From positions 149,980 to 213,979 of the forward strand of contig NZ_JBJMAV010000001.1 in the NCBI RefSeq assembly GCF_046600715.1: a DNA stretch of 64,000 nt, read 5' to 3'. Shown piece after piece: positions 1 to 64,000 of the stretch. The position numbers and the translations under genes are program-made. This DNA is from Novilysobacter viscosus. Its GTDB lineage: Bacteria > Pseudomonadota > Gammaproteobacteria > Xanthomonadales > Xanthomonadaceae. Within the stretch, counting starts at the first letter, position 1, and each line of letters begins with the position of its first letter. Below the pieces are notes generated by a model, which was given only the letters and a program-made list of their open reading frames with translations, did no database searches and was not told the origin of the DNA.

Positions 1-653
1 AGCTGGAGCGGATCGTGCAACGGAACCGGCGTATCGAGCGGGGTGAACGCCTGTTCTGGCCGGGCGCGCCGCTCGCGGGGGTGTACGTGGCACGGGAGGG
101 TGCCTTCAAGACCACGGTGATCGACGAGTCGGGCGAGGAGCAGGTCCTGGGGTTCCACCTGCCCGGGGAAGTGATCGGACTGGACGCGATGGGCACCGGT
201 GTTCACCGCTGCGAGGCCGTCGCGCTGGCCACGGCCGAGGTGTGCGAGATCCCGTTCGCGCAGCTGACCGCGGTGGCGGCGCAATTGCCCTCGCTGCAGC
301 AGCAGCTGATGCGCGTGATCGGGCAGGGCGTGGATCGCGACCAGGTCCACCTCGGCGTGCTGGTGCGACGCCAGGCCAACGAGCGCGTCGCACTGTTCCT
401 GCACGGCCTGGGCGAGCGACTGCGCACCGCAGGCCAGTCCGCGACCCGGATCCGCCTGCCCATGAGTCGCGAGGACATCGCCCGCTACCTCGGCCTGGCG
501 CTGGAGACCGTCAGCCGCGGGTTTTCGCGCCTGCAGGAAGACGGCGTGATCGAAGTGACCGGTCGCCAGGTGGAAGTGGTGGACGCCGCCCTCCTCGCGC
601 GGCTGGCGCACGGCGTTGAGGAGCGCGTGCCGCGCCGGGGTCGCATCGCCTGA
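1..653 (+). CDS. fnr: Crp/Fnr-family transcriptional regulator (FNR/FixK-like), 5' partial
   Basis: Reading frame is open to the window edge. cNMP-binding-like beta-roll and C-terminal HTH (RYLGLALETVSRGFSRLQ). Paralogous to the 42663-43415 FNR. Sits in the classic position next to the cco cluster. Confidence 0.8.
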   Translation, partial: LERIVQRNRRIERGERLFWPGAPLAGVYVAREGAFKTTVIDESGEEQVLGFHLPGEVIGLDAMGTGVHRCEAVALATAEVCEIPFAQLTAVAAQLPSLQQQLMRVIGQGVDRDQVHLGVLVRRQANERVALFLHGLGERLRTAGQSATRIRLPMSREDIARYLGLALETVSRGFSRLQEDGVIEVTGRQVEVVDAALLARLAHGVEERVPRRGRIA

Positions 654-668
654 CCGCGCGGCGGCCAC

Positions 669-1388
669 TCAGCCGCCCGGAATGCAGCCCAGGGCATGAA
701 GCGCAGGGCCGATGACGGGCAGGGCGCCCAGCCATGGCGCGGCCATCGTTACCAGTCCCACGCCCATCACCAGGGCGCCGCCGGCGCGGCGGGTAGTGGC
801 GGCATGCCGGCCCTGCAGTGCGCGCGCGCCGGTCCAGGCCAGCGGCACCATCAGCGGCAGCGTGCCCAGGCCGAACGCGGCCATCGTCAGTGCACCGTTG
901 CGCGCGTCGGCCTGCAACCACGCCGCCGCAAGCACTGCACCACTGAGGCCGCACGGCATCCAGCCCCACAGCGCGCCCAGCCCGATGCGCTTCCACGCCC
1001 GGTCCGCCGGCATCAGCGCACGTTGAAGGGGTCGCAGCCGGTTCCACAGCGCGACCCCGGGCCGGACGGTGCCCAGGCGCAGGCGGCGCTCGGACCAGAG
1101 CCGCCAACCGATTGCCACCATCACCATGCCCAGCAGGAAACGCAGGGCCGGCCCCAGCCATTCGAGTTGCGCCACCGCAACGATCCCGTGGCCAACGCCG
1201 CCGGCGATCGCGCCGGCAGCGGAATAGCCGGCCACCCGCCCCAGGTTGGACTGCACCGCCGCCGCCAGGCCGCCACCGCCGACGCTCGACAGTCCGGTGG
1301 CGATGCCGCCGCACATGGCGATGCAGTGCAGCCCGCCCAGCGCACCGGCGCTGGCCGCGGCCATCAGGGTCAGCCAGTCAATCGGCAT
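669..1388 (-). CDS. TauE/SafE (DsbD_2-like) family membrane protein, cco-associated
   Basis: 239-aa polytopic Gly/Ala-rich membrane protein with HCIAMCGG and MPCG motifs. Immediately downstream of ccoS, overlapping it by 11 nt. Confidence 0.55.
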   Translation of the reverse strand: MPIDWLTLMAAASAGALGGLHCIAMCGGIATGLSSVGGGGLAAAVQSNLGRVAGYSAAGAIAGGVGHGIVAVAQLEWLGPALRFLLGMVMVAIGWRLWSERRLRLGTVRPGVALWNRLRPLQRALMPADRAWKRIGLGALWGWMPCGLSGAVLAAAWLQADARNGALTMAAFGLGTLPLMVPLAWTGARALQGRHAATTRRAGGALVMGVGLVTMAAPWLGALPVIGPALHALGCIPGG

Positions 1389-1590
1389 CGTCGCGTCCGC
1401 CGGCCCTGTCTCGCCCGGGGGCGCTGTCCGGATTGGGCAGGGGCTTCTCGCGGGGGTCGTCGCAGAGGATGTCGAGCGAAGGCGTATCCAGATCGTCGAA
1501 CTGGCCCCGACGCACCGCCCACACGAACGCCCACACGGCGACGCCCAGCAACACCATGCTGATCGGCACCAGCATCAGCAGGATGCTCAT
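1378..1590 (-). CDS. ccoS: cbb3 oxidase maturation protein CcoS (FixS)
   Basis: Internal Met start MSILLMLVPISMVLLGVAVWAFVWAVRRGQFDDLD. Its ATG overlaps the ccoI TGA (ATGA coupling). Single TM, about 70 aa. Confidence 0.8.
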   Translation of the reverse strand: MSILLMLVPISMVLLGVAVWAFVWAVRRGQFDDLDTPSLDILCDDPREKPLPNPDSAPGRDRAGGRDDAD

Positions 1591-3989
1591 GGCGCCACCC
1601 CGGCGGCGCGACCGGGCCGCGCCAGGCGCAACGCGTTGCCCACCACCAGCAGCGAGGATCCGGCCATGCCCAGCGCCGCTACCCATGGCGTCACCAGGCC
1701 CGCCGCCGCGAGGGGGATGGCAACCACGTTGTAGGCCAACGCCCACGCCAGGTTCTGCCGGATCACCGACCGGGTGCGCCGGGCCACGTCCACGGCCTGC
1801 GCGATCCGCACCAGCGAGTCACCCTGCAGCACCAGGTCGGCGGCGCGCTGGGCCAGCGGTGCGCCGCGGCCCATGGCGATCGACACGTCGGCCCCGGCCA
1901 GCACCGGAGCATCGTTGAGCCCGTCGCCGACCATCGCCACTACGCGTCCCGACGCCTGCAGTGCACGCACCGCCGCGAGCTTGCACTCCGGTGTCTGCCG
2001 CGAGGCCGGTGCATCGATGCCCAGCCGCGCGGCCAGCGCGTCGACGGTGGTGGCGGCGTCGCCGCTGGCCATGCGGACCGTCAGGCCCAGCGACTTGAGC
2101 CAGTCGACGGCCAACCGTGCGTCCGGGCGCTCGCCGTCGACGACCTCGAAGCGGCCGTAGGCCCGCTGGCCGTCCCCGAGCCAGATCGCGCCGTCGTCGG
2201 CGCGACCGGCCGCGAACGGCGCCTGCCCGATGCGAAGCGCCTGCCCGTCCACCGTACCGGCTATCCCCTGTCCGGCAACTCGGGTGACGCCCGTGGCTGT
2301 GAGGCCGGGCGGGGGCGGCGGGAACGCCCCGGCCAGGGGGTGACCGCTGGCATGTTCCAGCACCGCGGCCAGGGCCAATGCGCGTGCAGCATCGCTGTCT
2401 TCCGGCGTACTGCTGCCGGCCAGGGTGGGTCGGCCGCGGGTCAGGGTTCCGGTCTTGTCGAACACGATGTCGGTGGCGGAGGCGAGACGCTCCAGCGCGC
2501 GGTCGGTCAGTGTCAGCACGCCCAGCCGCGACAAGCTTCCCTGCGCGGTGGCCAGTGCGGTCGGCACGGCCAGCGCCAGCGCGCACGGGCAGCTGATGAC
2601 CAGCAACGCCAGGGTGACCTCAAGCGCGCGCTCGGGCATGTACCAGCGCCAGCCCAGGTAGACCACGACCGCAGCCAGGAGCAGGCCGGCGACGAAATGG
2701 TGCGCCACGCGCTCGCTGGCCACCGCAAGCGCCGGACGCATCGCCTGCGCGTGTTCGACCAGGCGCGCGAGTTCCGACAGGCGGGTGGTGGCGCCGGTGC
2801 CGGTCACCCGCATCCGAACCGGATGGTGGCGGGCGGAACTGCCGGCGTAGACCGATTGCCCGGCGGCGCGCGACACCGGCGCCGACTCACCGGTCAGCAG
2901 CGCCTCCTCAACCAGCGCATCCTCCAGCAGCACGCCATCGGCCGGCACCACCGTGCCCACCGACACGCGGATCGCGTCGCCGACCTGCAGGGCGGGGGTG
3001 GGCACGTTCTCGCAGGTGCCGTCGGCGCGCTCGCGCAGCGCGAATGCGGGGCGCGCGCGCGCCAGGGCATCCACCTGCGCGCTGGCGATGCGCCGCGCGC
3101 GCTGCTCCAGCATGCGTGCGCCCAGCAGCAGGAACACGAACATCACCGCCGCGTCGTACCAGACGTGCGGGCCACCACGCAGCGTCTCCACCACGCTGGC
3201 GCCCCACGCAAGAAGGGTCGAACCGGCCACCAGCGTGTCCATGCCCAGCCGCCGCAACCGGAGTTCGCGCCAGGCGCCGTGCAGGAAGGGCCAGCCGGCA
3301 TAGAACACCACCGGCGTCGAGACCAGGAGCGTGATCCAGCGGAAGAAGTCGCGCGTGGCCAGCGGCATCGAGGCGTTGAAGTCCAGGTACAGCGCCTCGG
3401 CCAGCATCATGGCCTGCATGGCGCCCAGCCCGGCGATCCCAAGTCGCAGCAGGTCGCGGTTGCGCGCGCGCCGCCGCGCCTCTTCGCTGGCGCTCCCGGT
3501 CGCCAGCGAGGGCGCGTACCCCAGGCCCGCCAGGCGCCGGACGATGGCCGACAGGGAGACCAGCGACGGGTCCCATGCCACCCGCACGCGGCCGGTGACG
3601 GCATTGGCCGACACCCAGTGCACGCCGGGCTCGCGCTGCACCGCACGGTCCACCAGCCAGGCGCAGGCGGCGCATCGCATGGCATCGGTCAGCAGGGTGG
3701 TTTCATGCACCCCGTCGCGGGCCACGACGTGCTCGGCGTGGATCTCGGCACGGTCCCAGAGCTCGAAATGGCCCTCGGCGGTGTCGCCGTCGACGCGGCC
3801 GGCCGGCACCGCGCGAAGCCGGTAATAGTCGTCCAGGCCGGCATCGCGGATCCAGGCCGCGGCGGCCTCGCAACCGTCGCAGCAGTAGCCGCCGCGCCCG
3901 CTGCCAATGGGGTCGCCGCAGTGTGCGCACCCCCCGGCCCGGTCGGCGTCGCCCGCCGCGATCGCCGCATCCCGGGCGGTGGCGTTCAC
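1587..3989 (-). CDS. ccoI: copper-translocating P1B-type ATPase CcoI (FixI)
   Basis: DKTGTLT, CPCALALAVP and GDGLNDAP motifs plus an N-terminal metal-binding Cys cluster. A GTG start overlaps the ccoH stop (GTGA). The long ORF extension upstream of this was discarded. Confidence 0.85.
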   Translation of the reverse strand: MNATARDAAIAAGDADRAGGCAHCGDPIGSGRGGYCCDGCEAAAAWIRDAGLDDYYRLRAVPAGRVDGDTAEGHFELWDRAEIHAEHVVARDGVHETTLLTDAMRCAACAWLVDRAVQREPGVHWVSANAVTGRVRVAWDPSLVSLSAIVRRLAGLGYAPSLATGSASEEARRRARNRDLLRLGIAGLGAMQAMMLAEALYLDFNASMPLATRDFFRWITLLVSTPVVFYAGWPFLHGAWRELRLRRLGMDTLVAGSTLLAWGASVVETLRGGPHVWYDAAVMFVFLLLGARMLEQRARRIASAQVDALARARPAFALRERADGTCENVPTPALQVGDAIRVSVGTVVPADGVLLEDALVEEALLTGESAPVSRAAGQSVYAGSSARHHPVRMRVTGTGATTRLSELARLVEHAQAMRPALAVASERVAHHFVAGLLLAAVVVYLGWRWYMPERALEVTLALLVISCPCALALAVPTALATAQGSLSRLGVLTLTDRALERLASATDIVFDKTGTLTRGRPTLAGSSTPEDSDAARALALAAVLEHASGHPLAGAFPPPPPGLTATGVTRVAGQGIAGTVDGQALRIGQAPFAAGRADDGAIWLGDGQRAYGRFEVVDGERPDARLAVDWLKSLGLTVRMASGDAATTVDALAARLGIDAPASRQTPECKLAAVRALQASGRVVAMVGDGLNDAPVLAGADVSIAMGRGAPLAQRAADLVLQGDSLVRIAQAVDVARRTRSVIRQNLAWALAYNVVAIPLAAAGLVTPWVAALGMAGSSLLVVGNALRLARPGRAAGVAP

Positions 3990-4498
3990 GGCGCGGGCGG
4001 GCTGCGCAGGGCGGGCTGGACCACCGCTGCCAGGGTGCCTTCGACCAGGCGACCCTGCAGGCGCCAGCTCCCATCGCTGGCTTCCAGCACCAGGTTCCAC
4101 GCCGGGCCTGCGTCCAACCGCAGGGGGGCGCGCCAACCCGCGTCGCTGCGCTGGAGCTGCAGCTCGACGTCATCGGCCTGCGAAGCAGGATGCACCAGCG
4201 TCAGCACCAGCAGCTGCGCCCCGTCGAAGTCACCGGCAGCCGGAATCACCTCGACGAAGCCGCCTTCCGGGTCAATCCGCACCACCGCCCGCAACTGGCG
4301 GCGCGCGGCAACGGCATCGGGGCCAATGTCGGCGACCTGCACCTGCGCGGTGCGCCTGACGTCCTCGGGCACGGCGTCGCTGCCGCCGCTGCGTACCGAC
4401 ACCACGATCAGCCCGATGCCGGCGACGACCGCCACCAGCGGCAGGCCGATGACCAGCCAGATGACCGGGTTGCGCCAATTGGAGAAGAAGGAGCTCAT
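3986..4498 (-). CDS. ccoH: cbb3 oxidase assembly protein CcoH (FixH)
   Basis: 170 aa with an N-terminal TM (WLVIGLPLVAVVAGIGLIVV). Position is between ccoG and ccoI. A 4-nt overlap with ccoG. Confidence 0.75.
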   Translation of the reverse strand: MSSFFSNWRNPVIWLVIGLPLVAVVAGIGLIVVSVRSGGSDAVPEDVRRTAQVQVADIGPDAVAARRQLRAVVRIDPEGGFVEVIPAAGDFDGAQLLVLTLVHPASQADDVELQLQRSDAGWRAPLRLDAGPAWNLVLEASDGSWRLQGRLVEGTLAAVVQPALRSPPAP

Positions 4499-6042
4499 TG
4501 CAGCGGTCCAAACCAGGTGGTGGCGACGTCGGCATGCGCATCGCCCTGTTGCGATTGCACCACGACCTGCAGGTCATGGCGGCCGCGGGCACCGGCGGGG
4601 CCGTTCACGGTAAGCGGAAGCTCGGCCACCTGCTGGGCCGGTACGCGGACCGGCTCTAGCGGCTGCAGGACAAGGCCCGGCGAACCCGCCTCGATAGATA
4701 CGGTGTAGACCTCGTCCTGGTCGGTCTTGTTGACCAGCTTGAGGGTGTAGCCATTCTCGATGCCCCCTGCGACTTCCCGGTACAGGGCGTTGCGGTCGCG
4801 CAGCACTTCCGCGATGAGCGGATCGCGATGCGTAACGCCCCAGCCCCACGCCACCAGAAGCGCCAGCAGCGCCGCGCCGTAGAAGATTATGCGCGGCCTC
4901 AGCACGCGCGTGGGCTTGCCGTCGATCGCGTTCTGGGTCGCGTAGCGGATCAGCCCGTGCGGGTAGCCCATCCGGTCCATCACGTCGTTGCACGCGTCGA
5001 TACACGCATCGCACGCGATGCACTCGTACTGCAGGCCGTTGCGGATGTCGATGCCGGTGGGGCACACCTGCACGCAGATGGTGCAGTCGATGCAGTCGCC
5101 CAGTTCGTCGGGGCTGAAGCGCGGTAGCGGAGCGGCCTCGCTGGCCTCGCAGTCGAAGGTGATCGTCCCGCGCGCCTGCGCGCGGTTGTCGGCGGCGGTG
5201 GGGTGTTGGGCAGCGCGGAACACCAGGTCGTACGCGGTAAGTTTGTCCAGCAACCCGCGTGCGCGTTGCAACACGCTGGGCATGCCGCGCTTGCGGGGCC
5301 CGCGGGGCTCGCCGCGCATCGGGTCATAGGCGATGAGCAGGGTGTTGCGGTCGAACATCGCGCTCTGGAAGCGCGCGTACGGACACATGTACTTGCATAC
5401 CTGCTCGCGCAGGAAACCCGCGTTGCCCCAGGTCGCCAGGGCATAAAACAGCACCCAGAACGTTTCCCAGCCGCCCCACTGGAACGGCCACGCACGCGCC
5501 CACAGTTCGGTGACGGGGGTGAAGAAACCGACGAAGGTGAACCCGGTCCACAGCGCGAACACCAGCCACAACGCGTGCTTGGCCCCCTTGCGTGCGAGCT
5601 TTCGCGCCGACCAGGGCGCGGCGTCGAGCTTCATCCGCTTGTTGCGGTCACCCTCCGTCCAGCGCTCCATCCACAGGAACACCTCGGTCCAGACCGTCTG
5701 TGGGCATGCGTAGCCGCACCAGAGCCGTCCGGCCAGCGCGGTGAAGAAGAACAGCGCCAGCGCGGCGATGATCAGCAGCAGCGCCAGGAACAGGAAGTCC
5801 TGTGGCCAGAAGGTCAGGCCGAAGACATGGAACTTGCGCGCGGGCAGGTCGAACAGAACCGCCTGGCGATCGTCCCATCGCAGCCAGGGGAACAGGTAGA
5901 ACATGCCCAGCAGCCAGACCACCGCCAGCTTGCGCAGCCGGTCGAGCGGCCCGCGCACTTCACGCGGGTAGATCTTGCTTTCGCTGACGTAGGGACCGGT
6001 GGGCTCCTCGCCGATCACCGACAGGGGAATGGAGCGGGTCAC
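4495..6042 (-). CDS. ccoG: cbb3 oxidase accessory 4Fe-4S ferredoxin CcoG (FixG)
   Basis: Two CxxCxxCxxxCP ferredoxin motifs (CIDCTICVQVCP, CIACDACIDAC), N-terminal TMs, 515 aa. Confidence 0.9.
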   Translation of the reverse strand: MTRSIPLSVIGEEPTGPYVSESKIYPREVRGPLDRLRKLAVVWLLGMFYLFPWLRWDDRQAVLFDLPARKFHVFGLTFWPQDFLFLALLLIIAALALFFFTALAGRLWCGYACPQTVWTEVFLWMERWTEGDRNKRMKLDAAPWSARKLARKGAKHALWLVFALWTGFTFVGFFTPVTELWARAWPFQWGGWETFWVLFYALATWGNAGFLREQVCKYMCPYARFQSAMFDRNTLLIAYDPMRGEPRGPRKRGMPSVLQRARGLLDKLTAYDLVFRAAQHPTAADNRAQARGTITFDCEASEAAPLPRFSPDELGDCIDCTICVQVCPTGIDIRNGLQYECIACDACIDACNDVMDRMGYPHGLIRYATQNAIDGKPTRVLRPRIIFYGAALLALLVAWGWGVTHRDPLIAEVLRDRNALYREVAGGIENGYTLKLVNKTDQDEVYTVSIEAGSPGLVLQPLEPVRVPAQQVAELPLTVNGPAGARGRHDLQVVVQSQQGDAHADVATTWFGPLQ

Positions 6043-6045
6043 GGC

Positions 6046-6348
6046 TCACGCATCCGGGGGCAACGCCCGGTTGAACCGGCTGGCCGGCCGCAGCAGCCAC
6101 CAGGTGAAGAGGCTGGACGCGCCCGTCGCCAGCCAGAACATGAAGAACCCGACCGTGTAGCCCAGCTCCCGGGTGACCTGCCAGCCCGGCAGCGTCATGT
6201 CGCGCAGCTGCAGGGGGTCGACGAACGCGAAGAACACCATCGTCGCCACGCCCGCGGCGAAGAAGCTGGGCCACAGGATCGCGCCCAGCCGTTGCGCCAG
6301 CGGCCGCGGCGGATGGTCTAACGTCGTGCGGGGGTCCGGCGCCTGCAT
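6046..6348 (-). CDS. small hypothetical membrane protein, coupled between ccoP and ccoG
   Basis: Internal start MQAPDPR; about 100 aa with two TM segments (ILWPSFFAAGVATMVFFAF, YTVGFFMFWLATGASSLF). Its ATG overlaps the ccoP stop (ATGA). The upstream 128 aa of the ORF are Arg/Pro junk. Confidence 0.5.
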   Translation of the reverse strand: MQAPDPRTTLDHPPRPLAQRLGAILWPSFFAAGVATMVFFAFVDPLQLRDMTLPGWQVTRELGYTVGFFMFWLATGASSLFTWWLLRPASRFNRALPPDA

Positions 6349-7283
6349 CACTGCGCAGCCGTTTCCGCGCCGGCCTGTTGCCGCGACAGCGACCACACAT
6401 AGGCGGCGACCAGCCGGCCCCGGGTTTCGCCAAGCCACTCGCGGTGGGCCGGCATCACGCCATGCCGGCCGTTGGCGATGGTCTCGCGCAGGCTGGCCAT
6501 GGACTTGCCGTACATCCAGTAGTCGTCGGTCAGGTCCGGGGCGCCCAGCGCCGCGTTGCCGGTGCCGTCGGCGGCGTGGCAGGCGACGCAGACGCCGTCG
6601 TAGTACTTCTTGCCGCGGACCGCGTCGAAGTCTCGCAGGGCGGCGGGATCGGGGCTGGCCATTGCCAGCACGAAGCGTGCGGTCTGGTCGATGGCCTGGT
6701 CGCCACCCATGCCGCGCAGCACCACGCCCCATGGCGGCATCACGCCCTCGCGGCCATCCAGCACGGAGGTGAGCACCTGTTCGGGTTCGCCGCCCCAGTG
6801 CCAGATGTCGTCGGCCAGGTTCGGGTAGCCGATGGCGCCCTGCGCGGACGAGCCGTGGCAGGTGGCGCAGCTGTTGGCGAAGATGCCGCGACCCAGCGCC
6901 AGAGCAGCCGGGTCGGCCGCGAGCTCCGGCAGGGGCCGGTCGCGATAGACCGCGAACGTCTCGTCCAGGCGTGCGTCCTGCCGGGCCTTCTCAGCGTCGT
7001 GCTCGCCCTGCGACGTCCAGCCGGCGTAGCCCGCGAACGAGCCCAGTCCCGGGTACCAGACCAGGTAACCGACGCTGAAGATGATCGTCAGGTAGAACAG
7101 GTTGATCCACCACCGTGGCAGCGGCTTGTTGTACTCGGTGATGTCACCGTCCCAGACGTGGCTGGTCTCGGTAGGGGCGGGGTCGCCGGGGCGGCGCCGT
7201 GCCGTCCACCACAGCAGCCACACGCAGCCCAGGATGTTGCTGACCACCAGGGCGATGACAAACCACGACCATCCCGCGCTCAT
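6348..7283 (-). CDS. ccoP: cbb3-type cytochrome c oxidase subunit III (diheme c)
   Basis: Two CxxCH motifs (CATCHG, CVACHAADG) and an N-terminal TM. 311 aa. Confidence 0.9.
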   Translation of the reverse strand: MSAGWSWFVIALVVSNILGCVWLLWWTARRRPGDPAPTETSHVWDGDITEYNKPLPRWWINLFYLTIIFSVGYLVWYPGLGSFAGYAGWTSQGEHDAEKARQDARLDETFAVYRDRPLPELAADPAALALGRGIFANSCATCHGSSAQGAIGYPNLADDIWHWGGEPEQVLTSVLDGREGVMPPWGVVLRGMGGDQAIDQTARFVLAMASPDPAALRDFDAVRGKKYYDGVCVACHAADGTGNAALGAPDLTDDYWMYGKSMASLRETIANGRHGVMPAHREWLGETRGRLVAAYVWSLSRQQAGAETAAQ

Positions 7284-7417
7284 CGCCGCGTCTCCTCTTC
7301 ATCCAGCGGCAACTGCGCCGCCTCGTCGAAATCGCGCTTGCGGCGGGGGCTCCAGGCCCAGGCCCAGCCGACCACGAACGCCACCAGCAGGACGGTGGTC
7401 ACGATGCCCGACAGCAT
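7280..7417 (-). CDS. ccoQ: cbb3 oxidase subunit CcoQ
   Basis: About 45 aa, MLSGIVTTVLLVAFVVGWAWAWSPRRKRDFDEAAQLPLDEEE. Sits between ccoO and ccoP. The upstream ORF extension was rejected. Confidence 0.6.
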   Translation of the reverse strand: MLSGIVTTVLLVAFVVGWAWAWSPRRKRDFDEAAQLPLDEEETRR

Positions 7418-7418
7418 G

Positions 7419-8048
7419 TCAGCCGCCCCCCGGAACGTGGCGGCCCAGGTCCTGCAGGTAGGCGACCACCGCGTCCAGTTCGGTCTTGCCGCGCACGTCG
7501 GCGGCAGCGGCGTCGATGTCCTGCTGCGAGTAGGGATCACCCAGGGTCCTCAGCGCACGCATGCGGCGGGTCACTTCCTGCCCATCGACGAAGTTCTCGG
7601 CCAGCCACGGGAACGACGGCATGTTCGACTCGGGCACCACGGCGCGCGGGTCGACCAGGTGCACGCGGTGCCAGTCATCCGAATAGCGCCCGCCCACGCG
7701 CGCCAGGTCCGGCCCGGTGCGCTTGGAACCCCACTGGAACGGGCGGTCGTAGACCGACTCACCGGCCAGCGAGTAGTGGCCGTAGCGTTCGGTCTCGAAG
7801 CGCAGGGTGCGGACCATCTGCGAGTGGCAGTTGTAGCAGCCCTCGCGAACATAGACGTCGCGCCCGGCCAGCTGCAGGGCGGGGTAGGGCTCGACCCCCG
7901 GCAACGGCTCGATCGCCTCGGCCTGGTACATCAGCGGCACGATCTCGGCCAGGCCGCCGAAGGAGACCACCACGGCGATCAGCACCGCCATCAGGCCGAC
8001 GTTCTTCTCGACCTTCTCGTGCGCGTTCTTGTTGTGTTCTTCGCTCAT
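7419..8048 (-). CDS. ccoO: cbb3 oxidase subunit II (monoheme c)
   Basis: CYNCHSQ heme motif and an N-terminal TM. 209 aa. Confidence 0.9.
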
Positions 8049-8063
8049 CGGTAGCTCCGGGGC

Positions 8064-9551
8064 TCAGGCACGCGCCTGGCTGGGTTCGGGCGGCAGCACG
8101 GGCTGGGCCACGGTCCGCGACAGGGCGAAGGTCTTCCACATGTTGACCGCCATCAGGCCCATGCCCGCCAGCACCAGCACGCCGCCACCCAGGCGCACCA
8201 GGTAGTAGGGGTAGGTGACGTTGAGCGCCTCGACGAAGCTGTAGGTCAGCGTGCCGTCGTCATTGGTTGCCCGCCACATCAGGCCCTGCATCACGCCGGC
8301 GATCCACATCGCCACGATGTAGAGCACCACGCCCAGGGTGTGGATCCAGAAGTGCAGGTCGATCCAGCGCGTGGAGTACATGGCGCTCTGGCCGACCAGG
8401 CGCGGCACCAGTGCGTAGATCGAGCCGATCGAGATCATCGCCACCCAGCCCAGTGCGCCGGCGTGGACGTGGCCCACGGTCCAGTCGGTGTAGTGGGACA
8501 GCGAGTTGACCGTCTTGATCGACATCATCGGTCCCTCGAAGGTCGCGATCATGTAGAAGCTCAGCGCGACGATCAGGAACTTGAGGATCGGGTCGGTACG
8601 CAGTTTGTGCCAGACGCCCGACAGGGTGAGGATGCCGTTGATCGCGCCGCCCCAGCTGGGCGCCAGCAGGATCAGCGAGAACACCATGCCCACCGACTGC
8701 GCCCAGTCGGGCAGGGCGGTGTACTGCAGGTGGTGCGGGCCGGCCCACATGTAAACGGCGATCAGCGCCCAGAAGTGCACGATCGACAGGCGGTAGGAGT
8801 ACACCGGCCGCCCGGCCTGCTTGGGCACGAAGTAGTACATCATCCCGAGGAAGCCCGCGGTCAGGAAGAAACCGACCGCGTTGTGGCCGTACCACCACTG
8901 CACCATTGCATCGACTGCGCCGGTATAGACCTGGTAGGACTTGCCCAGCCCCACCGGCAGCGCGAGGTTGTTGACCACGTGCAGCAGCGCGATGGTGATG
9001 ATGTAGGCGCCGTAGAACCAGTTCGCGACGTAGATGTGCTTGACCCGGCGCTTGGCGATGGTGCCGAAGAACAGCCACGCGTAGGCCAGCCACACGATGG
9101 TGATCAGGATGTCGATGGGCCACTCGAGCTCGGCGTACTCCTTGCTCTGGGTGATGCCCAGGGGCAGCGTAATGGCCGCTGCCACGATCACCGCCTGCCA
9201 ACCCCAGAACACGAATGACGCGAGCTTGTCGGAGATCAGCCGTACGTGGCAGGTGCGCTGCACCACGTGCAGGCTGGTGGCGAACAGCGCGCTGCCGCCG
9301 AAGGCGAAGATCACCGCGTTGGTATGCAGCGGGCGCAGGCGGCCATAGCTCAGCCACGGGATGCCCTCGCCTATGGTCGGCCAGTACAGCTGGGCGGCAA
9401 TCAACACGCCCACCGTCATGCCGACGATGCCCCAGACCACGGTGGCGATGGCGAACTGCCGGACTACCTTGTCGTTGTAGAACCCGTCCACTGCGCCAGG
9501 CGCGGGCACGGCACGGGAATCGGCCGGGTGGGCCGCCTGTTGCAGGGTCAT
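8064..9551 (-). CDS. ccoN: cbb3 oxidase catalytic subunit I
   Basis: 495 aa, 12+ TM, conserved His ligands of the heme-copper oxidase family. Heads the ccoNOQP operon. Confidence 0.9.
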
Positions 9552-9605
9552 GGGGTTACCCCAGGTGAACTCGGAATATTGTCGGTTGCGGGCGTCGGGG
9601 CTTCT

Positions 9606-9619
9606 TTGACCTGGGTCAA
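9606..9619. promoter_or_regulatory. FNR-type box TTGACctggGTCAA upstream of ccoN
   Basis: Perfect 5-4-5 palindrome centred about 61 bp upstream of the ccoN ATG. Confidence 0.6.
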
Positions 9620-9740
9620 TTCATGTCTCCGGGTTTCATGTCATGGGCATGCGACCGGTGGCGAAGCCGCTTCGGCCCATGCAGCCCTCTTCGTCCGCCA
9701 TGGCGGGATAAAACGTTAGCAGTCAGCAGGGCGCGTCAAT

Positions 9741-10334
9741 TCAGCCCGGACCGGCGGCCCGGCGGACCGCGGCGACGAACTCCGGATCCGGTTGGCTGCC
9801 CATCTGCTCGGTTCGCGCCAGCACCCGCCCCTGGGCGTCAAGCAGGATCAGGGCGCTGGTGTGGTTGAAGTCACCGTCGGCCAGTGCCCGGTAGCGGATG
9901 CCCAGCACGCCGGCCACGCCGCGGACCTGGGACGGTGCGGGGCTGGCCAGCGTCCAGCGCTGCGTATCGAGGCGCCTGGCGTCGACCACCGAGCGCAGCG
10001 CGACGGGGGTGTCGTGCGCGGGATCCATGCTGATCAGCAGGATGTCCACGCGCTGGCGCTGCGCCGGCGTCAGTTCGCGTTCGATCGCCTTGCCCGCGTC
10101 GACGATCAACGGGCAGATGTACTGGCACGACGTATAGAACATCGCCACCACCTGCGGCTTGCCGCGGCGGGCTGACCACGGCTGGCGGCGGCCATCCTGG
10201 TCGGTCAGGTCGACCTTGAGCCGGTACACCGAGTCGCGCGGCAGCGGCGCGGCGTCGGCGGCCGTTGCACCGGGAGTGGCAATGGCCAGGACCAGGCAGG
10301 CGAGGACGAGGACGGAGTGGCGCAACGGTGTCAT
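9741..10334 (-). CDS. SCO1/SenC family copper chaperone
   Basis: Thioredoxin-fold CxxxC (CQYICP), signal peptide/TM, 197 aa. Last gene of the nirK-nirV-sco operon. Confidence 0.85.
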   Translation of the reverse strand: MTPLRHSVLVLACLVLAIATPGATAADAAPLPRDSVYRLKVDLTDQDGRRQPWSARRGKPQVVAMFYTSCQYICPLIVDAGKAIERELTPAQRQRVDILLISMDPAHDTPVALRSVVDARRLDTQRWTLASPAPSQVRGVAGVLGIRYRALADGDFNHTSALILLDAQGRVLARTEQMGSQPDPEFVAAVRRAAGPG

Positions 10335-11116
10335 GGCAGGTCCCGGGCGCAGCGGAATCCGAGGTTGGCGGTGGTGTCGGCGGCGCCCAGAGAGGACAGC
10401 ATGGCCACCCGCATCAGCACCGCATAGTTCTCGCGGTCGTCCATCGACAGCGCACCGGCACCGCAGAAGCGCGCGTTGTCGGGGTCGCCCTGGTTGCGGT
10501 TGTCGGCATCGACCAGCAACGAGGAGAAATCATCGGTCCATTCCCAGACCAGTCCGTGCAGGTCCTGCACGCCATAGGCGTTGGGGGTCTGCAGGCCGGC
10601 ACGGGGCAGGGCGGTGTTGGACGGACGCGAGTACCAGCCGAGGATGCGCTCGCGCCAGACAGGGTCCTTGCGTGCATCGCGGCGGGTCTCGTCGGCGGCG
10701 GCCACGTATTCCCATTCGTTCCAGGTCGGCAGGCGCGCGCCCTGCGATTCGCAGTAGGCCGAGGCGGCAAACCAGCTGACCTGGACGACCGGCGCCTCGG
10801 GCAGGGTGGTCCCGAGCGCGGTCGGGCCCGCCCAGTGCGACAGGTAGCGCGGTTCGGCCATGACGGTGGCGGCGCGGTCGCGGCGCCATTCCGGTTCAGC
10901 CTTGACGAAGGCCAGGAACTCCGCATTCGTCACCGGTCGCTTCATCAGCGCGAACGGTGCGATACGGACGTTCCCGGGCACGTCCTCGTACGCGAGTGCG
11001 CTGCGGAAGCTGCCGCCCGGCAGCTTCACGTACCCCCCGCCGCTGGCAACCTGGCCGGCGACGGGCAGGGCCAGCAACAGCGCCGACGCCAGTACGAGTG
11101 CACGCACCCGGTCCAT
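10331..11116 (-). CDS. nirV: formylglycine-generating-enzyme family protein NirV
   Basis: FGE-sulfatase fold motifs (WEWT, RGGS-like, C-terminal GFRCAR). Signal peptide. Located immediately downstream of nirK, as is typical for nirV. Confidence 0.7.
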   Translation of the reverse strand: MDRVRALVLASALLLALPVAGQVASGGGYVKLPGGSFRSALAYEDVPGNVRIAPFALMKRPVTNAEFLAFVKAEPEWRRDRAATVMAEPRYLSHWAGPTALGTTLPEAPVVQVSWFAASAYCESQGARLPTWNEWEYVAAADETRRDARKDPVWRERILGWYSRPSNTALPRAGLQTPNAYGVQDLHGLVWEWTDDFSSLLVDADNRNQGDPDNARFCGAGALSMDDRENYAVLMRVAMLSSLGAADTTANLGFRCARDLP

Positions 11117-11117
11117 C

Positions 11118-12644
11118 TCAGTGGCCGGCCGACGCGTTGGCGGGTTTCACCGCGCGGATCTGGGCGGCCTCTTCCTTGGTCACGCGGCCGCCGGGGTTGC
11201 CCCAGCTGTTGAGCACGTAGGTGGAGATGTTGGCAACCTCGTCGTCGGTCAGCTGGCTCATCGGCGGCATGATCGAGTTGTAGTCGACGCCGTTGACCGT
11301 GACCGGCCCCTGCAGGCCGTGCAGGATCACGCGCGGCACCGCCTTGGGGTCGTTGGCGATGTAGTCGGCACCGGCCAGCGGCGGGAACACGCCTTCCATG
11401 CCCGCGCCATTGACCTGGTGGCAGGTGGAGCACGTGCCCTGGTAGAGCGCCTCGCCGGCCTTGACCTGCTGCTCGACGGTGAGCTCGCCGGTGCTGGCGG
11501 ACGCGGCCGCTACCGCAACAGCGGCCAGGTTGGGCTGGGCGCGGTCGCCGATGTAGACCGCGTCCACTTCCAGGCCCGAGTAGATTTCCTTGTTCTCCGG
11601 TCCGCTCGCCTGGAGGATGCCCAGGGCGCCCTTGTTGAACGCGCGGAACAGGCTGTGGTCGACCAGGATGTAGCTGCCGGGGACTTCCATGTGGAATTCC
11701 ATCATGGCCGCGCCGCCCGCCGGGATCAGCGTGGTCTGCACGTTCTCCTGGAAGTTCGTGCCGCCCTCGTACCAGACCTTGTCGAAGATCTCGCCGATCA
11801 CGTGGAAGCTCGACACCAGGTTCGGGCCACCGTTGCCCACGTACAGGCGGACGGTCTCGCCGGTGTTGGCGGTCAGCACCTTGTCGCCGGTCATCGAGCC
11901 TTCCGAGCCGTTGAACAGCACGTAGGTCGGGTTCTCGTCGATCGCCTTCTCCATGTCGAACGGCTGCAGGCCCTTCTCCCGGTACTTGCCGGCGGTGTAG
12001 AAGTCGCCCTGCATCACGTAGTACTCCTTGTCGACCGGCGGCAGGCCCTCCGGCGGCTCGACCAGGATCAGGCCGTACATGCCGTTGGCCACGTGCATGC
12101 CCACCGGCGCGGTGGCGCAGTGGTAGACGTAGAGGCCGGCGTTGAGCGCCTTGAAGGTGAAACGGGTCACGTGGCCGGGCGCGGTGAAGCTGGAGGTCGC
12201 GCCGCCGCCCGGGCCGGTGACGCCGTGCAGGTCGATGTTGTGGGGCATCTTGCTGTCGGGCATGTTGCGCAGGTGGAATTCCACCGTGTCGCCCTGGCGA
12301 ACGCGGATGAAGCTGCCGGGCACGGTGCCGCCGAAGGTCCAGAAGGTGTAGTCCACGCCCTCGGAGATCGGCATCACCTTCTCGACCACGTCCAGCTCCA
12401 CCACCACCTTTGCCGGGTAGTCGCGGCCGGTCGGCGGCGGCACCAGCGGCGGGCTGGTCAGCACCGCATCGATCGGCTTGCCCTGGGGTGGTCCGAAGTC
12501 GCCCTTGCGCGAGCCGCCGGTTCCTTCATCGGCAGCGCCGGCACGCGGTGCGTCGGCGGTGGCGTCGTCATTGTCCTGGCCGCAACCGGCCAGGAGCAGT
12601 GCGGCGATGGCGGCGGAAGCCATGAATCGGGTAGCACGGATCAT
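11118..12644 (-). CDS. nirK: copper-containing nitrite reductase NirK with C-terminal cytochrome c domain
   Basis: Type 1 and type 2 Cu ligand motifs ([28 protein letters not shown]), a C-terminal CSTCH heme motif and a lipoprotein signal (LLLAGCGQ). Start chosen at MIRATRF with a GGAG RBS. The upstream 57 aa of the ORF were rejected. Confidence 0.85.
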
Positions 12645-12728
12645 GCGGAACTCCCCTTCTGGTGTCGGGTAGTGGAAGCGATGGCCGGAGCCACGAAGGC
12701 CAGCATACCCACCGGTCTGGCCACCATC

Positions 12729-12742
12729 CTGATCGTGGTCAA
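12729..12742. promoter_or_regulatory. FNR/NNR-like box cTGATcgtgGTCAA, about 92 bp upstream of nirK
   Basis: 9/10 match to TTGAT-N4-ATCAA-type palindrome, followed by an A7 tract. Confidence 0.45.
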
Positions 12743-12817
12743 AAAAACGCAAAAGCCAGTCGGCGGCGGTCCTGCCGGCATTTGGAACGGGGGTGATGGT
12801 CGGCCCCAGGCTCACGC

Positions 12818-12831
12818 TTGACCTGCGTCAA
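12818..12831. promoter_or_regulatory. FNR/NNR box TTGACctgcGTCAA in the nirK / UbiT-like divergent region
   Basis: Perfect palindrome, 116 bp upstream of the 12947 ATG and 174 bp upstream of nirK. Confidence 0.55.
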
Positions 12832-12946
12832 TGTGCGGCTTCGCCGTCCTCGCGTCTCATGGGGGCACCTCCAGGGAGGCAGGCGTGGGCCACTACTTGT
12901 ATCGCCCCGGTTCGCAGGCGCGCGGGCCCATGGGAGCTGCCCGGCC

Positions 12947-13861
12947 ATGACGGCACGCACCGCAGGCAACACTGCAGCCGCAGGCACGGTGGGCACCGCC
13001 CCCGACCCGGTGGGCGGCCCCGCGATGGGCACACTGCGGGGCCTGCGACGCGCCATCGATGTGATCGACGACGCGTCGCTGGTCCTGCTTGCCACGCGCG
13101 GCCAGCTGGCACGTGTTGCGGGCCGAATCAAGACGGCACGGGGGCTTCCGCTGCGGGATCCGGCACGCGAGGCACGGGTGCACGCGCGGGCCCGGGCCCT
13201 GGCCCAACGCCTTGGGATCGAGCCGGACACCGCCCGGGCCTTCCGGGCGGTCGCGGTCGCCGATGCCTGCCGTCGCCAGGGCCTGCGACCTGATCTGGGT
13301 CAATGCGCCGGGGCCGGGGGCCCGTTCACGATGGCGGTCATGCCCGGTCCCGTAGAAGCACACCCCGCCGTGCGGCACCTGCTGCGCTGGCTCCCGCCTC
13401 CCTCTCGCCTGGCGCCGGTGCTGCGGCGGTTGCCGGCGGCTGCGAGCCATCAGCTGCTGGGACGCGCGCTGGAAAAGGTCCTTGCGACGCCGGTGTCGAA
13501 CGGCGACTTCGAGTTCATGGTGGGCCGGCGGATCGGCATCGAGGTCATCGACCTGGGGCTGCGCTGGGTCATCCAGTGCGACGAGGCGGGGCTGCGCGCC
13601 GGCGACGGCGCCGCCGAGGCCACGGTGCGCGGCACCGCGACCGACCTGTTGCTGCTCGCCAGCCGGCTGGAAGACGCCGACACGCTGTTCTTCCAGCGCC
13701 GCCTGGTGCTGACCGGGGACGTGGAGCTCGGGCTGACGGCGCGCAACCTGCTGGAAAGGTTGCCCTGGGAGTCGGTGCCATTGGGCATCCGGATCGGCCT
13801 GAATCGCGCTGCACGCCTGGCCAGCGCGGCGCGCGAGGCCCACCACGGGCGCACCGCCTGA
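12947..13861 (+). CDS. AroQ chorismate-mutase-like domain fused to an SCP2 sterol-carrier domain (UbiT-like)
   Basis: N-terminal LRGLRRAIDVIDDASLVLLATRGQLARVAGRIKTARGLPLRDPAREARV matches the AroQ catalytic helix pattern (R..R..K..D..RE). The C-terminal part, DFEFMVGRRIGIEVIDLGLRWVIQC...LTGDVELGLTARNLLERL, matches an SCP2 fold. Internal ATG with a GGGAG RBS. Confidence 0.65.
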   Translation: MTARTAGNTAAAGTVGTAPDPVGGPAMGTLRGLRRAIDVIDDASLVLLATRGQLARVAGRIKTARGLPLRDPAREARVHARARALAQRLGIEPDTARAFRAVAVADACRRQGLRPDLGQCAGAGGPFTMAVMPGPVEAHPAVRHLLRWLPPPSRLAPVLRRLPAAASHQLLGRALEKVLATPVSNGDFEFMVGRRIGIEVIDLGLRWVIQCDEAGLRAGDGAAEATVRGTATDLLLLASRLEDADTLFFQRRLVLTGDVELGLTARNLLERLPWESVPLGIRIGLNRAARLASAAREAHHGRTA

Positions 13862-13865
13862 CATG

Positions 13866-13900
13866 ACCTGCGATCGCGGCTGAAGCCGCTCCCATGGAAG
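13866..13900. repeat. REP-like intergenic palindromic element, copy 1
   Basis: GATCGCGGCTGAAGCCGCTCCCATGGAAGC shares about 30 nt with the copy at 18362. Contains the GCGGCT/AGCCGC stem. Confidence 0.5.
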
Positions 13901-13910
13901 CCACTGCCGC

Positions 13911-14948
13911 ATGACTGCTACCGCCGCACTGTCCGTGCCACGTTGGCGCGACGAGCTCGAGACCGAGTACGCGCCCCTGGTGGCGACGCTCGAACAACTG
14001 ATCCCGTGCATGGAGGTGCCCATGCACCTGCCGTGGATCGATGCGATCAACACGCTCAAGGAGGACCGCGATGCGGTGATCATGGCGCACAGCTACCAGT
14101 CGCCGGAGATTTTCCACGGGGTGGCCGACGTCACCGGCGACTCGCTGGCGCTCGCGCAGGCGGCGGCCGACTGCGACAGCGGGCTGATCGTGCTGTGCGG
14201 CGTGCACTTCATGGCCGAGAGCGCAAAGATCCTGGCGCCCGCCAAGACCGTACTCATCCCCGACCTGGAAGCGGGCTGCTCGCTGGCGGCGTCCATCACC
14301 GCCGCCGATGTCAGGGCCCTGCGCAAGCGCCACCCGGGTGTTCCGGTGGTCAGCTACGTCAACACCTCGGCAGAAGTGAAGGCCGAGTCGGACGCCTGCT
14401 GCACGTCGGCCAACGCGGTGCAGGTGGTGGAAGCCATCGCGGCCGAAACCGGGGCCCGGCAGGTCATCTTCCTGCCCGACCGCTACCTGGGCAGCTGGGT
14501 GGCAACGCAGACCGGCGTCGAACTGGTGCTGTGGAACGGCACCTGCGAGGTACATGAGACCTTCACCGCGCAGCAGGTGCGGCATACCCGCGAGCAGTTC
14601 GATACCAGGGTGGTCGCGCACCCGGAGTGCTCACCCGAGGTGCTGGCCGAGGCGGATTTCGTCGGTTCCACCAGCGCCATGGGGCGTTGGCTGGAGAAGG
14701 AACAGCCCGCGCGGGTGGCGATGATCACCGAGTGCTCGATGGCCGACAACCTGAAGAACCGGTTCCCGCAGGTGCAGTTCATCAAGCCGTGCAACCTGTG
14801 CCCGCACATGAAGCGCATCACCCTGCAGAACATCCACGCCTGCCTGCGCGACCTCAGGCACGAGGTGGTCGTGGCACCCGACGTGGCGGAGCGGGCGCGC
14901 CGCGCGCTGGACCGGATGCTGGCGGTCGGCCGGCGCGAGCAGGTCTGA
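13911..14948 (+). CDS. nadA: quinolinate synthase
   Basis: 345 aa with a conserved Cys triad and NadA family motifs (VMAHSYQ, CEVH, PECSPE). Confidence 0.9.
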   Translation: MTATAALSVPRWRDELETEYAPLVATLEQLIPCMEVPMHLPWIDAINTLKEDRDAVIMAHSYQSPEIFHGVADVTGDSLALAQAAADCDSGLIVLCGVHFMAESAKILAPAKTVLIPDLEAGCSLAASITAADVRALRKRHPGVPVVSYVNTSAEVKAESDACCTSANAVQVVEAIAAETGARQVIFLPDRYLGSWVATQTGVELVLWNGTCEVHETFTAQQVRHTREQFDTRVVAHPECSPEVLAEADFVGSTSAMGRWLEKEQPARVAMITECSMADNLKNRFPQVQFIKPCNLCPHMKRITLQNIHACLRDLRHEVVVAPDVAERARRALDRMLAVGRREQV

Positions 14949-16403
14949 GTGGCCGCAGGGCGCGTGGTGGTGGTCGGCAGTGGCATCGCCGGCCTGTGTG
15001 TCGCGTTGGCCGCGGCGCCCCGCGCGGTGCTGCTGCTGGGGCGTGCCCACCGGGGTGCCAGCGCGAGCGCATTGGCCCAGGGCGGCATCGCGGCCGCCGT
15101 CGGGGCAGGCGACTGCGCCGACGCGCATGCCCGGGACACGCTGGTGGCGGGCGCGTTCCGCAATGACGCCCCGCGGGTGCGGGCGCTGGTGGACGCGGCG
15201 CCGGGGGCGATCGCGTGGCTGCAGTCGATCGGCGTTGCGTTCGACCAGGACCATGGCCGCCCCAGGCTCGGTCGCGAGGGGGGGCACGGTGCCGCCCGCA
15301 TCGTGCACGCCGGCGGGGATGCCACCGGGGCGGCGGTGATGGCGGCATTGTCGCGGGCCGCCCGCTGCGCAGCGCATATCGAGTGGCACGAGGGAGACGG
15401 GGATGTCGACGCGCTGCTGATGCGCGGTGGCCGGGTGACGGGGGTGCGCCTGTCGCGGGAGGGCGTGCTGCTCAAAGCCGACACGGTGGTATTGGCGACC
15501 GGCGGCATCGGGGCGCTGTTCGCCCGCACCAGCAATCCGGACGGGTCCGATGGCGCCGGGCTGGCGCTGGCGCTGGCCGCGGGCGCGCAGCCACGCGACC
15601 TGGAGTTCATGCAGTTCCACCCCACCGCGATGGACGTTGGCACCGGATCACTCCCGCTGGTCACCGAAGCGCTGCGCGGGGCAGGCGCGAGGCTGCTGGA
15701 CGGAAACGGCAACGCGCTGATGCAGGGCGTTCACCCACAGGGCGACCTTGCACCGCGCGACATCGTTGCGCGACGCGTCTGGCAGGCGCGTCACGAGACG
15801 GGCGCGGCGGTGCTGGATGCGCGGGCAGGCTGGATCGACTGGGAGCGCCGCTTCCCGACCGCACTGGCGGCCTGTCGTGCCCACGGGATCGATCCGCGGC
15901 GGGAGCCGATACCGGTCACGGCGGCGGCGCACTTCCACATGGGCGGCGTGGCGACCGACGACCTCGGCCGCACCAGCGTGCCCGGGCTGCATGCCGTCGG
16001 CGAAGTCGCATGCAACGGCGTCCATGGCGCCAACCGGCTGGCCAGCAATTCGTTGCTGGAGGGCGTGGTCTTCGGCCGCCGGCTGGGGATGCGCCTGGCG
16101 CAGGTCGCTCCCACGGGTGCGTCCGGCCCGCGCACCCTGGCCGAACGTGGCCCGCCACTGGAGGGCGAAGAGCTGGTGCGGCTGCGCACCACCCTGTGGA
16201 ACGCCGCGGGTCCCGTGCGTACGGCCGAGGGGATGACCGCAGGGCTCGAGCAACTGGCCGTCCTTTCCGGTCGAGGCTGGCAGGCGAAACTGGCCGAAGC
16301 GATCCTGGCCGCGGCGCTCCGGCGCGGCACCAGCCTGGGGGCGCACTGGCGGGGCGACAGCGGAGTCCCGAGCCGCCAGGCCGTCGGCTCCAGGGCGGAC
16401 TAG
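14949..16403 (+). CDS. nadB: L-aspartate oxidase
   Basis: FAD-binding GSGIAGL, fumarate reductase/succinate DH flavoprotein family, 484 aa. GTG start abuts the nadA stop. Confidence 0.85.
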   Translation: MAAGRVVVVGSGIAGLCVALAAAPRAVLLLGRAHRGASASALAQGGIAAAVGAGDCADAHARDTLVAGAFRNDAPRVRALVDAAPGAIAWLQSIGVAFDQDHGRPRLGREGGHGAARIVHAGGDATGAAVMAALSRAARCAAHIEWHEGDGDVDALLMRGGRVTGVRLSREGVLLKADTVVLATGGIGALFARTSNPDGSDGAGLALALAAGAQPRDLEFMQFHPTAMDVGTGSLPLVTEALRGAGARLLDGNGNALMQGVHPQGDLAPRDIVARRVWQARHETGAAVLDARAGWIDWERRFPTALAACRAHGIDPRREPIPVTAAAHFHMGGVATDDLGRTSVPGLHAVGEVACNGVHGANRLASNSLLEGVVFGRRLGMRLAQVAPTGASGPRTLAERGPPLEGEELVRLRTTLWNAAGPVRTAEGMTAGLEQLAVLSGRGWQAKLAEAILAAALRRGTSLGAHWRGDSGVPSRQAVGSRAD

Positions 16404-16458
16404 GCGCCCCTGGAGTCCGGGTGCGCAGTGCGATACGCCGGGGCCCGGACCGGGCGAA

Positions 16459-16472
16459 TTGACCGTCATCAA
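16459..16472. promoter_or_regulatory. FNR box TTGACcgtcATCAA upstream of fabA
   Basis: 5-4-5 palindrome centred about 62 bp upstream of the fabA ATG. Confidence 0.55.
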
Positions 16473-16526
16473 GCCAAATGCACGCAGGAACGTGCAAAAT
16501 CAGGGTTTCGACAGCGCTTGGATGAC

Positions 16527-17042
16527 ATGGATCGACCTTCTTCGTTCGACTATGAGCAATTGCTGGCCTGCGGCCGTGGCGAGATGTTCGGCCCCGGCAA
16601 CGCGCGCCTGCCGCTACCGCCGATGCTGATGTTCGATCGCATCACCGAGATCTCGACCCAGGGCGGTGCCCACGGCAAGGGCGTGGTCCGGGCCGAGCTG
16701 GATATCCGCCCGGACCTGTGGTTCTTCGATTGCCATTTCCAGGGCGATCCGGTCATGCCCGGCTGCCTCGGGGTGGATGCGATGTGGCAGTTGTGCGGGT
16801 TCTACCTGCCCTGGCTGGGCGCCCCCGGCCGCGGTCGCGCCCTGGGCGTAGGCCAGGTCAAGTTCAGCGGCCAGGTGCTGCCCGACGCCAAGCGGGTGAG
16901 CTACGAGATCGACATTCGCCGCGTGATGCGCGGCAAGCTGGAGTTGGTGATCGCCGACGGACGCACCCTGGTGGACGGTCGTGAGATCTACACCGCCAGC
17001 GACCTGAGGGTCGGGCTGTTCACCTCCACGGAGGGGTTCTGA
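16527..17042 (+). CDS. fabA: 3-hydroxydecanoyl-ACP dehydratase/isomerase
   Basis: 171 aa, FabA hot-dog fold with active-site His/Asp context ([24 protein letters not shown]). Confidence 0.9.
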
Positions 17043-17043
17043 G

Positions 17044-18279
17044 ATGGCCGCCGGAAAAGGCAGGCGCGTGGTCGTCACCGGGATGGGCGTGGTCTCGTGC
17101 CTGGGCAATGACCGTGGCAGCGTGACCCGTTCACTGCGCGAGGGCCGCGCGGGGATCACGTTCATCCCCGAGTACGCGGAACTGGGCCTGCGCAGCCACG
17201 TGGCCGGTGCACCGCAGATCGACCTGGCCGAGCAGATCGACCGCAAGCTCAAGCGCTTCATGGGCGACGCGGCCGGCTACGCCTACGTGGCCATGCGCGA
17301 TGCCATCGCCGACGCCGGACTGGCCGACGACCTTGTCCGTAGTGCACGCACGGGGCTGATTGCCGGGTCCGGCGGGGGTTCGCCGCAGTGGCAGATCGAA
17401 ACCGGTGACCTGCTGCGCAAAAAGGGCGTGCGCAAGGTCGGCCCGTACATGGTGCCGCGCACGATGGGCTCCACGGTGTCGGCCGCGCTGTCCACCGCCT
17501 TCGGCATCCGTGGCCTGAGCTATTCGATATCGGCGGCCTGCGCGACATCCGCCCATTGCATCGGGGCGGCGGCCGACCTGATCCGGCTGGGACGGAAGGA
17601 CGTGATGTTCGCCGGTGGCGGCGAGGAGCTGCACTGGGGCATGACCGCCCAGTTCGATGCCATGGGTGCGCTGTCCAGCAAGCACAACGACACCCCGGCG
17701 TCGGCTTCCCGGCCGTATGACGTGGACCGCGATGGCTTCGTCATCGCCGGCGGCGGCGGCATGCTGGTGCTGGAAGACTACGAGCACGCCCAGGCGCGCG
17801 GCGCGACCATCATCGCCGAGCTGGTCGGCTACGGCGTGACCTCCGACGGCGTCGACATGGTGGCGCCCTCTGGCGAAGGCGCGGTGCGTTGCATGCGCAT
17901 GGCGCTGGAGGGGCTGGACGGCAACAGCGTCGGCACCATCGATTACCTCAATACCCACGGCACGTCCACGCCGGTGGGCGACGTGGTCGAGCTGGGCGCG
18001 GTGCGCGAGGTATTCGGCGACGCAGTGCCGCCGTTGTCCTCGACCAAGGCCCTGTCGGGGCACTCGCTCGGCGCGGCCAGCGTGCACGAGGCGATCTTCT
18101 GCCTGCTCATGATGCAGGAGGGTTTCGTCGCCGGCTCGGCCAACATCGAGACGCTCGACCCCAAGGCCGAGGGGTTCCCGATTCTTCGCGAAAGCCGCGA
18201 TGCAGAGCTCGGGACGGTGATGTCCAACAGCTTCGGCTTTGGCGGCACCAACGCCACGCTGGTGTTCGCGAAAGCCTGA
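17044..18279 (+). CDS. fabB: 3-oxoacyl-ACP synthase I
   Basis: KAS I family with active-site Cys ([10 protein letters not shown]) and His/His ([18 protein letters not shown]). 411 aa. Confidence 0.9.
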
Positions 18280-18361
18280 GGCGTCGCCCCGCCAACCGTG
18301 CGGGGTCCCCTTGTTGGATCGGCGTCAGCCCGGCCGGGAGCCGGCGCAGGCGGGTGGTTCC

Positions 18362-18400
18362 GGATCGCGGCTGAAGCCGCTCCTACGGGAGCGGCGGGTT
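18362..18400. repeat. REP-like intergenic palindromic element, copy 2
   Basis: GATCGCGGCTGAAGCCGCTCCTACGGGAGCGGCGGGTTC. Nested stems GCGGCT/AGCCGC and GCCGCTCC/GGAGCGGC. Confidence 0.5.
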
Positions 18401-18460
18401 CGACGTCGCCCTTGACCCGCGTCATGGCGGGGTGCCCGCCGCGGGCGCGACGATTGCGCC

Positions 18461-18910
18461 ATGCCCACCACCGCCTATCCGTATCTGTTGCTGCTGCACC
18501 TGTTCGGCGCGATCGCATTCGCCGGCACGGTGTTCTTCGAGGTGGTGATCCTGGAAGGGGTGCGCCGGCACGTGCCAGCGCGGGTGATGACGCTCGTCGA
18601 GGGGGGTATCGGAAAGCGCGCCCGGCAGGTGATTCCCCGAGTGTTGCTGTTGCTCTACGGCAGTGGCCTGGGGATGGCCTGGCACTATCGCGCGGCCCTC
18701 GCGGATCCGCTGGCGAGCAGTTTCAGCCTGCTGTTGACGATCAAGATCGTGCTGGCGCTCAGCGTGTTCGGCCACTTCCTGCTGGCGATGGCCCTGCGAA
18801 GGCGACAGCGACCGGTCGCGGACGCCTACCGGCGCATCCATTACAGCGTGTTCGGCCACGTCGTGGCGATCGTGCTGCTGGCCAAGGCGATGTTCCACCT
18901 GCACGGGTGA
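18461..18910 (+). CDS. hypothetical 4-TM membrane protein
   Basis: 149 aa with four hydrophobic helices. Preceded by a degenerate FNR-like site TTGACccgcGTCAt (18412-18425). Confidence 0.45.
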   Translation: MPTTAYPYLLLLHLFGAIAFAGTVFFEVVILEGVRRHVPARVMTLVEGGIGKRARQVIPRVLLLLYGSGLGMAWHYRAALADPLASSFSLLLTIKIVLALSVFGHFLLAMALRRRQRPVADAYRRIHYSVFGHVVAIVLLAKAMFHLHG

Positions 18911-18942
18911 CGGCGTCGGTGGAAGTAGCCCCGGACCCGGCC

Positions 18943-19830
18943 TCAGGGGGATTGGGCGGCCGCCGGCAGCACCATGCCCGGCTCGCCATGCCAGTAGCCG
19001 TTCCGCTCGCCCAGCATCGGGGCCGCGTCGGGGGATGCACGGGCACGGTCGAAATGCGCCACGATTTCGCGGCTGCCCTCGGCCTGGGGATAGATCCGGA
19101 GCAGGTCGACGCCGAGTGCGCGCAGTGCCGGCAGTTCCGGTCCGAGGTCGGTGGTTTCCTCTCCCTGCACCTGGATCCCGTTGATCCGCAGGAACGGCCG
19201 CCCGTCGCGGGTGGCCAGCAGCATCCCGTCCGGATAGTCGATGCAGCGGAAGCCGCACTGGTCCTTGGGCACGTCCAGCGCGCGTGCGGTGAAGCAGCGT
19301 GCCGAGAACGACAGCGGCAGGCGGCCCCAGGCGATCACTTCCAGCTCGGGCATGGCGTGGCCGGTGGCCTGCATCGCGTCGCGCAGTTCACGGATCAGGA
19401 CTTCGCCCTGCTCAACCCCGGGCACCCACCGCCGCAGGCCGTCCTCCATCAGCATCGCCAGCGCTTCGTGGTTGTAGATGTTGAGCGTCGGGCCGGCCAC
19501 GAACGGCAGCCCCGCCTGCCTGCACAGCTGCACCGCCGACAGGTCGTTGGCTTCCAGCCAGCAGCCGCCTTCCTCGACCAGCCGCGAGAGCACGCCCAGT
19601 TCCGACTCGGCCTCGATCAGGGCCAGGCTCGACAGCACCACCTGCTTGCCGCTGCCCGACAGCTCGCCGGCCAGGTCGATCCAGTCCCGGGTGCCCAGTT
19701 CGCGGCGCTTGCTGCATACCGTCTCGCCCAGGTAGACCACGTCCAGGGGCCAATCGACGGCCTCGCGGTAGAAGGCGAGGGTGCGCTCGCGCGGCCAGAA
19801 GTACTGCAGGGGGCCAAGGCTGAGTTTCAT
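18943..19830 (-). CDS. ubiV: U32-family protein UbiV (O2-independent ubiquinone hydroxylation)
   Basis: Start MKLSLGPLQYFWPRE. Peptidase-U32 fold with conserved Cys (CIDYPDG, CFTARALDVPKDQCGFRC). Directly downstream of ubiU. Confidence 0.75.
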   Translation of the reverse strand: MKLSLGPLQYFWPRERTLAFYREAVDWPLDVVYLGETVCSKRRELGTRDWIDLAGELSGSGKQVVLSSLALIEAESELGVLSRLVEEGGCWLEANDLSAVQLCRQAGLPFVAGPTLNIYNHEALAMLMEDGLRRWVPGVEQGEVLIRELRDAMQATGHAMPELEVIAWGRLPLSFSARCFTARALDVPKDQCGFRCIDYPDGMLLATRDGRPFLRINGIQVQGEETTDLGPELPALRALGVDLLRIYPQAEGSREIVAHFDRARASPDAAPMLGERNGYWHGEPGMVLPAAAQSP

Positions 19831-19840
19831 CGACGGGTCC

Positions 19841-20839
19841 TCAATGCCACGAGCGGTGGTAGGGGCCGAGGGTGGTCTGGTGGCCTTCGGCCTGGCTCGA
19901 CAGCGAGCGCTGCCACTGCGGATCCACGGTCCATGCATCCGGCGCGGCGGCGTGACGGTCCAGCGCGGCCCGCCATGTACGGGTTACCGCACCGACGTAG
20001 GCCACGCCCCGCTGCCTGCCTTCGATCTTCAGCGCCGCGACGCCGGCGCGGGCAAGCCGCGGCAGCAGTTCCATCGTATTGAGGCTGGTGGGCTCCTCCA
20101 GCGCATGGAAGGTCTCTCCGCCCACTTCGAACCGGCCCTTGCAGACGGTGGGATAACCGGCAGGTTCACTGGGTTCGAAGCGGTCGATCAGCACGTCATT
20201 GAGGTGCGCGGTGCGGCTGCCGTCGTCGAGCTCGTCCCAGCGGACGAACCTGGCCGGCGAGCACACCCCGTGCCGGTTGGGCGAGGCACCGGTGACGTAG
20301 CTGGACAACTGGCAGCGACCCTCGACCATGATGCACAGGCTGCCGAAGGCGAACACCTCGATGGCGACCGGCGAGCGCTGGCACAGGCGTTCGACCTGCT
20401 GGATGGACAACACGCGCGGCAGCACCGCGCGGGAAATGCCGAAGCGCTCGTAGGCGAACCGCAGCGCCGGCTCGGAGGTCGCCGAGCCTTGCACGGACAG
20501 GTGCCGCGGCAGGTCCGGATAGCGCCGTGCCGCGTAGGCCAGGATCGCGATCTCGGCGGCGATGATCGCGTCGCAGCCGAACGCGGCCGCGCGGTCGACC
20601 GCGGCCTGCCACATCGGCAGGCGCGCGCTGTCGGGATAGGTGTTGAGGGCCAGGTACACCTTGGCGCCCTTCGCATGCGCATAGCGGATGCCGGCCTGCA
20701 GCTCCTGGTCGGAGAAGTTCAGGCCGGGAAAGGCGCGGGCGTTGGTCTGGTCGCGGAAGCCGGCGTAGACCGCGTTGGCCCCGGCGTTTACGGCCGCCTG
20801 CAGTGCCGGCAGGTTGCCGGCAGGACATACCAGTTGCAT
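19841..20839 (-). CDS. ubiU: U32-family protein UbiU
   Basis: MQLVCPAGNLPALQAAVNAGANAVYAGF is a typical U32/YhbU N-terminus. Cys cluster (CIMVEGRCQLSSY, CSPARF). 332 aa. Confidence 0.75.
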   Translation of the reverse strand: MQLVCPAGNLPALQAAVNAGANAVYAGFRDQTNARAFPGLNFSDQELQAGIRYAHAKGAKVYLALNTYPDSARLPMWQAAVDRAAAFGCDAIIAAEIAILAYAARRYPDLPRHLSVQGSATSEPALRFAYERFGISRAVLPRVLSIQQVERLCQRSPVAIEVFAFGSLCIMVEGRCQLSSYVTGASPNRHGVCSPARFVRWDELDDGSRTAHLNDVLIDRFEPSEPAGYPTVCKGRFEVGGETFHALEEPTSLNTMELLPRLARAGVAALKIEGRQRGVAYVGAVTRTWRAALDRHAAAPDAWTVDPQWQRSLSSQAEGHQTTLGPYHRSWH

Positions 20840-20895
20840 GCGTGATCCCCGTCCAGTGGTGCAGGGATGGTGGCGATGAACGGCTGGCGGTGTCG

Positions 20896-20909
20896 TTGAC
20901 CTGGGTCAG
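20896..20909. promoter_or_regulatory. FNR-like box TTGACctggGTCAg upstream of ubiU
   Basis: 9/10 palindrome, about 64 bp upstream of the ubiU ATG. Same spacer sequence as the ccoN box. Confidence 0.5.
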
Positions 20910-21650
20910 GTGCCGAGGCCGTTGAGGCGTCTAGGATCGGCTGGCAGACCCCCAGGTCATCCGGAGCTACCCTTGAACGTTATCGCCCGATCTTCCCTCC
21001 TGCCGCTGCTGCTGTGTCCCGCCTTTGCGCTTGCCGCGCCGGCGCAGGACGCGCATGCGGATGCGCATCGCGAACACTCAACGCAGTCCCCGCAGTCCCC
21101 GCAGTCCCCGCAGTCCCCGCAGTCCCCGCAGTCCCCGCAGTCCGGTCATTCCGGTCATTCCGTTCATTCCGTTCATTCCGGGCATTCCGTTCATTCCGGG
21201 CATTCCGTTCATTCCGGGCATTCCGGGCATTCCGGGCATTCCGGGCATTCCGGGCGTGCAGCCGACCCTGCGCACGGGCAATCGACCGGCGGTGCAGGGA
21301 CCAGCGCCCCGCCCGACGGCGTGCGCTTCCAGGCAGACGCACCGCTGATGAAGGGCATGCGGCGCATGTCGGAACTGGTGCAAGGGCTTCAACACGGTCG
21401 ACAGGGCCATCTGGGGCCCGACCAGGTCAGGCAGCTCGCCACCGGCGTCAACCAGGCCGCCGCCGCGATGTTTGCCGAATGCCAGTTGCCTCCGGAGCCC
21501 GATGCGGCGCTGCATGGCTTGCTGGCCCGACTGATGGCCGGGGCTGGCGCGCTGGACGCCGACCCTGCCAACCTGGCGCCGCTTGATGACATGGATGCGG
21601 CGGTACGCGACTACACCCGGCTGTTCGACGACCCCGGGTTCCCGGACTGA
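20910..21650 (+). CDS. secreted His-rich tandem-repeat protein (SPQ x6, HSG/HSV x about 13) with a CpxP/Spy-like C-terminal domain
   Basis: Signal-like segment LNVIARSSLLPLLLCPAFALAAP. The true start may be TTG at about 20973 after a GGAG. Composition-biased repeats. C-terminal helical domain with an LxxDQxxQL-type motif. Confidence 0.55.
   Translation: MPRPLRRLGSAGRPPGHPELPLNVIARSSLLPLLLCPAFALAAPAQDAHADAHREHSTQSPQSPQSPQSPQSPQSPQSGHSGHSVHSVHSGHSVHSGHSVHSGHSGHSGHSGHSGRAADPAHGQSTGGAGTSAPPDGVRFQADAPLMKGMRRMSELVQGLQHGRQGHLGPDQVRQLATGVNQAAAAMFAECQLPPEPDAALHGLLARLMAGAGALDADPANLAPLDDMDAAVRDYTRLFDDPGFPD
21078..21260 (+). repeat. in-frame 9-nt tandem DNA repeats (CAGTCCCCG x6, then CATTCCGKK x about 14)
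   Basis: Direct visual repeats, period 9 nt. Confidence 0.9.
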
Positions 21651-23107
21651 ACTTCGGCCCAGAGCGCATCAACCCGGCGTTCGATGGCCGGTGCCAGCTG
21701 GATGGGCCGGCTCCACGTACGGCTGGTCTCGCCCGGCCACTTGTTGGTCGCGTCCAGGCCCAGTTTCGAGCCCAACCCGGGCCGTGGGCTGGCGAAATCC
21801 AGGTAGTCGATCGGCGTGTCGTTGACCAGCATCGAGTCGCGCGCCGGGTCGACCCGCGTCGACACCGCCCAGATCACCTGCGACCAGTCGCGCACGTCGA
21901 TGTCGTCGTCGGTGACGATCACGAACTTGGTGTAGGTGAACTGCCGCAGGTACGACCACACGCCCATCATGATGCGCCGCGCATGGCCGGCGTACTGCTT
22001 GCGGATCGACACCACCGCGATCCGGTAGGAGCAGGCTTCCGGCGGCAGGTAGAAGTCGACGATCTCCGGGAACACCTTGCGCAGGATCGGCACGAAGATG
22101 TCGTTGAGCGCCATCGCCAGCACCGATGGCTCGTCGTGGGGCGCCCGGCCCATGTAGCTGCCGTGGTAGATCGCGTCCTGCCGGAGGTGCATGCGCTCGA
22201 TGCCCAGCACCGGGAAGTGGTCGGCCGCGTTGTAATAGCCGGTGTGGTCGCCGAACGGGCCTTCCAGCGCGGTGTCGCCGGGTTGGATGACGCCTTCGAT
22301 GAGCATCTCGGCGCCGGCAGGGGCATCCAGGCCGGTGCGCTCGCTGTGCCAGAGCCGGGTGCGCTCACCCCGCAGCAGGCCCGCGAACTCGTACTCCGAC
22401 AGGGTGTCGGGCACCGGCGCCACTGCCGCGAGCATCGTGGCCGGATCGGCGCCGATGGCCACCAGCACCGGGAACGGCCGGTCGGGGTGGTCGGCGATCC
22501 AGTCGGCATGGTCCAGGGCACCACCGCGGTGCGGCAGCCAACGCATGATCACCCTGTCCGGGCCGATCACCTGCATCCGGTAGATGGCCACGTTCTGGCG
22601 CGGCTTGCGGGTGCCGCGGGTGATCACCAGGCCGAACGTGACCAGCCGCGCCGCGTCCCCGGGCCAACATTGCTGGATCGGAAGCCGCGAGAGGTCGATC
22701 TCGCTGCCGGCGAGCGTTTCGTGCCCGAACGCGGCTTCGCGTTCCCGCCTGGGGGCCACGTGTGCCAGTTGTGCCAGCTCCGGCCAGGTCGACAGGGCCT
22801 GCTTGAGGCTCGACGGCCAGCGCGGCTCCTTGATGGCCGCGAGCAGCTCGCCGAGCTCACGCAGGCTCGCCAACGGCCTCCCGGCCAGCGCCGCTTCGAT
22901 CCGGTCCCGATGGCCGAACAGGTTGCCCAGCAGCGAATGCCGCGCCCCGGTCGGGTTCTCCATGAGCAGTGCCGGCCCGCCGGCCTTGAGTGCGCGCAGG
23001 CACAGCGAAGTCGATTCAAGGTCCGGGTCCACCGGCTGCGGGACGCGGCGCAGCTGGCCCGTCGCCTCCAGGCGGGCAAGGAACGAACGCAGGTCGTGGT
23101 GGGCCAT
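21611..23107 (-). CDS. ubiD: 4-hydroxy-3-polyprenylbenzoate decarboxylase
   Basis: 498 aa, UbiD family (prFMN-dependent) motifs. Converges on the His-rich gene with a 40-nt overlap. Confidence 0.85.
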   Translation of the reverse strand: MAHHDLRSFLARLEATGQLRRVPQPVDPDLESTSLCLRALKAGGPALLMENPTGARHSLLGNLFGHRDRIEAALAGRPLASLRELGELLAAIKEPRWPSSLKQALSTWPELAQLAHVAPRREREAAFGHETLAGSEIDLSRLPIQQCWPGDAARLVTFGLVITRGTRKPRQNVAIYRMQVIGPDRVIMRWLPHRGGALDHADWIADHPDRPFPVLVAIGADPATMLAAVAPVPDTLSEYEFAGLLRGERTRLWHSERTGLDAPAGAEMLIEGVIQPGDTALEGPFGDHTGYYNAADHFPVLGIERMHLRQDAIYHGSYMGRAPHDEPSVLAMALNDIFVPILRKVFPEIVDFYLPPEACSYRIAVVSIRKQYAGHARRIMMGVWSYLRQFTYTKFVIVTDDDIDVRDWSQVIWAVSTRVDPARDSMLVNDTPIDYLDFASPRPGLGSKLGLDATNKWPGETSRTWSRPIQLAPAIERRVDALWAEVQSGNPGSSNSRV

Positions 23108-23438
23108 GGGCGGGGCGGGGCGTGGAGGGACACCGAGCCTCGCAGGTGGCGATCCGCCGTGCCCTGACGCCAGTCAAGCCGGGCGCGGGCCGGGTTGGCG
23201 GCAGCAGGCGCGCGGCCAACCGGGACGATCCGCGGACGCGGGAGCCGCACATACGTGTTCAATGGCAGTGCCGCGGCACGCTGCGCGGCGACAAGGCGTC
23301 TTGTCGAGCGACGCCCTGCCGAACCGAAGTGCACGGGCAAGGGACCGTCGCGACCCCGCCGCTCGTTGGGGTACCAGGCCGCGACTTGCGTCGCTCCTGT
23401 ATGAGCTGCGGCCGGTCCTGCCGGCCCAGCGCCGCCGG

Positions 23439-24536
23439 TCAGGTGGCGGTCGGCGCGGCGAGTCGCTTCTGCACGTCCTCGCGCATGCGGGCGAGGTCCG
23501 CCTCGGCCTGGCGGCGCTGTTCGATGCCTTCGCGGTGGATCTCGCGCACGTCCTCGACCGTCTGGATCAACTTGTCGTGGACATGCTGGAGCGTCTCCAT
23601 GTCGATCACGCCGCGCTGGTTGGCCTTGGCGGTGGCCACCGAACTCTCGTGCAGGAGGTCGGCATTGCGGCGCATGAGTTCGTTGGTGGCGTCGTCGATC
23701 GCGTTGGCCAGCTCGACCGCGTGCTTCTGCTCATTGAGCGAAAGCTGGATGGCGAAGCTGCGTTTCCATGCCGGGATGGTGATGTCGCGGACCGAGGTGA
23801 ACTTCTCGATCAGCTGCATCGCGTTGGCCTGGATCATCCGGACCATGGGCAACGACTGGTCGGCCGCGTGCTGCATCAGCAGCAGGTCCCCGACGCGCTT
23901 GTCGAGCAGGCGCAGCGCCATGTCAACCTGCTGGCGCCGGGTGCGCGAGGCGGGGTCCTCCGCGCCCTCCAGCCCGGCGCGTTCGTCGCCCAGCGCCTGC
24001 AGGCGCATCTTCCCCGCCGCGACATGCAGGCCGAGCTGGTGGCGTTCGGCCGCGACGATGTCGTGCATGCGGTCGAAATCGCGCACCCGCTTGGCCAGGT
24101 CGTCCTGCTGCCGCGTCAGGTCGCGCATCAGGTGTTCGATCTGCTCGTTGGTGGTGCTGAACTTCTGGACCAGCTCGCCCTTCGAGTCCCGCATCCTGTC
24201 CAGCAGCGGACCCACCACCGGCAGCTTGGAGCGGCCGCTGAACTTGTGCAGGTTGAGGTTGCGGGCGATGCGTACGACTTCGCCCAGCTTGTCGCCGGTC
24301 GCGTCGAGGTCGCGATTGCGGACCTGGTCGAGCAGGTCGCTGGAAAACTTCGTGGTCGCGGCCGCGACGTCGCGGCCGAAGCCCTGCACCTCGGTCGCGG
24401 GCAGCTCGGCCAGCGCGTGATGGATCGTGGACACCTGCTGCAGGTCGGCCGGAACCAGGCCAAGATTCTGCAGCGTCGCCTCATCCAGTCCCGGCGGCAG
24501 TTGCGTGGGTGCGAGGGGGGTGGTGGACTCGGTCAT
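23439..24536 (-). CDS. telA: TelA/KlaA-family toxic-anion-resistance protein
   Basis: Start MTESTTPLAP. Long coiled-coil TelA-like core (KFSSDLLDQVRNRDLDATGDKLGEVVRIARNL...). Its ATG overlaps the upstream stop (ATGA). Confidence 0.75.
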   Translation of the reverse strand: MTESTTPLAPTQLPPGLDEATLQNLGLVPADLQQVSTIHHALAELPATEVQGFGRDVAAATTKFSSDLLDQVRNRDLDATGDKLGEVVRIARNLNLHKFSGRSKLPVVGPLLDRMRDSKGELVQKFSTTNEQIEHLMRDLTRQQDDLAKRVRDFDRMHDIVAAERHQLGLHVAAGKMRLQALGDERAGLEGAEDPASRTRRQQVDMALRLLDKRVGDLLLMQHAADQSLPMVRMIQANAMQLIEKFTSVRDITIPAWKRSFAIQLSLNEQKHAVELANAIDDATNELMRRNADLLHESSVATAKANQRGVIDMETLQHVHDKLIQTVEDVREIHREGIEQRRQAEADLARMREDVQKRLAAPTAT

Positions 24537-25285
24537 GGCGATGGCTCCCTGTCGGCCGGGGTTGGATGTTGCGGAGTATGCGGTGTGGGCGCGGGCGCGG
24601 AGGCCTGGAGCGAGGCGATCAGCCGGCGCAGGGCGTGCTCGTCGTGTTCGGTCCCGCGAGGGGTGCCGGCGTTGGATCGCTTGTTGATCGCCGCCCCTGC
24701 CGCCTGCTGGTGCCACAGCGGCACGAGCAGGTCGCGTACCTGGTGGTAGCGCTCCAGTACCCGGCGGATGTGTGCGGCTTCCAGCTCCAGCTGTGCGCGG
24801 GTGGTGCGCCACGAGTCGCCGAGGGCCTGGAAGTAGTCAAGGCGACGATGGGCCGACGCGCCGGAAGCGGCGCAAGCCTCGCGGCTGCTGGTTACGAACG
24901 CGTCCATGGCGGCGATCTGCTGCTCCACCGGGACGGGTAGCGCCGCGAGGTCGGACAGATGCCGCTGGACGCGTTCTGCGTGTTCGCTGGCGTGTGCCAG
25001 GTGCACCCGCAGGCGCGCATCGGCTGCGTCCGGGTGCGCCTGGGCCACGAGGTCCCAGCCGAGCAGGCGGCCCAGGAGTCCCGCCCGGCGCCGGGTACGT
25101 TGCGCATCCGATGCGTCGATCACTTCGACGATCGCAGCCAGGTCGGCGAGCAGGCGGGCCGCCGGCGCGCGGGCGAGCAATCGGCTGATCGCCTCGAAGT
25201 CGAGACGCGATGCGATCTCGTGACCCCGGCGGTCGATCTCCCCGGGCGTGTCTGCAGCCGCGTTGCCGGCGCCGGGCGCGTTCAC
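24533..25285 (-). CDS. hypothetical 250-aa protein coupled between the giant ATPase and TelA (possibly XpaC-like)
   Basis: No recognisable motif. Helical, Ala/Arg-rich. Start and stop both overlap its neighbours. Confidence 0.55.
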   Translation of the reverse strand: MNAPGAGNAAADTPGEIDRRGHEIASRLDFEAISRLLARAPAARLLADLAAIVEVIDASDAQRTRRRAGLLGRLLGWDLVAQAHPDAADARLRVHLAHASEHAERVQRHLSDLAALPVPVEQQIAAMDAFVTSSREACAASGASAHRRLDYFQALGDSWRTTRAQLELEAAHIRRVLERYHQVRDLLVPLWHQQAAGAAINKRSNAGTPRGTEHDEHALRRLIASLQASAPAPTPHTPQHPTPADREPSP

Positions 25286-28200
25286 CGAGCCGCCGGTGCG
25301 TCCGCAAGGCCGGCATGCAGGCGCGCAAGGGCCTCATCGAGCCGGCGCTCCTCAGGTGTCGGAGTGTGCGGCGCGCGGCCGGTCGGAGGCCGGGCCGTCA
25401 TGCGGGCACGGATCGCGCTGGCCAGGTGGAGCATCGCGTTGCTCAGCTGGTCCTGGTGGCCCTGGCTTGAATGGATGGCGGCGACCAGAGGCTGGATTGC
25501 AGTCTTGACCAGCGCGTCGACGTCGTCCGTTCCGGGGCGCGGCGCGTCCACGCGGCGGTCAGCGACCACCCGCTCCAGCAGTGCCAGGGCGTCTTTCCAG
25601 GGCGGCGACTCGGACGCCGCCGGGGCATCGCCCGCCGGGCCGGCGACGGCACTACCCATCGCCTGCAGCCCACCGGCGATGTCGGCCAGCTGCGCCACCA
25701 CCCGGCCGCCGACGTCCGCGTCCTCGGCGCCCATCGCCTTGTTGCGCAGGAAGTCGTGCTTGATCTGCGCCCAGCGGGCCTGCTCGGTGGCGGTCAGCAC
25801 GCCGCGCAGCTCCTTGAGCTTGAGCAGGTTCTCCTCGGCACCGACGGTCAGAAGTTGCGCTTCGCCCTGGTAGTGGTCGCTGATCAGTTGCTGCAATTCA
25901 CCCTCGTTCATCACCGGCGAAATCTTCTCGACCAGCTTGTTCATGTTGCGATAGCTGCCCTGCAGCTTGAACGCCGGTTCGGTACGGTACTTGTCGGCCT
26001 GCGCGGCGGATGCGATGTACTGCTGGTTCACGCGGTACACGACATCGCGCACCTTCATGACCCGGACCAGGGTTTCGACGAACTCGTTGATCTCCGCCGC
26101 ACTGTAGGCATGGGACAGGTCGGTCGCCGAAACCTGCTCGCCCCGCGCCTTGTCGACGAGGCGATGGAGGTCGGCCAGGTCGCGCGTTGCAAGCGGCGCG
26201 AGCAGCGGACTGGAGGTCAGGCTGTTCTCGACGTAGCTCAGGGTGAAGGTGTCTTCCACCCCGCCCAGGACATCGCCCAGGTTGTAGATGTCGGCGCGGT
26301 TGGCCAGCATGTCGGGGATCTTGAACACTTCGCCCGACTCGGTGTACGGGTTTCCCGCCATGACCACGCAGAACTTCTTGCCGCGCATGTCGTAGGTGCG
26401 CGTCCGCCCCTTCCAGACGCCCTCGACGCGGCGCGTGCCATCGCATAGGGAGATGAACTTCTGCAGGAACTCGGGGTGCGTGTGCTGGATGTCGTCGACA
26501 TAGAGCATCACGTTGTTGCCCATCTCGAAGGCGAGGTTGAGCTTCTCCAGCTCCTGTCGCGACGTGGCGTCCGGCGCCTGCGCGGGGTCGACCGAACGGA
26601 CCTCGTGCCCCAGCGCGGGCCCGTTGATCTTCATGAAGACCAGGCCCAGCCGGCTTGCCACGTACTCCATGAGCGTCGTCTTGCCGTAGCCGGGGGGCGA
26701 AATCATCATCAGCAGGCCCATAAGGTCGCTGCGCTTGCCTTCCCCTGCGGTACCCATCTGCTTGGCGAGGTTGTCGCCGATGATCGGAAGGTAGACCTCG
26801 TTGATCAGCTTGTTGCGCACGAACGAGGACAGCGGACGCGCCTGGAATTCACCCAGCCGAAGCGCGGTGCGCTCGCGTGCGGCGACTTCGTTGCGCACCT
26901 GGTGGTAGCGCCGGAACCCGGGAACGAACCGTTCGCGGTGCACGCGCAGACGGGCGAGCAGGTCGTCGACGGCCAGCTCCATGCGCCCGTCTGAAATCCG
27001 CGGGTGATCGCCCAGCAAGCCCTCGACCGTGGTGGTGAGGGCCACCGGGTGGTCGCGGAACGAGAGCGCATCCCGCGCCAGGATCCATGCGGCGGACTCG
27101 GGGACGTACGGCGCCATCGCCGCCGCCGCCGGGGTGTTGCACAGTGCCTGGAGCCAGTGCAGGACGTGCTGCCAGCGGGCGTCGGGACGGTCCTCGAGCA
27201 GGTCCAAGGTGTGCTGGAAGGGCGCCTGCAAGCTCGCGCTGGCCAAGCGGGACTCCAGCATTTCGGCCAGTTCACGGCCCTGTCGCGAGAGCACCAGGCC
27301 CGGTTCGCCGCTGGTGAGGTGGTCGGACAGGAAGTCGGCGGCAGCCCTTGCGCAGGAGGCGTCGAATGGCAGCCCCCGCTCCTGCGCGAACCCGGCCAGT
27401 CGCGTGGCCATGTCGGCGCGCAAGGCGTCCAGGCTGTCGCGCGATCCGAACAGCCGGTGCATGGCCAACGCACCGGCGGCACGCGGCTCCCATTGGGCTA
27501 CGTCCGCATCGTCGCCGTGCGATGCCAGCAGCAGGGTCGCCAGTGCACGCGGCGCGGGGGCGTGGATTAGGTTGCCTGCGACGTCGCGCTGGGCCAGGAA
27601 GGCCCGGAGGATGAGTGCGGCGTCATGGTCGTGGATGCCCCGCTCGTAGCCATCGCGGTAGCGGGGCGCGGCGAACTCACGAACCGCCCGGGCGAGGGCG
27701 TCGGGGTCGCTCGCCAATTTCTGCAGCGTCTCATCGTCAAGCCCGTCGCTACCGGCCGAGGCCGCTGCGACCAGCTCGCCTGCGAGGTACTCCGCGCGGT
27801 ACAGCGCCGGTGATTCCGACTCCAGCCCCAGCTGCCAGTACTCACGCAGCTCCGCCAGCCTGGCGTCTTCGATGGGCTCCATGAAATCGGTGCCGGTCAG
27901 GTGCAGGGCCAGCCGGTCACCGCGCGGCAGGATAGTGAGGTCCAGCGGCTGGGTGTTCACGCTGAAGCGGTGGCGGCCCAGCCGGATGACCTGGCCGTCG
28001 CCCTCGAACAGATCCACGCGATCACGCAGTGCGCGCACGGCCTGGTCGCGCGCGCCCTTCAGCCGGGCTTCGACGTCATCGGCCTTCACCGAGTCCTTCA
28101 GTGAGCGCAGCCGCTCGGCGAGTTCGCGGACCTTGAGGATCAAGGGATCCCCGGCAAAGAAGGCGTTGAGTTCGTCGGGACTGGAGAACTTTTCGGTGCG

Positions 28201-30597
28201 CTTTCCCAGTCCGGAAAGGATGCGGTCGGCCGCGTCCAGCACCGACTGGGCCTTGCGGTGGCGGTCGTCGAGCAGCGCCTGCTTGTGCGCGTCGAAGGTC
28301 TCCAGCAGCTCTTCGCGCTTGGTCAGGATGTCGCCCAGGAACCGCTCGTGTTCGCCGAACTGGCTCTCAAGCTCTTCGAGCTGGACCATCAGCCGGGACA
28401 GCTGCTCGTCGGCTTTCTCCGGGTCGGTCGCCAATCCCAGGGCGCCGGTGATCGCCTGCCCGAACAGCGTGAACTGCGCGCCGAACTGGGCCACGGCCTC
28501 GGCCGAACCCAGCGCCCTGCGGCGTTGCTCTGCACGCGCGCGTGCCTGGTTGAGGCGGCTGTAGATCGCCGATACGGCCTCCACCACGCGGGTGCGCTGG
28601 GCCGGGTCGTCGACCTTCAGCGTGGCCATCAGTTCCGACAGCATGTCCAGGTCCGATGACATCGCCTGGAGCGCGGCGAGGCTTTCGGCCAGCTCCGTGG
28701 CGGTCTCCGCGCTCCGGGCCCGGCCGTCCAGCGCCACGACACCGTCCAGGTAGGGCGCAAGTGCGGTGTCCGAGGCAAGGAACACGCCCGTGGCGGCTGC
28801 AACCCGCTCATGCTGGACTTGGAGTTCGGCCCCCAGCGCGTCGATCGCCGGGACATCGATATACCTGTGTTCGCGGATCGTCAGCAGGTGGCCGCGCTGG
28901 CGCGTGATCTCGTTGAGCGCATCGACGAACTCCTGCACCTGAGTCCAGTTTTCCGGGAGCAGCCGGGCCACCAGGGCGGCGTGGTCGTCGCGCGCATCGG
29001 CCATTGCCTGCGCGGACTGCCGGCGGATGCCCTGGACCTTCTCGAACTCGTCGAGGACCGACTCGCCGGTCGCGGCGATCTCGCGAACCAGGCTGGCCAC
29101 GCCATCGCAGTGGGCGTCATCGATCCAGTGGTGGGCGTCGAACAGCTTGCGGGTGTCGCGGACCAGCAACTGGTAGCGCTGCAGCGACACCTCCTCGCTG
29201 CCAATCTCACGGGCGAGGCTCACCAGGTTGGAGATGCCGCGCACCAGCTCGGCATTGCCCAGTCGTCCCAGGTAGGTATTGCTCTCCGGCCGGCTTGCGG
29301 CGAACTCGTCGCTCACGAACGGCGTTTGCCAGGCCTGCATCGGATGGATGCGGGTCGGCCCATCGCCTTCGGCGTGGAAGATGACCATCCGGCCGTCGGC
29401 AAGGCGCGCGTAACCATGGCCGAACACCGGGTTGTGCAGTTGCCGCTGGATCATGTTGTAGACGAACAGGGCCGACCTGCCGGGGACCTGGTCATAGAAG
29501 ATGTAAAGCACGTCCTCGCCATTGGGCGAGCGGATCGCACGCTTGAACTGCATGCCGGACATGGCCGCGTCGAAGGCCTTGTGCTCGCCGTTCTGGAGGT
29601 AGTAGCCGCCGGGGAAGATGATCCCGTGGTCCTCGGGCAGCTGCACGCACGCCTGGATGATCGCGTCGTTGCGCTGCACGCGGCCGGTGAGTGTGTTGTA
29701 GATGAAACCGCGCCACTGGTCCTCGCGGTAGGGGAGGACCTTGAGCAGGACCAGCGAGCCGACCCGGGCGAAATCGAAGGTGGCGTCGTCCAGCGACTGG
29801 GTCTTGTCCTCGACCGGTTCGGAGTGGATGCCCTGGCCGCTCTCGGTGTTGTCCTCGACCTTGATGGTGAGGTCGCCCCCGGTCGTCTCCACGAACAGGG
29901 TGTCGAGCACGTTCAGGTGCGGATGCCGGCCGTTGACCATCAACTCGCGCGTCGCACGCGTCCATTCGAAGTCGAAGGCTGGGGGCATCGTCAGGTCGCG
30001 CTCGCCGCGCGCGTCGATGTAGGTCGCCTCGCCGCCGGGCGTCAACGACCACCGGAACACCCGCACGTCCGTGGTGCGCTCGCCGATCTGGAACGAGGCC
30101 AGCAACCTGCCGTCGCGAACGACCAGCTGCAGGAGGCGGGCGTTCTTGTAATAGGCGTAGAGCTCGGTGAAGTCCCGAGTGAACTGCGGGTCGCCCAGGA
30201 AGCTGCCGGCAAGTTCAACCGGCACCACGTCGAACCCGTCTTCAGTGGATACCAGCTGGTAGAGGCCGAACACGTCCTCGATCCGTGTGCTGGTCTTGAG
30301 GCCGATGAAGACGTTGTAGCCGAACAGGATCAGGTGGCCGACCTGGACGATGTCGCGGCCGATGCAGTTGTTGTCGGTGCGCACGCGGACGCGACCGATG
30401 ACCTCCATGGTGCTGCTGCCGAATTCTTCCACGCGCCGGGCATTCATCCGCTCGGCGGCGTCGCGCAGGCGCCGGCCCTGGTCGGACAGGCGCCGACGCA
30501 GCACCTCGTAGGCGCCTCCCTGCGCGACGGCCTGGTCGATCGGGTCGGACCCCGGCGCGGGGGAGGGATTGGATTCGGCGGGCGTGTTGGACGTCAT
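25282..30597 (-). CDS. giant (1771-aa) protein with a MoxR/AAA_5-type ATPase module near the C-terminus
   Basis: Walker A SPPGYGKTTL (about 26686-26703). Walker B VMLYVDDIQHTHPEFLQKF (about 26490-26508), which is MoxR-like DExxxAxPexq. Sensor VVMAGNP (about 26367). The rest is a long helical / coiled-coil region. Start chosen at MTSNTP; the upstream 39 codons were rejected. Confidence 0.8.
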   Translation of the reverse strand: MTSNTPAESNPSPAPGSDPIDQAVAQGGAYEVLRRRLSDQGRRLRDAAERMNARRVEEFGSSTMEVIGRVRVRTDNNCIGRDIVQVGHLILFGYNVFIGLKTSTRIEDVFGLYQLVSTEDGFDVVPVELAGSFLGDPQFTRDFTELYAYYKNARLLQLVVRDGRLLASFQIGERTTDVRVFRWSLTPGGEATYIDARGERDLTMPPAFDFEWTRATRELMVNGRHPHLNVLDTLFVETTGGDLTIKVEDNTESGQGIHSEPVEDKTQSLDDATFDFARVGSLVLLKVLPYREDQWRGFIYNTLTGRVQRNDAIIQACVQLPEDHGIIFPGGYYLQNGEHKAFDAAMSGMQFKRAIRSPNGEDVLYIFYDQVPGRSALFVYNMIQRQLHNPVFGHGYARLADGRMVIFHAEGDGPTRIHPMQAWQTPFVSDEFAASRPESNTYLGRLGNAELVRGISNLVSLAREIGSEEVSLQRYQLLVRDTRKLFDAHHWIDDAHCDGVASLVREIAATGESVLDEFEKVQGIRRQSAQAMADARDDHAALVARLLPENWTQVQEFVDALNEITRQRGHLLTIREHRYIDVPAIDALGAELQVQHERVAAATGVFLASDTALAPYLDGVVALDGRARSAETATELAESLAALQAMSSDLDMLSELMATLKVDDPAQRTRVVEAVSAIYSRLNQARARAEQRRRALGSAEAVAQFGAQFTLFGQAITGALGLATDPEKADEQLSRLMVQLEELESQFGEHERFLGDILTKREELLETFDAHKQALLDDRHRKAQSVLDAADRILSGLGKRTEKFSSPDELNAFFAGDPLILKVRELAERLRSLKDSVKADDVEARLKGARDQAVRALRDRVDLFEGDGQVIRLGRHRFSVNTQPLDLTILPRGDRLALHLTGTDFMEPIEDARLAELREYWQLGLESESPALYRAEYLAGELVAAASAGSDGLDDETLQKLASDPDALARAVREFAAPRYRDGYERGIHDHDAALILRAFLAQRDVAGNLIHAPAPRALATLLLASHGDDADVAQWEPRAAGALAMHRLFGSRDSLDALRADMATRLAGFAQERGLPFDASCARAAADFLSDHLTSGEPGLVLSRQGRELAEMLESRLASASLQAPFQHTLDLLEDRPDARWQHVLHWLQALCNTPAAAAMAPYVPESAAWILARDALSFRDHPVALTTTVEGLLGDHPRISDGRMELAVDDLLARLRVHRERFVPGFRRYHQVRNEVAARERTALRLGEFQARPLSSFVRNKLINEVYLPIIGDNLAKQMGTAGEGKRSDLMGLLMMISPPGYGKTTLMEYVASRLGLVFMKINGPALGHEVRSVDPAQAPDATSRQELEKLNLAFEMGNNVMLYVDDIQHTHPEFLQKFISLCDGTRRVEGVWKGRTRTYDMRGKKFCVVMAGNPYTESGEVFKIPDMLANRADIYNLGDVLGGVEDTFTLSYVENSLTSSPLLAPLATRDLADLHRLVDKARGEQVSATDLSHAYSAAEINEFVETLVRVMKVRDVVYRVNQQYIASAAQADKYRTEPAFKLQGSYRNMNKLVEKISPVMNEGELQQLISDHYQGEAQLLTVGAEENLLKLKELRGVLTATEQARWAQIKHDFLRNKAMGAEDADVGGRVVAQLADIAGGLQAMGSAVAGPAGDAPAASESPPWKDALALLERVVADRRVDAPRPGTDDVDALVKTAIQPLVAAIHSSQGHQDQLSNAMLHLASAIRARMTARPPTGRAPHTPTPEERRLDEALARLHAGLADAPAAR

Positions 30598-30667
30598 CGT
30601 GGAACCTCGCCCGCGCAGGCGGGCCATCCATGCTGCAATCGGGAGGGCAGGCGTCGGAGGCGGTCGC

Positions 30668-30925
30668 TCAGGCAACCTCGACCGGTACCGGCCCCAGTTT
30701 CCGGCGCAGCGCATCCAGGCGCACCTTCATTGCGGAATCGATCTCGTCGGGCTGGATGCGCGAGATGATGTTGTTGAGGACACGGCTCTCGTCGTCGTTG
30801 ATGGTGCCGTCGCGTTCGGCGATCGCCACGATCCGGTCGAGCTCGGCCGCCTCCAGGCGTCCGTCGTCGGCGAAGCAGGTGATGGAGTGGAAGGCCATTT
30901 CCAGGTGGTCGCGATTCACGGTCAT
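30668..30925 (-). CDS. small TerB-like (tellurite-resistance TerB N-domain-like) protein
   Basis: 85 aa, FADDGRLEAAELDRIVAIAERDGTINDDESRVLNNII resembles the TerB/DjlA N-terminal acidic helical repeat. AAGGA RBS. Confidence 0.45.
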   Translation of the reverse strand: MTVNRDHLEMAFHSITCFADDGRLEAAELDRIVAIAERDGTINDDESRVLNNIISRIQPDEIDSAMKVRLDALRRKLGPVPVEVA

Positions 30926-30992
30926 TTCGTGTGTCCTTGCGGGGTGGGCAATGCCGGCGGCAGGGCTGCCGCCAGCCATCAGAAGGCCGGGG

Positions 30993-33008
30993 TCAGGCAC
31001 CTGCTTCGGGGGTCGCCGCTGCGGCGCGTTCGCCGGTTCCCGGCTGCGGAAGCGTTGCAGTCGCAGGTGTGACGGCGTTGACGCCGAGATAGCGACTCAG
31101 CAGGTCCTGCACGATCGGACTCTTGCCTGCCAGGCCTTCGACGGCCTTGCCCAGCGAGAGCGACTTGGAGAACGCTTCGAACAGGCCGCCGTCGCCGCCG
31201 ACCAGGTCGATGTTGGCATTGCGAAGGGCGGCGGCGATGACTTCCGCGTTCTCCTTGGCGACATCCTTGCCCGCGGAGATCGATGCCAGAGCCTGCTGGA
31301 GGTGGATGTCCAGCGACATGCGGAACTCCTCGTGGCTGCGCGCATCGACCGACAACGAGTCGATCGCCTCGAACTTGCGCGTCAAGCCTTCCGCTTCGGC
31401 CATGAGCTTCTTGACCGTCACGTTTGCCTCCGCGCCGCCGATGGCCTCGACCGAGGCGGCATTGGCGTGGCCGAGCTTGGTGGTGCCCTCGGCCTCGGCG
31501 GCCATGCGCTCGGCGAGGACGCGGGCATCGTTGGTGCCCTCCACCAGCCGCGCGGCAGCCTTGGCTTCGATCACGCGCGCCTCGGCGATACCGTGCTTCT
31601 CGATGGCCTGGGCCTCGGCTTCGCGGACCTGGACTTCGGCCAGTCCCGGGGCGGCCTGCTCGGCCTTGACGCCGTCGGCCAGCACCCGCTTGGCTTCGGC
31701 CTCGCGGTTGGCAGCTTCCAGTTCCGCCTGTGCAAGCGTGGTGCGTTCCACCGCCCGATGCTTGGCAGCGGTCTCCGCGGCCTCGGCTTCCTTGACCTTG
31801 TGGACCAGGGCTTCCTGCGCGGCGGCCTCGGCGGCCAGCACGCGGGCCTGCTTTTCGCGGTCGGCCTCGGACACCACGCGCACTTCGTTGATCCGCTCTT
31901 CCTCGATCGCGACGGTCTTGTCGATCGCGATGCGCTCGCGGGTGATGTTGGCTACGTCCTTCTTGCCGACCTCGACGACCTTGTCGCGCTCGACGGCCTG
32001 CAACTGGACCTCACGATCGGTGGTGACCTTCTCCAGCTCGCGGGCCCGGACCACGCGCTCTTCCTCGATCGCAACCGCGCGCTGGCGGTTCTGGCCGGCG
32101 ACTTCCACTTCGCGATTCACGTTCTGCTCGCGGATCTGGATCTTCTCGTCCGACTCGAGCCGGGCCTGCTCGGCGATCAGCCGCTGCTCTTCCCGCACGC
32201 GCGCGGTTTCGGCCTCCTCGCGCGCACGGATGGTCTCGATCTCGCGCTGCTGGCGGGCTTCCGCCTCCGCCTGCTGCCTTTCCAGCGCCAGGGTCGCCTC
32301 GCGTGCCTCGACGTTCTTCTTGGTGATCGCCAGCTTTTCGTTCTGCTCCAGCTCGTTGGTGACGACGTTCTGCGTCGCCGTGATCTGGGTGATCTTCTTG
32401 ATGCCCTCCGAATCCATGATGTTGTTCGGATCGAGGTCGGACTTCCGGGTCTGCTCGAGGTAGTCGATGGCGACGTCCTCCAGCACGTAGCCATTGAGGT
32501 CGTTGCCGATCACCTTGATGATCTCGTCGCGGAATTCCTGGCGCTTCTCGAACAGCTCGGTGAACTCGAACTTCTTGCCGACGGTCTTCAACGCCTCGGA
32601 GAACTTGGCGTTGAACAGCTCGTCCACGGCCGCCTTGTCGGATGCGCGTTCGGCACCGACGGCCTTGGCTACGCGCAGCACGTCCTGCTGGGTCTCGTTC
32701 ACCCGCAGGTAGAAGGCCACGGAGATGTCCGCGCGCATGTTGTCGCGGCAGATCAGGCCCTCGCGCCCACGGCGGTCGACCTGCAGCGTGATCAGGCTGA
32801 TCTGCATCAGCTCGGCCTTGTACAGCACCGGGATGATCAGGCCGCCGGTGAAGCGGACCTTCGGCGTCGCGCTCAGGTCGTTGACGATCAGTGCGGTGCC
32901 TTGCGGGACCTTGATGTAGAACGCCTTGAACAGGCCGAAGATGCCGAGCAACACGACGAGTAGAACGCCTGCGCCGACGACGAACGGCAGGATCATGGAC
33001 ATGGTCAT
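30993..33008 (-). CDS. flotillin / SPFH-domain protein (YqiK-like)
   Basis: N-terminal TM, SPFH core (PQGTALIVN...KVRFTGGLIIPVLYKAELMQISL), a LDPNNIMDSEGIKKITQ block matching E. coli YqiK, then a long EA-rich coiled coil. 671 aa. Confidence 0.85.
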   Translation of the reverse strand: MTMSMILPFVVGAGVLLVVLLGIFGLFKAFYIKVPQGTALIVNDLSATPKVRFTGGLIIPVLYKAELMQISLITLQVDRRGREGLICRDNMRADISVAFYLRVNETQQDVLRVAKAVGAERASDKAAVDELFNAKFSEALKTVGKKFEFTELFEKRQEFRDEIIKVIGNDLNGYVLEDVAIDYLEQTRKSDLDPNNIMDSEGIKKITQITATQNVVTNELEQNEKLAITKKNVEAREATLALERQQAEAEARQQREIETIRAREEAETARVREEQRLIAEQARLESDEKIQIREQNVNREVEVAGQNRQRAVAIEEERVVRARELEKVTTDREVQLQAVERDKVVEVGKKDVANITRERIAIDKTVAIEEERINEVRVVSEADREKQARVLAAEAAAQEALVHKVKEAEAAETAAKHRAVERTTLAQAELEAANREAEAKRVLADGVKAEQAAPGLAEVQVREAEAQAIEKHGIAEARVIEAKAAARLVEGTNDARVLAERMAAEAEGTTKLGHANAASVEAIGGAEANVTVKKLMAEAEGLTRKFEAIDSLSVDARSHEEFRMSLDIHLQQALASISAGKDVAKENAEVIAAALRNANIDLVGGDGGLFEAFSKSLSLGKAVEGLAGKSPIVQDLLSRYLGVNAVTPATATLPQPGTGERAAAATPEAGA

Positions 33009-33035
33009 TGCTACCTCTCCTTGGGATTCGAGCTC

Positions 33036-33671
33036 TTACAGGGTCTGGAACTGCCGTTCCGGTATCACGCGATAGGCATGCTGCGCATCGAGGTATTCGA
33101 TAAGCACGACGCGGTCGCCGCGTTTGAAGCGACCGGTCTCTCCGTCCCGCACCTGCAGCACCAGGCCCGCGCCGCCGTCGTCGACGGTGGCCGTGCCGTA
33201 GTCGGTGGCGACCTCCGGCGAGTTGACCACCGCCACGCGTCCCAGCAGCGACGGGTCAAGCGGTGGGCGCAGCTTGAGCAGCAACCGGCTCAGGGGGCGC
33301 AGCAGGACGGAGGTGAGCACGATGCCCGGGACCAGCATGGCCAGCGCGACGGCCGCGCCGGCGAACAGCCGCAGGCCCTCGCCCAGGTGGGCGAGTACGA
33401 GCAGGTGCACGAAATAGGTACCGATCCAACCCACGAACGCCAGCACGGTGGCCACCAGCATCAACGGGACACCTGACAGGCCGAGCCTTGAAATCATGGC
33501 GGCCGCGCCACTGGAGTCCGGGCTGTCGCCGTCGCCACCCAGCAGGCCGTCCAGTGCATCGATCTCGACCAGTCCGGTCGCTGCCAGGGCCCAGTAGATC
33601 GTGCAGACTGCCAGCACGACGCTGTAGGCGAGGGTGGGGAATGACAGTGCGGTTGTCAGGAACTCACTCAC
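33036..33671 (-). CDS. NfeD-like (YqiJ/DUF1449) membrane protein with C-terminal OB-fold
   Basis: Four TMs plus GRVAVVNSPEVATDYGTATVDDGGAGLVLQVRDGETGRFKRGDRVVLIEY, an NfeD beta-barrel. Canonical partner of flotillin. Confidence 0.75.
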   Translation of the reverse strand: MSEFLTTALSFPTLAYSVVLAVCTIYWALAATGLVEIDALDGLLGGDGDSPDSSGAAAMISRLGLSGVPLMLVATVLAFVGWIGTYFVHLLVLAHLGEGLRLFAGAAVALAMLVPGIVLTSVLLRPLSRLLLKLRPPLDPSLLGRVAVVNSPEVATDYGTATVDDGGAGLVLQVRDGETGRFKRGDRVVLIEYLDAQHAYRVIPERQFQTL

Positions 33672-34437
33672 GTGGGCTCTCCTTGCGGATGGTGGCGCGG
33701 CGCCGTTTCCGGGCCGGAGTCGCTTCCTTGCCTGCCGCGCCGGTCTCAGCGGCCTGGGCGGCCAGCCGGGTCAGCACGTTCTCGACGGCGGGGGGCGTGG
33801 CGGTGATTCCTGCTGCCTGGAGCTTCTCGTCGAGCGGATCGTGCGGGACGTTGCCGCTCGATGGCCGGGCCCGGGTCGGGGGGGTCGACTGGCGGGAACG
33901 CAGCAATTCCGCCGAATCGATCGCCGTCGGGATTCCGGTGCCGGTACCCGACGCGCCCCCTGCGAACGCCTTCTCCGCGCTGGCGACGGCCTCGGAGGCA
34001 CGCAGCAGGTCAAGCTCGTGCTTGAGGCGCCTGAGGGCGTTGTGTCCGTGCCGCACCATGGCATCCAGCTCGGAGGCCCGGTCCGCGTTGTCCGTGAGCA
34101 ATGCCTGTTCCGCATCGCGCTCGGATTCCAGCTCGACGATCGACAGGGCGACTTCGCGGGCAAGGGCTGGCTGGCCGGCCCGCAGCGCAGCCACCGCCTG
34201 GGCCTCGCGCTGCACGATCTTCTCCAGGGTCGCTTCGTGCCGTTCCTGCGCGGTGTAGCGCTGCGCTTTCAGTACGTCGAGTTCGCGCCGGAGCGTCTTG
34301 AGCTCCTCGTCCACGCGGTGGATGCGATCGTCCAGGGCACGTCCTGCATTCCACTCGCGGACTCCGCCGCGCACCGTGTCGCCGATATCGGCGATCTGTG
34401 CACCGAGGCGGGCCAGAAGGGTGTCGCGGCGCTTCAC
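33664..34437 (-). CDS. PspA/IM30 (Vipp1/YjfJ-like) family protein
   Basis: PspA-type coiled coil (LARLGAQIADIGDTVRGG...LKTLRRELDVLKAQRYTAQERHEATLEKIVQREAQAVAALRAG). 257 aa. Confidence 0.8.
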   Translation of the reverse strand: MKRRDTLLARLGAQIADIGDTVRGGVREWNAGRALDDRIHRVDEELKTLRRELDVLKAQRYTAQERHEATLEKIVQREAQAVAALRAGQPALAREVALSIVELESERDAEQALLTDNADRASELDAMVRHGHNALRRLKHELDLLRASEAVASAEKAFAGGASGTGTGIPTAIDSAELLRSRQSTPPTRARPSSGNVPHDPLDEKLQAAGITATPPAVENVLTRLAAQAAETGAAGKEATPARKRRRATIRKESPRE

Positions 34438-35093
34438 GATGCGCTTGCCTCGTCATGCGGCCACACCTCATCACGCAGGAAGGCCCCGTATGCATCGACA
34501 CATGCGATGACATTGCCCGCAAGTGCTTCGATCTCGAACAGGATGTCGGCCAGGGGGGAATGCGTGCCGAGCGATCCGAACATGACATAGCTCGGCACGC
34601 CGGCGACCGGCTCGATGCCCATCGTGGTCAGCGGCCACAGCTTGTGCGTGCGCAGGACGCGGGCATTGAAGGCGGCCGGATCGGACACGTGGTCGAGCGG
34701 CCACATCAACACCTGGACGACGATCTGCAGGCCGCCGACGGCGACGAAGACCGGAAGGTCACCGTAGTCGCGCATCACCAGGCGCAGCGTCGGGTCGGCA
34801 CCCTCGGAGCGGTGCACTTCGATGCTCCCGGATCCAACGGGGGTGGATCCTTCGATGGCGCGCTGCAGTGCGGCCAGCGTCCACCCCGGTTCGCCCGGAG
34901 TCTCGCGCAGGCAGTCGATCCCCGGGGCTTCGCCGGACGCGGGCGCCTGGCGAAAGCGTTGTTCGACAGCGGCCAGATCCTCCGAGAACTCGGGGCGGAT
35001 CCACACGTCCTTCTTGACGAGGCCGGCGTTGCGCATCCGCGCGCGGAACTCGCGTACGTAATCGGCGGACGAGCGTGGCTTCCCTGCTTTCAT
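34434..35093 (-). CDS. YjfI-like DUF2170 protein with an about 90-aa N-terminal extension
   Basis: C-terminal 130 aa, LPVFVAVGGLQIVVQVLMWPLDHVSDPAAFNARVLRTHKLWPLTTMGIEPVAGVPSYVMFGSLGTHSPLADILFEIEALAGNV, fits the YjfI family. First gene of the operon. Confidence 0.65.
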   Translation of the reverse strand: MKAGKPRSSADYVREFRARMRNAGLVKKDVWIRPEFSEDLAAVEQRFRQAPASGEAPGIDCLRETPGEPGWTLAALQRAIEGSTPVGSGSIEVHRSEGADPTLRLVMRDYGDLPVFVAVGGLQIVVQVLMWPLDHVSDPAAFNARVLRTHKLWPLTTMGIEPVAGVPSYVMFGSLGTHSPLADILFEIEALAGNVIACVDAYGAFLRDEVWPHDEASAS

Positions 35094-35117
35094 GTAAGCA
35101 TCCTAGTTTCTTACATG
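35091..35117 (-). promoter_or_regulatory. perfect 8-bp inverted repeat CATGTAAG-N11-CTTACATG overlapping the start codon / SD of the first operon gene
   Basis: Seen directly in the sequence. The mRNA would fold as CAUGUAAG-aaacuAGGAugc-CUUACAUG, with the SD in the loop and the AUG in the 3' arm. Lies in an AT-rich leader. Confidence 0.6.
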
Positions 35118-35142
35118 TAACTTTACAACCCGGCCACCTAGC

Positions 35143-35176
35143 GTGCCGACGAACGGTTCGTTCGCCCAATCGGCAC
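35143..35176. promoter_or_regulatory. nested palindrome GTGCCGAcgaacgGttcgttcgcccaaTCGGCAC in the operon leader
   Basis: 7-bp outer arms enclosing ACGAAC-g-GTTCGT. No T-run follows, so an operator is more likely than a terminator. Confidence 0.4.
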
Positions 35177-35215
35177 ATGGGCTCAGCCCCGGTCGTCCCC
35201 CGGCAGGCGCTTCTT

Positions 35216-36310
35216 CTAGAGCCCCCGCCATTCCCCGGTGGCAATGATCGCACGCAGCGCGGCGTCCGGGCCGGAGGCGTCCAGTCCGCGCTGTGCCAGC
35301 CACGCCCGGTCGTAGAGCGTTGCGTCGTAGCTTTCGCCCGGGTCGCACAGCAGGCTGACGATGCTGCCCTGCATGCCTGCCGTTCGCATGCGCGCTGCCA
35401 GTTGCAGGCATCCGACCAGGTTGGTGCCCGACGAGCCGCCATAACGCCGGCCAAGGTGTTCCTCCAACAAGTGCATGGCGGCGATGGAGGCGGTGTCGGG
35501 AACCTCGACCACGTCGTCGACCACGTCGAACAGGAAGCCCGGCTCCACGCGTGGTCGGCCGATGCCTTCGATCACCGTCGGCATGCTGCAGGTGGCATCG
35601 CGGTCGCGCTGGCGCCAGCCGTGGATGAACGCGCTGCCGGCGGGGTCGGCGACGCACAGGCCGGTCGGCAGGCTGCGGTAGCGCAGGTAGCGGCCGATGG
35701 TGGCCGAGGTTCCGCCGGTCCCCGCGCCGCAAACGATCCAGGCGGGCTCGGGGTGGGGTTCGCCGGCCAGCTGGCCGATGATCGATTCGGCGATGTTGTT
35801 GTTGCCGCGCCAGTCGGTGGCGCGTTCGGCCAGGCCGAACTGGTCGAGGTGGCAGGCCCCGTTGCGGGCATGCCAGTCGGCGCGCTCGTACACCTGCGCG
35901 GGGTCGTCGACCAGGTCGCAACGGCCCCCGAGCGCCTGCACGTCGGCGATCTTGCGCGGTGCGGTGCACGCCGGCATCACCGCGGTGAATTCCAGCCCGA
36001 GCAATCGCGCGAACCAGGCTTCCGAGATCGCGGTGCTGCCGGACGACGCGTCCACCACCGGCTGCCCACGCCGCAGGCGACCGTTGCACAGCGCATACAG
36101 GTACAGCGAGCGGGCGAGGCGGTGCTTGAGGCTGCCGGTGGGGTGGGCGGCTTCGTCCTTGAAGTAGAAGTCGATGCCGGGGAATCCCGGGAACCCGAGC
36201 TTCAGCAGGTGGGTGTCGGCCGATCGCGCGGCTTCCTGCCGCAGCCGGGCCAGCGACTGCCCGGTCCACTCGCGCATGTCCGCGACGGTCGGGGCAGGCG
36301 CGATGTTCAC
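35216..36310 (-). CDS. PLP-dependent cysteine-synthase-family (CysK/CBS/SbnA-like) enzyme
   Basis: PLP lysine motif PTGSLKHRLA, Gly-rich loop GAGTGGT, 364 aa. Confidence 0.75.
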   Translation of the reverse strand: MNIAPAPTVADMREWTGQSLARLRQEAARSADTHLLKLGFPGFPGIDFYFKDEAAHPTGSLKHRLARSLYLYALCNGRLRRGQPVVDASSGSTAISEAWFARLLGLEFTAVMPACTAPRKIADVQALGGRCDLVDDPAQVYERADWHARNGACHLDQFGLAERATDWRGNNNIAESIIGQLAGEPHPEPAWIVCGAGTGGTSATIGRYLRYRSLPTGLCVADPAGSAFIHGWRQRDRDATCSMPTVIEGIGRPRVEPGFLFDVVDDVVEVPDTASIAAMHLLEEHLGRRYGGSSGTNLVGCLQLAARMRTAGMQGSIVSLLCDPGESYDATLYDRAWLAQRGLDASGPDAALRAIIATGEWRGL

Positions 36311-38292
36311 GCGCCGGTTTCCAGCAGGCTGCTGATCCGCCGGCCCAGGTAGGCCAGGTACATGTCGATGTAGCTGATGCCGTTGGCGTGGTCGACCAGG
36401 TAAGGGTTCATCAGCGTATGCCGCAGGATCACCAGCCGGTCGTTGTCATTGCCGCCGTCGGGGTCCAGGGTGCCGGGGTCGAGCCCGATCGAGCCCAGGA
36501 TCCGCCGCATCTCGACGTCGCCCACCGCCTCGGGTCGCAGCGTGGTCATTGATCCGAAGAACTGCTTGAGCTGGAGCGGCTGGCGCGGGTCGCAACGCAG
36601 CTCGTCGTGGATCCTGCGCACGAACGCATTGGCCACCGACAGGTCGGCATTGCCCGCCGGGTTGATCGCCAGGCAGACCAGGTTGCTGTCGGGCGCGAAG
36701 GGCACGGCCACCCGTGCCACGCCCTCCAGCTCGCGGGCCAGCCCCAGTGCCGCTTCGTGCAGCGCCTCGGCCGCGAGCACGGTCTGCCGCGGCAGGTGTC
36801 CGAAGTTGAGGTGGTCCAGCGGCAGCACCTTGTGGGTGACATAGACCGCGGCCGCCGCCGCGCCGGACTTGGAGCCTTCGGGTACGAACTGGCCGAGCTG
36901 GCGATAGCGGGTGAGGTAGTTCCGGGCCGGATCCGGGTCGGCCGGGCCTTCGCGGAACACATAGTCCGCCGCTTCCGACAGCAGCGCGGTGGCGCGATGG
37001 TCACGGCAGATGAAGGCGCCGGCCCCGTAGGGCAGGTAGCCCAGTTTGTGCGGATCGACGGTGACCGAATCGGTCCGCCCCAGTGCGGCGAACGCGGCGT
37101 GTACCTCGGGCAACGGGAAGCGTGCGAAGTCCTCGCGCACCTCGTCGAGACCACGCAGGCTGCCATCGGGATTGCGGAACAGCGTGGCGAGATAACCACC
37201 CCATGCACCGTCCACGTGCACGCTGAAGCCCAGGCCCATACGCAGCGCGCGTTCCCGGGCGTCTACCACCGCGTCGACGGGATCGACCGTGCCGTACTCG
37301 GTGGTGCCCAGCACGGCTACCGCCAGCAGCACCGGCTGGCGCTCGCGCTCGCATCGCTGCAGCGTCGATTCGAGTGCGTCCGCATCCAGGCGCATGCCGC
37401 GCTCGGGCAACAGTTCGAGCTGGTCGCGACCGAGCCCGAGCAGCTTCAATCCCTTGCTCCAGGAATAGTGCGCAGTGATCGGTGCCAGCACCTTCGGCAC
37501 CCGCAGGTCCGGGTGGCGGGCGAAGAACCCGACCATGCCGAGGTGTTCCAGCCGCTCGGCCTGCACCGCCTCCCGCCAGCGCCTGCGGTCGCGGGGCGAC
37601 TGCGCGGCGAGCCAGTCCTGCCACTGCACCACCAGCCCGGTACCGGCATCGGGGCCGGTGTTGAACACGGACCAGTCATCGCCGGGAAGCTCGATGTCCG
37701 GTACGCCTGCCGCCCGCAACGCGACCGGGAACGCCTTCAGCGCGAGCGCCAGCCGCAGTGCCTGGTAGTTGGCGACGGTACCGCCGGAGGTGAGGTGTCC
37801 GAAGGCGCAGTCGGGCTGCGCGGGATCGTTCGGGTAGCCCAGCATGCGCGCCAGTTGCAGGCCGACCTGGACTTCCAGGTCGATCGTGACGGGCGCGGCA
37901 TCTTCGCTGACGTTGTTGGGGTTGTAGGGCAGGGTGAGGATCTGTGCGGCCAGCCCGGGCAGCAACAGGTCGGACGCCATGTGGCCGATGTAGCGGGGGC
38001 TGTGGAACGGCACCGACCTCTTGAGCGAGGCCGACAGCTGGTGGAGCTCGCGCCGAAGCCGGGCCTCGAAGGCCTGGTACCCGGGCTGTTGCGCGGCGTG
38101 GGTCGGGATCGCCGGCGGATCCTCGGGATGGAAGTTGCGGCGCCAGTAGACGTGGTCGCGCAGGAACTCCACCACCAGCTTCTCCAGCATGGTGTCGTTC
38201 TCGCCGTACGGGCCGAGGAACAGGGCGTCCAGCATGCCCCGGTCAGGGTCGCTCCCGGCGCGGCTCGTCGATGGGGGCAGCGGGCCGGACAT
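36307..38292 (-). CDS. group II PLP-dependent amino-acid decarboxylase
   Basis: SPRYIGHMASD...TLPYNPNNVSEDAAPVTIDLE, HLTSGGTVANYQAL, HVDGAWGG and VDPHKLGYLPYGAG (PLP-Lys) match the DDC/GAD/CSAD family. Start is uncertain (38292 or 38235). Confidence 0.7.
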   Translation of the reverse strand: MSGPLPPSTSRAGSDPDRGMLDALFLGPYGENDTMLEKLVVEFLRDHVYWRRNFHPEDPPAIPTHAAQQPGYQAFEARLRRELHQLSASLKRSVPFHSPRYIGHMASDLLLPGLAAQILTLPYNPNNVSEDAAPVTIDLEVQVGLQLARMLGYPNDPAQPDCAFGHLTSGGTVANYQALRLALALKAFPVALRAAGVPDIELPGDDWSVFNTGPDAGTGLVVQWQDWLAAQSPRDRRRWREAVQAERLEHLGMVGFFARHPDLRVPKVLAPITAHYSWSKGLKLLGLGRDQLELLPERGMRLDADALESTLQRCERERQPVLLAVAVLGTTEYGTVDPVDAVVDARERALRMGLGFSVHVDGAWGGYLATLFRNPDGSLRGLDEVREDFARFPLPEVHAAFAALGRTDSVTVDPHKLGYLPYGAGAFICRDHRATALLSEAADYVFREGPADPDPARNYLTRYRQLGQFVPEGSKSGAAAAAVYVTHKVLPLDHLNFGHLPRQTVLAAEALHEAALGLARELEGVARVAVPFAPDSNLVCLAINPAGNADLSVANAFVRRIHDELRCDPRQPLQLKQFFGSMTTLRPEAVGDVEMRRILGSIGLDPGTLDPDGGNDNDRLVILRHTLMNPYLVDHANGISYIDMYLAYLGRRISSLLETGA

Positions 38293-38299
38293 CGCGACG

Positions 38300-38701
38300 T
38301 CAGCCGAGCAGGCCATGCCCGAACCCCAGCGGATGGTGGGCCCTGGCGATGCTGTAGACCATGCCGAAGGTGGCCAGGGCGGCGACGTAGAAGCCGGCGC
38401 GCGCCCCGCGGGTGCGGCCACGGCGAAGTGCGAGCACGCCGAAGACCACGTACACCACCAGCAGCACCAGCTTGGCGGCGAGCCAGCCATTGGAGAACAG
38501 CGCGCCGGGCAGGATCGTCAGCAGCATCAGTGCCGCGGTGAGCAGGGTGGTGTCGATGCCGTAACTGGTCCAGCGCACGGCGGTCCACTGGGGCCAACGC
38601 ATGCCTGCCAGCGAGGCGCCGCCGCGCAACGCGAACAGCAGGCCGCTGGCCACCGCCATCATGATGTGGACGTGCTTGATCTGCGGGTAGAACTCGATCA
38701 C
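38300..38701 (-). CDS. SirB2 (YchQ)-family small membrane protein
   Basis: MIEFYPQIKHVHIMMAV... resembles SirB2. 133 aa, 4 TM. Confidence 0.55.
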   Translation of the reverse strand: MIEFYPQIKHVHIMMAVASGLLFALRGGASLAGMRWPQWTAVRWTSYGIDTTLLTAALMLLTILPGALFSNGWLAAKLVLLVVYVVFGVLALRRGRTRGARAGFYVAALATFGMVYSIARAHHPLGFGHGLLG

Positions 38702-38732
38702 GGGAAGCTTCCTTGGAGTACGGGCCGAGCGG

Positions 38733-39965
38733 TCAGCCGGGACGGCCGTCGATGCGGGGGGTCAGGTAGATGGCGCCGATGCGCACCACCCAGGGGGCGA
38801 ACGCCAGCAGCCAGCCGACTGCGGCCGCCGCCTGCCACGCCATGCCGTCGGGCGCGGCTTCGGCCACCACGCGCGTCACCGCGACCAGCTGGATGGCCAC
38901 GAAGGCGAACCAGGCGGTCGGCGACATTTCCAGCGCGCGGCCGGAGTGGCCCTGGGTGACACGGGTCACCATCGCCACCAGCACGCTGCCGAAGAAGCCG
39001 ATGAACAATGCATGCGCGGGGCCACGGCCCAGCCAGTACACGCCGGTCAACTCGTAGGCGATGCTCTGGCCGACATAGAGCGCGAACGCCAGCGGAAGCC
39101 AGGCCATGCCGACGAACAGCACCGCCAGGATCCCCGGCTTGGGACCACGCGGCCACCAGCGCCACAGCATCAGTCCGGTCAGGCCCAGCAGCGGCAGGTC
39201 GACCACCCACAGCCAGCCGTAGGCGTGGAAGAGTTCAAGCACCAAATGGGCCAGCGACAGGGGCCAGAACGCACCGAGCAGCCACATCGGCCGCCACGCC
39301 GTGTATCCGGGCACCACGCGGCCGGCAAAGAACGGGAACATGCGGTGTGCCACGGTCATGTAGACCGGGAGAAGCAACCCGAACGTGCCCATCTTGATGC
39401 TGGCGAACGCCCACAGCGGGGATGCCCCCAGCACGAACGCGGTCCATGCGAGGACACCGCAGAAGCCGAGCACCAGCGCGCCGAAGCATGAGCGCGCATG
39501 CCAGGTCACGCCCTGTTCGCGCCACAGCACCGGCGCAAGCGTGAGCAGGCCTGCCAGCCAGCCGGCCATGGTCATCAGCAGGCCCACGGTGATGCCGGCG
39601 TCCCAGCCGATCGCACCCAGCAGCGTCGCCAGTTGTCCGCCGAACAGACCAAGCCCGACGGGCACGTAGCGCCAGCGGTCGAAGTCCGGCTGGCCGGTCC
39701 ATTTCGGGAAGGTGGTGAGCAGGAAGCCGAAGAAGAAGCTGGGCAGCATCTGGTATTGCATGACGAACGCATGCAGCCAGCCCGCGGGCTGCGCAGGTTG
39801 CGGCAGCGCCATGCCCGGCCAGCGTGCCGATGCGAGCCATGCGGCCCACCACGCCATGGCCAGCAACAGGTTGGTGGCGCCGATGAAGAACATCAGGCGG
39901 TGTGGAGCCTGGCCAAGCACGGCGGGCGAAATCTTCCGGGACGGCGGGGACGTGGTGTTCTGCAT
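38733..39965 (-). CDS. nnrS: NnrS-family heme-copper membrane protein (NO-stress response)
   Basis: 410 aa with about 12 TM and conserved His-rich helices. Internal start MQNTTSPP. The upstream 423 aa of the 833-aa ORF overlap norB out of frame and were rejected. Confidence 0.8.
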   Translation of the reverse strand: MQNTTSPPSRKISPAVLGQAPHRLMFFIGATNLLLAMAWWAAWLASARWPGMALPQPAQPAGWLHAFVMQYQMLPSFFFGFLLTTFPKWTGQPDFDRWRYVPVGLGLFGGQLATLLGAIGWDAGITVGLLMTMAGWLAGLLTLAPVLWREQGVTWHARSCFGALVLGFCGVLAWTAFVLGASPLWAFASIKMGTFGLLLPVYMTVAHRMFPFFAGRVVPGYTAWRPMWLLGAFWPLSLAHLVLELFHAYGWLWVVDLPLLGLTGLMLWRWWPRGPKPGILAVLFVGMAWLPLAFALYVGQSIAYELTGVYWLGRGPAHALFIGFFGSVLVAMVTRVTQGHSGRALEMSPTAWFAFVAIQLVAVTRVVAEAAPDGMAWQAAAAVGWLLAFAPWVVRIGAIYLTPRIDGRPG

Positions 39966-40000
39966 GTCGACAGGATGAAGGTTGGTGGCGTGCAGGTCAT

Positions 40001-40014
40001 TGATTTGGATCACG
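40001..40014. promoter_or_regulatory. FNR/NNR box TTGATttggATCAc upstream of nnrS
   Basis: 9/10 match to TTGAT-N4-ATCAA, centred about 42 bp upstream of the nnrS ATG. Confidence 0.6.
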
Positions 40015-40046
40015 GGTGCCACGGATGACCGGGGTCGGCGGCGCGG

Positions 40047-40081
40047 CCGGCCCCAAGAAAAAGGGCGGCCACGTGGCCGCC
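40047..40081 (-). terminator. rho-independent terminator downstream of norB
   Basis: GGGCGGCCACGTGGCCGCCC perfect hairpin followed by TTTTTCTT on the minus strand (an A5 run on the plus side, so potentially bidirectional). Confidence 0.7.
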
Positions 40082-40102
40082 CTTTTCCTGTCCAACATCC
40101 GG

Positions 40103-42430
40103 TCAGCCGGACTGGATCTCCGACCCGTGCTCCCCGGGCTCCTCCAGCTTCGGCTTCACCCAGAGGCGCAGCACGAAGTAGATCAGGGCCAGGGCGCCGA
40201 TGCTGAAGATCGTGTCGCCGGGCACCCGCATCCACACCAGCAGGTCGACGATGGGCTTCTGCATGAACTCCGCCGAGCGGGCATACCAGTAGCCATGCTC
40301 GATCGCCGCCAGCAGCTGCATCGTGCCCAGCGGCAGCAGCGTGAGCACCGCCATCAGTGCCAGGCCGATGTTGAGCGACCAGAAGCTGATGCGCAGCGCC
40401 TTCTCGTTCCACACCTGGTTGGGTCGCAGGCCGCGCATGCAGAACAGCACCAGCGCGATGCCGAGCATGCCGTACACCCCGAACAGCGCGGTGTGGCCGT
40501 GCAGCGGCGTCAGGTTGAGGCCCTGCATGTAGTAAAGCGAGAGCGGCGGGTTGATGAGGAAGCCGAACAGGCCCGCACCCACCAGGTTCCAGAACGACAC
40601 CGACAGGAAGAAGAAGATCGGCCAGCGGTAGCGTTGCATCCACGGCGTGGCCTTGCCAAGCCTGTAGGTGTGGTACGCCTCGAAGCCGATGTAGGCCAGC
40701 GGCACCACTTCCAGGGCACTGAAGCTCGCGCCCAGCGCAATCACCGCGGTCGGGCTGCCGACGAAGTACAGGTGGTGCAGGGTGCCCAGCACGCCGCCGG
40801 TCATGAACACGATGGTGGCGAACAGCACCGCCACCGACGCGGTCGACGCGCGCAGCAGGCCCAGCTTGGTGAAGATCAGTGCCATCACCGCGGTGGCGAA
40901 CACTTCGAAGAAGCCTTCCACCCACAGGTGCACCAGCCACCAGCGCCAGTACTCGACGATCGAGATGTGGGTGTGTTCGCGCCACATCAGGCCGGCGGCG
41001 AAGAACACGCCGATGGCGACCGTGGACAGGAACAGCAGCCCGACGATGGATTTGGTGTCGGTCTTCGGACCGGTCAGCACCGGCCACAACGCACGGCCCA
41101 CCATCGTCAGCCACAGCAACAGGCCGATGAACAGGAACCACTGCCAGAAGCGGCCGATGTCGGCGTACTCCCAGCCCTGGTGGCCGAACCAGAAGTTGTT
41201 GGCGATGCCGAGCTTCTGCATCACCGCGAACCATTGCCCGGCGAACGCGCCGACGACGATGATCACGAGGCAGGCGAACAGGAAGTTGACGCCCAGCCGC
41301 TGGAAGCGCGGTTCATGGCCCGACAGCGCCGGTCCGATGTAAAGGCCCGTGCCCAGCCACGCAACCGCGATCCACAGCACCGCCAATTGCGTGTGCCAGG
41401 TGCGGGTGATCGAGTACGGCAGGATTTCCGAAAGCTGGAACCCGTAGGCTTGCTGGCCTTCGATCTGGTAATGCGCGGTCATCGCGCCGAACAGGATCTG
41501 CACCAGGAACAATGCCAGCACCAGCCAGAAATACTTGGCCGTGGCCCGCATCGAGGGCGTGACCTTGAGTGCGGCCAGGGGATCCCGGTCGGGGATGCGG
41601 TGGCCGTCGTCATGGCCGTGGGTCACGGCATGGTGCCAACCCAGCAGCGCGATACCGGCGATCAGGAACAGCACGCTGAAGGCCGACCACACCCACGTGC
41701 TCGGCGGCGGCGTGTTGCCGACCAGCGGCTCGCCGGGCCAGTTGTTGGTGTAGGTGACGCGCTTCTCGGCGATGCCCGGACGGTCCGGTGCCACCGTCTC
41801 CGACACGCCTACGTGGCGCTCGGTCGTCGCCGCCCATGCGGTCCACCAGAAGAACGAGGCCAGTGCACGGCGATGCTCGGCATCGGGCACCGTGTTGTTC
41901 TTCATCGCGTAGGCTTCGCGCAGCTCCGCGGTGGCCGGGTCGTTGCCGAACAGGCTCTCGTAATGCGCCGACACGTTGGACATCGCCACCACCCGGTCCA
42001 TGTCCAGGGTGATCGTGCCGGTCGCCGGGTCGTAGGTGTTCTCGCGCATCATTTCCTGCAGGCGGCCCTGCAGGGAAGCGCGGTCACCGGCCGGAAGCTG
42101 CTCGTATGTCGCCATGCCGCCATCGGCACGCGCCCACATGTTGAGGATCTCGATGGCCTCGCGGTGCAGCCAGTCCGCGCTCCAGTCCGGGGCGACGTAG
42201 GCGCCGTGGCCCCAGATGGAACCCAACTGCATGCCGCCGGTGGTCTGCCAGACCTGGCGACCCCGCTCCATGTCGGCACGCGTGTAGATGACGGTGCCGT
42301 CCTGGGCCACCACCTGCTCCGGCATCGGAGGCTTGTACCGGTTGATTTCGCCGCCGGACCACAGCAGCACGCTGAACGATGCAATGAGCAGGACGGCAAG
42401 TCCTATCCAAAGCCTTCTTGTATTCCCCAT
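40103..42430 (-). CDS. norB: quinol-dependent nitric-oxide reductase (qNor, single-subunit NorB/NorZ)
   Basis: 775 aa: N-terminal periplasmic extension plus a 12+ TM heme-copper-oxidase-like core with conserved His. Confidence 0.9.
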   Translation of the reverse strand: MGNTRRLWIGLAVLLIASFSVLLWSGGEINRYKPPMPEQVVAQDGTVIYTRADMERGRQVWQTTGGMQLGSIWGHGAYVAPDWSADWLHREAIEILNMWARADGGMATYEQLPAGDRASLQGRLQEMMRENTYDPATGTITLDMDRVVAMSNVSAHYESLFGNDPATAELREAYAMKNNTVPDAEHRRALASFFWWTAWAATTERHVGVSETVAPDRPGIAEKRVTYTNNWPGEPLVGNTPPPSTWVWSAFSVLFLIAGIALLGWHHAVTHGHDDGHRIPDRDPLAALKVTPSMRATAKYFWLVLALFLVQILFGAMTAHYQIEGQQAYGFQLSEILPYSITRTWHTQLAVLWIAVAWLGTGLYIGPALSGHEPRFQRLGVNFLFACLVIIVVGAFAGQWFAVMQKLGIANNFWFGHQGWEYADIGRFWQWFLFIGLLLWLTMVGRALWPVLTGPKTDTKSIVGLLFLSTVAIGVFFAAGLMWREHTHISIVEYWRWWLVHLWVEGFFEVFATAVMALIFTKLGLLRASTASVAVLFATIVFMTGGVLGTLHHLYFVGSPTAVIALGASFSALEVVPLAYIGFEAYHTYRLGKATPWMQRYRWPIFFFLSVSFWNLVGAGLFGFLINPPLSLYYMQGLNLTPLHGHTALFGVYGMLGIALVLFCMRGLRPNQVWNEKALRISFWSLNIGLALMAVLTLLPLGTMQLLAAIEHGYWYARSAEFMQKPIVDLLVWMRVPGDTIFSIGALALIYFVLRLWVKPKLEEPGEHGSEIQSG

Positions 42431-42485
42431 CGAGGCATCTCCGTGAATGGCTGCATCATGCTCGCGGTTGGCGCGGTCAACCGCG

Positions 42486-42499
42486 TTGACTCAGGTCAA
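42486..42499. promoter_or_regulatory. NNR/DNR-type box TTGACtcagGTCAA upstream of norB
   Basis: Perfect palindrome, 56 bp upstream of the norB ATG. Confidence 0.65.
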
Positions 42500-42662
42500 G
42501 TTTCGTCAGGACGATTCTGCCAACCAGGCCCGCGCTGTCAGGAACCGGGCCCCAGCGCCACGTGCAGCCGTGTGCATCGCAGCGCAGCGCGGCGCTGCGC
42601 GGACCATGGTCGGCCGTGTCCCGGGAGCGGGAAAGTGACTTCCGCGTTGTTACGGCCGGCGC

Positions 42663-43415
42663 TCAGGCGCGCAGGACGGGCTCGGCGAGTTCTTCGAGCT
42701 TCGGGCGGTCCAGCAGCTCAAGTTCGCGCCGATCCACGACCAGCAGGCCGTCCTTCTGGAAGCGGCGCAGCACCCGGCTGACGGTTTCCGGCGCCAATCG
42801 GAGGTAGTTGGCGATGTCGGTGCGCGCCATGGTCAGCTGGAAGCGGTTGGGCGAAAACCCGCGCGCGGCGAGCCGGCGTGCCATGCCGACCAGGAACGCG
42901 GCCATGCGCTGGTCGGCCGTCCAGTCGCCGGCCAGCAGCGCTGCCCTGCCGATGTCGCGGCTCAACAGCCGGAACAGGTGCTTCTGCAGCCCCGGCAACC
43001 GGGATGCAAGCACCGCGATCTTGGGGAACGAGAACCGGCACAGCATCGCCGTGTCCAACGCCACCGCGTTGCAGGGGTAGGTCTCGCCGTCGATCGCATC
43101 CAGCCCGATCACTTCACCGGGCAGGTAGAAGCCCAGCACGTGTTCCCGGCCGTCGCGGTCGATCACGTAGGTCTTGACGGTGCCGGCGCGGACCGCGGCG
43201 ATCGCCTCGAAGGGATCACCCACCCGGAAGATGTGGTCGCCGGCATGGAACGGGCCGACGTGCTCGACCAGCACGTGCAGGTCCATCAGCGAGCGCTTGT
43301 CCATGCCCTCGGCCATGCAGGCCTGGGAAAACGCGCAGGTCGAGCAGAACGAGAACTCGTCGCCGTCGTCGGAGAGCGTGCGCTCGTCCTGGCGGGGAAA
43401 CGCGGTCGGCTTCAC
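42663..43415 (-). CDS. fnr: FNR/ANR-type global anaerobic regulator (4Fe-4S Cys cluster present)
   Basis: N-terminal CSTCAFSQAC...C cluster, cNMP-like domain and C-terminal HTH (ANYLRLAPETVSRVLRRFQ). 250 aa. Confidence 0.85.
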   Translation of the reverse strand: MKPTAFPRQDERTLSDDGDEFSFCSTCAFSQACMAEGMDKRSLMDLHVLVEHVGPFHAGDHIFRVGDPFEAIAAVRAGTVKTYVIDRDGREHVLGFYLPGEVIGLDAIDGETYPCNAVALDTAMLCRFSFPKIAVLASRLPGLQKHLFRLLSRDIGRAALLAGDWTADQRMAAFLVGMARRLAARGFSPNRFQLTMARTDIANYLRLAPETVSRVLRRFQKDGLLVVDRRELELLDRPKLEELAEPVLRA

Positions 43416-43434
43416 GCGCGCCCCCGGGGCGATG

Positions 43435-44832
43435 TCAGATCGCTCGGGAGAAGCGGGGCGCGGCCGGGACGGGGGACGGGTCGAGGTATCGGTCGAAGCA
43501 CATCGCTATGTTACGCAGCAACAGCCGTCCGCGCGAGGTGGCGACGATCCTGCGCTCCTCGACCCGGACCAGCCCGTCCTCCATGAGCGGGTGGAGCCGG
43601 TCCAGCGCGTCGGCGAAGTACTCGCCGAAATTGATCAGGTAGCGGCGTTCCAGCGCGTCGATGGGGATCTGGCCCTGGCACATCAGGCTCTGGATCAGGT
43701 CGGCGCGCAGCTGGTCGTCCTCGCTCAGTCGCATGCCGCGGAAGACCGGCAGGCGGCCCTCGTCAAGCGCGATCTGCCAGCTGGGCAGGTCGCGCGGGTT
43801 CTGGCTGAAGCTGTCGCCGATATGGCTGATCGCGCTCACCCCGAGCCCGATCAGGTCGGTGTCGGCGTGGGTGGTATAGCCCATGAAATTGCGGTGCAGT
43901 CCGCCGCGCGCCTGCGCTGTGGCGAGGTCGTCGTCCGGCAGCGCGAAGTGGTCCATGCCGATGTAGGAATAGCCCGCGCCGGTGAGCTTCTCGATGGCCA
44001 GTTGCAACAGCGCCAGTTTTACTTCCGGTGCCGGCAGGTCAGCTTCCCCTATCTGGCGCTGCGGCTTGAACATGGCCGGCAGGTGGGCGTAGCTGTACAC
44101 CGCCAGCCGGTCCGGGCGGGCCTGGACCACGGTATCCAGCGTGCGCGAGAACCCTTCGAGGTTCTGCTTGGGCAGGCCGTAGATCAGGTCGACATTGACC
44201 GATCGGAAGCCATGCTCGCGGCAGGCATCGATGATCGCCACCGTCTCCTCGACGCTCTGGATGCGGTTGACCGCCTGCTGCACCACCGGGTCGAAATCCT
44301 GCACGCCAAGGCTGGCGCGATTGAAGCCGATGGCGGCCAGTTCACCCACCTCGGCCGGCGTGATGAAGCGCGGATCCAGCTCGATCGACAGGTCGCGGTC
44401 GCGCGACTCGGAGAAGTGGAACTGGCTGCGCAGGGTTTCCACCACCTCGCCCAGCTGGGCCGGCGAGAGGAAGTTGGGCGTGCCGCCGCCGAAATGGAGC
44501 TGGATCACCTCGCGGTCGCGGTCGAACAGCTCGGCCATCATCGCGATCTCGCGGTACAGGCGGACCAGGTAGGTTTCGCCCCGCGCCAGGTCACGGGTGA
44601 TGATCCGGTTGCAGCCGCAGTAGAAGCACGGGCTCATGCAGAACGGCACGTGCACGTACAGCGAGAGCCGGCGCGGAATGGGGTCGCCATTGCTGGCGGC
44701 TACCGTATCGCGCAATTCACGCTCCCCGAAGCCGGCGTGGAACTGCGGCGCGGTGGGGTAGGAGGTGTAGCGCGGACCGGGCCGGTCATAGCGACGGAGC
44801 AGGCCGGGGTCGAATTGGGCGGTAGCGATCAT
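43435..44832 (-). CDS. hemN: oxygen-independent coproporphyrinogen III oxidase (radical SAM)
   Basis: MIATAQFDPGLLRRYDRPGPRYTSYPTAPQF is the canonical HemN N-terminus. CxxxCxxC radical-SAM motif (CMSPCFYCGC). 465 aa. Confidence 0.9.
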   Translation of the reverse strand: MIATAQFDPGLLRRYDRPGPRYTSYPTAPQFHAGFGERELRDTVAASNGDPIPRRLSLYVHVPFCMSPCFYCGCNRIITRDLARGETYLVRLYREIAMMAELFDRDREVIQLHFGGGTPNFLSPAQLGEVVETLRSQFHFSESRDRDLSIELDPRFITPAEVGELAAIGFNRASLGVQDFDPVVQQAVNRIQSVEETVAIIDACREHGFRSVNVDLIYGLPKQNLEGFSRTLDTVVQARPDRLAVYSYAHLPAMFKPQRQIGEADLPAPEVKLALLQLAIEKLTGAGYSYIGMDHFALPDDDLATAQARGGLHRNFMGYTTHADTDLIGLGVSAISHIGDSFSQNPRDLPSWQIALDEGRLPVFRGMRLSEDDQLRADLIQSLMCQGQIPIDALERRYLINFGEYFADALDRLHPLMEDGLVRVEERRIVATSRGRLLLRNIAMCFDRYLDPSPVPAAPRFSRAI

Positions 44833-44866
44833 GCGTGCAGGCTATGGCGCTGCCTGCGCGGGTGCC

Positions 44867-44880
44867 TTGATCTCGGTCAA
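44867..44880. promoter_or_regulatory. FNR box TTGATctcgGTCAA upstream of hemN
   Basis: Centred 41.5 bp upstream of the hemN ATG. Confidence 0.65.
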
Positions 44881-44904
44881 ACCCCGCCGTCAGGCGGGCA
44901 AGGC

Positions 44905-45498
44905 TCAGGCTGCCTGGTCGCTGGGCAGCGACTTGTCGAGACGGGCATACCACTCGCCGCCGTCGGGGACGAACATCGAACAGGCCTGCATCGGCCCCTT
45001 GTAGATGTGCACCGAGACCGCCACCGCGTCCTGGCGGGTGTTGCGGATGGTGTGGTACTCGTGCGGCGGGATCAGGCTGCCGGCGCTGCCGGGCCCGGCG
45101 ACCATGCCGCCGGCGGCGCGGAAGCGGAAACGCTCCCCATCACGCTCCAGCAGTTCGTACTGGGTGATCTCGAGTTCCCCGTCCCACACCCCTTCAACGC
45201 ACCACAGGCCGCAGTGGTCGTGGACGGGGGTGCCCTGGCCCGGGCCCCAGGTCATCGCCACGACGCTATAGCCCAGTTCGGGGCTGCGGTAGATCTCGCG
45301 GCGTGCGTAGTGGTCCTCGAGCGGGTCGTACACGCACGCCGGCAGGCGGACGTCGCGGTCGCGGATCATCCGGCACAGGGTGTTGCGCAGCGCGGAGGTG
45401 ATGGCGTGCTGGTCGCCCGCGGAGACGGCCAGGTCGAGCGCGTGGACCAGCTTGTCGTGGCCGGGGAAGTCGATGTCGGGCAGGGCGGCGGCGTTCAT
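44905..45498 (-). CDS. cupin-fold cysteine-dioxygenase-type-I-like protein
   Basis: Start MNAAALPDIDF. Cupin His motifs (PVHDHCGLWCVEGVWDGE...HEYHTIRN). 197 aa. The upstream 110 aa of the ORF were rejected. Confidence 0.55.
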   Translation of the reverse strand: MNAAALPDIDFPGHDKLVHALDLAVSAGDQHAITSALRNTLCRMIRDRDVRLPACVYDPLEDHYARREIYRSPELGYSVVAMTWGPGQGTPVHDHCGLWCVEGVWDGELEITQYELLERDGERFRFRAAGGMVAGPGSAGSLIPPHEYHTIRNTRQDAVAVSVHIYKGPMQACSMFVPDGGEWYARLDKSLPSDQAA

Positions 45499-45580
45499 GC
45501 GGCTGATTTTACGCCGGTGCGGTCCCCGCTGCCGGCCGTGGGTGTCCAGAGCGTCCGCCGCACCCGTTTCGCCACCTCGG

Positions 45581-46714
45581 CTACAGCGATTCCAGGAAGT
45601 CGCGCACCGCCGGCCCGAACCGGGCGATGTCGACCAGGAACGCGTCGTGCCCCTGTGGCGACTCCAGCGGCAGGAACCGGGCGTCGGCCCCGCCATCGCG
45701 CAGGCCGTCGGCAATCTCCTGCTGTTGTTGCAGCGGAAACAGGATGTCCGTGTGCACGCCGATCGCCAGGGCTTTCTCGATGCCGATCTTCGCCAGCCCG
45801 GCCCGCGTCTGGCCTTCGCTGGGTCCACCGCGGCGCTCGCAGTAGTCGCCCACGTCGAACCAGTCCATCGAGCGGCTCAGGTAGAGGTAGCAGTTGGGGT
45901 CGAAGCGGCGTACGAACCGCCGCGCATGGGCTTCAAGGTAGCTCTCGACCTCGAACTCCAGCCCGAACGGGTCGTCGTCGGCGCGGTCCGAGTCCAGGCG
46001 GACGCGGCCGAAGCGGCCGTCCCACTCCAGCGCCGAACGGTAGGTAATCACGCCCAGCTTGCGCGCCATCCGCATGCCCGATTCGGGATAGTGGTCGTCG
46101 TCGTAGTCGCCGCCGTTCCACAGCGGGTCCAGGCGGATCGCTTCGCGTTGCAGCGAGCGGATGGCAATGGAGAAGGGCAACGCGCGCGCGGCGCCGGAGA
46201 TGTTGACGTGGCTGCGGGCGATGCCCGGGTGCCGCACGAGCAGGGCTAGTGCGGTCATGCCGCCCATCGAGTTGCCGATGACGCAGGCGAGGCGGTCGAT
46301 GCCCAGTTCGCGAAGCACGTGCAGCGCGGCTTCGGCGCCGTCCTCGATCGAGAGTTCGGGGAAAGCCAGCCGATAGGGCGTCCCGGTGCGCGGGTCGATG
46401 GATGCCGGGCCGGTCGACCCCTTGCAGCTGCCAAGCGAATTGACGCACACCACGAACCAGCGGTCGCTGTCGATCGGCTTGCCCGGGCCCAGCATCTCCT
46501 CCCACCAGCCCGGCTCGGGATTGGCCCGGTTGGCGGCGGCATGCGCGTCCGGCGACAGGCCGGTCAGAACCAGCACCGCGTTGTCGCGGGCGGCATTGAG
46601 CGTGCCCCAGGTTTCGTACGCCACCCGCGCGCCGTGCAGTGCGTCGCCGCGCCGCATCGGGAACGGATCGGGCAGGGCGATGAAGCGGGTGCCGGGGGGA
46701 ATGAATTCGGTCAT
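45581..46714 (-). CDS. metX: homoserine O-acyltransferase
   Basis: alpha/beta hydrolase with nucleophile elbow GNSMGG. MetX family, 378 aa, start MTEFIPPG. Confidence 0.8.
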   Translation of the reverse strand: MTEFIPPGTRFIALPDPFPMRRGDALHGARVAYETWGTLNAARDNAVLVLTGLSPDAHAAANRANPEPGWWEEMLGPGKPIDSDRWFVVCVNSLGSCKGSTGPASIDPRTGTPYRLAFPELSIEDGAEAALHVLRELGIDRLACVIGNSMGGMTALALLVRHPGIARSHVNISGAARALPFSIAIRSLQREAIRLDPLWNGGDYDDDHYPESGMRMARKLGVITYRSALEWDGRFGRVRLDSDRADDDPFGLEFEVESYLEAHARRFVRRFDPNCYLYLSRSMDWFDVGDYCERRGGPSEGQTRAGLAKIGIEKALAIGVHTDILFPLQQQQEIADGLRDGGADARFLPLESPQGHDAFLVDIARFGPAVRDFLESL

Positions 46715-46835
46715 GCCGGAGCGGGTCCTTTCGTGCGGCGGGGCGGGTAGAGCCCCGTGCATTGTGCAGGCAAGCCGCCCCCCGGTCCCGGTGCACGCGG
46801 CACCGCCGCGCGGCAAGGCTGCCGGGTGCGTCCGA

Positions 46836-47855
46836 TCAGCGCACCACCTGGTCGATCAGCAGCGCGGCACGGGCATCGGTGCCGGGCCGGGCGCGCACGG
46901 GGACGGAGGTGAAGTCGCCCGGTCGCGGGGTGGCGTCGCCGCTGGCCGAGATACGTGCCACCAGTTCCACCGTGTCGAGCTCGGACAGCTTGAGGGTCGG
47001 CATCAGGCTGTCGCGGTCGTCCAGCGTCACCACGGTGGGCAGCGCGGATACCGGCAGGCGCTCGACGGCGACGGGCATGGGCGAGCCGTCGGGCTGGCGG
47101 GCGATCACGAAGACCGTCGCGCCTTCCGGCAGGCGCATCACCAGTTGGGGATCCAGCGACACGCTGACGGTGACCCCCGGTCCGGGCGCCTGCCCGGGTA
47201 CCGGCGTGGCCGCTGCCGGGAGCGGCGGCAGGCCGGCCTGGGCGCGGGCAAGGTCGATCTGCTCGCGCAACGGCCCGGCGGTGCTGGCATCGACCGCGCC
47301 CAGCAGCGGCGACCACGTGGCCGCGGCCTGCGCGTGCTGGCCGCGCTGGCGCTGGGCGATGCCGAGGAACCAGCGGCTGCGCTGGTGCATGGGTTGCACC
47401 TGCAGCGCTCGCTGCAGCATGTCCACGGCGGCGTCGTCGAAGCGGCGGTCCGGCTGCGCCAGGGCCCTGGATTCGGCGGCTTCGGCCAGCAGGTCGGCGT
47501 CATCCGGTGCCAGTTCCACCGCCTTGCTGAAGGCGTCGCGCGCATCGACCATGCGTGCCTCGGCCGCGTAGGCCCGCGCCAGCAGGCGCCAACCTTCCGG
47601 CTGGCGGGGATCTCGCTCGAGCGCGGCCTCCAGCCCGGCGATGGCTTCCGGCAGCGTCTCGGGCGGGCGGCGGTTGGCGGGATCCAGCGCGTCGGGATTG
47701 CCGACCGCCAGGTACAGCGCCCCGGCCAGGACCGCCATCGTCGCCACCGCAACCGCGCCGGGCACGGGTGCCTGTCGCCACAGCGGCGTGGTCGCCCACG
47801 CCAGCGCGGCCAGCGCCAGCACGACGGCCAGGATCACGAAGGTGGCCATCACCAT
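46836..47855 (-). CDS. ccmI: cytochrome c maturation protein CcmI (CycH), TPR
   Basis: N-terminal TM then TPR-like helices. Last gene of the ccm operon. Start MVMATF or the M two codons later overlaps the ccmH stop. Confidence 0.65.
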   Translation of the reverse strand: MVMATFVILAVVLALAALAWATTPLWRQAPVPGAVAVATMAVLAGALYLAVGNPDALDPANRRPPETLPEAIAGLEAALERDPRQPEGWRLLARAYAAEARMVDARDAFSKAVELAPDDADLLAEAAESRALAQPDRRFDDAAVDMLQRALQVQPMHQRSRWFLGIAQRQRGQHAQAAATWSPLLGAVDASTAGPLREQIDLARAQAGLPPLPAAATPVPGQAPGPGVTVSVSLDPQLVMRLPEGATVFVIARQPDGSPMPVAVERLPVSALPTVVTLDDRDSLMPTLKLSELDTVELVARISASGDATPRPGDFTSVPVRARPGTDARAALLIDQVVR

Positions 47856-48328
47856 TCCTGTCCCTCGTCTTCGGGTACCGGACGCGCGCCGCGCCTGCGT
47901 ACCGCCACCGCCACGGCTGCGCCGCCCGCCAGCAGAACCAGCAGGGGCGCGATCCACAACAGCCACGTATTGGCCTGGAATGCGGGCCGGTACAGCACGA
48001 ACTCGCCGTAACGCGCCACCAGGAAGTCCTTGATTTCGTCGTCGCTGCGCCCCGACTGCATCAGTTCGAGCACTTCGCGCCGCAGGTCGTGTGCGATCTG
48101 CGCGTCGGAGTCGGCCAGCGACTGGTTCTGGCACATCACGCAGCGAAGTTCGGCGACCAGCGCGTGGAAGCGGCGTTCCTCGACGGTGTCGGTGAACTGC
48201 AGGGGCGCCGGGTCGCTGCCGGCCTGCGCGCGCACTGGCAGCGGCGCCAGGACCACCGCCACCAGCACCCACAGCGCCAGCGTTGCCAGCAGCGCGACGC
48301 GAAGGCGGGCGATGGCGGGCGCGCCGGT
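47849..48328 (-). CDS. ccmH: cytochrome c maturation protein CcmH
   Basis: LRCVMCQNQSL CxxC motif, signal peptide and C-terminal TM. GTG start overlaps the ccmG stop. Confidence 0.75.
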   Translation of the reverse strand, partial: TGAPAIARLRVALLATLALWVLVAVVLAPLPVRAQAGSDPAPLQFTDTVEERRFHALVAELRCVMCQNQSLADSDAQIAHDLRREVLELMQSGRSDDEIKDFLVARYGEFVLYRPAFQANTWLLWIAPLLVLLAGGAAVAVAVRRRGARPVPEDEGQEW

Positions 48329-48912
48329 CACAGCGCCTGCTCCGTGGGAATGCGCTCGACGGCCGCCAGCGCAGGCAACAGCTCCTCGCGGATGATGTCG
48401 TCGCTCACCGTACCCACGTACTTCCAGCGCACCACGCCGTTGGCGTCGACCAGGAAGGTCTCCGGCGCGCCGTAGATGCCCCAGTCGATGGCGGCCCGGC
48501 CTTCCAGGTCGACCAGCACCATCCAGTAGGGATTGCCGAACCGCTCGAGCCAGCGCAGCGCGTCGGCGGGCTCGTCCTTGAGGTTGTAGCCGATCACGCG
48601 CACGCGCTTGGTCTCGGCGAAACGCGTGAGCACCGGATGCTCGACGCGGCACTCGGGGCACCAGCTGCCCCACACGTTGAGCAGGTAGGGTGCGCCGCGC
48701 AGCTCCTGGCCGGTCACGGTGCGGGCCGGGTCGTGCAGCAGGGGCAGCGCGAAGTCCGGCGCAGGGCGGTCGATGAGGGCCGAAGGCAGCGCATCGCGGC
48801 CGGGGTCGCGGCTCATCCAGACGCCTGCGGCCAGCAGCACGCCCAGCGCGGCGACCACCACCAGGGGCAGCCAGCGCGCGAGCGAGGGGCGGGCAGCGCG
48901 GGGCTCGGTCAT
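48328..48912 (-). CDS. ccmG: thiol:disulfide oxidoreductase CcmG/DsbE
   Basis: WCPEC thioredoxin motif, N-terminal anchor. 194 aa. Confidence 0.85.
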   Translation of the reverse strand: MTEPRAARPSLARWLPLVVVAALGVLLAAGVWMSRDPGRDALPSALIDRPAPDFALPLLHDPARTVTGQELRGAPYLLNVWGSWCPECRVEHPVLTRFAETKRVRVIGYNLKDEPADALRWLERFGNPYWMVLVDLEGRAAIDWGIYGAPETFLVDANGVVRWKYVGTVSDDIIREELLPALAAVERIPTEQAL

Positions 48913-50843
48913 GGCGTGGGCTCTGGACGGGGGGTGATGGGCTTGCGGAAGCGGCGATCGGTGGCGGTGATGAACCCGCCCAGCATCATCAGCAGCGCGC
49001 CCGCCCAGATCCAGCGGACGTACGGCTTGACGTGCACCCGCAGTGCCCAGGCGCCGTCACCGAGGGGTTCGCCCAGGGCGACGTACAGGTCGCGGGTGAC
49101 GCCCGGGACCAGCGCGGCCTCGGTCATGATCTGGCCACCGGCGACGTAGGCGCGCTTCTCCGGATGCATGACCGCGATGCGGGTCTCGCCGTCGAACACG
49201 GTGACGGTGCCGCGGTCGGCCAGGAAGTTCGGGCCCTGGTACGTGTCCACGCCATCGAAGCGGAAACGGTAGTCGCCCAGGGTGACCTGGTTACCCGGCG
49301 CCACCGCGACTTCACGCTGGCGGTTGAGCCCTTCGGTCAGCAGCGCGCCCACCAGGAATACCGCCACGCCCAGGTGCGCGAGCACCATGCCGACCATCTC
49401 CGGGGTGAAGCGGCCTTTGGCGCGCACACGCGTCCACACGAAGTGCAACGTGCCGCCCGCTACCCAGGCCGCGCCGAAGATGCCCGCGGCCACCTTCCAC
49501 GGGCCCTGTGGTGCCAGGAAGAACGCCGCGGCGCCGGCGATCAGCGCCACCACGAACCAGGGCGCGAGCATCGCCACCAGCCGGGAGGGCTGCTCGCGTT
49601 GCCAGCGCGTGAGCGGGCCGAACGGCAGCAACAGCACCAGGGGGGCCATCAGCAGGATGAACATCAGCGCGAAATACGGCGGGCCCACCGAGATCTTGCC
49701 CAGTCCCAGCGCATCGGCCAGCAACGGGTAGAGCGTGCCGATCAGCACCATCGCGCAGGCCGTGGCCAGCAGCAGGTTGTTGGCCAGCAACAGGGTTTCC
49801 CGCGAGGCCGGTGCGAACGGCTTGCCGTCGTCCAGAGCGGTGGGCGCGCGCAAGGCGTAGAGCAACAGCGAGCCGCCGATGACCAGGCCCAGGAACACCA
49901 GGATGAACAGGCCGCGCGAGGGGTCGGCGGCGAAGCTGTGCACGCTGGTCAGCACCCCCGAACGCACCAGGAAGGCACCCAGCAGCGACAGCGAGAACGT
50001 GGCGATCGCCAACAGCAGGGTCCAGCTGCGGAACGAGCCGCGCTTTTCGGTGACGGCCTGGGAATGGATCAGCGCGGCGCCGGCCAGCCACGGCATGAAG
50101 CTGGCGTTCTCGACCGGGTCCCAGAACCACCAGCCGCCCCAGCCCAGCTCGTAGTACGCCCACCAGCTGCCCAGCATGATGCCCAGGGTCAGGAAGCCCC
50201 ACGCGATGTTGGTCCACGGCCGCGTCCAGCGCAGCCAGCGCACGTCCACGCGTCCATCGAGCAGCGCGGCGATGGCGAAGGCGAACGACACCGCGAACCC
50301 CACGTAGCCGAAGTACAGCATCGGCGGGTGGATGATCATCCCCGGGTCCTGCAACAACGGGTTGAGGTCGCGACCCTCCACCGCTGCCGGCAACAGCCGC
50401 GCGAAGGGGTTGCTGGTGAAGATGAGGAACGCCAGGAAGCCGGTCGCCACGATGCCCATCACGCCCAGCACCCGGGCGATGACGGTGGCCGGGAGCGCAC
50501 GCGAGAAGCGCGCGACCGCCGCGGTCCACAGCGCGATCACCAGCGTCCACAGCAGCAGCGAGCCTTCGTGCGAGCCCCAGACCGCGGTGATCCGGTAAAG
50601 CGTCGGTAGCAGGGTGTTGCTGTGCTGGGTGACGTAGCGGACCGAGAAATCCTGCGTGACGAAGGCGTGCGTCAGCAGGCCGTAGGCGACCGCGACCAGC
50701 GCCAGCTGCGCGTACGCCGCCGGCCGCGCCACCGCCATCCAGCCGGCCACGCCGCGGTGCGCGCCGGCCAGTGGCAGCACCGCCTGCAACAGGGCCACCA
50801 GCAGCGCCAGGACCAGTGCGACCTGGCCGAGTTCAGGAAGCAT
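48909..50843 (-). CDS. ccmF: heme lyase subunit CcmF
   Basis: 644 aa, about 15 TM, WWD domain (WGGWWFWDPVEN). Confidence 0.9.
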   Translation of the reverse strand: MLPELGQVALVLALLVALLQAVLPLAGAHRGVAGWMAVARPAAYAQLALVAVAYGLLTHAFVTQDFSVRYVTQHSNTLLPTLYRITAVWGSHEGSLLLWTLVIALWTAAVARFSRALPATVIARVLGVMGIVATGFLAFLIFTSNPFARLLPAAVEGRDLNPLLQDPGMIIHPPMLYFGYVGFAVSFAFAIAALLDGRVDVRWLRWTRPWTNIAWGFLTLGIMLGSWWAYYELGWGGWWFWDPVENASFMPWLAGAALIHSQAVTEKRGSFRSWTLLLAIATFSLSLLGAFLVRSGVLTSVHSFAADPSRGLFILVFLGLVIGGSLLLYALRAPTALDDGKPFAPASRETLLLANNLLLATACAMVLIGTLYPLLADALGLGKISVGPPYFALMFILLMAPLVLLLPFGPLTRWQREQPSRLVAMLAPWFVVALIAGAAAFFLAPQGPWKVAAGIFGAAWVAGGTLHFVWTRVRAKGRFTPEMVGMVLAHLGVAVFLVGALLTEGLNRQREVAVAPGNQVTLGDYRFRFDGVDTYQGPNFLADRGTVTVFDGETRIAVMHPEKRAYVAGGQIMTEAALVPGVTRDLYVALGEPLGDGAWALRVHVKPYVRWIWAGALLMMLGGFITATDRRFRKPITPRPEPTP

Positions 50844-50894
50844 CGGCAGGGGACCCCTGGAGCGCGCCGCGCAAGCACCGCATGCGAGCGCCCA

Positions 50895-51389
50895 TCAGTA
50901 CCCGGCCCCATCCGCCGCCGCGTCGGTCGCAGGCGCGTCCACGTCGTGCTTGCGGTGGGCCTCGCCCATCTTGTCCGCCACTTCCTTGGGCATGTAGTTC
51001 TCGTCGTGCTTGGCCAGCAGTTCCTCGGCGACGAAGGTGTCGCCCTGCATGCGGCCGGTAGCGACCACGGCCTGGTCCTCGCGGAACAGGTCGGGGAGGA
51101 TGCCGGTATAGGACACAGGCATTTCCGCATCGCCGTCGGTCACACGGAAGCGCGCCTCCATCGATCCCACCGGGCGCTGGAACGAATCCTTGGCGACCAT
51201 GCCGCCCAGGCGGAAGCGCGCGGTGCCGTCGCTGACCTGCGCGCCGGCCTCGCCGGTCAGCACTTCGTTCGGGGTGTACAGGTAGGCGACGTTGCGCTGC
51301 AGCGCCATCGCCACCAGGCCCGCGGCAATACCGGCAGCGGCGACCAGGGCAAGTATCAGGAGCAGTCGGCGGCGGCGGATCGGGTTCAT
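50895..51389 (-). CDS. ccmE: heme chaperone CcmE
   Basis: Start [15 protein letters not shown]-fold. 164 aa. The upstream ORF extension was rejected. Confidence 0.8.
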
Positions 51390-51556
51390 CGGGTCAACTC
51401 GGGGGGGTGGGGGCCGCGGCGCGGGGCGGTGCGGGCGGCACGCAGCAGCGCGGCGCGACGGGCACGGCGGATCTGCAGGTGGGGGACGATCAACTCGTAG
51501 GCCATGACCAGCACGAACACTACGTAGGCGGCGACCACGTATTCCAGGTAGGTCAT
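51386..51556 (-). CDS. ccmD: heme exporter protein CcmD
   Basis: 56 aa single-TM peptide [24 protein letters not shown], coupled between ccmC and ccmE. Confidence 0.6.
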
Positions 51557-52302
51557 CGCGGTGTCCCTGCGGGTTCCACGACCCACGCCTTGCCCGCTTC
51601 GCGCTGCAGGTTGTCGGCGCGCGATCGTGCCAGCAGGGCGCCGATGAACCACAGTTTGGTTCCCACCACCATCCAGGCAAGCGGCCACACCATGCTGGCG
51701 TCCATCGAGGACTCGCCGAACATCCGGATCGTCTGGCCCTGGTGCAGCGAGTTCCACCACACCACCGAGTAGCGGATCACCGGCAGCAGCACCACGCCCA
51801 CGATCGCCAGCAAGCCGGCGGCGCGCGCGGCGGCGCGGCGGTCGTCGATGGCGTTGTAGAGACCGATCACGCCCAGGTAGAGGAACAGCAGGATCAGCTC
51901 CGTGGTCAGGCGCGGGTCCCAGTCCCACCACGTGCCCCACATCGGCTTGCCCCAGATGGAGCCGGTGGCAAGCGTGATGAGAGTGAACCCGGCACCGATC
52001 GGTGCACACGCCATGGCCAGTATCTCGCAGAGCTTGATCCGCCAGACCAGCGCGATCGCTGCATACACTGCCATCAGCGCGAACACCGCCATGCTCATCC
52101 ATGCGCTGGGCACGTGGATGTAGAGGATGCGGAAGCTGTCACCCTGCTGGTAGTCCGCCGGCACCACCCACAGCGCCCCGTACACGCCGACCGCCATCGC
52201 GAGGAAGCCCAGGCCGTAGGCCCAGGGCGCCCAGCGCGCGGCGAAGCGGTCGAAGTAGGGAGGCGATCCGAGTTTGTGGAACCAGCGGACGATTGGATTC
52301 AT
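51553..52302 (-). CDS. ccmC: heme exporter protein CcmC
   Basis: WWD motif ([11 protein letters not shown]), 6 TM, 249 aa. Confidence 0.9.
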
Positions 52303-52378
52303 TGCTCTTCGCCCCCTCCCGTGCGGGGCAGGGGAGGGTTGGTGAGGGGGGCCCGTGTCCGACCGCGCGCAGCGGCCA

Positions 52379-53065
52379 TCAGTTCAGCGCGATCCGGATC
52401 GCGGCGGCCGCCGCCAGTGGTGCCAGCACCAGTGCCAGCACCAGCCCGGCTGCAAGCAGCAGCAACGCACCGGTGGGGTCCAATCCCTGCGCCGAGGCCG
52501 CCACGCTGCCGGCCCCGAACACCAGGACCGGGACGTACAGGGGCAGCGCCAGCAGGGCAACGAGTATACCGGAGCGCCGCATCCCGACCGTCAGCGCGGC
52601 CACCACCGAGCCCAGCAGGCTGAGCAGGGGCGTGCCCAGTGCCAGGCCGGCCAGCAGCAGCCCCAGCTGGTCGCGGGGCAGGTACAGCAACTCGCCCAGG
52701 ACCGGGGTGGCAACCAGCAGCGGCAGCGAGGTGCTGGCCCAGTGCATGAAGGTCCGCACGGCCACCAGCCATGCGAGGGGTACCGGCGCCAGCATCCACT
52801 GCTCCAGCGAGCCGTCCTCCGCATCGCCCCGGAACAGGGTATCCAGCGACAGCAGCCCGGCCAGCAGCACCGCGACCCACAGCACCGCGCCCGCCGACGG
52901 GGCCAGCGCCTCGCGCTCCCCACCCAGTGCCAGCGCGAACAGCACCACCACCAGCAAGGCGAACAGCGCCGGCTGCATCGCATCGCCCCGGCGGCGCCAC
53001 AGCAGCCGGGCGTCACGGGCCACCAGCGCGCGGGCGGTGGAGAGGAGCGTGGGCGCGGCGCTCAT
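52379..53065 (-). CDS. ccmB: heme exporter permease CcmB
   Basis: 228 aa, 6-TM ABC permease of the CcmB family. Confidence 0.85.
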
Positions 53066-53706
53066 GACCGCTTCTCCAGCACCAGCGTCCGGGTCCGTAC
53101 CGGCGGTGCCGCGTACGCCCCGTGCGTGGTCACCAGCGCCGCGCCGCCGGCACGGAGCTGGGCCTGCACCATCCGGTTGACCAGTTCGATGCCGTCAAGG
53201 TCCAGGTTGGCGTAGGGCTCGTCCAGCAGCCACATCGGTGCCGGGGACAGCCACAGCCTCGCCAGTCCAAGGCGCTTCTTCTGGCCGGCCGAAAGCTGCC
53301 GCAGCAACGCGTCCCCATAGCCGGCCAGGCCGACCATCGCCAGTGCGTTCTCGGGCAACTGGGCGCGCCGCCGTCCGTGCAGGCCGCACTGGAAGTCGAG
53401 GTTCTCCATGACGCTGAGGTCGGCCTTCAGTCCGGGCAGGTGCCCCAGGTAGGCCATGGCGCTGGCGCGGCGCGCCGGGCGGGCAGGCTCGCCGTCGATA
53501 TCGACCGTGCCGCCATCGGCGCGCAGCAGGCCGACCAGGACCCGCAGCAAGGTGGTCTTGCCGGCCCCGTTGTCGCCCTGCACCAGCAGCGCCTCACCGG
53601 CGTCCACGGAGAAATCCAATGGGCCGAAGACCGGCAGGTCGTTGCGCGAATAGCGCAGGCCGTTGACGTGCAGCAGGGGTGGCGCGGGATGGTCGGGGGT
53701 CGGCAA
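53062..53706 (-). CDS. ccmA: heme exporter ATPase CcmA
   Basis: Walker [13 protein letters not shown] signature LSAGQKKRL, Walker B LWLLDEP. Confidence 0.85.
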
Positions 53707-53789
53707 CGGGCGCGGCCAGTCAACTGGGGGCCGGCAATTCTACCGGGCCACCTTCCGCCCGGCGGTCGACCCGCGTGACTCGTGTCGGG

Positions 53790-54260
53790 TCATTCGACCC
53801 AGTCGACGTGGGGCGCCATCGGGGCGCCTTGCGGACGATGCAGCAGCATCTGCAGGCGCACCGGCTGGCCGCGATCCCAAGACAGGATGCCGGCCTGCCC
53901 GAACTCCTGCGCCAGGGTCGAGCTCGCGCAGTCGTCCAGTCCCGCGACCAGCCAGCCCGGTTCGCGCCAGTCGCCCTGCGCGCCCTGCGACCAGGCGGCG
54001 TGGCGCTGCAGCCCGGCCGCGTCGAGCCGGGTTACAAGCAACGCATCGGCGGTGTCGTTGGCGGCATCGGAGTGGACTTCCGACGCCGGGTTCCAGGCGG
54101 TGATGAAGACATAGCGTTCGGCCGGCCAGTACGCCTCCAGGTCGGACGCCACCTGCCCAACGGCCAGGGGCAAGGTGTCGCCATCGATCATCACGCAGTA
54201 GCGGGCGCCGGCATACGCCGCCGCCAGGCCTGCGGCATCAACCACGGTGAGCGTGCGCAT
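53790..54260 (-). CDS. DUF3293-like hypothetical protein
   Basis: 156-aa internal ORF MRTLTVVDAAG...; the rest of the 622-aa ORF is antisense junk. Confidence 0.45.
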   Translation of the reverse strand: MRTLTVVDAAGLAAAYAGARYCVMIDGDTLPLAVGQVASDLEAYWPAERYVFITAWNPASEVHSDAANDTADALLVTRLDAAGLQRHAAWSQGAQGDWREPGWLVAGLDDCASSTLAQEFGQAGILSWDRGQPVRLQMLLHRPQGAPMAPHVDWVE

Positions 54261-54440
54261 GGGGCGAGTGTCCAGCGTGGGCGATCGGGTTGCAAACGCG
54301 GAAGGCACTGTCGTCCCCACCCTGGGCAGGGTGGGACGGCGCGTTCCCTGGGCATCGGCACTGCATCCCGACCGTTTCGCACGCCGCCATCGCCGGGTTT
54401 CGTAGACTCGGCGGCCGTTTCGCTTCATCGAGCCGCCGCC

Positions 54441-55598
54441 ATGCCCGTGCCCGCCCCCGCGACCAAACTTCCCAACGTCGGCACCACGATCTTCACCGTG
54501 ATGTCGCAGCTCGCCGCCGAACACGGCGCAGTCAACCTGGGGCAGGGGTTCCCCGACTTCGACGTGCCCGAACGGCTGGTGCAGGCGCTGGGGCGCGCCA
54601 TGCGCGAAGGCAGGAACCAGTACGCGCCGATGACCGGCCTGCCGGTGCTGCGCGAGGCGATCGCAGCCAAGACCGAGCGTTGCTACGGCCATCGCCCCGA
54701 CCCGGATGCCGAGATCACCGTGACCTCGGGCGCCAGCGAGGCCATCTTCGATGCGGTACACGCCGTGGTGCGGCCCGGCGACGAGGTGATCGTGCTGGAC
54801 CCCTGCTACGACTGCTACGAACCGGCCATCGACCTGGCCGGTGGCCACGCGGTGCACGTGCCGCTGGACCCGGCGCACTTCCGCGCCGACTGGGACCGCA
54901 TCCGTGCGGCGGTCACTGCGAATACGCGGATGATCATCACCAACACCCCGCACAACCCGTCGGGCGCGATGTTCAGCGGCGACGACATCGCGCAGTTGGC
55001 CGCGTTGCTGCACGACACCGGCATCTACCTGCTGTCGGACGAGGTGTACGAGCACATCGTGTTCGATGGCGCGCGCCACGAGTCGGCCCTGCGCTACCCG
55101 GCCCTGCGCGAGCGCGCATTCGTGGTGTCCAGCTTCGGCAAGACCTACCACTGCACCGGCTGGAAGGTCGGCTACTGCATCGCGCCGCCGGCGCTGTCGG
55201 CTGAACTGCGCAAGGTCCACCAGTACAACACCTTCTGTACCTTCACCCCGGCGCAGGCGGCGTTCGCCGAGATGATCGAGGCCGAGCCGGCGCATTACGA
55301 AGGACTGGGCGCGTTCTACCAGGCCAAGCGCGACCGGTTCCAGGAGCAGTTGCTGGATACGCGGCTGAAGTCGCTGGAGGTGCCCGGTGGCTACTTCCAG
55401 CTGGTCGACTACTCGGCGGTGAGCGACCTGGACGACGCCTCGTTCTGCCGCTGGCTGACGGTGGAGAAGGGCGTGTGCGCGATCCCGCTTTCGCCCTTCT
55501 ATGCCACGCCGCCGCGGCGACAGCACCTGGCCCGGCTGTGCTTCGCCAAGAACGAGGCGACGCTGGATGCTGCAATCGAGCGCCTGAAGGACCTTTGA
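54441..55598 (+). CDS. class I/II PLP aminotransferase (methionine aminotransferase YbdL-like)
   Basis: PLP-Lys motif SFGKTYHCTGWKVGY, NPSGAMFS block, 385 aa, clear ATG. Confidence 0.85.
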   Translation: MPVPAPATKLPNVGTTIFTVMSQLAAEHGAVNLGQGFPDFDVPERLVQALGRAMREGRNQYAPMTGLPVLREAIAAKTERCYGHRPDPDAEITVTSGASEAIFDAVHAVVRPGDEVIVLDPCYDCYEPAIDLAGGHAVHVPLDPAHFRADWDRIRAAVTANTRMIITNTPHNPSGAMFSGDDIAQLAALLHDTGIYLLSDEVYEHIVFDGARHESALRYPALRERAFVVSSFGKTYHCTGWKVGYCIAPPALSAELRKVHQYNTFCTFTPAQAAFAEMIEAEPAHYEGLGAFYQAKRDRFQEQLLDTRLKSLEVPGGYFQLVDYSAVSDLDDASFCRWLTVEKGVCAIPLSPFYATPPRRQHLARLCFAKNEATLDAAIERLKDL

Positions 55599-55708
55599 GC
55601 GCAATGATGGATGGAGCGCGCGCGGCCTGAACGGGACCCGGCGGCGATAACCCGGCATTCACCGCGGCGCGCCGATGCTGGCATGGTTTTCCGCCGTGGA
55701 GCAGCGCC

Positions 55709-56440
55709 ATGCACGCCAAGCAGATCGACACCCAGACCCCAGCGGCCTCGCGCCGGTTCCGGGCCCTACCCAAAGCGCTCGCGGCGTCCGCGTTGCTGCT
55801 TGCCCTGGGTGGCTGTGCCACCGGCATGGGCGGGCTGGGCGGGGCATACCCCGGTGGCTACGGCCAGGGCCAGAGTTATCCGGACCAGTACCGCGGCCAA
55901 TACGGCAGCCAGCGCCTGCTGGGCACCGTGCAGGGCGTGGATCCCCGCTACGGCCGGATCGTGCTGAGCACCGAAGGCCGCGGAGGGTATGGCGGTGGGC
56001 AGGTCGAGGTCATGTACGACCGCAATACCCAGCTGGTCTACCAGGGCCGGGTGCTGCCGGTCGACGGGCTGGAGCGTGGCGACCGCATCAGCGTGGACAC
56101 CGTGCGTTCGGGCAACCGCCTGGTCGCGCGCCGTATCGAGGTCGTCCACAACGTGCGCGACAGCCGTGGCGGCAGCTACTACGGTGGCGAACTCAACGGC
56201 GCGGTCGCGTTCGTCGATACGCGATCGCGCGTGATCGGCCTGACCCGCGGCGGCTACAGCGGCCGCGAGGAGCGCGTGTACTACGACGAGCGCACCGCCG
56301 TCGAGTACCGCGGCCAGTTCTACCGCCCCGATGAGCTCGAGCGTGGCGACGTGCTTCGCATCCAGGCCCGTCCCCGTGGCAACGACTGGGTCGCCGAGCG
56401 GATCTGGGTCGAAGTGAACGTCCGCGACCGCAGGCGCTGA
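55709..56440 (+). CDS. lipoprotein with internal tandem duplication
   Basis: Lipobox LLLALGGC. Gly/Tyr/Gln-rich linker, then two homologous modules (...LERGDRISVDTVRSGNRLVARRIEVVHNVRD / ...LERGDVLRIQARPRGNDWVAERIWVEVNVRD). Confidence 0.6.
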   Translation: MHAKQIDTQTPAASRRFRALPKALAASALLLALGGCATGMGGLGGAYPGGYGQGQSYPDQYRGQYGSQRLLGTVQGVDPRYGRIVLSTEGRGGYGGGQVEVMYDRNTQLVYQGRVLPVDGLERGDRISVDTVRSGNRLVARRIEVVHNVRDSRGGSYYGGELNGAVAFVDTRSRVIGLTRGGYSGREERVYYDERTAVEYRGQFYRPDELERGDVLRIQARPRGNDWVAERIWVEVNVRDRRR

Positions 56441-56495
56441 TCGCAGGCAGCCGGGCGGGGCGCGTCGAGGTGGCGCGCCCCGGTACAATGGCCGG

Positions 56496-58379
56496 ATGCC
56501 TTTGATAACCCTCCAGGACGTCGACTACAGCGTCGGCGGCCCGCTGCTGCTCCAGAACGTCCAGCTGTCCATCGAACCCGGCGAGCGCATCGCGCTGATC
56601 GGCCGCAATGGCGCCGGCAAGTCCACCCTGATGAAACTGATCGCCGGCGAGCTGGTGCCCGACGACGGCGAGGTGCGCCGCGAGGCCACGGCCCGCGTGG
56701 CGCGCCTGGAGCAGGAAGTACCTGCGGGTGCGGCCGGCGACGTATGGGACGTGGTCGCCGGCGGCATGGGCGAAGTAGGCACCTGGCTGGCCGAGTACCA
56801 CCACCTGAGCCATGCCGAGGAGTTCGATGGCGACGCCCTGGCGGAGGTTCAGGGACGGATCGAGGCGGTCGGTGGGTGGAGCCTGGACCAGCGCGTGGTC
56901 GAGACGCTGGAGCGCCTCGGGCTGGACGGAGACGCCGCGTTCTCGGGTCTGTCAGGTGGGATGAAGCGTCGGGTGCTGCTGGCGCGCGCGCTGGTTTCGG
57001 CCCCCGACCTGCTCTTGCTGGACGAACCGACCAACCACCTCGACATCGAGGCGATCGACTGGCTCGAGACCTTCCTGAAGGGCTGGGCAGGATCGCTGCT
57101 GTTCGTCACCCACGACCGGCGCTTCCTGAAGGCGCTGGCAACGCGCATCGTCGAGATCGACCGCGGGCAGGTCACCAGCTGGCCGGGTGACTGGGCCAAC
57201 TACGAGCGACGCCGCGAGGAGCGCTTGAACGCCGAGGCGCAGGAGAACGCCCGCTTCGACAAGCTGCTTGCGCAGGAGGAAGTCTGGATCCGGCAGGGCA
57301 TCAAGGCGCGCCGCACCCGTGACGAGGGGCGCGTGCGCCGGCTGAAGACGATGCGCAACGAACGTGCCGAACGGCGTGCGCATACCGGCAACGTGCGGAT
57401 GGATTTCGCCCAGTCCGAGTCCTCGGGCAAGAAGGTGGTCGAGGCGCGCGACGTGTCGTTCGACTACGGCGGAAAGCCGCTGCTGCGTGACGTGTCCACC
57501 ACCATCTTCCGGGGCGACCGGATCGGGCTGATCGGGCCCAACGGCAGCGGCAAGACCACCCTGATCAAGGTCCTGCTCGGCGAGCTGGCGCCTACCTCGG
57601 GCGAGGTGCGGCTCGGCAGCAACCTGCAGGTGGCGTACTTCGACCAGTACCGCGCGACCCTGCGGGAGGACTGGAACGCGCTGGAGAACGTGTCCGAGGG
57701 CCGCGAGTTCGTGGAGGTCGGCGGCAAGAGCAAGCACGTGATCGGCTACCTGCAGGACTTCCTGTTCACTCCCGAGCGCGCGCGGGCGCCGATCACCCGG
57801 CTCTCGGGGGGCGAGCGCAACCGCCTGCTGCTGGCCAAGCTGTTCGCACAGCCGTCCAACCTGCTGGTCATGGACGAACCGACCAACGACCTGGACGTCG
57901 AGACCCTGGAGCTGCTCGAGGAGATCCTCGGCGACTACGCCGGCACGCTGCTGCTGGTCAGCCACGACCGAGACTTCCTGGACAACGTGGTGACCTCCAC
58001 CCTGGTGATGGAAGGCGACGGCCGCGTCGGCGAGTACGTCGGCGGTTACAGCGACTGGCTGCGCCAGCGCCGGGTCGAATTCACCGCGCCGGCGCCGTCC
58101 GGGCCGGTTTCGATGCCGGTGTCCCCGATCGCGGCTGCCGCCACCACGCCCTCCGCGCCGCGGCGCAAGCTCGGGTTCAAGGAGTCGCGCGAACTGGAGC
58201 AGCTTCCCGGGCGGATCGAGGCGCTGGAAACACGTATCGCGCAGCTTTCAGCGGCGATGGCGGAACCCGCCTACTTCCAGCGCGAACCCGCGGCGGTCGC
58301 CTCCGACAATGCCGCCCTGGCCGAGGCACAGCAGCAGCTCGAGGTTGCATTCGCCCGCTGGGCGGAACTGGACGGGTAG
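56496..58379 (+). CDS. uup: ABC-F family ATPase (Uup/EttA-like)
   Basis: Two ABC cassettes (GRNGAGKST / GPNGSGKTT, LSGGMKRR / LSGGERNR) with a linker and a C-terminal coiled coil. 627 aa. Confidence 0.85.
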   Translation: MPLITLQDVDYSVGGPLLLQNVQLSIEPGERIALIGRNGAGKSTLMKLIAGELVPDDGEVRREATARVARLEQEVPAGAAGDVWDVVAGGMGEVGTWLAEYHHLSHAEEFDGDALAEVQGRIEAVGGWSLDQRVVETLERLGLDGDAAFSGLSGGMKRRVLLARALVSAPDLLLLDEPTNHLDIEAIDWLETFLKGWAGSLLFVTHDRRFLKALATRIVEIDRGQVTSWPGDWANYERRREERLNAEAQENARFDKLLAQEEVWIRQGIKARRTRDEGRVRRLKTMRNERAERRAHTGNVRMDFAQSESSGKKVVEARDVSFDYGGKPLLRDVSTTIFRGDRIGLIGPNGSGKTTLIKVLLGELAPTSGEVRLGSNLQVAYFDQYRATLREDWNALENVSEGREFVEVGGKSKHVIGYLQDFLFTPERARAPITRLSGGERNRLLLAKLFAQPSNLLVMDEPTNDLDVETLELLEEILGDYAGTLLLVSHDRDFLDNVVTSTLVMEGDGRVGEYVGGYSDWLRQRRVEFTAPAPSGPVSMPVSPIAAAATTPSAPRRKLGFKESRELEQLPGRIEALETRIAQLSAAMAEPAYFQREPAAVASDNAALAEAQQQLEVAFARWAELDG

Positions 58380-58506
58380 GGCCCGGTCTTCAGCTTCGGC
58401 TCCGCGCCAGGGGATCGATGGTGGTGCGCCGGCATTGGGCTCGACCGGGCAGCGCGTACAGGCGCTTGCGATACGTCGCGCGCGCCCTGATCGACTTCCC
58501 GGCGCG

Positions 58507-59096
58507 ATGGAGTCCGTCCGGCGAAATCCCGTCGTTGCCCTCGTCGTTGCCGGGACGGTCATGTTTGCCGGCCCCTGGGGATCGGTGGCGGCGGCCGTCA
58601 AGGACCAGTCGTCTGCCGGTTTCACCATCGAGCATGGAGCCGTGGTCGCCATCGACGCGGCAACCGCATGGACGCGCTGGTCAATGGCGTCGATCGCTGG
58701 TGGCCCAAGGACCACACGTGGTGGGGCGTGGAATCGGCGCTGTCGATCGATGCGCGCGCAGGCGGCTGCTTCTGCGAGGTGGGTGGCGACCGCCAGGCGC
58801 GTCACCTCGAAGTGGTCTTCACCGAGCCGGGCACGCCGTTGCGCATGACCGGCGGGCTGGGTCCGCTGCAGGGCGTGGGCCTGGACGGCGTGCTCGAATT
58901 CCGCCTGCAACCGGTCCGGGGCCCGGATGGCGCGGAGCGCCCGGACCTGACCCGGATCGTGTTGCACTACCGCGCCGGCGGCTACGCACCCGACCACATC
59001 GGGGCGTTCGCCCCGGTAGTCGACCGCGTGCAGGCGGCCCAGCTCAAGGGCCTGGTCGACCATCTCGCCATGATTGGGGCCGACGCCGCACCCTGA
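58507..59096 (+). pseudogene. SRPBCC (Aha1/AHSA1-like) protein interrupted by a frameshift near 58667
   Basis: N-terminal part (signal-like MESVRRNPVVALVVAGTVMFA...FTIEHGAVVAIDAATA) is in one frame. The conserved block DALVNGVDRWWPKDHTWWGV...EVVFTEPG continues in another frame (ORFs 58309-58848 and 58668-59096). Confidence 0.5.
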
Positions 59097-59127
59097 GAGA
59101 ACGGTGCGGGCGCTTCCACGCGGGACT

Positions 59128-59961
59128 TCAGCCGATGAAGCCGCCGCCATTCACGTGCAGGAACTGGCCGGTCACGTAGCTGCTGTCGTCGCACGCGAGG
59201 TAGACGTAGGCCGGGCCCAGCTCGCTGGGCTGGCCGGGGCGCTTCATCGGCGTGTCGCGACCGAACTCGCGCTGTTGCTTCTTGTTGAAGCTGGAGGTGA
59301 TCAGCGGGGTCCAGATCGGGCCGGGTGCCACGCCGTTCACGCGGATGCCGCGGTCGACCACGTTCTTGGCCAGCGAGTAGGTGAACGTCTCGATCGCACC
59401 CTTGGTGGCGGCGTAGTCGATCAGGTGGTCGCTGCCACGGAAGGAGGTGACCGAGCCGGTGTTGATGATCGCGCTTCCCTCCTGCATGTGCGCCAGGGCG
59501 TGGCGTGACAGGTGGAAGAAGGGATACACGTTGTTCTCGAAGGTGTCGCGCAACTGCGCGGGCGTGATCTCCTCCAGCGTGTCCTGGGGGACGTGGTCGG
59601 CGAGGTTGTTGACCAGCACGTCCAGCCGGCCCAGCGTCTTCACCGTCCGTGCCACGGCCGAGCGGCACAGCGCCTCGCGCCGGGCGTCGCCGCGGATCTG
59701 CAGGCAGCGCCGGCCTTCGGCCTCGACCATGTCGGCGGTGTCGCGTGCATCGCCGTCCTCGCTGAGATACAGGATGGCGACGTCCGCGCCTTCGCGGGCG
59801 AAGTGGACCGCGACCGAGCGTCCGATGCCGCTGTCGCCCCCGGTCACCAGCGCCACCTTGCCCTCCAGCTTGCCGGAACCGCGATAGCCCTCGCGGATGG
59901 TCTCGGGTCGCGGCGTCATCGATCGCTGGCTGCCGGGGGATGCCTGCTTGCGGGTGGCCAT
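59128..59961 (-). CDS. SDR-family NAD(P)-dependent oxidoreductase (YghA-like)
   Basis: TGGDSGIG Rossmann motif, NNLAD, and a catalytic YxxxK-equivalent region (YAATKGAIETF). Start MATRKQ. Confidence 0.8.
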   Translation of the reverse strand: MATRKQASPGSQRSMTPRPETIREGYRGSGKLEGKVALVTGGDSGIGRSVAVHFAREGADVAILYLSEDGDARDTADMVEAEGRRCLQIRGDARREALCRSAVARTVKTLGRLDVLVNNLADHVPQDTLEEITPAQLRDTFENNVYPFFHLSRHALAHMQEGSAIINTGSVTSFRGSDHLIDYAATKGAIETFTYSLAKNVVDRGIRVNGVAPGPIWTPLITSSFNKKQQREFGRDTPMKRPGQPSELGPAYVYLACDDSSYVTGQFLHVNGGGFIG

Positions 59962-60251
59962 GGGCGTCTCCTGGGTGGGGGAGCCATGGTCGGCAACCAG
60001 GCGTGGCCGGCTGATGAAGTGGCGGCACTCCCCGTATGCGCGCGCCCTCAATCCTGGAGTGGACCTCACACCGGGCGAAGCGTAGGTCGCCGCATTGCCA
60101 GCGGATCAGCGCCTCAAGGCCAGGGCCTGCAGGAGCGGCTTCAGCCCCTATCGTCGCCACAGCGGGTCAAGCTTCCACACCCTGCGGGGTCGGTCCCGGA
60201 GAACCCGGGCAAGCCCGGATTCCCCGCAAAGACCGACCCACCTTGTTCACC

Positions 60252-62027
60252 TCAGCGAGGTGCGGTATCGACCCGCAGTACAGGGTAGAGGTTGAAGCGG
60301 TCGTCCCATGCACTGTGGCGACGGTAGAAGAAGTCCAGGCGCGCCGACGGGTCCTTGGCGAAGGCGGCGTCTTCGCGCAGGCGCCGTTCGAACGTCGCTT
60401 TCAGCGCGGGATCCGCCGCCAGCATCTCCCGCGCAACGGCCTCGGCCACGTACGGCTCCATGTACTCCTTGCGTTCGAAGTGGTTGTTGAACAGGCCCCA
60501 TGCCGCCAGCGAGTCGGGTGCCTGTGGCTCCAGCAGGGCCATCACCAGGCGCGACAGGGGCTGCGCAATGGGCACGAACAGAGCGCCCGCGGCTACGTCG
60601 TGCGTCTCCGCCGCCCACGTCCCCTCGACGGTCAGCCGCTGGTGGCTTTCCATCGGTCGCGGCGCGAACTCCGTCTTTTCCGCACGGAATGCCTGCGCCG
60701 CCACCTCGCCCGGTGCCTTGTCGAGGCTGCGGTATTGCACGCCATGCACGTCCAGGCGCCGGGACACCCAGTCCGCGTGCGCCGCGGGCACCAGATAGCC
60801 CGCACCCGGCGCCTTGACCACGCGACCCGGCACCACCTCGTCGCGTACCGGGATGGTCCAGGCCTGTGGCGTGGTCTCGTCATAGCGCGTCACCAGCGCA
60901 CCGGATACGTCCGACGGCGTGCGCGTGTAGGCATAGCCGCGGAACTGCATCGTCCGCGCCTTGTCGGTGGCCTTGTAATCCAGTGGCACCGGCTGGCCGG
61001 CCAGCGCGGCGGCGCGAACGTCCGCCGCCCTGGTCGCGTCCAACCACTGGCTGCCGTGCTGGGCCACCAGTTCGGCCACGGCCACGATCGTATTGCGGGT
61101 CAGGGCCACGCGGGTGGAGTAGTCCTTCCACGAGTGGGTTTCGACCAGCATCCCGAAGCGGTTGCGCACCTGCATGTAGCCCTGCGAGAACCGTGGCGGC
61201 GCGGCGCCGTCCTCGATGCCGGAAGCGGGGTTGTCGTGCTCGACGAACGAGGGGTAGAAGGGCAGCGGCAATGCGCCGTCCGCGGCGAGCCGCGCGATGG
61301 TGGCGTCGCGCAGCTGCGTGCCGATTACCCGCAGTACCTCGTCGCCGCCGTGCAGCGGCTCGACCTGGATGGCGATGTCGTGCTCGAACTGCGCGCCGTT
61401 GGTAGCGTGCAGGTCCACGTAAACCAGCGGATCCCATGCTCCGACCAACCCCAGCATCGCGCGCATTTCGGGCGCATCGGCCTTCAGGTAATCGCGGTTG
61501 AGGTTGTAGTTCTGCGCGGTGGTACGCCAGCCCATCTGTTCGGGCCCCCGCTGGTTGGGCCGGTTCCACGCACCGAACCGCTCATGGCCGTCGACGTTGA
61601 ACACCGGCACGAACAACAGTACCTGGCGCTCGAGTGCGCCCGGGGCAGCCTCGCCGTCGAGGATCTGCCGCAGCGCCAGGAAGCCGGCGTCCTTGCCGTC
61701 GATCTCGCCCGCATGGATGCCGCCCTGCATCAGCGTCACCGGGATGCCGCGAGCCGCCGCCTCGACCGCGGTGAAGGCACCGGTGTCGGTGGCAACCAGC
61801 AGGTGCATCGGCCGCCCCTCGGGCGTGGTGCCGAATTGCTCGCAGCGCACCCGTTCCGGGTAGTGCGCCGCGAACGCCCCGCACAGGCGGGTCACCTCGT
61901 CGTAGCGACCGGTCTGGGTGAACCCGGACCGCTCGGCATGGGTGGCGAGGGCGGAGGGCTGTGCGGTCGCGGTCGCCGGCAGGGCGAGCACGGCGGCCAG
62001 CAGGGCGGGACGGAGGGTAGGCGTCAT
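60252..62027 (-). CDS. M14-family metallocarboxypeptidase, secreted
   Basis: Signal peptide MTPTLRPALLAAVLALPATATAQ. Zinc ligands in GGIHAGEIDG (HxxE) and VDLHATNG. Confidence 0.7.
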   Translation of the reverse strand: MTPTLRPALLAAVLALPATATAQPSALATHAERSGFTQTGRYDEVTRLCGAFAAHYPERVRCEQFGTTPEGRPMHLLVATDTGAFTAVEAAARGIPVTLMQGGIHAGEIDGKDAGFLALRQILDGEAAPGALERQVLLFVPVFNVDGHERFGAWNRPNQRGPEQMGWRTTAQNYNLNRDYLKADAPEMRAMLGLVGAWDPLVYVDLHATNGAQFEHDIAIQVEPLHGGDEVLRVIGTQLRDATIARLAADGALPLPFYPSFVEHDNPASGIEDGAAPPRFSQGYMQVRNRFGMLVETHSWKDYSTRVALTRNTIVAVAELVAQHGSQWLDATRAADVRAAALAGQPVPLDYKATDKARTMQFRGYAYTRTPSDVSGALVTRYDETTPQAWTIPVRDEVVPGRVVKAPGAGYLVPAAHADWVSRRLDVHGVQYRSLDKAPGEVAAQAFRAEKTEFAPRPMESHQRLTVEGTWAAETHDVAAGALFVPIAQPLSRLVMALLEPQAPDSLAAWGLFNNHFERKEYMEPYVAEAVAREMLAADPALKATFERRLREDAAFAKDPSARLDFFYRRHSAWDDRFNLYPVLRVDTAPR

Positions 62028-62131
62028 CGGCGGGCTCCAGGGGCAGGGGGGCGATGGTAAAGCAGGGCACCCGCGCCACCCGGACCGCGCCCGCACGCCC
62101 TAGACTTGTCGTTCCTGCAGGAGTCTCCGCC

Positions 62132-62764
62132 ATGCACGTCCTCTACTACTCCCCCGGCGCGGCCAGTTTCGCGGTGCACTGGCTCCTGCTGGAGCTGGAG
62201 ATCGACCACGAACTGCGCGCCCTGGACCTCAAGGCCGGCGAGCAGAAACAGGCCGATTACCTCGCGCTCAACCCCGACGGCGTGGTGCCCACCCTGGTGG
62301 TGGACGGCCAGCCGATGACCGAGGCGGCGGCGTTGTTGCTGACGCTGGCGGACGCGCATCCCGGGTGCGGCCTGGCGCCTCCTTGCGGTGACCCGCTGCG
62401 TGCGCGCCTGCACCAGTGGATGTTCCACCTGGCCAACGCGGTGCAGCCGCTGTTCCGCCTGTGGTGGTACCCGCACGAAGCCGCGGGCCAGGCCCATGCC
62501 GATGCTGCGCGCGATTCGGTGCGGCCGCGGATCGAGGCCTGCTGGGATCGAATCGACGCGCACCTGGGAGCCAACGGCCCGTACCTGCTGGGGGACGCGG
62601 TCAGCGTGGCGGACTTCTACCTGGCCATGCTGATGCGCTGGTCGCGCAACATGCCGCGACCGGCAACCTCGTGGCCGCATCTGGCCGCGTACGCCCGACG
62701 GATGCGCGCGCGCCCCACCTTCCGGCGGCTGTACGAGCGCGAAGGCCTGGAGGAGTGGGCCTGA
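62132..62764 (+). CDS. glutathione S-transferase
   Basis: GST N-terminal thioredoxin-like motif (MHVLYYSPGAASFAVHWLL) and C-terminal alpha domain. AGGAG RBS. Confidence 0.8.
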   Translation: MHVLYYSPGAASFAVHWLLLELEIDHELRALDLKAGEQKQADYLALNPDGVVPTLVVDGQPMTEAAALLLTLADAHPGCGLAPPCGDPLRARLHQWMFHLANAVQPLFRLWWYPHEAAGQAHADAARDSVRPRIEACWDRIDAHLGANGPYLLGDAVSVADFYLAMLMRWSRNMPRPATSWPHLAAYARRMRARPTFRRLYEREGLEEWA

Positions 62765-62852
62765 GCCTGAACGCGTGCGGCACATCGGGTAGGCTGCGCG
62801 CTTCGCTTCGCGGCCGTCCTGGTCGCACTGCCGCTACCGGACCCGCTGCCTG

Positions 62853-63458
62853 ATGTTGACCCTGATCCTGATCGCGGTGACCGTGCTGGTCACCTGGCTG
62901 GCCTTCAACAATCCGCGCCTGCTTGAACGACTGATCCTCTGGCCCCCGGCGATCGACCGCAAGCACCAGTACGACCGGCTGCTGACCCACGGCTTCATCC
63001 ACGCCGACTGGCAGCACCTGCTGTTCAACATGATCACGCTGTTCTTCTTCGGTCGCTTTGCCGAGCAGGTGATCGGCTCGATGATCGGCCCGGTCGGCTA
63101 CGTGCTGTTCTACCTGTCGGCGATCGTGATCGCGATCCTGCCGACCTACCTGCGCCATCGGCATGACGTGCAGTACCGCAGCCTGGGTGCCTCGGGTGCG
63201 GTGTCGGCGGTGCTGTTCGCCTTCATCCTGGTGCAGCCGTGGTCGCTGATCTTCGTGTTCTTCCTGCCGGTGCCGGCGATCCTCTACGGCGTGTTCTACG
63301 TCGGCTACTCATTCTGGATGGATCGGCAGGGCGGTGACAACACCAACCACAGCGCGCACCTCTCCGGGGCGATCTACGGCGTGCTGTTCATGCTGCTGAT
63401 GGAGCCGCGCATCGCCGGCGTGTTCCTGGAGCGACTGGCCAGCCCCTCGTTTGGCTGA
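62853..63458 (+). CDS. rhomboid-family intramembrane serine protease
   Basis: GASGAV catalytic Ser motif, a conserved His in the last TM (HLSGAIYG), 6 TM, 201 aa. Confidence 0.8.
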   Translation: MLTLILIAVTVLVTWLAFNNPRLLERLILWPPAIDRKHQYDRLLTHGFIHADWQHLLFNMITLFFFGRFAEQVIGSMIGPVGYVLFYLSAIVIAILPTYLRHRHDVQYRSLGASGAVSAVLFAFILVQPWSLIFVFFLPVPAILYGVFYVGYSFWMDRQGGDNTNHSAHLSGAIYGVLFMLLMEPRIAGVFLERLASPSFG

Positions 63459-63512
63459 CCCGCGCGTGCCGCCGGATTGCCGGCGCCCCAGGTCACGGCC
63501 CGGGGCATCGGG

Positions 63513-63707
63513 TCAGGCAGCCAGTGGCCCGGCGTCTCCCGGGCCGGTCGATGGCTCCGCGTAGGCCTCGGCAAGGCGCTCGTAGACGACCGCGTCAAGC
63601 CGGACCAGTTCGCCCTCGTCGCCGCCCTTGAAGGCGATCTCGAACAGGCGCTCCATCAGCTCGAAGTCGCCGACGCCATCGACCGGGTGGTGCTGCAACA
63701 CGTCCAT
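63513..63707 (-). CDS. small acidic hypothetical protein (64 aa)
   Basis: Internal ATG with a GGAAAGG RBS. MDVLQHHPVDGVGDFELMERLFEIAFKGGDEGELVRLDAVVYERLAEAY. No family recognised. Confidence 0.3.
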   Translation of the reverse strand: MDVLQHHPVDGVGDFELMERLFEIAFKGGDEGELVRLDAVVYERLAEAYAEPSTGPGDAGPLAA

Positions 63708-63958
63708 CGACCTTTCCCAGGAGAGCGCGAGGCCCGTTGCCCGTTTCCTGCAGGATCCGTGCCGGAACCTGCATGGAGGCCCGGTACGGAGCCGATCGGT
63801 CGGTCGTGGGCAATGCAGTGGCAGACGCCTGCCTCGATCGTCATGCAGGCGACTGGCGCCTTCCTGCACTCACCCGCCTTGAATGTTTGCCGTGCTAACA
63901 CGCAACGGTGACGGTCGAAGCCGTCCCAGCCCGTCCACGACACTCCAGGAGGCACGCA

Positions 63959-64000
63959 TGGCGACCCGTAAAGCCGCCAAGAAGAACGCCAGCAAGACCA
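63959..64000 (+). CDS. 3'-truncated ORF beginning MATRKAAKKNASKT (Lys/Ala-rich, histone-like N-terminus)
   Basis: ATG at 63959 after the AGGAGG-like sequence ccaggaggcacgc. Only 14 codons are in the window. Confidence 0.3.

Follow-up and report, generated by a model that had tools for sequence, protein, structure and literature searches.

Gene clusters and FNR-type boxes

The window (the whole stretch of DNA analysed, 64,000 nucleotides) carries genes for low-oxygen respiration, denitrification and O2-independent biosynthesis, two genes for FNR-type regulators and 11 FNR-type palindromes, hereafter boxes. All nine palindromes reported in a preliminary description of this DNA were recovered, the nnrS site starting at 40000 rather than 40001, and two sites absent from that list, 23164 upstream of ubiD and 13290 inside a CM_2-SCP2 ORF, join the set. 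The single regulon over 35 kb proposed there stands as regards the type of box, but the sites form two clusters, at 9.6-23.2 kb and 40.0-44.9 kb, and the 16.8 kb between them hold unrelated genes and zero intergenic sites. The features of the first cluster and its surroundings are listed below, with the distance from each box centre to the start codon and the position of the -10-like hexamer relative to that centre.

1..653, plus strand: fnr1, C-terminal 217 codons of a second FNR-type regulator
669-6042: ccoGHIS and a DsbD-like gene, downstream of ccoNOQP
6348..9551, minus strand: ccoNOQP, cbb3 oxidase
9606..9619, minus strand: predicted FNR box of ccoNOQP, TTGACCCAGGTCAA (gene orientation); 61.5 bp from the ccoN ATG (9551), GACAAT at +29.5
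9741..12644, minus strand: nirK, a nirV-like FGE-sulfatase gene and senC/SCO1
12729..12742, minus strand: predicted FNR box of nirK-nirV-senC, TTGACCACGATCAG; 91.5 bp from the nirK ATG (12644), TATGCT at +28.5
12818..12831, no strand assigned: perfect palindrome TTGACCTGCGTCAA between the divergent nirK and CM-ubiT
12947..16403, plus strand: CM_2-UbiT fusion ORF (12947-13861), nadA (13911-14948) and nadB (14949-16403)
13290..13303, plus strand: predicted FNR box CTGATCTGGGTCAA in the linker of the CM_2-SCP2 ORF
16459..16472, plus strand: predicted FNR box of fabA-fabB; 61.5 bp from the fabA ATG (16527), CAAAAT at +29.5
16527..18279, plus strand: fabA-fabB
18412..18425, plus strand: predicted FNR box of a membrane-protein gene, TTGACCCGCGTCAT; 42.5 bp from the ATG (18461), GACGAT at +30.5
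18943..20839, minus strand: ubiU-ubiV, O2-independent ubiquinone hydroxylases
20896..20909, minus strand: predicted FNR box of ubiU-ubiV, CTGACCCAGGTCAA; 63.5 bp from the ubiU ATG (20839), CACCAT at +30.5
21611..23107, minus strand: ubiD
23164..23177, minus strand: predicted FNR box of ubiD, TTGACTGGCGTCAG; 63.5 bp from the ubiD ATG (23107), GAGGCT at +29.5

The nirK product is a copper nitrite reductase that carries a cytochrome c domain at its C-terminus, and the gene at 18461 encodes a membrane protein of 149 aa, for which four transmembrane segments are predicted and a weak CopD-like match was obtained. UbiU and UbiV exceed their NCBIfam equivalog cut-offs (523 bits versus 440 and 342 versus 275, respectively). 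The second cluster, in which norB encodes a quinol-type NO reductase, contains the following features.

38733..44832, minus strand: hemN-fnr2, norB and nnrS
40000..40013, minus strand: predicted FNR box of nnrS, GTGATCCAAATCAA; 41.5 bp from the nnrS ATG (39965), CATCCT at +29.5
40055..40082, minus strand: norB intrinsic terminator read from the sequence, hairpin GGGCGGCCACGTGGCCGCCC followed by TTTTTCTT, standing between norB and the nnrS promoter
42486..42499, minus strand: predicted FNR box of norB, TTGACCTGAGTCAA; 62.5 bp from the norB ATG (42430), GAGCAT at +29.5, with a GGAGA ribosome-binding site
42663..43415, minus strand: fnr2, FNR-type regulator of 250 aa
44867..44880, minus strand: predicted FNR box of hemN-fnr2, TTGACCGAGATCAA; 41.5 bp from the hemN ATG (44832), TAGCCT at +29.5

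Motif enrichment, promoter geometry and conservation

The exact consensus TTGAYNNNNRTCAA (TTGAY-N4-RTCAA) occurs at five positions of the 64-kb window (9606, 12818, 16459, 42486 and 44867), against 0.06 expected from shuffled sequences, and 15 sites with at most one mismatch were found against 1.43 expected. Ten of these 15 sites, comprising 5/5 exact and 5/10 one-mismatch matches, are located in intergenic DNA, which makes up 4.7% of the window (P ~1e-10). A weight matrix trained on sites of the relatives only, these training sites having themselves been picked with the same consensus, yielded 14 matches of at least 12 bits in the window versus 0.56 in shuffles, and it revealed the extended palindrome TTGAYC-NN-GRTCAA as the actual motif. 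Three of the four sites previously described as perfect (9606, 12818 and 42486) are true TTGAC/GTCAA palindromes, but 16459 is a TTGAC/ATCAA-type hybrid; the site at 44867, previously assigned to the TTGAT-N4-GTCAA type, is also such a hybrid.

In class II FNR promoters the box is centred at -41.5, which puts the start of the -10 hexamer some 29.5 bp away from that centre, and there is no -35 consensus. Ten of the 11 sites of the window have a -10-like xAxxxT hexamer on the side facing the gene, at 28.5-31.5 bp from the centre of the box (P ~1e-10 for a background rate of 8%), and the relatives show the same layout of box and -10 element. Judged from the sequence, these ten sites have the geometry of class II FNR promoters, from which we infer the transcription starts, and four of the promoters (13290, 18412, 40000 and 44867) are predicted to be leaderless, that of hemN having no room for a ribosome-binding site. 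A search for two-hexamer sigma-70 promoters returned none in the first cluster and one in the second, away from the boxes.

The eleventh site, 12818, lacks a class II -10 element in both directions, which makes its role less certain than that of any other box. The called start of CM-UbiT (12947) is 122.5 bp away and that of nirK 180.5 bp. The site could serve the full-length CM-UbiT as an upstream promoter, or nirK as a distal site. Its earlier attribution to both nirK and a UbiT-like gene holds in that the palindrome stands between the two, but the ubiT assignment is doubtful, since the box at 13290 appears to be the conserved ubiT promoter box. Site 12818 is also the exception to the reported spacing of 36-92 bp upstream of start codons, the distance from box centre to start being 41.5-91.5 bp at the other ten sites.

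The boxes were compared among 113 related Lysobacterales loci (Lysobacter, Luteimonas, Thermomonas, Rhodanobacter, Dokdonella and metagenomes), counted as independent although they are phylogenetically related. Under this count a box was present upstream of hemN in 50/50 relatives (49 exact), of norB in 42/42 (15/42 exact), of ubiU in 27/28 (mostly CTGAYCCANGTCAA), of fabA in 17/19 (centre 60-64 bp from the start), of nirK in 12/13 and of ccoN in 4/4. Conservation was lower for ubiD (5-6/16 relatives, at 60-68 bp), and for nnrS it amounted to 22/38 in one comparison and 9/10 in another. The membrane-protein box (18412) is kept in L007, the sole relative with that gene, and a second box in the nirK region is present at variable spacing in L002, L003, L005 and L007. 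Half-sites are kept across relatives and the spacer is variable. Among genes internal to the operons, taken as controls, no upstream box was found for nadA (0/27), ubiV (0/28), nadB (0/24), senC (0/13) or nirV (0/12), and fabB had one in 0-1/19 relatives. These data bear out the initial assignment of the sites as FNR-type boxes of low-oxygen and denitrification promoters, which recur throughout the order Lysobacterales, each at a set distance from its gene.

The local regulators and the reading of the boxes

Two local FNR paralogues had been recognized previously, one of them credited with the Fe-S cysteine cluster; both are present, but both carry the cluster. FNR2 contains CSTCAFSQAC (CX2CX5C) and a fourth cysteine in AMLCRFSF, and FNR1, whose full sequence (256 aa) was taken from another assembly of the same organism, contains CAKCSLHELC and a fourth cysteine in EVCEIPF, an arrangement matching C20, C23, C29 and C122 of E. 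coli FNR. An ETVSR recognition helix is found in each, and both match the Pfam families cNMP_binding, HTH_Crp_2 and Crp. Their best NCBIfam family is Fnr (NF008365), with 218.4 and 193.9 bits, slightly below the cut-off of 228. The two proteins are 40% identical to each other and both are kept across the order. The fnr2 gene starts 19 bp past hemN, so the two are probably co-transcribed; its product is 77-89% identical across 80 metagenome loci, and no box was found directly upstream of fnr2 in 71 metagenome loci (0/71).

With a probability of roughly 85%, the palindromes are binding sites of a dimeric [4Fe-4S]-dependent activator of the FNR type, i.e. FNR1, FNR2 or both. In the oxygen-sensing FNR subgroup, dimerization and DNA binding are governed by an oxygen-labile cluster. 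When oxygen becomes scarce, the holo-dimer would bind TTGAYC-NN-GRTCAA, with the box centre some 41.5 bp ahead of the transcription start, take the place of the -35 element and recruit RNA polymerase (class II activation). The targets would comprise genes of low-oxygen respiration and denitrification (ccoNOQP, nirK, norB and nnrS) and genes providing O2-independent substitutes for oxygen-requiring biosynthesis (hemN, ubiUV, ubiT, ubiD, nadAB and fabAB). Because fnr2 lies in the hemN operon, a positive feedback on fnr2 is proposed.

A division of labour, in which the oxygen-sensing FNR serves hemN, ccoN, ubiUV and fabA while nirK, norB and nnrS answer to the other local FNR or to an NO-sensing DNR/NnrR encoded beyond the window, is possible but rather unlikely. 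In Pseudomonas and Paracoccus, DNR/NNR acts on the denitrification genes by way of FNR-like boxes (PMC1274295), and C occupies position -1 of the norB boxes in 38/42 relatives, as in the CTTGAT..ATCAAG DNR motif (PMC1274295). Moreover, two paralogues with just 40% identity have been maintained in the order, and each promoter class retains its own imperfections across genera, the hemN boxes being near-perfect, the norB boxes varying at the last base and those of nnrS and ubiU retaining a CTGA first half-site. Such class-specific differences are nevertheless small and could just tune the affinity for one regulator, and the E--SR motif is the same in both recognition helices. DNR and NnrR do not have the N-terminal cysteine cluster, whereas both regulators here do, and the window and the 113 related loci yielded neither a Crp/Fnr regulator devoid of the cluster (DNR/NnrR type) nor an NO-sensing paralogue. 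The suggestion that spacers reflect a preference for FNR versus DNR/NnrR has no support within the window, given the cysteines and E--SR helices of both local proteins, although some of the boxes could serve a DNR/NnrR-type or other Crp/Fnr paralogue encoded beyond the window.

Xanthomonadales encode the CRP-like protein Clp, and the nnrS box contains one GTGA half-site, but recognition of the sites by a cyclic-nucleotide regulator of the CRP/Clp type instead of FNR is very unlikely: CRP-type sites require GTGA, and here position 2 of the half-site is T at every conserved site and position 1 is T or C, rarely G. Furthermore, the adjacent regulators both have the FNR-type E--SR helix and Fe-S cysteines, and the genes concerned are those of an oxygen regulon. 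The idea that recent duplication of a promoter module spread the boxes, raised initially by the reuse of a spacer at ccoN and ubiU, has hardly any probability left. The ccoN and ubiU boxes do share the 4-nt spacer CCAG, and its complement CTGG is found at 13290, but the 80-nt flanks of the ccoN and ubiU boxes are 29% identical, against a mean of 30% over all pairs, and promoters of all classes and genera have C[T/C][A/G]G as their consensus spacer; since the flanks are unrelated and the spacer is a family-wide consensus, the modules were not duplicated. Each box is also kept at its own gene across genera, as illustrated by the ubiU box, whose CCAN spacer and imperfect CTGA half-site recur in 27/28 relatives of different genera. 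A view of the motifs as accidental matches or side effects of composition or coding sequence, devoid of any regulatory role, might draw on the five one-mismatch matches in coding sequence (8143, 8515, 13290, 21822 and 26624), four of which have no counterpart at the same position in relatives. This origin was refuted, and its probability is close to nil, by counts 10- to 80-fold above the shuffle expectation, the concentration of sites in intergenic DNA, the constant placement of the boxes in as many as 50/50 orthologous promoters and a -10 element kept at the correct distance.

The FNR-type reading describes a low-oxygen regulon of a denitrifying Lysobacter, a well-known kind of circuit with a few new members. 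It shares with the regulons of FNR in E. coli and Anr in Pseudomonas aeruginosa (class II, TTGAT-N4-ATCAA at -41.5) the inverted repeat, the inferred -10 spacing, the sensor motif (CX2CX5C plus a fourth cysteine) and the targets hemN, cbb3 oxidase and ubiUV. In contrast to those systems, TTGAC/GTCAA predominates among the half-sites and C..G extends the motif into the spacer, two paralogues with the cysteine cluster are present and no DNR accompanies the nir/nor genes, four promoters are predicted to be leaderless, the ubiT promoter would lie inside a coding region, and the predicted targets further include fabAB, ubiD and nadAB. In P. aeruginosa, fabA was affected by Anr only slightly, and probably by an indirect route (PMC3462791). 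Other proteobacteria are known to have FNR/DNR boxes at nirK, norB, nnrS and hemN, including the DNR/NNR/NnrR regulons (Rodionov et al. 2005, PMC1274295), as found here, and many of the norB boxes show the outer C..G of the CTTGAT-N4-ATCAAG motif.

A box within the chorismate mutase-UbiT fusion gene

The most interesting by-product of the analysis is the conserved predicted FNR promoter within the chorismate mutase-UbiT fusion gene. The box at 13290 is followed by CACGAT at +30.5 and by an in-frame ATG at 13340 (+43.5), suggesting an internal leaderless FNR promoter for a stand-alone UbiT together with nadA and nadB. The UbiT domain scores 120 bits against an NCBIfam equivalog cut-off of 46.9. 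The N-terminal domain is assigned to the AroQ (type II) chorismate mutases by its Pfam match (CM_2, 55.5 bits versus a gathering score of 27) and by its catalytic residues, all six of those of E. coli PheA-CM (R11, R28, K39, D48, R51 and E52) being identical in an alignment with the E. coli sequence. PDB chorismate mutases also match this domain (E = 9e-6 to 6e-3). Since the chorismate-mutase NCBIfam equivalog cut-offs are missed (53.8 versus 120), such an activity is plausible and would be a prediction from the domain match and residues.

The product of chorismate mutase is prephenate. In the O2-independent UbiT/UbiU/UbiV ubiquinone pathway, prephenate is the oxygen donor (PMC6747719, PMC10990095), and a search of the accessible literature library returned no paper naming both UbiT and chorismate mutase. 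FNR control of this pathway is predicted here as in E. coli, where Fnr activates ubiUV and ubiT P2 and ubiT P1 is Fnr-independent (PMC10470549). Unlike in the known systems, an AroQ-type chorismate-mutase domain and UbiT form an in-frame fusion, the fusion contains an internal FNR box and then an ATG, and nadA and nadB lie downstream of ubiT. The location of ubiTUV beside denitrification genes fits with the requirement of UbiTUV for denitrification in P. aeruginosa (10.1101/2020.03.22.002311).

Distribution of FNR-type sites

The reading of this region as an FNR-type low-oxygen regulon, proposed in the preliminary description from nine palindromes, is well supported in silico. All nine 14-mers were found in the window, the nnrS site beginning at position 40000, together with two sites that had not been listed, one at 23164 upstream of ubiD and one at 13290 within an ORF encoding CM_2 and SCP2 domains. 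No exact match to TTGAT-N4-ATCAA (TTGATNNNNATCAA), the strict E. coli consensus, exists in the window, and the local consensus is TTGAY/RTCAA. In this sequence of 69% G+C, exact TTGAY-N4-RTCAA sites occurred five times (9606, 12818, 16459, 42486, and 44867) versus 0.06 expected from dinucleotide-preserving shuffles, and 15 sites were observed versus 1.43 expected when one mismatch was allowed. Intergenic sequence makes up only 4.7% of the window on a gene map derived from codon-position G+C together with Pfam and NCBIfam matches, yet it contains all five exact sites and 5 of the 10 one-mismatch sites (binomial P ~1e-10). A site was present in 10 of the 19 intergenic regions of at least 50 bp, and all ten lie within 9.5-45 kb. 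The sites form two clusters, at 9.6-23.2 kb and 40.0-44.9 kb, and the 16.8 kb of unrelated genes between them (TelA, an 1810-aa DUF3686/AAA protein, PspA, PLP enzymes) contains no intergenic site. The one-mismatch matches in ccoN, ubiD, and the DUF3686 gene (8143, 8515, 21822, and 26624) and the weight-matrix match at 32797 were attributed to chance, relatives having no counterpart at the same place. The genes of the two clusters and the regulator gene fnr1 are as follows.

Cluster 1
ccoNOQP-ccoGHIS, box at 9606
11118-12644, nirK with a C-terminal cytochrome c domain, then a nirV-like gene and senC (SCO1/SenC); box at 12729
12947-13861, forward strand, divergent from the nirK group, chorismate mutase (CM_2) and SCP2/UbiT ORF (CM-ubiT)
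13911-16403, nadA and nadB, directly downstream of ubiT
fabA-fabB, box at 16459
149-aa membrane protein gene, box at 18412
ubiV-ubiU, opposite strand, box at 20896
ubiD, box at 23164-23177
Cluster 2
hemN, box at 44867, then the regulator gene fnr2, 42663-43415, reverse strand
norB (quinol type), box at 42486
nnrS, box at 40000
Outside the clusters
1-653, forward strand, fnr1, truncated by the left edge of the window

NirK, with its cytochrome c domain, is a copper nitrite reductase of the fused electron-donor type. Neither the 149-aa membrane protein nor a His-rich protein encoded divergently from ubiU (20973-21650) has a significant Pfam or NCBIfam match, the best being a weak one to CopD (E = 0.029); the latter is a probable secreted protein with tandem SPQ repeats and SGHS/VHS histidine-rich repeats that may bind metal. 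The FNR-box-free block between the clusters at 23439-35093, which may be a stress or defence module, encodes TelA, the 1810-aa protein (DUF3686/DUF7902/AAA), PspA/IM30, DUF2170, and two proteins of 671 and 211 aa that match no family.

Promoter geometry, conservation, and regulators

A hexamer of the form xAxxxT (e.g. GACAAT, TATGCT, CAAAAT, CACGAT, or TAGCCT) lies 28.5-31.5 bp from the box center in the direction of the gene at 10 of the 11 window sites, against a background of 8% (P ~1e-10). This layout, which is kept in relatives, matches that of class II FNR promoters (box at -41.5 and -10 element at -12 to -7). A promoter scanner detected no canonical two-hexamer sigma-70 promoter at any box, as expected for activator-dependent promoters. 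When distances from box center to start codon were compared, one class of about 62 bp was provided with a ribosome-binding site (ccoN and fabA, 61.5; norB, 62.5; ubiU and ubiD, 63.5), and a second class lay at about 42 bp (hemN, 41.5, ATG at 44832; nnrS, 41.5, start at 39965; the 149-aa gene, 42.5, start at 18461; internal ubiT, 43.5, ATG at 13340). Because 41.5-43.5 bp leaves no room for a 5' leader or a ribosome-binding site, the transcripts of the second class are predicted to be leaderless, and the hemN spacing is kept in 50 loci. The nirK box, at 91.5 bp, fits neither class. Site 12818, although a perfect palindrome, lacks class II geometry in either direction and is the least certain of the set. 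A perfect 20-nt hairpin followed by a T-run at 40055-40082, just before the nnrS box, was read by eye as the norB terminator; the terminator scanner, whose calls were at chance level and were set aside, missed it because the hairpin is almost loop-free.

Conservation was analyzed in 33 genome loci retrieved with the UbiT ORF as query (Lysobacter, Luteimonas, Thermomonas, Rhodanobacter, Dokdonella, and MAGs) and in 80 metagenome loci retrieved with FNR2, the fnr2 product, as query. The gene orders ubiT-nadA-nadB-fabA-fabB-...-ubiV-ubiU-ubiD and hemN-fnr2-norB-nnrS are widely kept.

Boxes upstream of genes in related loci (at most one mismatch; kin loci counted as independent)
Gene: loci with a box
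hemN: 50/50, 49 of them exact
norB: 42/42
ubiU: 27/28
fabA: 17/19
nirK: 12/13
ccoN: 4/4
nnrS: 22/38 in one set and 9/10 in the other
ubiD: 5-6/16 (Lysobacter, Thermomonas, and Luteimonas side)

Among the operon-internal control genes, no box was found upstream of nadA (0/27), nadB (0/24), ubiV (0/28), senC (0/13), nirV (0/12), or ccoO (0/4), and fabB had 0-1 in 19 loci. Across the relatives the half-sites are invariant and the spacer is variable, which is the signature of a protein-binding site.

Both regulators contain a Cys motif followed by a fourth Cys (CSTCAFSQAC in FNR2 and CAKCSLHELC in FNR1, the latter read in the full protein from the other assembly of the same organism, Lysobacter sp. 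A3-1-A15). They share 40% identity and the ETVSR recognition helix, and for both the NCBIfam Fnr subfamily is the best match, with scores just below its cut-off. Therefore, judged by their sequences, FNR1 and FNR2 are of the oxygen-sensing FNR type. The fnr2 gene starts 19 bp past hemN (43415-43435), and a box directly 5' of it was found in none of 71 related loci; hemN and fnr2 are therefore probably co-transcribed as one operon, an arrangement that would lead to positive autoregulation of FNR2.

The preliminary description had noted that the ccoN and ubiU boxes reuse a spacer and had taken this as a hint of recent duplication of promoter modules or of spacer preferences that distinguish FNR from DNR/NnrR. 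In the weight matrix derived from the sites of relatives the spacer reads C-[T/C]-[A/G]-G, which makes the motif an extended palindrome, TTGAYC-NN-GRTCAA, and the CCAG common to ccoN and ubiU is simply the spacer consensus. The flanks of these two boxes are 29% identical, which is the mean over all pairs, and the ubiU box retains both the CCAN spacer and the imperfect CTGA half-site in different genera. Promoter-module duplication was rejected on these grounds. The FNR-versus-DNR idea found no support in the window either, where no DNR/NnrR-type protein is encoded and both regulators carry the Cys cluster. Each promoter class has imperfections of its own: the hemN boxes are close to perfect, those of norB carry a flanking C and differ in the last base, and those of nnrS and ubiU begin with CTGA. 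These differences could reflect affinity tuning or partitioning between the paralogues.

The chorismate mutase-UbiT fusion and its embedded box

In the ORF at 12947-13861, an AroQ-type chorismate mutase domain is fused in frame to UbiT. CM_2 and SCP2 occur together in all of the best 120 database homologues, every taxonomically named match among which belongs to Lysobacterales, and no in-frame stop separates the two domains in any locus compared. At all six catalytic positions of the E. coli PheA chorismate mutase the aligned residues are identical. Work from 2024 showed that prephenate, the chorismate mutase product, donates the oxygen in the UbiU/UbiV hydroxylations (PMC10990095), a role that the fusion fits. 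The literature searched contained no paper naming both UbiT and chorismate mutase. The fusion can be regarded as a natural 'Rosetta stone' for prephenate as the UbiU/UbiV oxygen donor and, if this is true, would be independent evidence from nature both that prephenate is the donor and that substrate is channelled within the anaerobic Ubi complex.

The box at 13290-13303 (CTGATCTGGGTCAA), located in the inter-domain linker of this ORF, is the top weight-matrix match of the window. It was found in 29 of 34 loci (window included), in 15 of them exactly, and in nearly all a CAnGAT hexamer comes next, with an in-frame ATG at +44 to +47. The ATG at 13340 opens a 173-aa protein, and E. coli UbiT has 174 aa. 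In 26 of 29 loci the Gln inside the box is encoded by CAA, although this codon has a share of just 10-15% among the Gln codons of these genomes; the embedded promoter is a clean example of codon choice being constrained by a transcription-factor site. In three Rhodanobacter loci (L031-L033) no CM-domain match was detected and the exact box and the ATG are kept; in L033 the box is preceded, at a distance of about 70 bp, by a stop codon.

Site 12818, between nirK and CM-ubiT, was considered as the ubiT promoter and found unsupported: it has no class II -10 element, the 300 bp ahead of the complete fusion ORF contain a box in only 4 of 27 relatives, and the upstream neighbors vary. Because the linker box is widely kept and a box upstream of the fusion ORF is rare, the conserved FNR promoter of ubiT is probably the embedded one. 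In terms of its sequence features, 13290 is likely to be an internal, leaderless promoter for stand-alone UbiT and for nadAB, the latter being included because nadA and nadB have no box of their own. This arrangement parallels that of E. coli ubiT, where promoter P1 is independent of Fnr and promoter P2 depends on it (PMC10470549). In about 18 loci a gene for a conserved polytopic membrane protein of about 420 aa without a Pfam match (e.g. L008:8303-9577), absent from the window, lies directly upstream of CM-ubiT, and a conserved TTGAYCCAGRTCAG box is found about 285-320 bp upstream of this membrane protein gene.

A predicted oxygen-independent gene set

The predicted targets would pair low-oxygen respiration (cbb3 oxidase, NirK, NorB, and NnrS) with oxygen-independent biosynthesis substitutes (HemN, UbiTUV, FabAB, and NadAB). 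We tentatively propose, with a probability of about 0.45, that one FNR-type circuit wires a conserved 'oxygen-independence kit' across Lysobacterales, comprising HemN; UbiU, UbiV, and UbiD; FabAB; NadAB; and the chorismate mutase-UbiT fusion. The chorismate mutase of the fusion would supply prephenate, the oxygen donor, right where ubiquinone is hydroxylated, and the locus, because of its internal FNR-dependent promoter, would give rise to two isoforms (CM-UbiT and UbiT alone) and drive nadAB anaerobically. P. aeruginosa cannot denitrify without UbiTUV (10.1101/2020.03.22.002311). Control of fabAB by FNR is not an established feature of other systems, and Anr of P. aeruginosa has only a minor, probably indirect effect on fabA (PMC3462791).

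The literature searched held no regulon description for the denitrifying Lysobacterales (Lysobacter, Rhodanobacter, Thermomonas, and relatives), which matter for soil and wastewater nitrogen cycling. The present sites provide a testable and well supported oxygen-regulon map for them and extend predicted FNR control to fabAB, ubiD, and, via the ubiT promoter, nadAB. The map suggests a pattern in which facultative denitrifiers keep their respiratory genes together with oxygen-independent versions of biosynthetic steps that otherwise require oxygen.

In Xanthomonas, NadA and NadB are missing and the kynurenine route is used (PMC10907753). Three steps of this route depend on oxygen, and NadAB is known to bypass it in an oxygen-independent way (PMC8262920). 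Because these relatives without nadAB depend on the oxygen-requiring pathway, nadAB look like an anaerobic bypass, and NadAB would here replace the three-oxygenase kynurenine route typical of Xanthomonadales. Within nadB (15191-15361), assembly GCA_036409185.1 (L001, about 2688-2693) is about 166 bp shorter than the window; a real deletion was rejected in favor of an assembly artefact because an N stands at the junction.

Follow-up and report, generated by a model that had tools for sequence, protein, structure and literature searches.

The 64-kb window (the whole stretch of DNA analysed) contains an open reading frame at 12947..13861 on the + strand, termed here CM::UbiT, whose long product is 304 aa. 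The ATG at 12947 is the NCBI-annotated start and has GGGAG 11 nt 5′ of it. The choice of start is uncertain, since the longest frame begins at TTG 12818 and ATG 13025 is another option. A database protein (P0001) is 100% identical over 304 aa and bears the PGAP name UbiT (Lysobacter sp. A3-1-A15). The name 'predicted lipid carrier protein YhbT/chorismate mutase' is found in the JGI database, indicating that both domains had already been seen by annotation pipelines. On one side of CM::UbiT, nirK (11121-12644, − strand, ATG at 12644) is divergent from it, as originally predicted. On the other side follow, on the same strand, nadA (13911-14948), nadB (14949-16403), fabA (~16524-17042) and fabB (17044-18279). 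Beyond these, on the − strand, lie ubiV (18946-~19830; 43% identity to E. coli UbiV), ubiU (19844-20839; 56% identity to E. coli UbiU) and ubiD, of the 4-hydroxy-3-polyprenylbenzoate decarboxylase family (21614-23107). The original prediction had placed ubiU-ubiV and ubiD near the gene, and they were found 5-9 kb away, with both UbiV (342 bits vs a cutoff of 275) and UbiU (523 bits vs a cutoff of 440) scoring above their NCBIfam equivalog cutoffs.

FNR-type boxes were defined by the model TTGAT-N4-ATCAA. Perfect boxes number 5 in the window, where chance alone would give 0.06, and all 5 lie ahead of low-oxygen genes (ccoN, nirK/CM-ubiT, fabA, qNor and hemN). FNR-type sites across the island, claimed at the outset, are thus present as predicted elements. 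One of the perfect boxes, TTGACCTGCGTCAA, occupies positions 12818..12831 of the nirK/CM-ubiT intergenic region, ~122 nt upstream of ATG 12947, and is likely to be a promoter element for the long product. The box ahead of fabA is at 16459-16472. FNR-like boxes with 1 mismatch are found on the nirK side of the same intergenic region (12729..12742, ~91 nt ahead of the nirK start codon, ATG 12644), upstream of ubiU (20896-20909) and at ubiD (23164-23177).

The frame was originally described as a two-domain fusion of AroQ and SCP2 modules, and this is borne out by HMM matches to Pfam CM_2 and Pfam SCP2, both above cutoff. CM_2 matches aa 33-100 with 56.1 bits (cutoff 27, E 4.4e-15), over model positions 1-68 of 80 only, and SCP2 matches aa 181-269 with 49.2 bits (cutoff 21.3, E 6.9e-13). 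The SCP2/UbiT core (aa 159-275; 13421..13771, + strand) is delimited by NF047962 and by an AlphaFold2 fold match. NF047962, the NCBIfam equivalog 'SCP2_dom_UbiT', reaches 120 bits (cutoff 46.9) and covers model positions 1-119 of 120, and the C-terminal part shares 37% identity with E. coli UbiT over 135 aa. In the AlphaFold2 model the UbiT domain has a pLDDT of ~70-90 (means per 10-residue block), and its top PDB matches are the UbiJ-SCP2 structures 6h6p/6h6o, with a TM of 0.70. Because the equivalog score, the identity to E. coli UbiT and the PGAP name agree, the C-terminal half is, as judged from its sequence, a UbiT orthologue. The SCP2 fold and UbiT role proposed for it are therefore upheld, and the term 'analogue' used for it had understated the relationship. 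By tblastn, no other UbiT or CM homologue was detected within the 64-kb window, in agreement with the claim that a stand-alone ubiT is missing there. As judged from its domain content, the gene is the Lysobacterales form of UbiT, with an N-terminal AroQ chorismate mutase domain. The linker between the domains has a pLDDT < 50 and the AlphaFold2 monomer model a pTM of 0.49, so that this model carries no interdomain information.

To what extent the fusion is conserved was apparent from related loci, for which all counts given here are phylogenetically non-independent. The best 80 loci come from Lysobacter, Luteimonas, Thermomonas, Arenimonas, Stenotrophomonas, Dyella, Rhodanobacter, Frateuria, Dokdonella and Rudaea. 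Both domains occupy one frame in 80/80 of them, and the fusion is matched over at least half its length in 78/80. Among 200 family sequences, the domains are in frame in every case, with 19 different linker lengths. The 'unusual architecture' announced by the original prediction is thus real, but it is not locally rare, being the standard UbiT architecture throughout Lysobacterales. The surroundings are shared as well: ubiV lies within 10 kb in 65/80 loci and ubiU in 63/80, at times directly adjacent, while nadA is present in 57/80 and fabAB in 41/80. The fusion lies in a conserved block with nadAB, fabAB, ubiVU and ubiD. As to relatives of the CM domain alone, the closest ones among 50% cluster representatives (P0126, P0144 and others) are truncated fusion fragments, and true stand-alone CMs appear only at ~34-52% identity to the CM domain. 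nirK and the fusion are in many genera separated by 3-6 kb of DNA carrying unrelated genes (encoding a porin-like protein, a TonB receptor and a cd1-type protein). An upstream FNR box was also considered as a family feature and rejected: a box with no more than 1 mismatch is found within 330 nt upstream in only 22/80 loci, and upstream FNR control is thus not a conserved feature.

A different FNR-type box, CTGATCTGGGTCAA, is located at the domain junction (13290..13303), inside the ORF, where it encodes the peptide P-D-L-G-Q. It is followed, 31-36 nt right of the box centre, by a -10-like hexamer, CACGAT (13327..13332, + strand; family consensus CAT[G/C]AT), and then by the ATG of a conserved linker Met, M132. 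From this codon a short product is predicted (13340..13861, + strand), a stand-alone UbiT of 173 aa. Such an arrangement resembles a class II FNR promoter, in which the box is centred ~41.5 nt upstream of the start and a -10 element is present, with no -35 required. With no more than 1 mismatch allowed, 67/81 loci carry the internal box, and the rest of these genes, 51.8 kb in all, contains just a single further example. In 61-62 of those 67 loci an ATG in the same frame follows 44 or 47 nt to the right of the box centre, and a 'CA' is found at n = 43-44, the box centre falling at ~-42.5 to -43.5 compared with the canonical -41.5. The spacing of box, -10-like hexamer and ATG is fixed, though linker length is otherwise variable.

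Codon usage points to constraint on the DNA of the box. Position 2 of the box is T in 65/65 cases despite its role as third base in codons for 10 different amino acids, and where the site is strictly four-fold every case (36/36) has T, the gene-wide figure being 6%. Similarly, within the box Gln is encoded by CAA in 54/64 cases (21% gene-wide) and Asp by GAT in 50/50 (39% gene-wide). In the hexamer, all 65/65 distinct loci have A2 and T6, and the stretch from box to hexamer is free of indels; since the hexamer overlaps hydrophobic codons (Met/Ile-Ile), this -10-like conservation is inseparable from protein constraint. An upstream box is present in 10/14 loci without the internal box as opposed to 12/67 with it (Fisher p 1.7e-4; loci phylogenetically non-independent). 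As to translation, the anti-SD duplex ahead of the linker Met has an energy of -3.5 kcal/mol when the best of as many as 3 Mets is taken, the background averaging -2.2, and only 26% of loci fall in the best decile. These weak anti-SD energies ruled out an SD-dependent internal start, which leads to a leaderless-promoter reading. We infer that the linker is a translated promoter-like unit with predicted class II geometry. The locus probably also yields the 173-aa stand-alone UbiT, from a near-leaderless transcript.

The N-terminal domain, AroQ-type chorismate mutase (aa 28-111; 13028..13279, + strand), was delimited from Pfam CM_2, the family profile and AlphaFold2. The top PDB match of the family profile is E. 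coli chorismate mutase (EcCM, 1ecm), with an E of 9.3e-13 and an ungapped alignment to 1ecm residues 7-90. In the AlphaFold2 model, helices span aa 26-64, 72-89 and 93-110 with a pLDDT of ~79-91 per 10-residue block, and the domain superimposes on 1ecm with an rmsd of 1.1 Å over 83-84 residues and a TM of 0.82-0.87. The active-site register was taken from the ungapped alignment, backed by the profile match to 1ecm; helix 3 was wrongly placed when 201 sequences were aligned with MAFFT. In this register, R34 (13046..13048) is equivalent to EcCM R11, the Arg donated to the active site of the partner subunit, R51 (13097-13099) to R28, K62 (13130..13132) to K39, D71 (13157-13159) to D48, R74-E75 (13166-13171) to R51-E52 and Q111 (13277-13279) to Q88, all on the + strand. 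All are invariant in 200/200 family sequences, apart from D71 (199/200). The Arg/Lys/Asp/Arg-Glu positions of AroQ enzymes that had been noted at the outset are thus present, and checking the catalytic residues against AroQ established that 7/8 EcCM positions are kept across the family. The sole active-site position unlike EcCM is A107 (13265..13267, + strand), which corresponds to EcCM S84 and is Ala in 190/200 sequences and Gly in 10/200. Catalytic residues that stay invariant at 54% overall identity require selection on a translated CM domain. None of the 20 curated NCBIfam CM equivalog models (PRK09239, TIGR01795, TIGR01797 and others) reached its cutoff, the best scoring 53.8 vs 120 bits. 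The domain is, by these scores, a member of the CM family outside the curated subfamilies.

Does the domain make prephenate, or does it only resemble an enzyme that does? It might be a non-catalytic module, serving in prephenate/chorismate binding, regulation or dimerisation and leaving UbiT function unchanged. Replacement of Ser84 throughout the family and the failure to reach any equivalog cutoff are in keeping with this idea, as is the faster evolution of the CM domain compared with the UbiT domain (mean pairwise identity 54% vs 74%). Moreover, most genomes are apparently able to make UbiT without the CM domain, via the predicted internal promoter, and invariant ligand-contacting residues would also suit a domain that only binds. 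However, dimerisation alone needs none of the seven invariant active-site residues, which include the equivalents of Lys39 and Gln88; in EcCM these two contact the transition state at its ether oxygen. Solved, named chorismate mutases also differ at the Ser84 position, which is Val in 3rmi and apparently Asn in MjCM, and the best structural and profile match is an active enzyme, EcCM. We consider a non-catalytic domain unlikely, although it is the alternative that fares best.

Another possibility, raised in the original prediction, is that the N-domain channels chorismate as ring precursor, or acts as a chorismate/isochorismate pyruvate-lyase-like module, making 4-hydroxybenzoate by the carrier. 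It is true that 4-hydroxybenzoate derives from chorismate and that the pyruvate lyase PchB, which is among the weak PDB matches, arose from the AroQ fold. However, PchB matches with an E of only 1.6e-4, far behind EcCM, and the NCBIfam isochorismate lyase model scores 14 bits vs 38-54 for the five best-scoring CM models; the lyase reading was ruled out on these model scores. Furthermore, UbiT acts after prenylation, being needed at the hydroxylation of prenylated intermediates and not at ring formation (PMC6747719), and prephenate already has an experimentally supported role in these hydroxylations (PMC10990095). Neither channelling of a ring precursor nor a lyase module is therefore supported, and we regard both as improbable. 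Less probable still is a merely apparent fusion, in which the real gene would be a short ubiT starting at 13340 and the CM-like frame a decaying remnant or untranslated leader, open in GC-rich DNA: a complete promoter-like unit and a start codon do precede the UbiT part, and identity is low in the N-terminal extension (15%) and linker (27%), but the frame is unbroken in 200/200 sequences through all 19 linker lengths, GC3 is 0.83 with a coding-like GC1 > GC2 over the entire CM::UbiT frame, the catalytic residues are invariant in a domain of 54% identity, and 14 loci have lost the internal box yet keep the fusion.

The product of chorismate mutase has a known use in this pathway. In 2024, prephenate was identified as the compound donating oxygen in the UbiU-UbiV hydroxylations, on the evidence of E. 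coli genetics and isotope labelling, an in vitro UbiU-UbiV assay not yet existing; the report does not mention UbiT (PMC10990095). Prephenate-dependent hydroxylation is carried out by the U32 proteins UbiU-UbiV, TrhP and RlhA (PMC10990095, PMC6599085, PMC5727448). We favour, with a probability of roughly 0.6, the reading that CM::UbiT is both an in-pathway supplier of prephenate and UbiT, with two products per locus.

According to this favoured reading, the UbiT domain would hold polyprenyl-phenol intermediates for the UbiU-UbiV hydroxylases, as homology and synteny suggest, and the CM domain would convert chorismate to prephenate, the O-donor co-substrate that UbiU-UbiV would use three times per ubiquinone. 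The co-substrate would be made beside the lipid intermediate held by UbiT. From the intact catalytic residues and the role reported for prephenate, it appears that donor production would be coupled to the pathway and would not depend on the housekeeping CM, which in model bacteria is under feedback control by aromatic amino acids. AroQ enzymes are obligate, intertwined dimers, so that the long protein would be a dimer bearing two UbiT domains. An outer promoter, with the perfect FNR box at 12818-12831 in the window, would direct synthesis of CM::UbiT, and an inner promoter (box 13290-13303, -10-like hexamer 13327-13332, ATG 13340) would produce a near-leaderless mRNA for stand-alone UbiT under low oxygen. 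The two transcripts are predicted to begin near 12866 and 13339-13340, and the proteins would be about 33 and 19 kDa. As pure conjecture, prephenate could be channelled to UbiU-UbiV through contact between the CM domain and these proteins. A broader proposal, to which we give slightly less than an even chance, is that donor supply was wired into the pathway across the order by the CM-UbiT fusion, through read-through of an ancestral ubiT promoter that may still function in the linker, giving two proteins.

In the literature searched (the search was not exhaustive, and an earlier mention elsewhere is possible), no paper linking UbiT and chorismate mutase was found, nor any relevant one on chorismate mutase together with SCP2, and none of the papers inspected on UbiT and chorismate describes a CM-UbiT fusion. 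Nor does the literature searched describe a dedicated or fused CM for U32 systems.

An order-wide, selectively maintained fusion would provide independent comparative-genomic support for the prephenate chemistry. If the broader proposal holds, CM::UbiT would be a naturally occurring 'Rosetta stone' for prephenate-dependent hydroxylation, and prephenate would be made within a UbiT-UbiU-UbiV complex and perhaps passed on there. A complex leading from chorismate through prephenate to hydroxylation is suggested by the fusion and could help in vitro reconstitution, and the fused protein may be easier to handle in studies of the UbiT-UbiU-UbiV complex. It also raises the question of whether donor supply is limiting in denitrifiers without menaquinone. 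On the broader proposal, a single ORF would have two products under different control, CM::UbiT made from the outer promoter and plain UbiT made from an FNR-dependent, near-leaderless inner transcript. The predicted linker promoter would illustrate how a fused gene can keep the regulation of its downstream gene and yield two isoforms, and how seeming conservation of linker residues can reflect a transcription-factor binding site, here a predicted one.

Comparison with known systems places each part of the fusion. EcCM, the chorismate mutase of E. coli PheA (PDB 1ecm), is the best profile match and shares the three-helix protomer and seven active-site residues; the Lysobacterales domain differs in having Ala in place of Ser84. 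In PheA, EcCM is joined to prephenate dehydratase, whereas the Lysobacterales CM domain, whose activity is predicted, is joined to a lipid carrier and, unlike PheA, is not accompanied by a Phe-binding regulatory domain. PchB, the AroQ-fold isochorismate-pyruvate lyase, has a common fold and a similar active-site constellation but is a far weaker match to the CM domain, and no salicylate/siderophore gene context is present around CM::UbiT.

The UbiT part resembles UbiT (YhbT) of E. coli and P. aeruginosa in its SCP2 equivalog, in the presence of ubiU-ubiV nearby and in its FNR-type boxes, and the predicted short product of 173 aa compares with 174 aa for E. coli UbiT. Lysobacterales UbiT adds an N-terminal AroQ CM of ~90 aa and a linker of ~30 aa, both missing from E. 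coli UbiT. In E. coli, ubiT adjoins ubiU and is divergent from it, whereas in the window it lies 5 kb off, with nadAB and fabAB between. E. coli ubiT has a distal constitutive promoter, P1, and a proximal Fnr-dependent promoter, P2 (PMC10470549). Two nested starts, the proximal one dependent on an FNR site, are likewise predicted in Lysobacterales, but there the region between the two starts is the translated CM domain, so that two promoters would give two different proteins. The E. coli promoter was rejected as a geometric precedent, since E. coli ubiT has a ~50-nt leader with the Shine-Dalgarno GGGAG, whereas the Lysobacterales inner promoter is predicted to be intra-ORF and near-leaderless; a leaderless geometry is thus not general to ubiT.

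The prephenate chemistry of U32 proteins makes sense of the fusion, since the CM product is the O-donor. E. coli obtains prephenate from its housekeeping PheA and TyrA, whereas in Lysobacterales the fused CM is the proposed source. A parallel is provided by Zymomonas mobilis, in which a natural UbiT-UbiU gene fusion, found in two genomes, was taken to indicate that the partners share a function (Pelosi et al. 2019, PMC6747719). In both fusions UbiT is tied to another component of the O2-independent pathway. The Zymomonas partner is a hydroxylase subunit, whereas the Lysobacterales partner is predicted to be the enzyme making the hydroxylase's co-substrate, and in contrast to the two Zymomonas genomes, CM::UbiT is order-wide.

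The open reading frame at 12947-13861 (+) encodes a 304-aa protein with an N-terminal AroQ chorismate mutase (CM) domain and a C-terminal UbiT domain. Its frame is open from TTG 12818 and has coding-type composition (GC3 0.83, GC1 > GC2) in a window of 66-74% G+C. Pfam CM_2 matched aa 33-100 (56.1 bits; gathering score 27), Pfam SCP2 matched aa 181-269 (49.2 vs 21.3 bits), and the NCBIfam UbiT equivalog NF047962 was covered over the whole model with 120 bits (cutoff 46.9), confirming the original prediction of a CM-like::SCP2 fusion. Equivalog model, fold and synteny all place the gene in the UbiT family. It is already named UbiT and both domains have already been seen by annotation pipelines: Lysobacter sp. 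A3-1-A15 has an identical 304-aa protein, called 'ubiquinone anaerobic biosynthesis accessory factor UbiT' by NCBI.

Both Pfam domains were present in all of the 120 best protein clusters, which came from Lysobacter, Novilysobacter, Stenotrophomonas acidaminiphila, Thermomonas and Dokdonella and which JGI labels 'predicted lipid carrier protein YhbT/chorismate mutase'. A survey of one genome per species yielded 298 related loci, and the best 80 were analysed. All 80 carried both domains in a single reading frame, and in 78 the match covered half or more of the fusion. These loci came from Lysobacteraceae (Lysobacter, Luteimonas, Thermomonas, Arenimonas, Stenotrophomonas, Pseudoxanthomonas, Xanthomonas chitinilytica) and Rhodanobacteraceae (Dyella, Rhodanobacter, Frateuria, Dokdonella, Rudaea). 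CM and UbiT domains shared one frame in 200/200 sequences, across linkers of 19 different lengths (23-52 aa). Such conservation in loci spread over the order argues that CM::UbiT is the standard form of UbiT in Lysobacterales, rather than a single-strain oddity or an annotation artefact.

We searched the window for FNR boxes with the pattern TTGAY-N4-RTCAA. Five perfect boxes were found against 0.06 expected, all five ahead of low-oxygen genes: ccoN (9606), nirK/CM-ubiT (12818), fabA (16459), a quinol NO reductase (42486) and hemN (44867). One-mismatch boxes lay ahead of nirK (12729), ubiU (20896) and ubiD (23164), and another, at 13290-13303, falls within the fusion precisely where the two domains meet; there it encodes P-D-L-G-Q. 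The claimed neighbourhood was found, with nirK divergent from the fusion and ubiV, ubiU and ubiD 5-9 kb downstream on the opposite strand. UbiU (523 vs 440 bits) and UbiV (342 vs 275 bits) passed their equivalog cutoffs and share 56% and 43% identity with the E. coli proteins. No second UbiT or CM homologue was found within the 64-kb window, in line with the absence of a stand-alone ubiT noted originally.

Gene order is conserved as CM-ubiT, nadA-nadB, fabA-fabB, ubiV-ubiU (convergent) and ubiD. Among the best 80 of 298 loci, neighbours included ubiV in 65, ubiU in 63, nadA in 57, ubiD in 47 and fabAB in 41; in several genomes ubiV-ubiU immediately adjoins the fusion. In most Lysobacterales nadA-nadB and fabA-fabB (window 13911-18279, with the perfect box ahead of fabA at 16459-16472) lie between CM-ubiT and ubiVU. 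Since nadAB and fabAB encode O2-free routes (quinolinate from aspartate; unsaturated fatty acids made anaerobically), this block resembles an island of 'oxygen-independent biosynthesis'. The longest fabA frame (GTG 16428; 16428-17042) is probably ~32 codons too long, with the true start near 16524: NCBIfam FabA models match only from aa 34-38, and the FNR box lies inside the extension.

The copper nitrite reductase encoded by nirK (11121-12644, -) has a cytochrome c domain at its C-terminus (aa ~393-481), and the gene is followed by a NirV-like gene of the FGE-sulfatase family (10334-11116, -). About half of the related loci have this pair next to the fusion. In Arenimonas soli, nirK and the fusion are separated by a gene (L052:5402-7648) for a 749-aa protein that combines two cytochrome c domains with a cytochrome d1 (NirS-type) domain, and this genome may have a cd1 nitrite reductase as well as the copper enzyme. 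In the complete genome of Dyella jiangningensis SBZ 3-12 (CP007444.1) the island (fnr-like, nirK, nirV, CM-ubiT, fabAB, ubiVU, ubiD) occurs twice, with identical match coordinates in both loci (L026, L028), owing to a large duplication or else to a repeat in the assembly. Elsewhere in the window, an Fnr-family regulator (15-653, +), its N-terminus cut by the window edge (match from model position 47), lies beside a ccoNOP-ccoGI(S) cluster. A second low-oxygen cluster (40106-45876), containing the perfect boxes at 42486 and 44867, encodes the quinol-type NO reductase (NorB with a cytochrome-c-like domain), a second Crp/Fnr-family regulator (42666-43505), HemN (43438-44841) and a cysteine-dioxygenase-like protein. 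Three ORFs of coding-like composition, 18416-18907 (+), 20910-21647 (+) and 24959-25870 (+), matched nothing in Pfam or NCBIfam; the first of them begins at an FNR-like box (18412-18425) and recurs only in Lysobacter spongiicola. Downstream of a telA-like gene, 25285-30714 (-) encodes a 1810-aa protein with DUF3686 ('ATPase involved in DNA repair') and DUF7902, unrelated to the fusion.

A profile built from 27 diverse CM domains of the fusion family was searched against solved structures. Its best solved relative was E. coli chorismate mutase (1ecm; EcCM, the CM domain of PheA), aligned without gaps over EcCM residues 7-90 (E 9.3e-13). Active-site residues of EcCM correspond to window residues as R11/R34, R28/R51, K39/K62, D48/D71, R51/R74, E52/E75, S84/A107 and Q88/Q111. 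Seven of these eight are kept, among them the Arg/Lys/Asp/Arg-Glu positions named in the original prediction: equivalents of R11, R28, K39, R51, E52 and Q88 were invariant in 200/200 family sequences and that of D48 in 199/200, with Ala (190) or Gly (10) at the S84 position. The seven are kept despite a mean pairwise identity of just 54% across the CM domain. In an AlphaFold2 model (mean pLDDT 74.6), helices 26-64, 72-89 and 93-110 superpose on 1ecm at 1.1 Å, the linker (117-135) is disordered, and the best PDB matches of the SCP2 domain are UbiJ-SCP2.

The CM domain missed every cutoff of the NCBIfam chorismate-mutase equivalogs; judged by Pfam, predicted fold and 7/8 catalytic residues, it is a CM-family member outside the curated subfamilies. 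These missed cutoffs, the S84A replacement and the faster evolution of the domain (mean pairwise identity 54%, against 74% for UbiT and 27% for the linker) would suit a binding or dimerisation module devoid of catalysis. We consider this unlikely, as the transition-state contacts are invariant. Moreover, because the S84 position varies among solved chorismate mutases in profile alignments, Ala there is no strong argument against activity. Precursor channelling or a lyase, as first proposed, is very improbable given both the stage at which UbiT acts and the model scores; PchB, an AroQ-fold lyase, matched the CM profile with an E of only 1.6e-4.

The box at the domain junction was present with at most one mismatch in 67/81 loci, and the remaining 51.8 kb of fusion genes held just one other such box. 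Its position 2 was T in 65/65 distinct loci, even though this base falls at the third codon position for ten different amino acids; at strictly four-fold-degenerate codons T was found in 36/36, vs 6% at such sites elsewhere in the same genes. Inside the box Gln was encoded by CAA in 54/64 cases (gene-wide 21%) and Asp by GAT in 50/50 (gene-wide 39%). This synonymous-site bias suggests that the seemingly conserved peptide 'DLDQG' is really an FNR-type DNA site. Spacing 3' of the box is fixed, without indels, though linker length varies elsewhere. A -10-like hexamer CAT[G/C]AT (window CACGAT 13327-13332; A2 and T6 invariant, 65/65) lies 31-36 nt right of the box centre, 'CA' lies at 43-44 nt, and an in-frame ATG (window 13340) at 44 or 47 nt in 61-62/67 loci. 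No Shine-Dalgarno signal was found upstream of this Met. Such a layout resembles a class II FNR promoter whose mRNA would be leaderless or carry a leader of 3 nt; the predicted product is 173 aa long, E. coli UbiT 174 aa.

The CM start was preceded by an FNR-like box in 10/14 loci without the internal box vs 12/67 with it (Fisher p 1.7e-4, treating loci as independent of phylogeny). Three of the four remaining exceptions kept a two-mismatch internal box. The window itself carries both. We conclude from these patterns that the fused ORF probably still contains the promoter and start codon of the ancestral ubiT, its linker being a translated promoter. The locus is likely to produce both CM::UbiT and a separate UbiT, the latter of 173 aa from a putative FNR-dependent, near-leaderless internal transcript. 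That short UbiT alone is real and the fusion only apparent is hardly credible, with the reading frame conserved, the catalytic residues invariant and the fusion kept in the 14 loci without the internal box.

The original prediction linked the CM domain to chorismate as ring precursor, but the better-documented link is prephenate, the chorismate mutase product, as O-donor (PMC10990095). In E. coli, prephenate is essential for anaerobic ubiquinone synthesis and is the source of all three hydroxyl oxygens from the UbiU-UbiV-dependent steps, and the CM domain of PheA is by itself enough to rescue a mutant lacking pheA and tyrA (Ferizhendi et al., PNAS 2024, PMC10990095). That paper mentions neither UbiT nor any fusion. 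The role proposed for UbiT, an SCP2 factor, is to offer the lipid intermediates to UbiU-UbiV (PMC6747719). Since CM makes prephenate and UbiT holds the lipid, the fusion would couple the enzyme that makes the co-substrate with the protein that holds the substrate. The CM domain may thus secure or localise the prephenate used in the three hydroxylations without reliance on the housekeeping mutase, which, like PheA and TyrA, would be feedback-regulated by aromatic amino acids. Physical channelling of prephenate is speculation.

Our literature search found no paper with both 'UbiT' and 'chorismate mutase'. New relative to the literature found are the CM::UbiT architecture as an order-wide variant, its functional reading through prephenate-dependent hydroxylation, and a predicted FNR promoter embedded in the linker, implying two isoforms. 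For ubiquinone or U32 biochemistry this is a useful and fairly surprising natural experiment, with key steps directly testable. The only fusion in Pelosi et al. 2019 joins UbiT to UbiU, in Zymomonas (PMC6747719), whereas in Lysobacterales UbiT is fused to CM. E. coli ubiT has a distal constitutive and a proximal Fnr-dependent promoter (PMC10470549), and two promoters, the proximal one Fnr-dependent, are likewise predicted for the Lysobacterales fusion; however, E. coli ubiT has a long leader with a Shine-Dalgarno sequence, whereas the predicted internal start in Lysobacterales is near-leaderless.

Follow-up and report, generated by a model that had tools for sequence, protein, structure and literature searches.

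The bac operon of Pseudomonas aeruginosa, bacABCDEF, corresponds to PA3732-PA3727 (Mace 2008, PMC2587700; Wallart 2024, PMC10948618). It is induced by osmotic shock (Mace 2008, PMC2587700); bacA to bacF are co-transcribed, as judged by RT-PCR, and BacB to BacF accumulate 6- to 13-fold in a bacA mutant (Wallart 2024, PMC10948618). The published model combines a 146-aa BacA with a sigma-54 promoter, which was proposed for bacA in both studies (PMC2587700, PMC10948618), and an interaction between BacA and BacB has been predicted by AF2 with a probability of 0.981. In phage-infected P. aeruginosa, 17 genes are upregulated in every sample, among them PA3728, which is annotated as an ATPase, and the rest of PA3728-PA3732. 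Ravi et al. (2024, mSystems, PMC11237479) reported a neighbourhood of CesT/Tir-PspA, band-7/flotillin, YqiJ/YuaF and a novel AAA+ protein, and noted both an abbreviated flotillin-YqiJ-AAA+ version and an optional PLD gene.

Parts of this arrangement occur elsewhere. E. coli yqiJK and yjfIJ and B. subtilis yuaFG (floT) are dyads of flotillin with an NfeD-like protein or of DUF2170 with PspA, homologous to the dyads of the locus reported here; in E. coli, however, the two dyads lie at separate loci and lack a giant AAA+ protein. E. coli YjfI, at about 133 aa, is a short form of its family. On IncP (RK2) and IncHI2 plasmids, the kilA/telA determinant (klaA-klaB-klaC) has a KlaA-like gene, about 250-270 aa in product length, that is translationally coupled to TelA, and RK2 tellurite resistance needs all three kla/tel genes.

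Gene content and conservation of the operon

We analysed 64,000 nucleotides of Novilysobacter viscosus DNA (hereafter the window) and compared its operon with 80 related loci. Open reading frames revealed eight co-oriented genes on the minus strand at 23439-35093, here called g1 to g8 in order of transcription, which overlap or are closely spaced. This bore out the preliminary description, which had reported eight such genes, and the family matches and gene order given below agree with its view of a tight cluster of membrane-associated or remodelling proteins around a giant AAA+ protein. The cluster is real and its arrangement is far beyond chance, because 71-76 of the 80 loci share the g3-g4-g6 order and the g6-g7-g8 overlaps are present in all ten TelA-bearing relatives. 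A terminator scan found no intrinsic-terminator-like site on the coding strand inside the cluster, and no Rfam family matched. Direct reading identified a GC-rich hairpin, GGCCGG-cagga-CCGGCC (23410-23426, minus strand), 13 nt past the g8 stop codon; it has no U-tract, was not called by the terminator scan and could possibly mark the operon end. A gap of 331 nt separates g8 from ubiD. The preliminary description's upper bound, 35220, also takes in 122 nt of promoter region and the preceding gene's stop codon.

Profile and pairwise searches upheld six of the eight family assignments made earlier, with DUF2170, PspA and TelA recovered by Pfam. The g1 product (34434-35093, 219 aa) matched DUF2170 (8.9e-40), and its residues 71-207 matched BacA in the PDB (8q8o, E 6e-33). 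Against the NCBIfam BacA model it scored 219.2 bits, below the equivalog cutoff of 300 bits, which makes g1 a homologue that falls outside the Pseudomonas equivalog and not a curated equivalog. Its 3' end shares a 4-nt GTGA overlap with g2 (33664-34437, 257 aa), a BacB-like member of the ESCRT-III-like PspA_IM30 family (Pfam, 5e-19). The g3 product (33036-33671, 211 aa; 8-nt overlap with g2) had no Pfam match, and g4 (30993-33008, 671 aa; 27-nt gap before it) had no match in Pfam, where the Band_7 and Flot models were silent, in NCBIfam or in single-sequence searches of the PDB. Although the Pfam models were silent, the earlier NfeD-like and flotillin calls stood by other routes. The g3 family profile aligned with E. 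coli YqiJ at 95% hhalign probability (E 4e-8, 155 columns; a profile comparison only), which points to a BacC-like membrane protein of the YqiJ/YuaF type, that is, of the NfeD homologues (PMC2636767). BLASTP of g4 against E. coli YqiK gave 28% identity over 456 aa (E 7e-40), consistent with a BacD-like, YqiK-type bacterial flotillin (SPFH2).

The giant protein g6 (25282-30597, 1771 aa; 70-nt gap before it) is BacE/PA3728-like. It matched Pfam DUF3686 (6.8e-197), DUF7902 (4.6e-25), AAA (1.4e-5; 26.0 bits against a cutoff of 21.2) and AAA_5 (2.2e-5; 24.9 bits against a cutoff of 22). DUF3686 (about residues 44-490) is followed by DUF7902, a long helical region, the AAA+ module (about 1290-1470) and a variable tail. 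The DUF3686 and AAA matches place g6 with the bac-type giant AAA+ proteins that have an N-terminal beta-propeller/coiled-coil region, the propeller being predicted. Its Walker A (SPPGYGKTT), Walker B (LYxDDIQH) and MAGNPYTE motifs are invariant in 68 homologues, and Walker B carries DD, not DE. PDB profile matches (Cdc48, Rix7, RuvB and midasin) were confined to Walker A. By eye, the layout from Walker B to the sensor-1 motif resembles that of MoxR. MoxR-type, the call made in the preliminary description, is a candidate assignment, the AAA and AAA_5 scores being close. Relatives of g6 are encoded in at least 549 species genomes.

Between g4 and g6 lies g5 (30668-30925, 85 aa; 67-nt gap before it), which carries a repeated DG..(D/E)E motif and was modelled by AF2 as four helices (pLDDT 66). 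Its earlier assignment as TerB-like was not supported by profiles or fold: neither TerB (PF05099) nor any other Pfam or NCBIfam family matched even at E up to 10, a PDB profile search returned sub-threshold EF-hand-like matches only and no TerB, and Foldseek of the model against the PDB gave nothing at E < 3. The sole support for TerB is the label "TerB-like" on one JGI record. Homologues of g5 occur in 17 of the 80 loci at varying positions: some lie between g4 and g6, others ahead of g1 or behind the AAA+ gene. It is a mobile accessory gene.

Across the 80 loci, g6 was present in all, g4 in 76 and g3 in 71, and nearly all absences were contig-end cuts. YqiJ-flotillin-AAA+ is the invariant core, with DUF2170-PspA, g5, PLD, rhomboid and KlaA/TelA as add-on modules: the g1-g2 dyad was found in about 22 loci, a PLD gene in 12, a rhomboid gene in 7 and a Zn-ribbon gene in 10, and both the abbreviated version and the optional PLD gene known from Ravi et al. 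(PMC11237479) were seen here too. TelA is missing from most loci, so the core machine can do without it. KlaA/TelA is confined mainly to Lysobacteraceae.

As a kind of system the operon is not new, its core having been known before. It had been thought that no described system unites these genes with a giant AAA+ protein, which was wrong: both the bac operon and the neighbourhood of Ravi et al. (PMC11237479), the latter with exactly the window's five core components, unite g1-g2-g3-g4-g6. Using tblastn on P. aeruginosa contigs that contain the exact BacA sequence, we found bacA-E in the order g1-g2-g3-g4-g6, with identities of 43% (g1), 36% (g2), 48% (g3), 61% (g4) and 69% (g6, N-terminal 90 aa). 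The window differs in that g5 is inserted between the genes for flotillin and the AAA+ protein and that KlaA/TelA come behind the latter; no KlaA/TelA is reported for the P. aeruginosa operon, and bacF was not seen. TelA/KlaA and the g5 family are unmentioned in the main text and the supplement consulted of Ravi et al. (PMC11237479), nor does that paper describe the operator presented below or an N-terminal domain in DUF2170 proteins.

The promoter region and the N-terminal domain of g1

Upstream of g1, a promoter/operator region is predicted at 35094-35128 (minus strand) from positional homology with related loci. Sequence reading placed a -35-like TTGTAA at 35123-35128 and a -10-like TAGGAT at 35100-35105, with the ATG 6 nt downstream. 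The 17-nt spacer holds the palindrome TTACATGTAA (35111-35120), identified by reading and by palindrome match, and a second, imperfect operator copy, TTACATGAAA (35088-35097), overlaps the g1 start codon from -4 to +6; the -4 site likewise occurs in the window's closest clade (L001 and L003-L006). The window has a single full palindrome, and its hexamers are weak (8/12), so that the promoter was not reported by the promoter scan. The sigma-70-like assignment follows from positional homology with the TTGACA-N17-TATAAT of L036 and other loci.

We found that a TYACATGTRA site with at most one mismatch starts at -27 or -28 in 21 of 22 loci with long-form g1, P. aeruginosa included. Exact copies of the palindrome numbered 25 in 1.745 Mb of related loci; 24 of them lay upstream of long-form g1, and none lay near short-form g1 (136-151 aa). 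P. aeruginosa itself has two TTACATGTGA palindromes, at -49 and -27. The -10 hexamer stands 6-8 nt from the start codon in long-form loci, which makes a leaderless mRNA probable. A relaxed form of the sigma-54 pattern GG-N10-GC was missing upstream of g1 in the window and in 20 of the 22 loci.

Alignment of N termini indicated that long-form g1 consists of two parts: some 55 residues form a conserved N-terminal domain, and a DUF2170/CesT-like domain makes up the C terminus. In comparison with the MazE-like family PF11455, 12 of 14 members matched below threshold (best E 0.0019), making the N-terminal domain a candidate, weakly MazE-like DNA-binding domain. The RefSeq annotation of g1 has only 200 aa. 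In P. aeruginosa contigs with the exact 8q8o BacA sequence, the open reading frame runs 60 aa upstream of the published BacA start and encodes the g1-type N-terminal domain, so that P. aeruginosa BacA has the same two domains; these first 60 codons are absent from the P. aeruginosa annotation and from the crystal construct. The bacA start codon in P. aeruginosa is probably mis-annotated. Together, the operator and the N-terminal domain suggest autorepression and a leaderless mRNA. This conserved, putative self-regulation site is new and was missed by earlier work.

The KlaA-like and TelA pair

The last two genes, g7 (24533-25285, 250 aa) and g8 (23439-24536, 365 aa), overlap g6 and each other by 4 nt (g6/g7 and g7/g8). 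The preliminary description had left g7 as an unknown. Profile comparison of its family with IncP KlaA gave hhalign probabilities of 97-98% (E 4.6e-11 and 1.6e-14), and tblastn with KlaA reached g7 orthologues (E 2e-10 to 5e-7). KlaA itself scores above the Pfam TelA threshold, as do distant members of the g7 family (178 clusters), and we read g7 as a KlaA-like short TelA paralogue. The g8 product matched Pfam TelA (9.1e-73) and has 42% identity to IncP KlaB/TelA (E 6e-83) and 48% to TelA of a Xanthomonas IncP plasmid. With g7 KlaA-like, the pair matches klaA-telA of IncP plasmids without telB; tblastn found no KlaC/TelB match in the window or the 80 loci. In contrast to the plasmid genes, g7-g8 are chromosomal and fused to the AAA+ gene at its 3' end, not standalone under KorA/KorB. 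The attachment of KlaA/TelA to bac-type operons is the new part, and we found no description of it in the literature.

Proposed mechanism and alternatives

Gene identities, order and co-conservation, the association of operator and N-terminal domain, and the same architecture in P. aeruginosa are established here. We think it fairly probable that the locus is a Lysobacter/Novilysobacter bac-type envelope-stress operon, extended in Lysobacteraceae by the coupled KlaA-like/TelA pair, that works as follows. A dimeric g1 would repress its own operon: its N-terminal domain would bind the TYACATGTRA palindrome between the -35 and -10 elements of a sigma-70-type promoter, from which the mRNA would start leaderless. 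The CesT-like domain would bind the PspA-like g2, coupling repression to the state of g2, and membrane damage would derepress the operon. Flotillin (g4) and the NfeD-like g3 would form a membrane scaffold, and g2 would polymerise on the damaged membrane. The giant AAA+ protein, via its beta-propeller and coiled-coil arms, may assemble or disassemble helical membrane-peripheral polymers, by analogy with the action of Vps4 on ESCRT-III. KlaA and TelA may be additional clients or partners of this machine, a functional tie for which the evidence is gene coupling.

The likeness to ESCRT-III/Vps4 and PspA-PspF lies in a gene for a PspA/ESCRT-III-family polymer adjoining an AAA+ ATPase gene, and PspA-PspF also shares a negative feedback tying PspA to transcription, as proposed for g1. 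However, g6 is not Vps4-like, having no MIT domain and a DUF3686 N terminus. Pfam found no PspB, PspC or PspF, the components of classical Psp, among the eight products, and the proposed regulator combines a repressor with a chaperone fold, whereas that of classical Psp is a sigma-54 activator.

We considered whether the operon might instead be an anti-phage or biological-conflict system, in which the giant NTPase senses infection and PspA, flotillin and TelA (PLD in relatives) provide membrane-level defence or abortive infection. The upregulation of PA3728-PA3732 by phage would fit, although phage induces PspA systems as a general membrane-stress response. The modular PLD, rhomboid and Zn-ribbon genes resemble those of defence islands, and TelA and ter genes have historically been linked to phage and colicin resistance. 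However, PADLOC-DB families matched none of the eight proteins (a JetA match of g7, E 0.005, is meaningless), the flanks hold no mobile or defence genes, and the operon is stable on the chromosome in those 549 or more species and vertically coherent within genera. We therefore regard a defence role as unlikely.

Alternatively, a bac-type operon and a klaA-telA determinant of toxic-anion (tellurite) resistance, the latter acquired from IncP-like plasmids, may lie side by side as two independent functional units. Such an origin would agree with the homology of g7-g8 to the IncP/IncHI2 genes, with TelA identity at 42-48%, and the absence of TelA from most AAA+ loci implies that the core works alone. 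Set against this, the 4-nt g6/g7 and g7/g8 overlaps are kept in ten loci of Lysobacter, Cognatilysobacter and Stenotrophomonas, even though g7 diverges to 24-27% identity across these three genera; the same order with overlaps recurs in the metagenomic locus L082; TelA again follows the AAA+ gene in a distant Kangiellaceae MAG; and klaC/telB is missing. The overlaps point to translational coupling of g7 to both g6 and g8, and we judge independent neighbours to be improbable. A role in nitrosative or anaerobic envelope protection under FNR-type control, suggested earlier from an apparent denitrification island around the operon, is very improbable. NnrS (38733-41234), UbiD (21611-23107), a possibly UbiU/V-like U32 peptidase (19841-20839) and PLP enzymes flank the operon in common only with its closest relative, L. 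spongiicola (1 of 80 loci). Upstream, it is TYACATGTRA palindromes and not FNR boxes that are conserved, and no FNR box was seen by eye; the operator also occurs in aerobes and unrelated contexts, P. aeruginosa included.

Returning to the bac-type envelope-stress reading, we offer only tentatively the joint proposal that long BacA/YjfI proteins are single-polypeptide chaperone-repressors acting on TYACATGTRA and that KlaA/TelA are partners or clients of the flotillin-PspA-AAA+ machine. If true, the N-terminal domain would read operators in a leaderless sigma-70 promoter while free PspA would be sensed through the CesT-like domain, this scheme would take the place of the sigma-54 model published for bac in P. 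aeruginosa, and the long-enigmatic "tellurite resistance" protein TelA would gain a concrete cell-biological role. Taken together, the conserved operator and the overlooked BacA N-terminal domain suggest an autoregulatory circuit that is simple and open to direct testing. The giant DUF3686-AAA+/flotillin/PspA machine occurs widely, and in P. aeruginosa it is linked to biofilm formation, to virulence and to the response to phage; the variant in the window, by coupling this machine to KlaA/TelA, provides a testable handle on the function of the TelA family.

The eight-gene cluster and its products

The preliminary description claimed eight co-oriented open reading frames, and these were borne out as g1–g8, numbered in transcription order on the minus strand at 23439–35093. 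The first gene, g1 (34434–35093, 219 aa), shares a 4-nt GTGA overlap with g2 (33664–34437, 257 aa), which in turn overlaps g3 (33036–33671, 211 aa) by 8 nt. Gaps of 27, 67 and 70 nt separate g3 from g4 (30993–33008, 671 aa), g4 from g5 (30668–30925, 85 aa) and g5 from g6 (25282–30597, 1771 aa), respectively, and 4-nt overlaps join g6 to g7 (24533–25285, 250 aa) and g7 to g8 (23439–24536, 365 aa). A scan for terminator-like sites on the coding strand found none within the cluster, an Rfam search gave zero matches and a repeat search returned only GC-rich noise; the source Lysobacteraceae genome has a high GC content of about 69%. Proteins of "Lysobacter sp. A3-1-A15" (Novilysobacter) match the g5 and g7 products with 100% identity across their full length, and the g1 product with the same identity across 91% of its length.

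Pfam gave matches to DUF2170 for g1 (8.9e-40), PspA_IM30 for g2 (5e-19) and TelA for g8 (9.1e-73). Against the PDB, g1 matched P. aeruginosa BacA (crystal structure 8q8o, E 6e-33), and the NCBIfam BacA model covered its entire length, scoring 219 bits where the cutoff is 300. For g3, a family profile of 27 members gave a match of 95% probability to E. coli YqiJ (E 4e-8). For g4, BLASTP to E. coli YqiK produced an alignment of 456 residues with 28% identity (E 7e-40). Both YqiJ and YuaF are recognised as NfeD-like proteins that partner SPFH2 flotillins (PMC2636767). The giant g6 protein matched Pfam DUF3686 (6.8e-197) and DUF7902, and its C-terminal tail is variable. In its AAA+ module the Walker A, Walker B (DD) and sensor motifs are invariant; Pfam AAA and AAA_5 were both weak, and a profile search of the PDB gave matches confined to Walker A. 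Searches of g3, g4, g5 and g7 against Pfam and NCBIfam at E up to 10 returned nothing useful, and PDB sequence searches with g4, TelA and the profiles of g3, g5 and g7 gave no significant match. Despite its clear homology to YqiK, g4 was missed by Pfam Band_7/Flot and by every NCBIfam model, which may reflect limited model sensitivity or a bias-filter effect.

Conserved core, accessory genes and flanks

We scanned for g6 relatives using one genome per species and found them in at least 549 genomes. In the best 80 loci, the flotillin gene g4 is adjacent in 76 and the YqiJ-like gene g3 in 71, the exceptions being nearly all contig ends. Other genes were detected less often by tblastn: g1 in 22 loci, g2 in 19, g5 in 17 at varying positions, g8 in 10 and g7 in 8, the last rising to all ten TelA-bearing loci on inspection of open reading frames. 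Recurrent accessory genes encode PLD-family (12 loci), Zn-ribbon (10) and rhomboid (7) proteins. In a Kangiellaceae MAG, too, TelA comes after the AAA+ gene, and in an Arenicella genome it is encoded nearby. YqiJ, flotillin and the AAA+ protein thus form a conserved core with lineage-specific add-ons, which in the window are the DUF2170–PspA dyad, g5 and KlaA/TelA, with no PLD gene. In the 12 relatives, the PLD-family (PLDc_2) gene encodes about 230 aa and lies 3' of the operon, after TelA in L002–L006 and L008 and after the AAA+ gene in L016, L017, L022, L024, L032 and L033. In its place the window has a 331-nt non-coding gap followed by ubiD.

The g5 product, previously described as TerB-like, is small, consists of four helices and carries a conserved DG...E repeat. 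The TerB assignment was not borne out by Pfam, NCBIfam, a PDB profile search or a Foldseek search of the PDB with an AF2 model (pLDDT 66). A comparison of g5 with the extension at the N-terminus of the accessory PLD protein likewise showed no relation. The gene shifts position by lineage, lying between the flotillin and AAA+ genes, upstream of g1 (L014, L016, L022, L024, L032 and L033) or downstream of the AAA+ gene, and follows a rhomboid gene in L038, L040 and L043. It behaves like a mobile accessory module.

Upstream of the cluster (35216–41234) lie genes for a cysteine-synthase-like PLP enzyme, a large PLP decarboxylase and an 833-aa NnrS fusion protein. Downstream (19841–23107) are UbiD and a U32 peptidase, the latter possibly UbiU/V-like, for O2-independent ubiquinone synthesis. 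The surroundings had been read as a denitrification island and the operon as possible envelope protection under nitrosative or anaerobic stress. Such a dedicated role is unsupported, as this flank arrangement is shared with L. spongiicola only among the 80 loci; inspection by eye found no FNR box upstream. A PADLOC search was negative. Overall, the gene-cluster observation is confirmed and its earlier interpretation is partly supported.

The g7–g8 pair

A word-based search with g7 recovered three relatives only, and an exhaustive profile search 178 clusters, nearly all of 200–275 aa. Every TelA-bearing relative has a g7 orthologue that overlaps the AAA+ gene before it and TelA after it by 4 nt each. 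Among the distant profile matches, P0110 and P0117 exceed the Pfam TelA threshold, and P0060 sits between TelA and an AAA+ C-terminus that shares 58% identity with g6. IncP and IncHI2 plasmids carry klaA-telA-klaC, coupled as in g7–g8. The g7 profile matched KlaA with 97–98% probability (hhalign, E 4.6e-11 and 1.6e-14), tblastn with KlaA retrieved g7 orthologues directly, and KlaA itself exceeds the Pfam TelA threshold. The gene order and coupling, the KlaA matches and the Pfam TelA scores identify g7–g8 as a klaA-telA-like pair, so that g7, formerly called unknown, is KlaA-like. The link between g7 and the TelA family was made through KlaA and the exhaustive profile search; when g7 and g8 were compared directly by hhalign, the signal for paralogy was weak (probability 14–32%). 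A tblastn search of plasmids with the single g7 sequence gave no match, tblastn located no klaC/telB in the window or the 80 loci, and a 355-aa gene preceding TelA in Kangiellaceae showed no relation to g7.

The bac operon and the g1 promoter region

The core has been described explicitly by Ravi et al. 2024 (PMC11237479), together with an abbreviated form and an optional PLD; TelA is not mentioned in the main text or supplement of that study. The P. aeruginosa bac operon comprises the same genes: bacA–bacF are co-transcribed, BacB–F accumulate to levels 6- to 13-fold higher when bacA is mutated, and BacB is induced by osmotic shock (PMC2587700, PMC10948618). Phage infection induces PA3728–PA3732 in P. 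aeruginosa, PA3728 is catalogued as an ATPase that acquires mutations recurrently in isolates from cystic fibrosis, and a BacA–BacB complex is predicted with high confidence. None of the best 120 g1 homologues came from P. aeruginosa; P. aeruginosa contigs were recovered via a published RT-PCR primer. On these contigs, which encode the exact 8q8o protein, the genes run g1-g2-g3-g4-g6, the same order as the core in the window. The previous statement that no described system was known to unite these genes with a giant AAA+ protein therefore does not hold for the core.

The palindrome TYACATGTRA is common to the regions upstream of long-form g1 genes (208–237 aa). The loci, 1.745 Mb in all, contain 25 exact copies; 24 of them are found no more than about 80 nt before a long-form g1, and none is near a short-form g1 (136–151 aa). 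Allowing at most one mismatch, 21 of 22 loci have a copy that starts at -27/-28; 14 loci have a second one at -49 to -53, which in the window's clade is at -4 instead. In the window, the palindromes and a sigma-70-like promoter occupy 35088–35128 (minus strand), and the same elements precede g1 homologues in L001–L036 and in the P. aeruginosa contig L085. The -27 copy falls within the 17-nt spacer between -35-like and -10-like hexamers (TTGTAA-N17-TAGGAT in the window, TTGACA-N17-TATAAT in L036). Because the -10 hexamer ends just 6–8 nt before the ATG, the sequence suggests a leaderless g1 mRNA. A further motif, CCGTTCGTCGG, lies about 55–65 nt upstream of g1 (35146–35156, minus strand), where it belongs to the inverted repeat CGAACG-aac-CGTTCG; it is kept in most Lysobacter-group loci, including at least L001, L003–L006, L014, L016, L024, L032 and L033.

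About 55 residues at the N-terminus are highly conserved among long-form g1 proteins, and this segment matched the Pfam MazE-like antitoxin family weakly, below threshold, in 12 of 14 members. At 35037–35093, the RefSeq annotation trims g1 to 200 aa (P0169), with a start inside this domain; the ATG at 35093 is supported by the length of most g1 homologues, 208–220 aa. In P. aeruginosa, the bacA reading frame (L085, 1286–1906) extends 60 codons further upstream to an ATG than the annotated and crystallised 146-aa protein (PA3732/PA14_16140). This extension, which brings BacA to 206 aa, encodes the conserved N-terminal domain, and palindromes lie at -49 and -27. The published BacA annotation, crystal construct and regulatory model thus lack a domain that g1 and the extended P. 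aeruginosa frame possess. Wallart et al. (PMC10948618) do not mention a DNA-binding domain and proposed a sigma-54 site; upstream of g1 we found no GG-N10-GC-type match to such a promoter in the window or in 20 of 22 loci. The fixed position of the palindromes within the promoter suggests an autorepressed transcript, and we infer that g1, with predicted DNA binding, is a candidate autorepressor.

Together, these data identify the operon as a KlaA/TelA-extended form of an already known operon class. The interest of the finding lies in the coupling to TelA and in a regulator domain and operator that had been overlooked, rather than in the existence of the operon.
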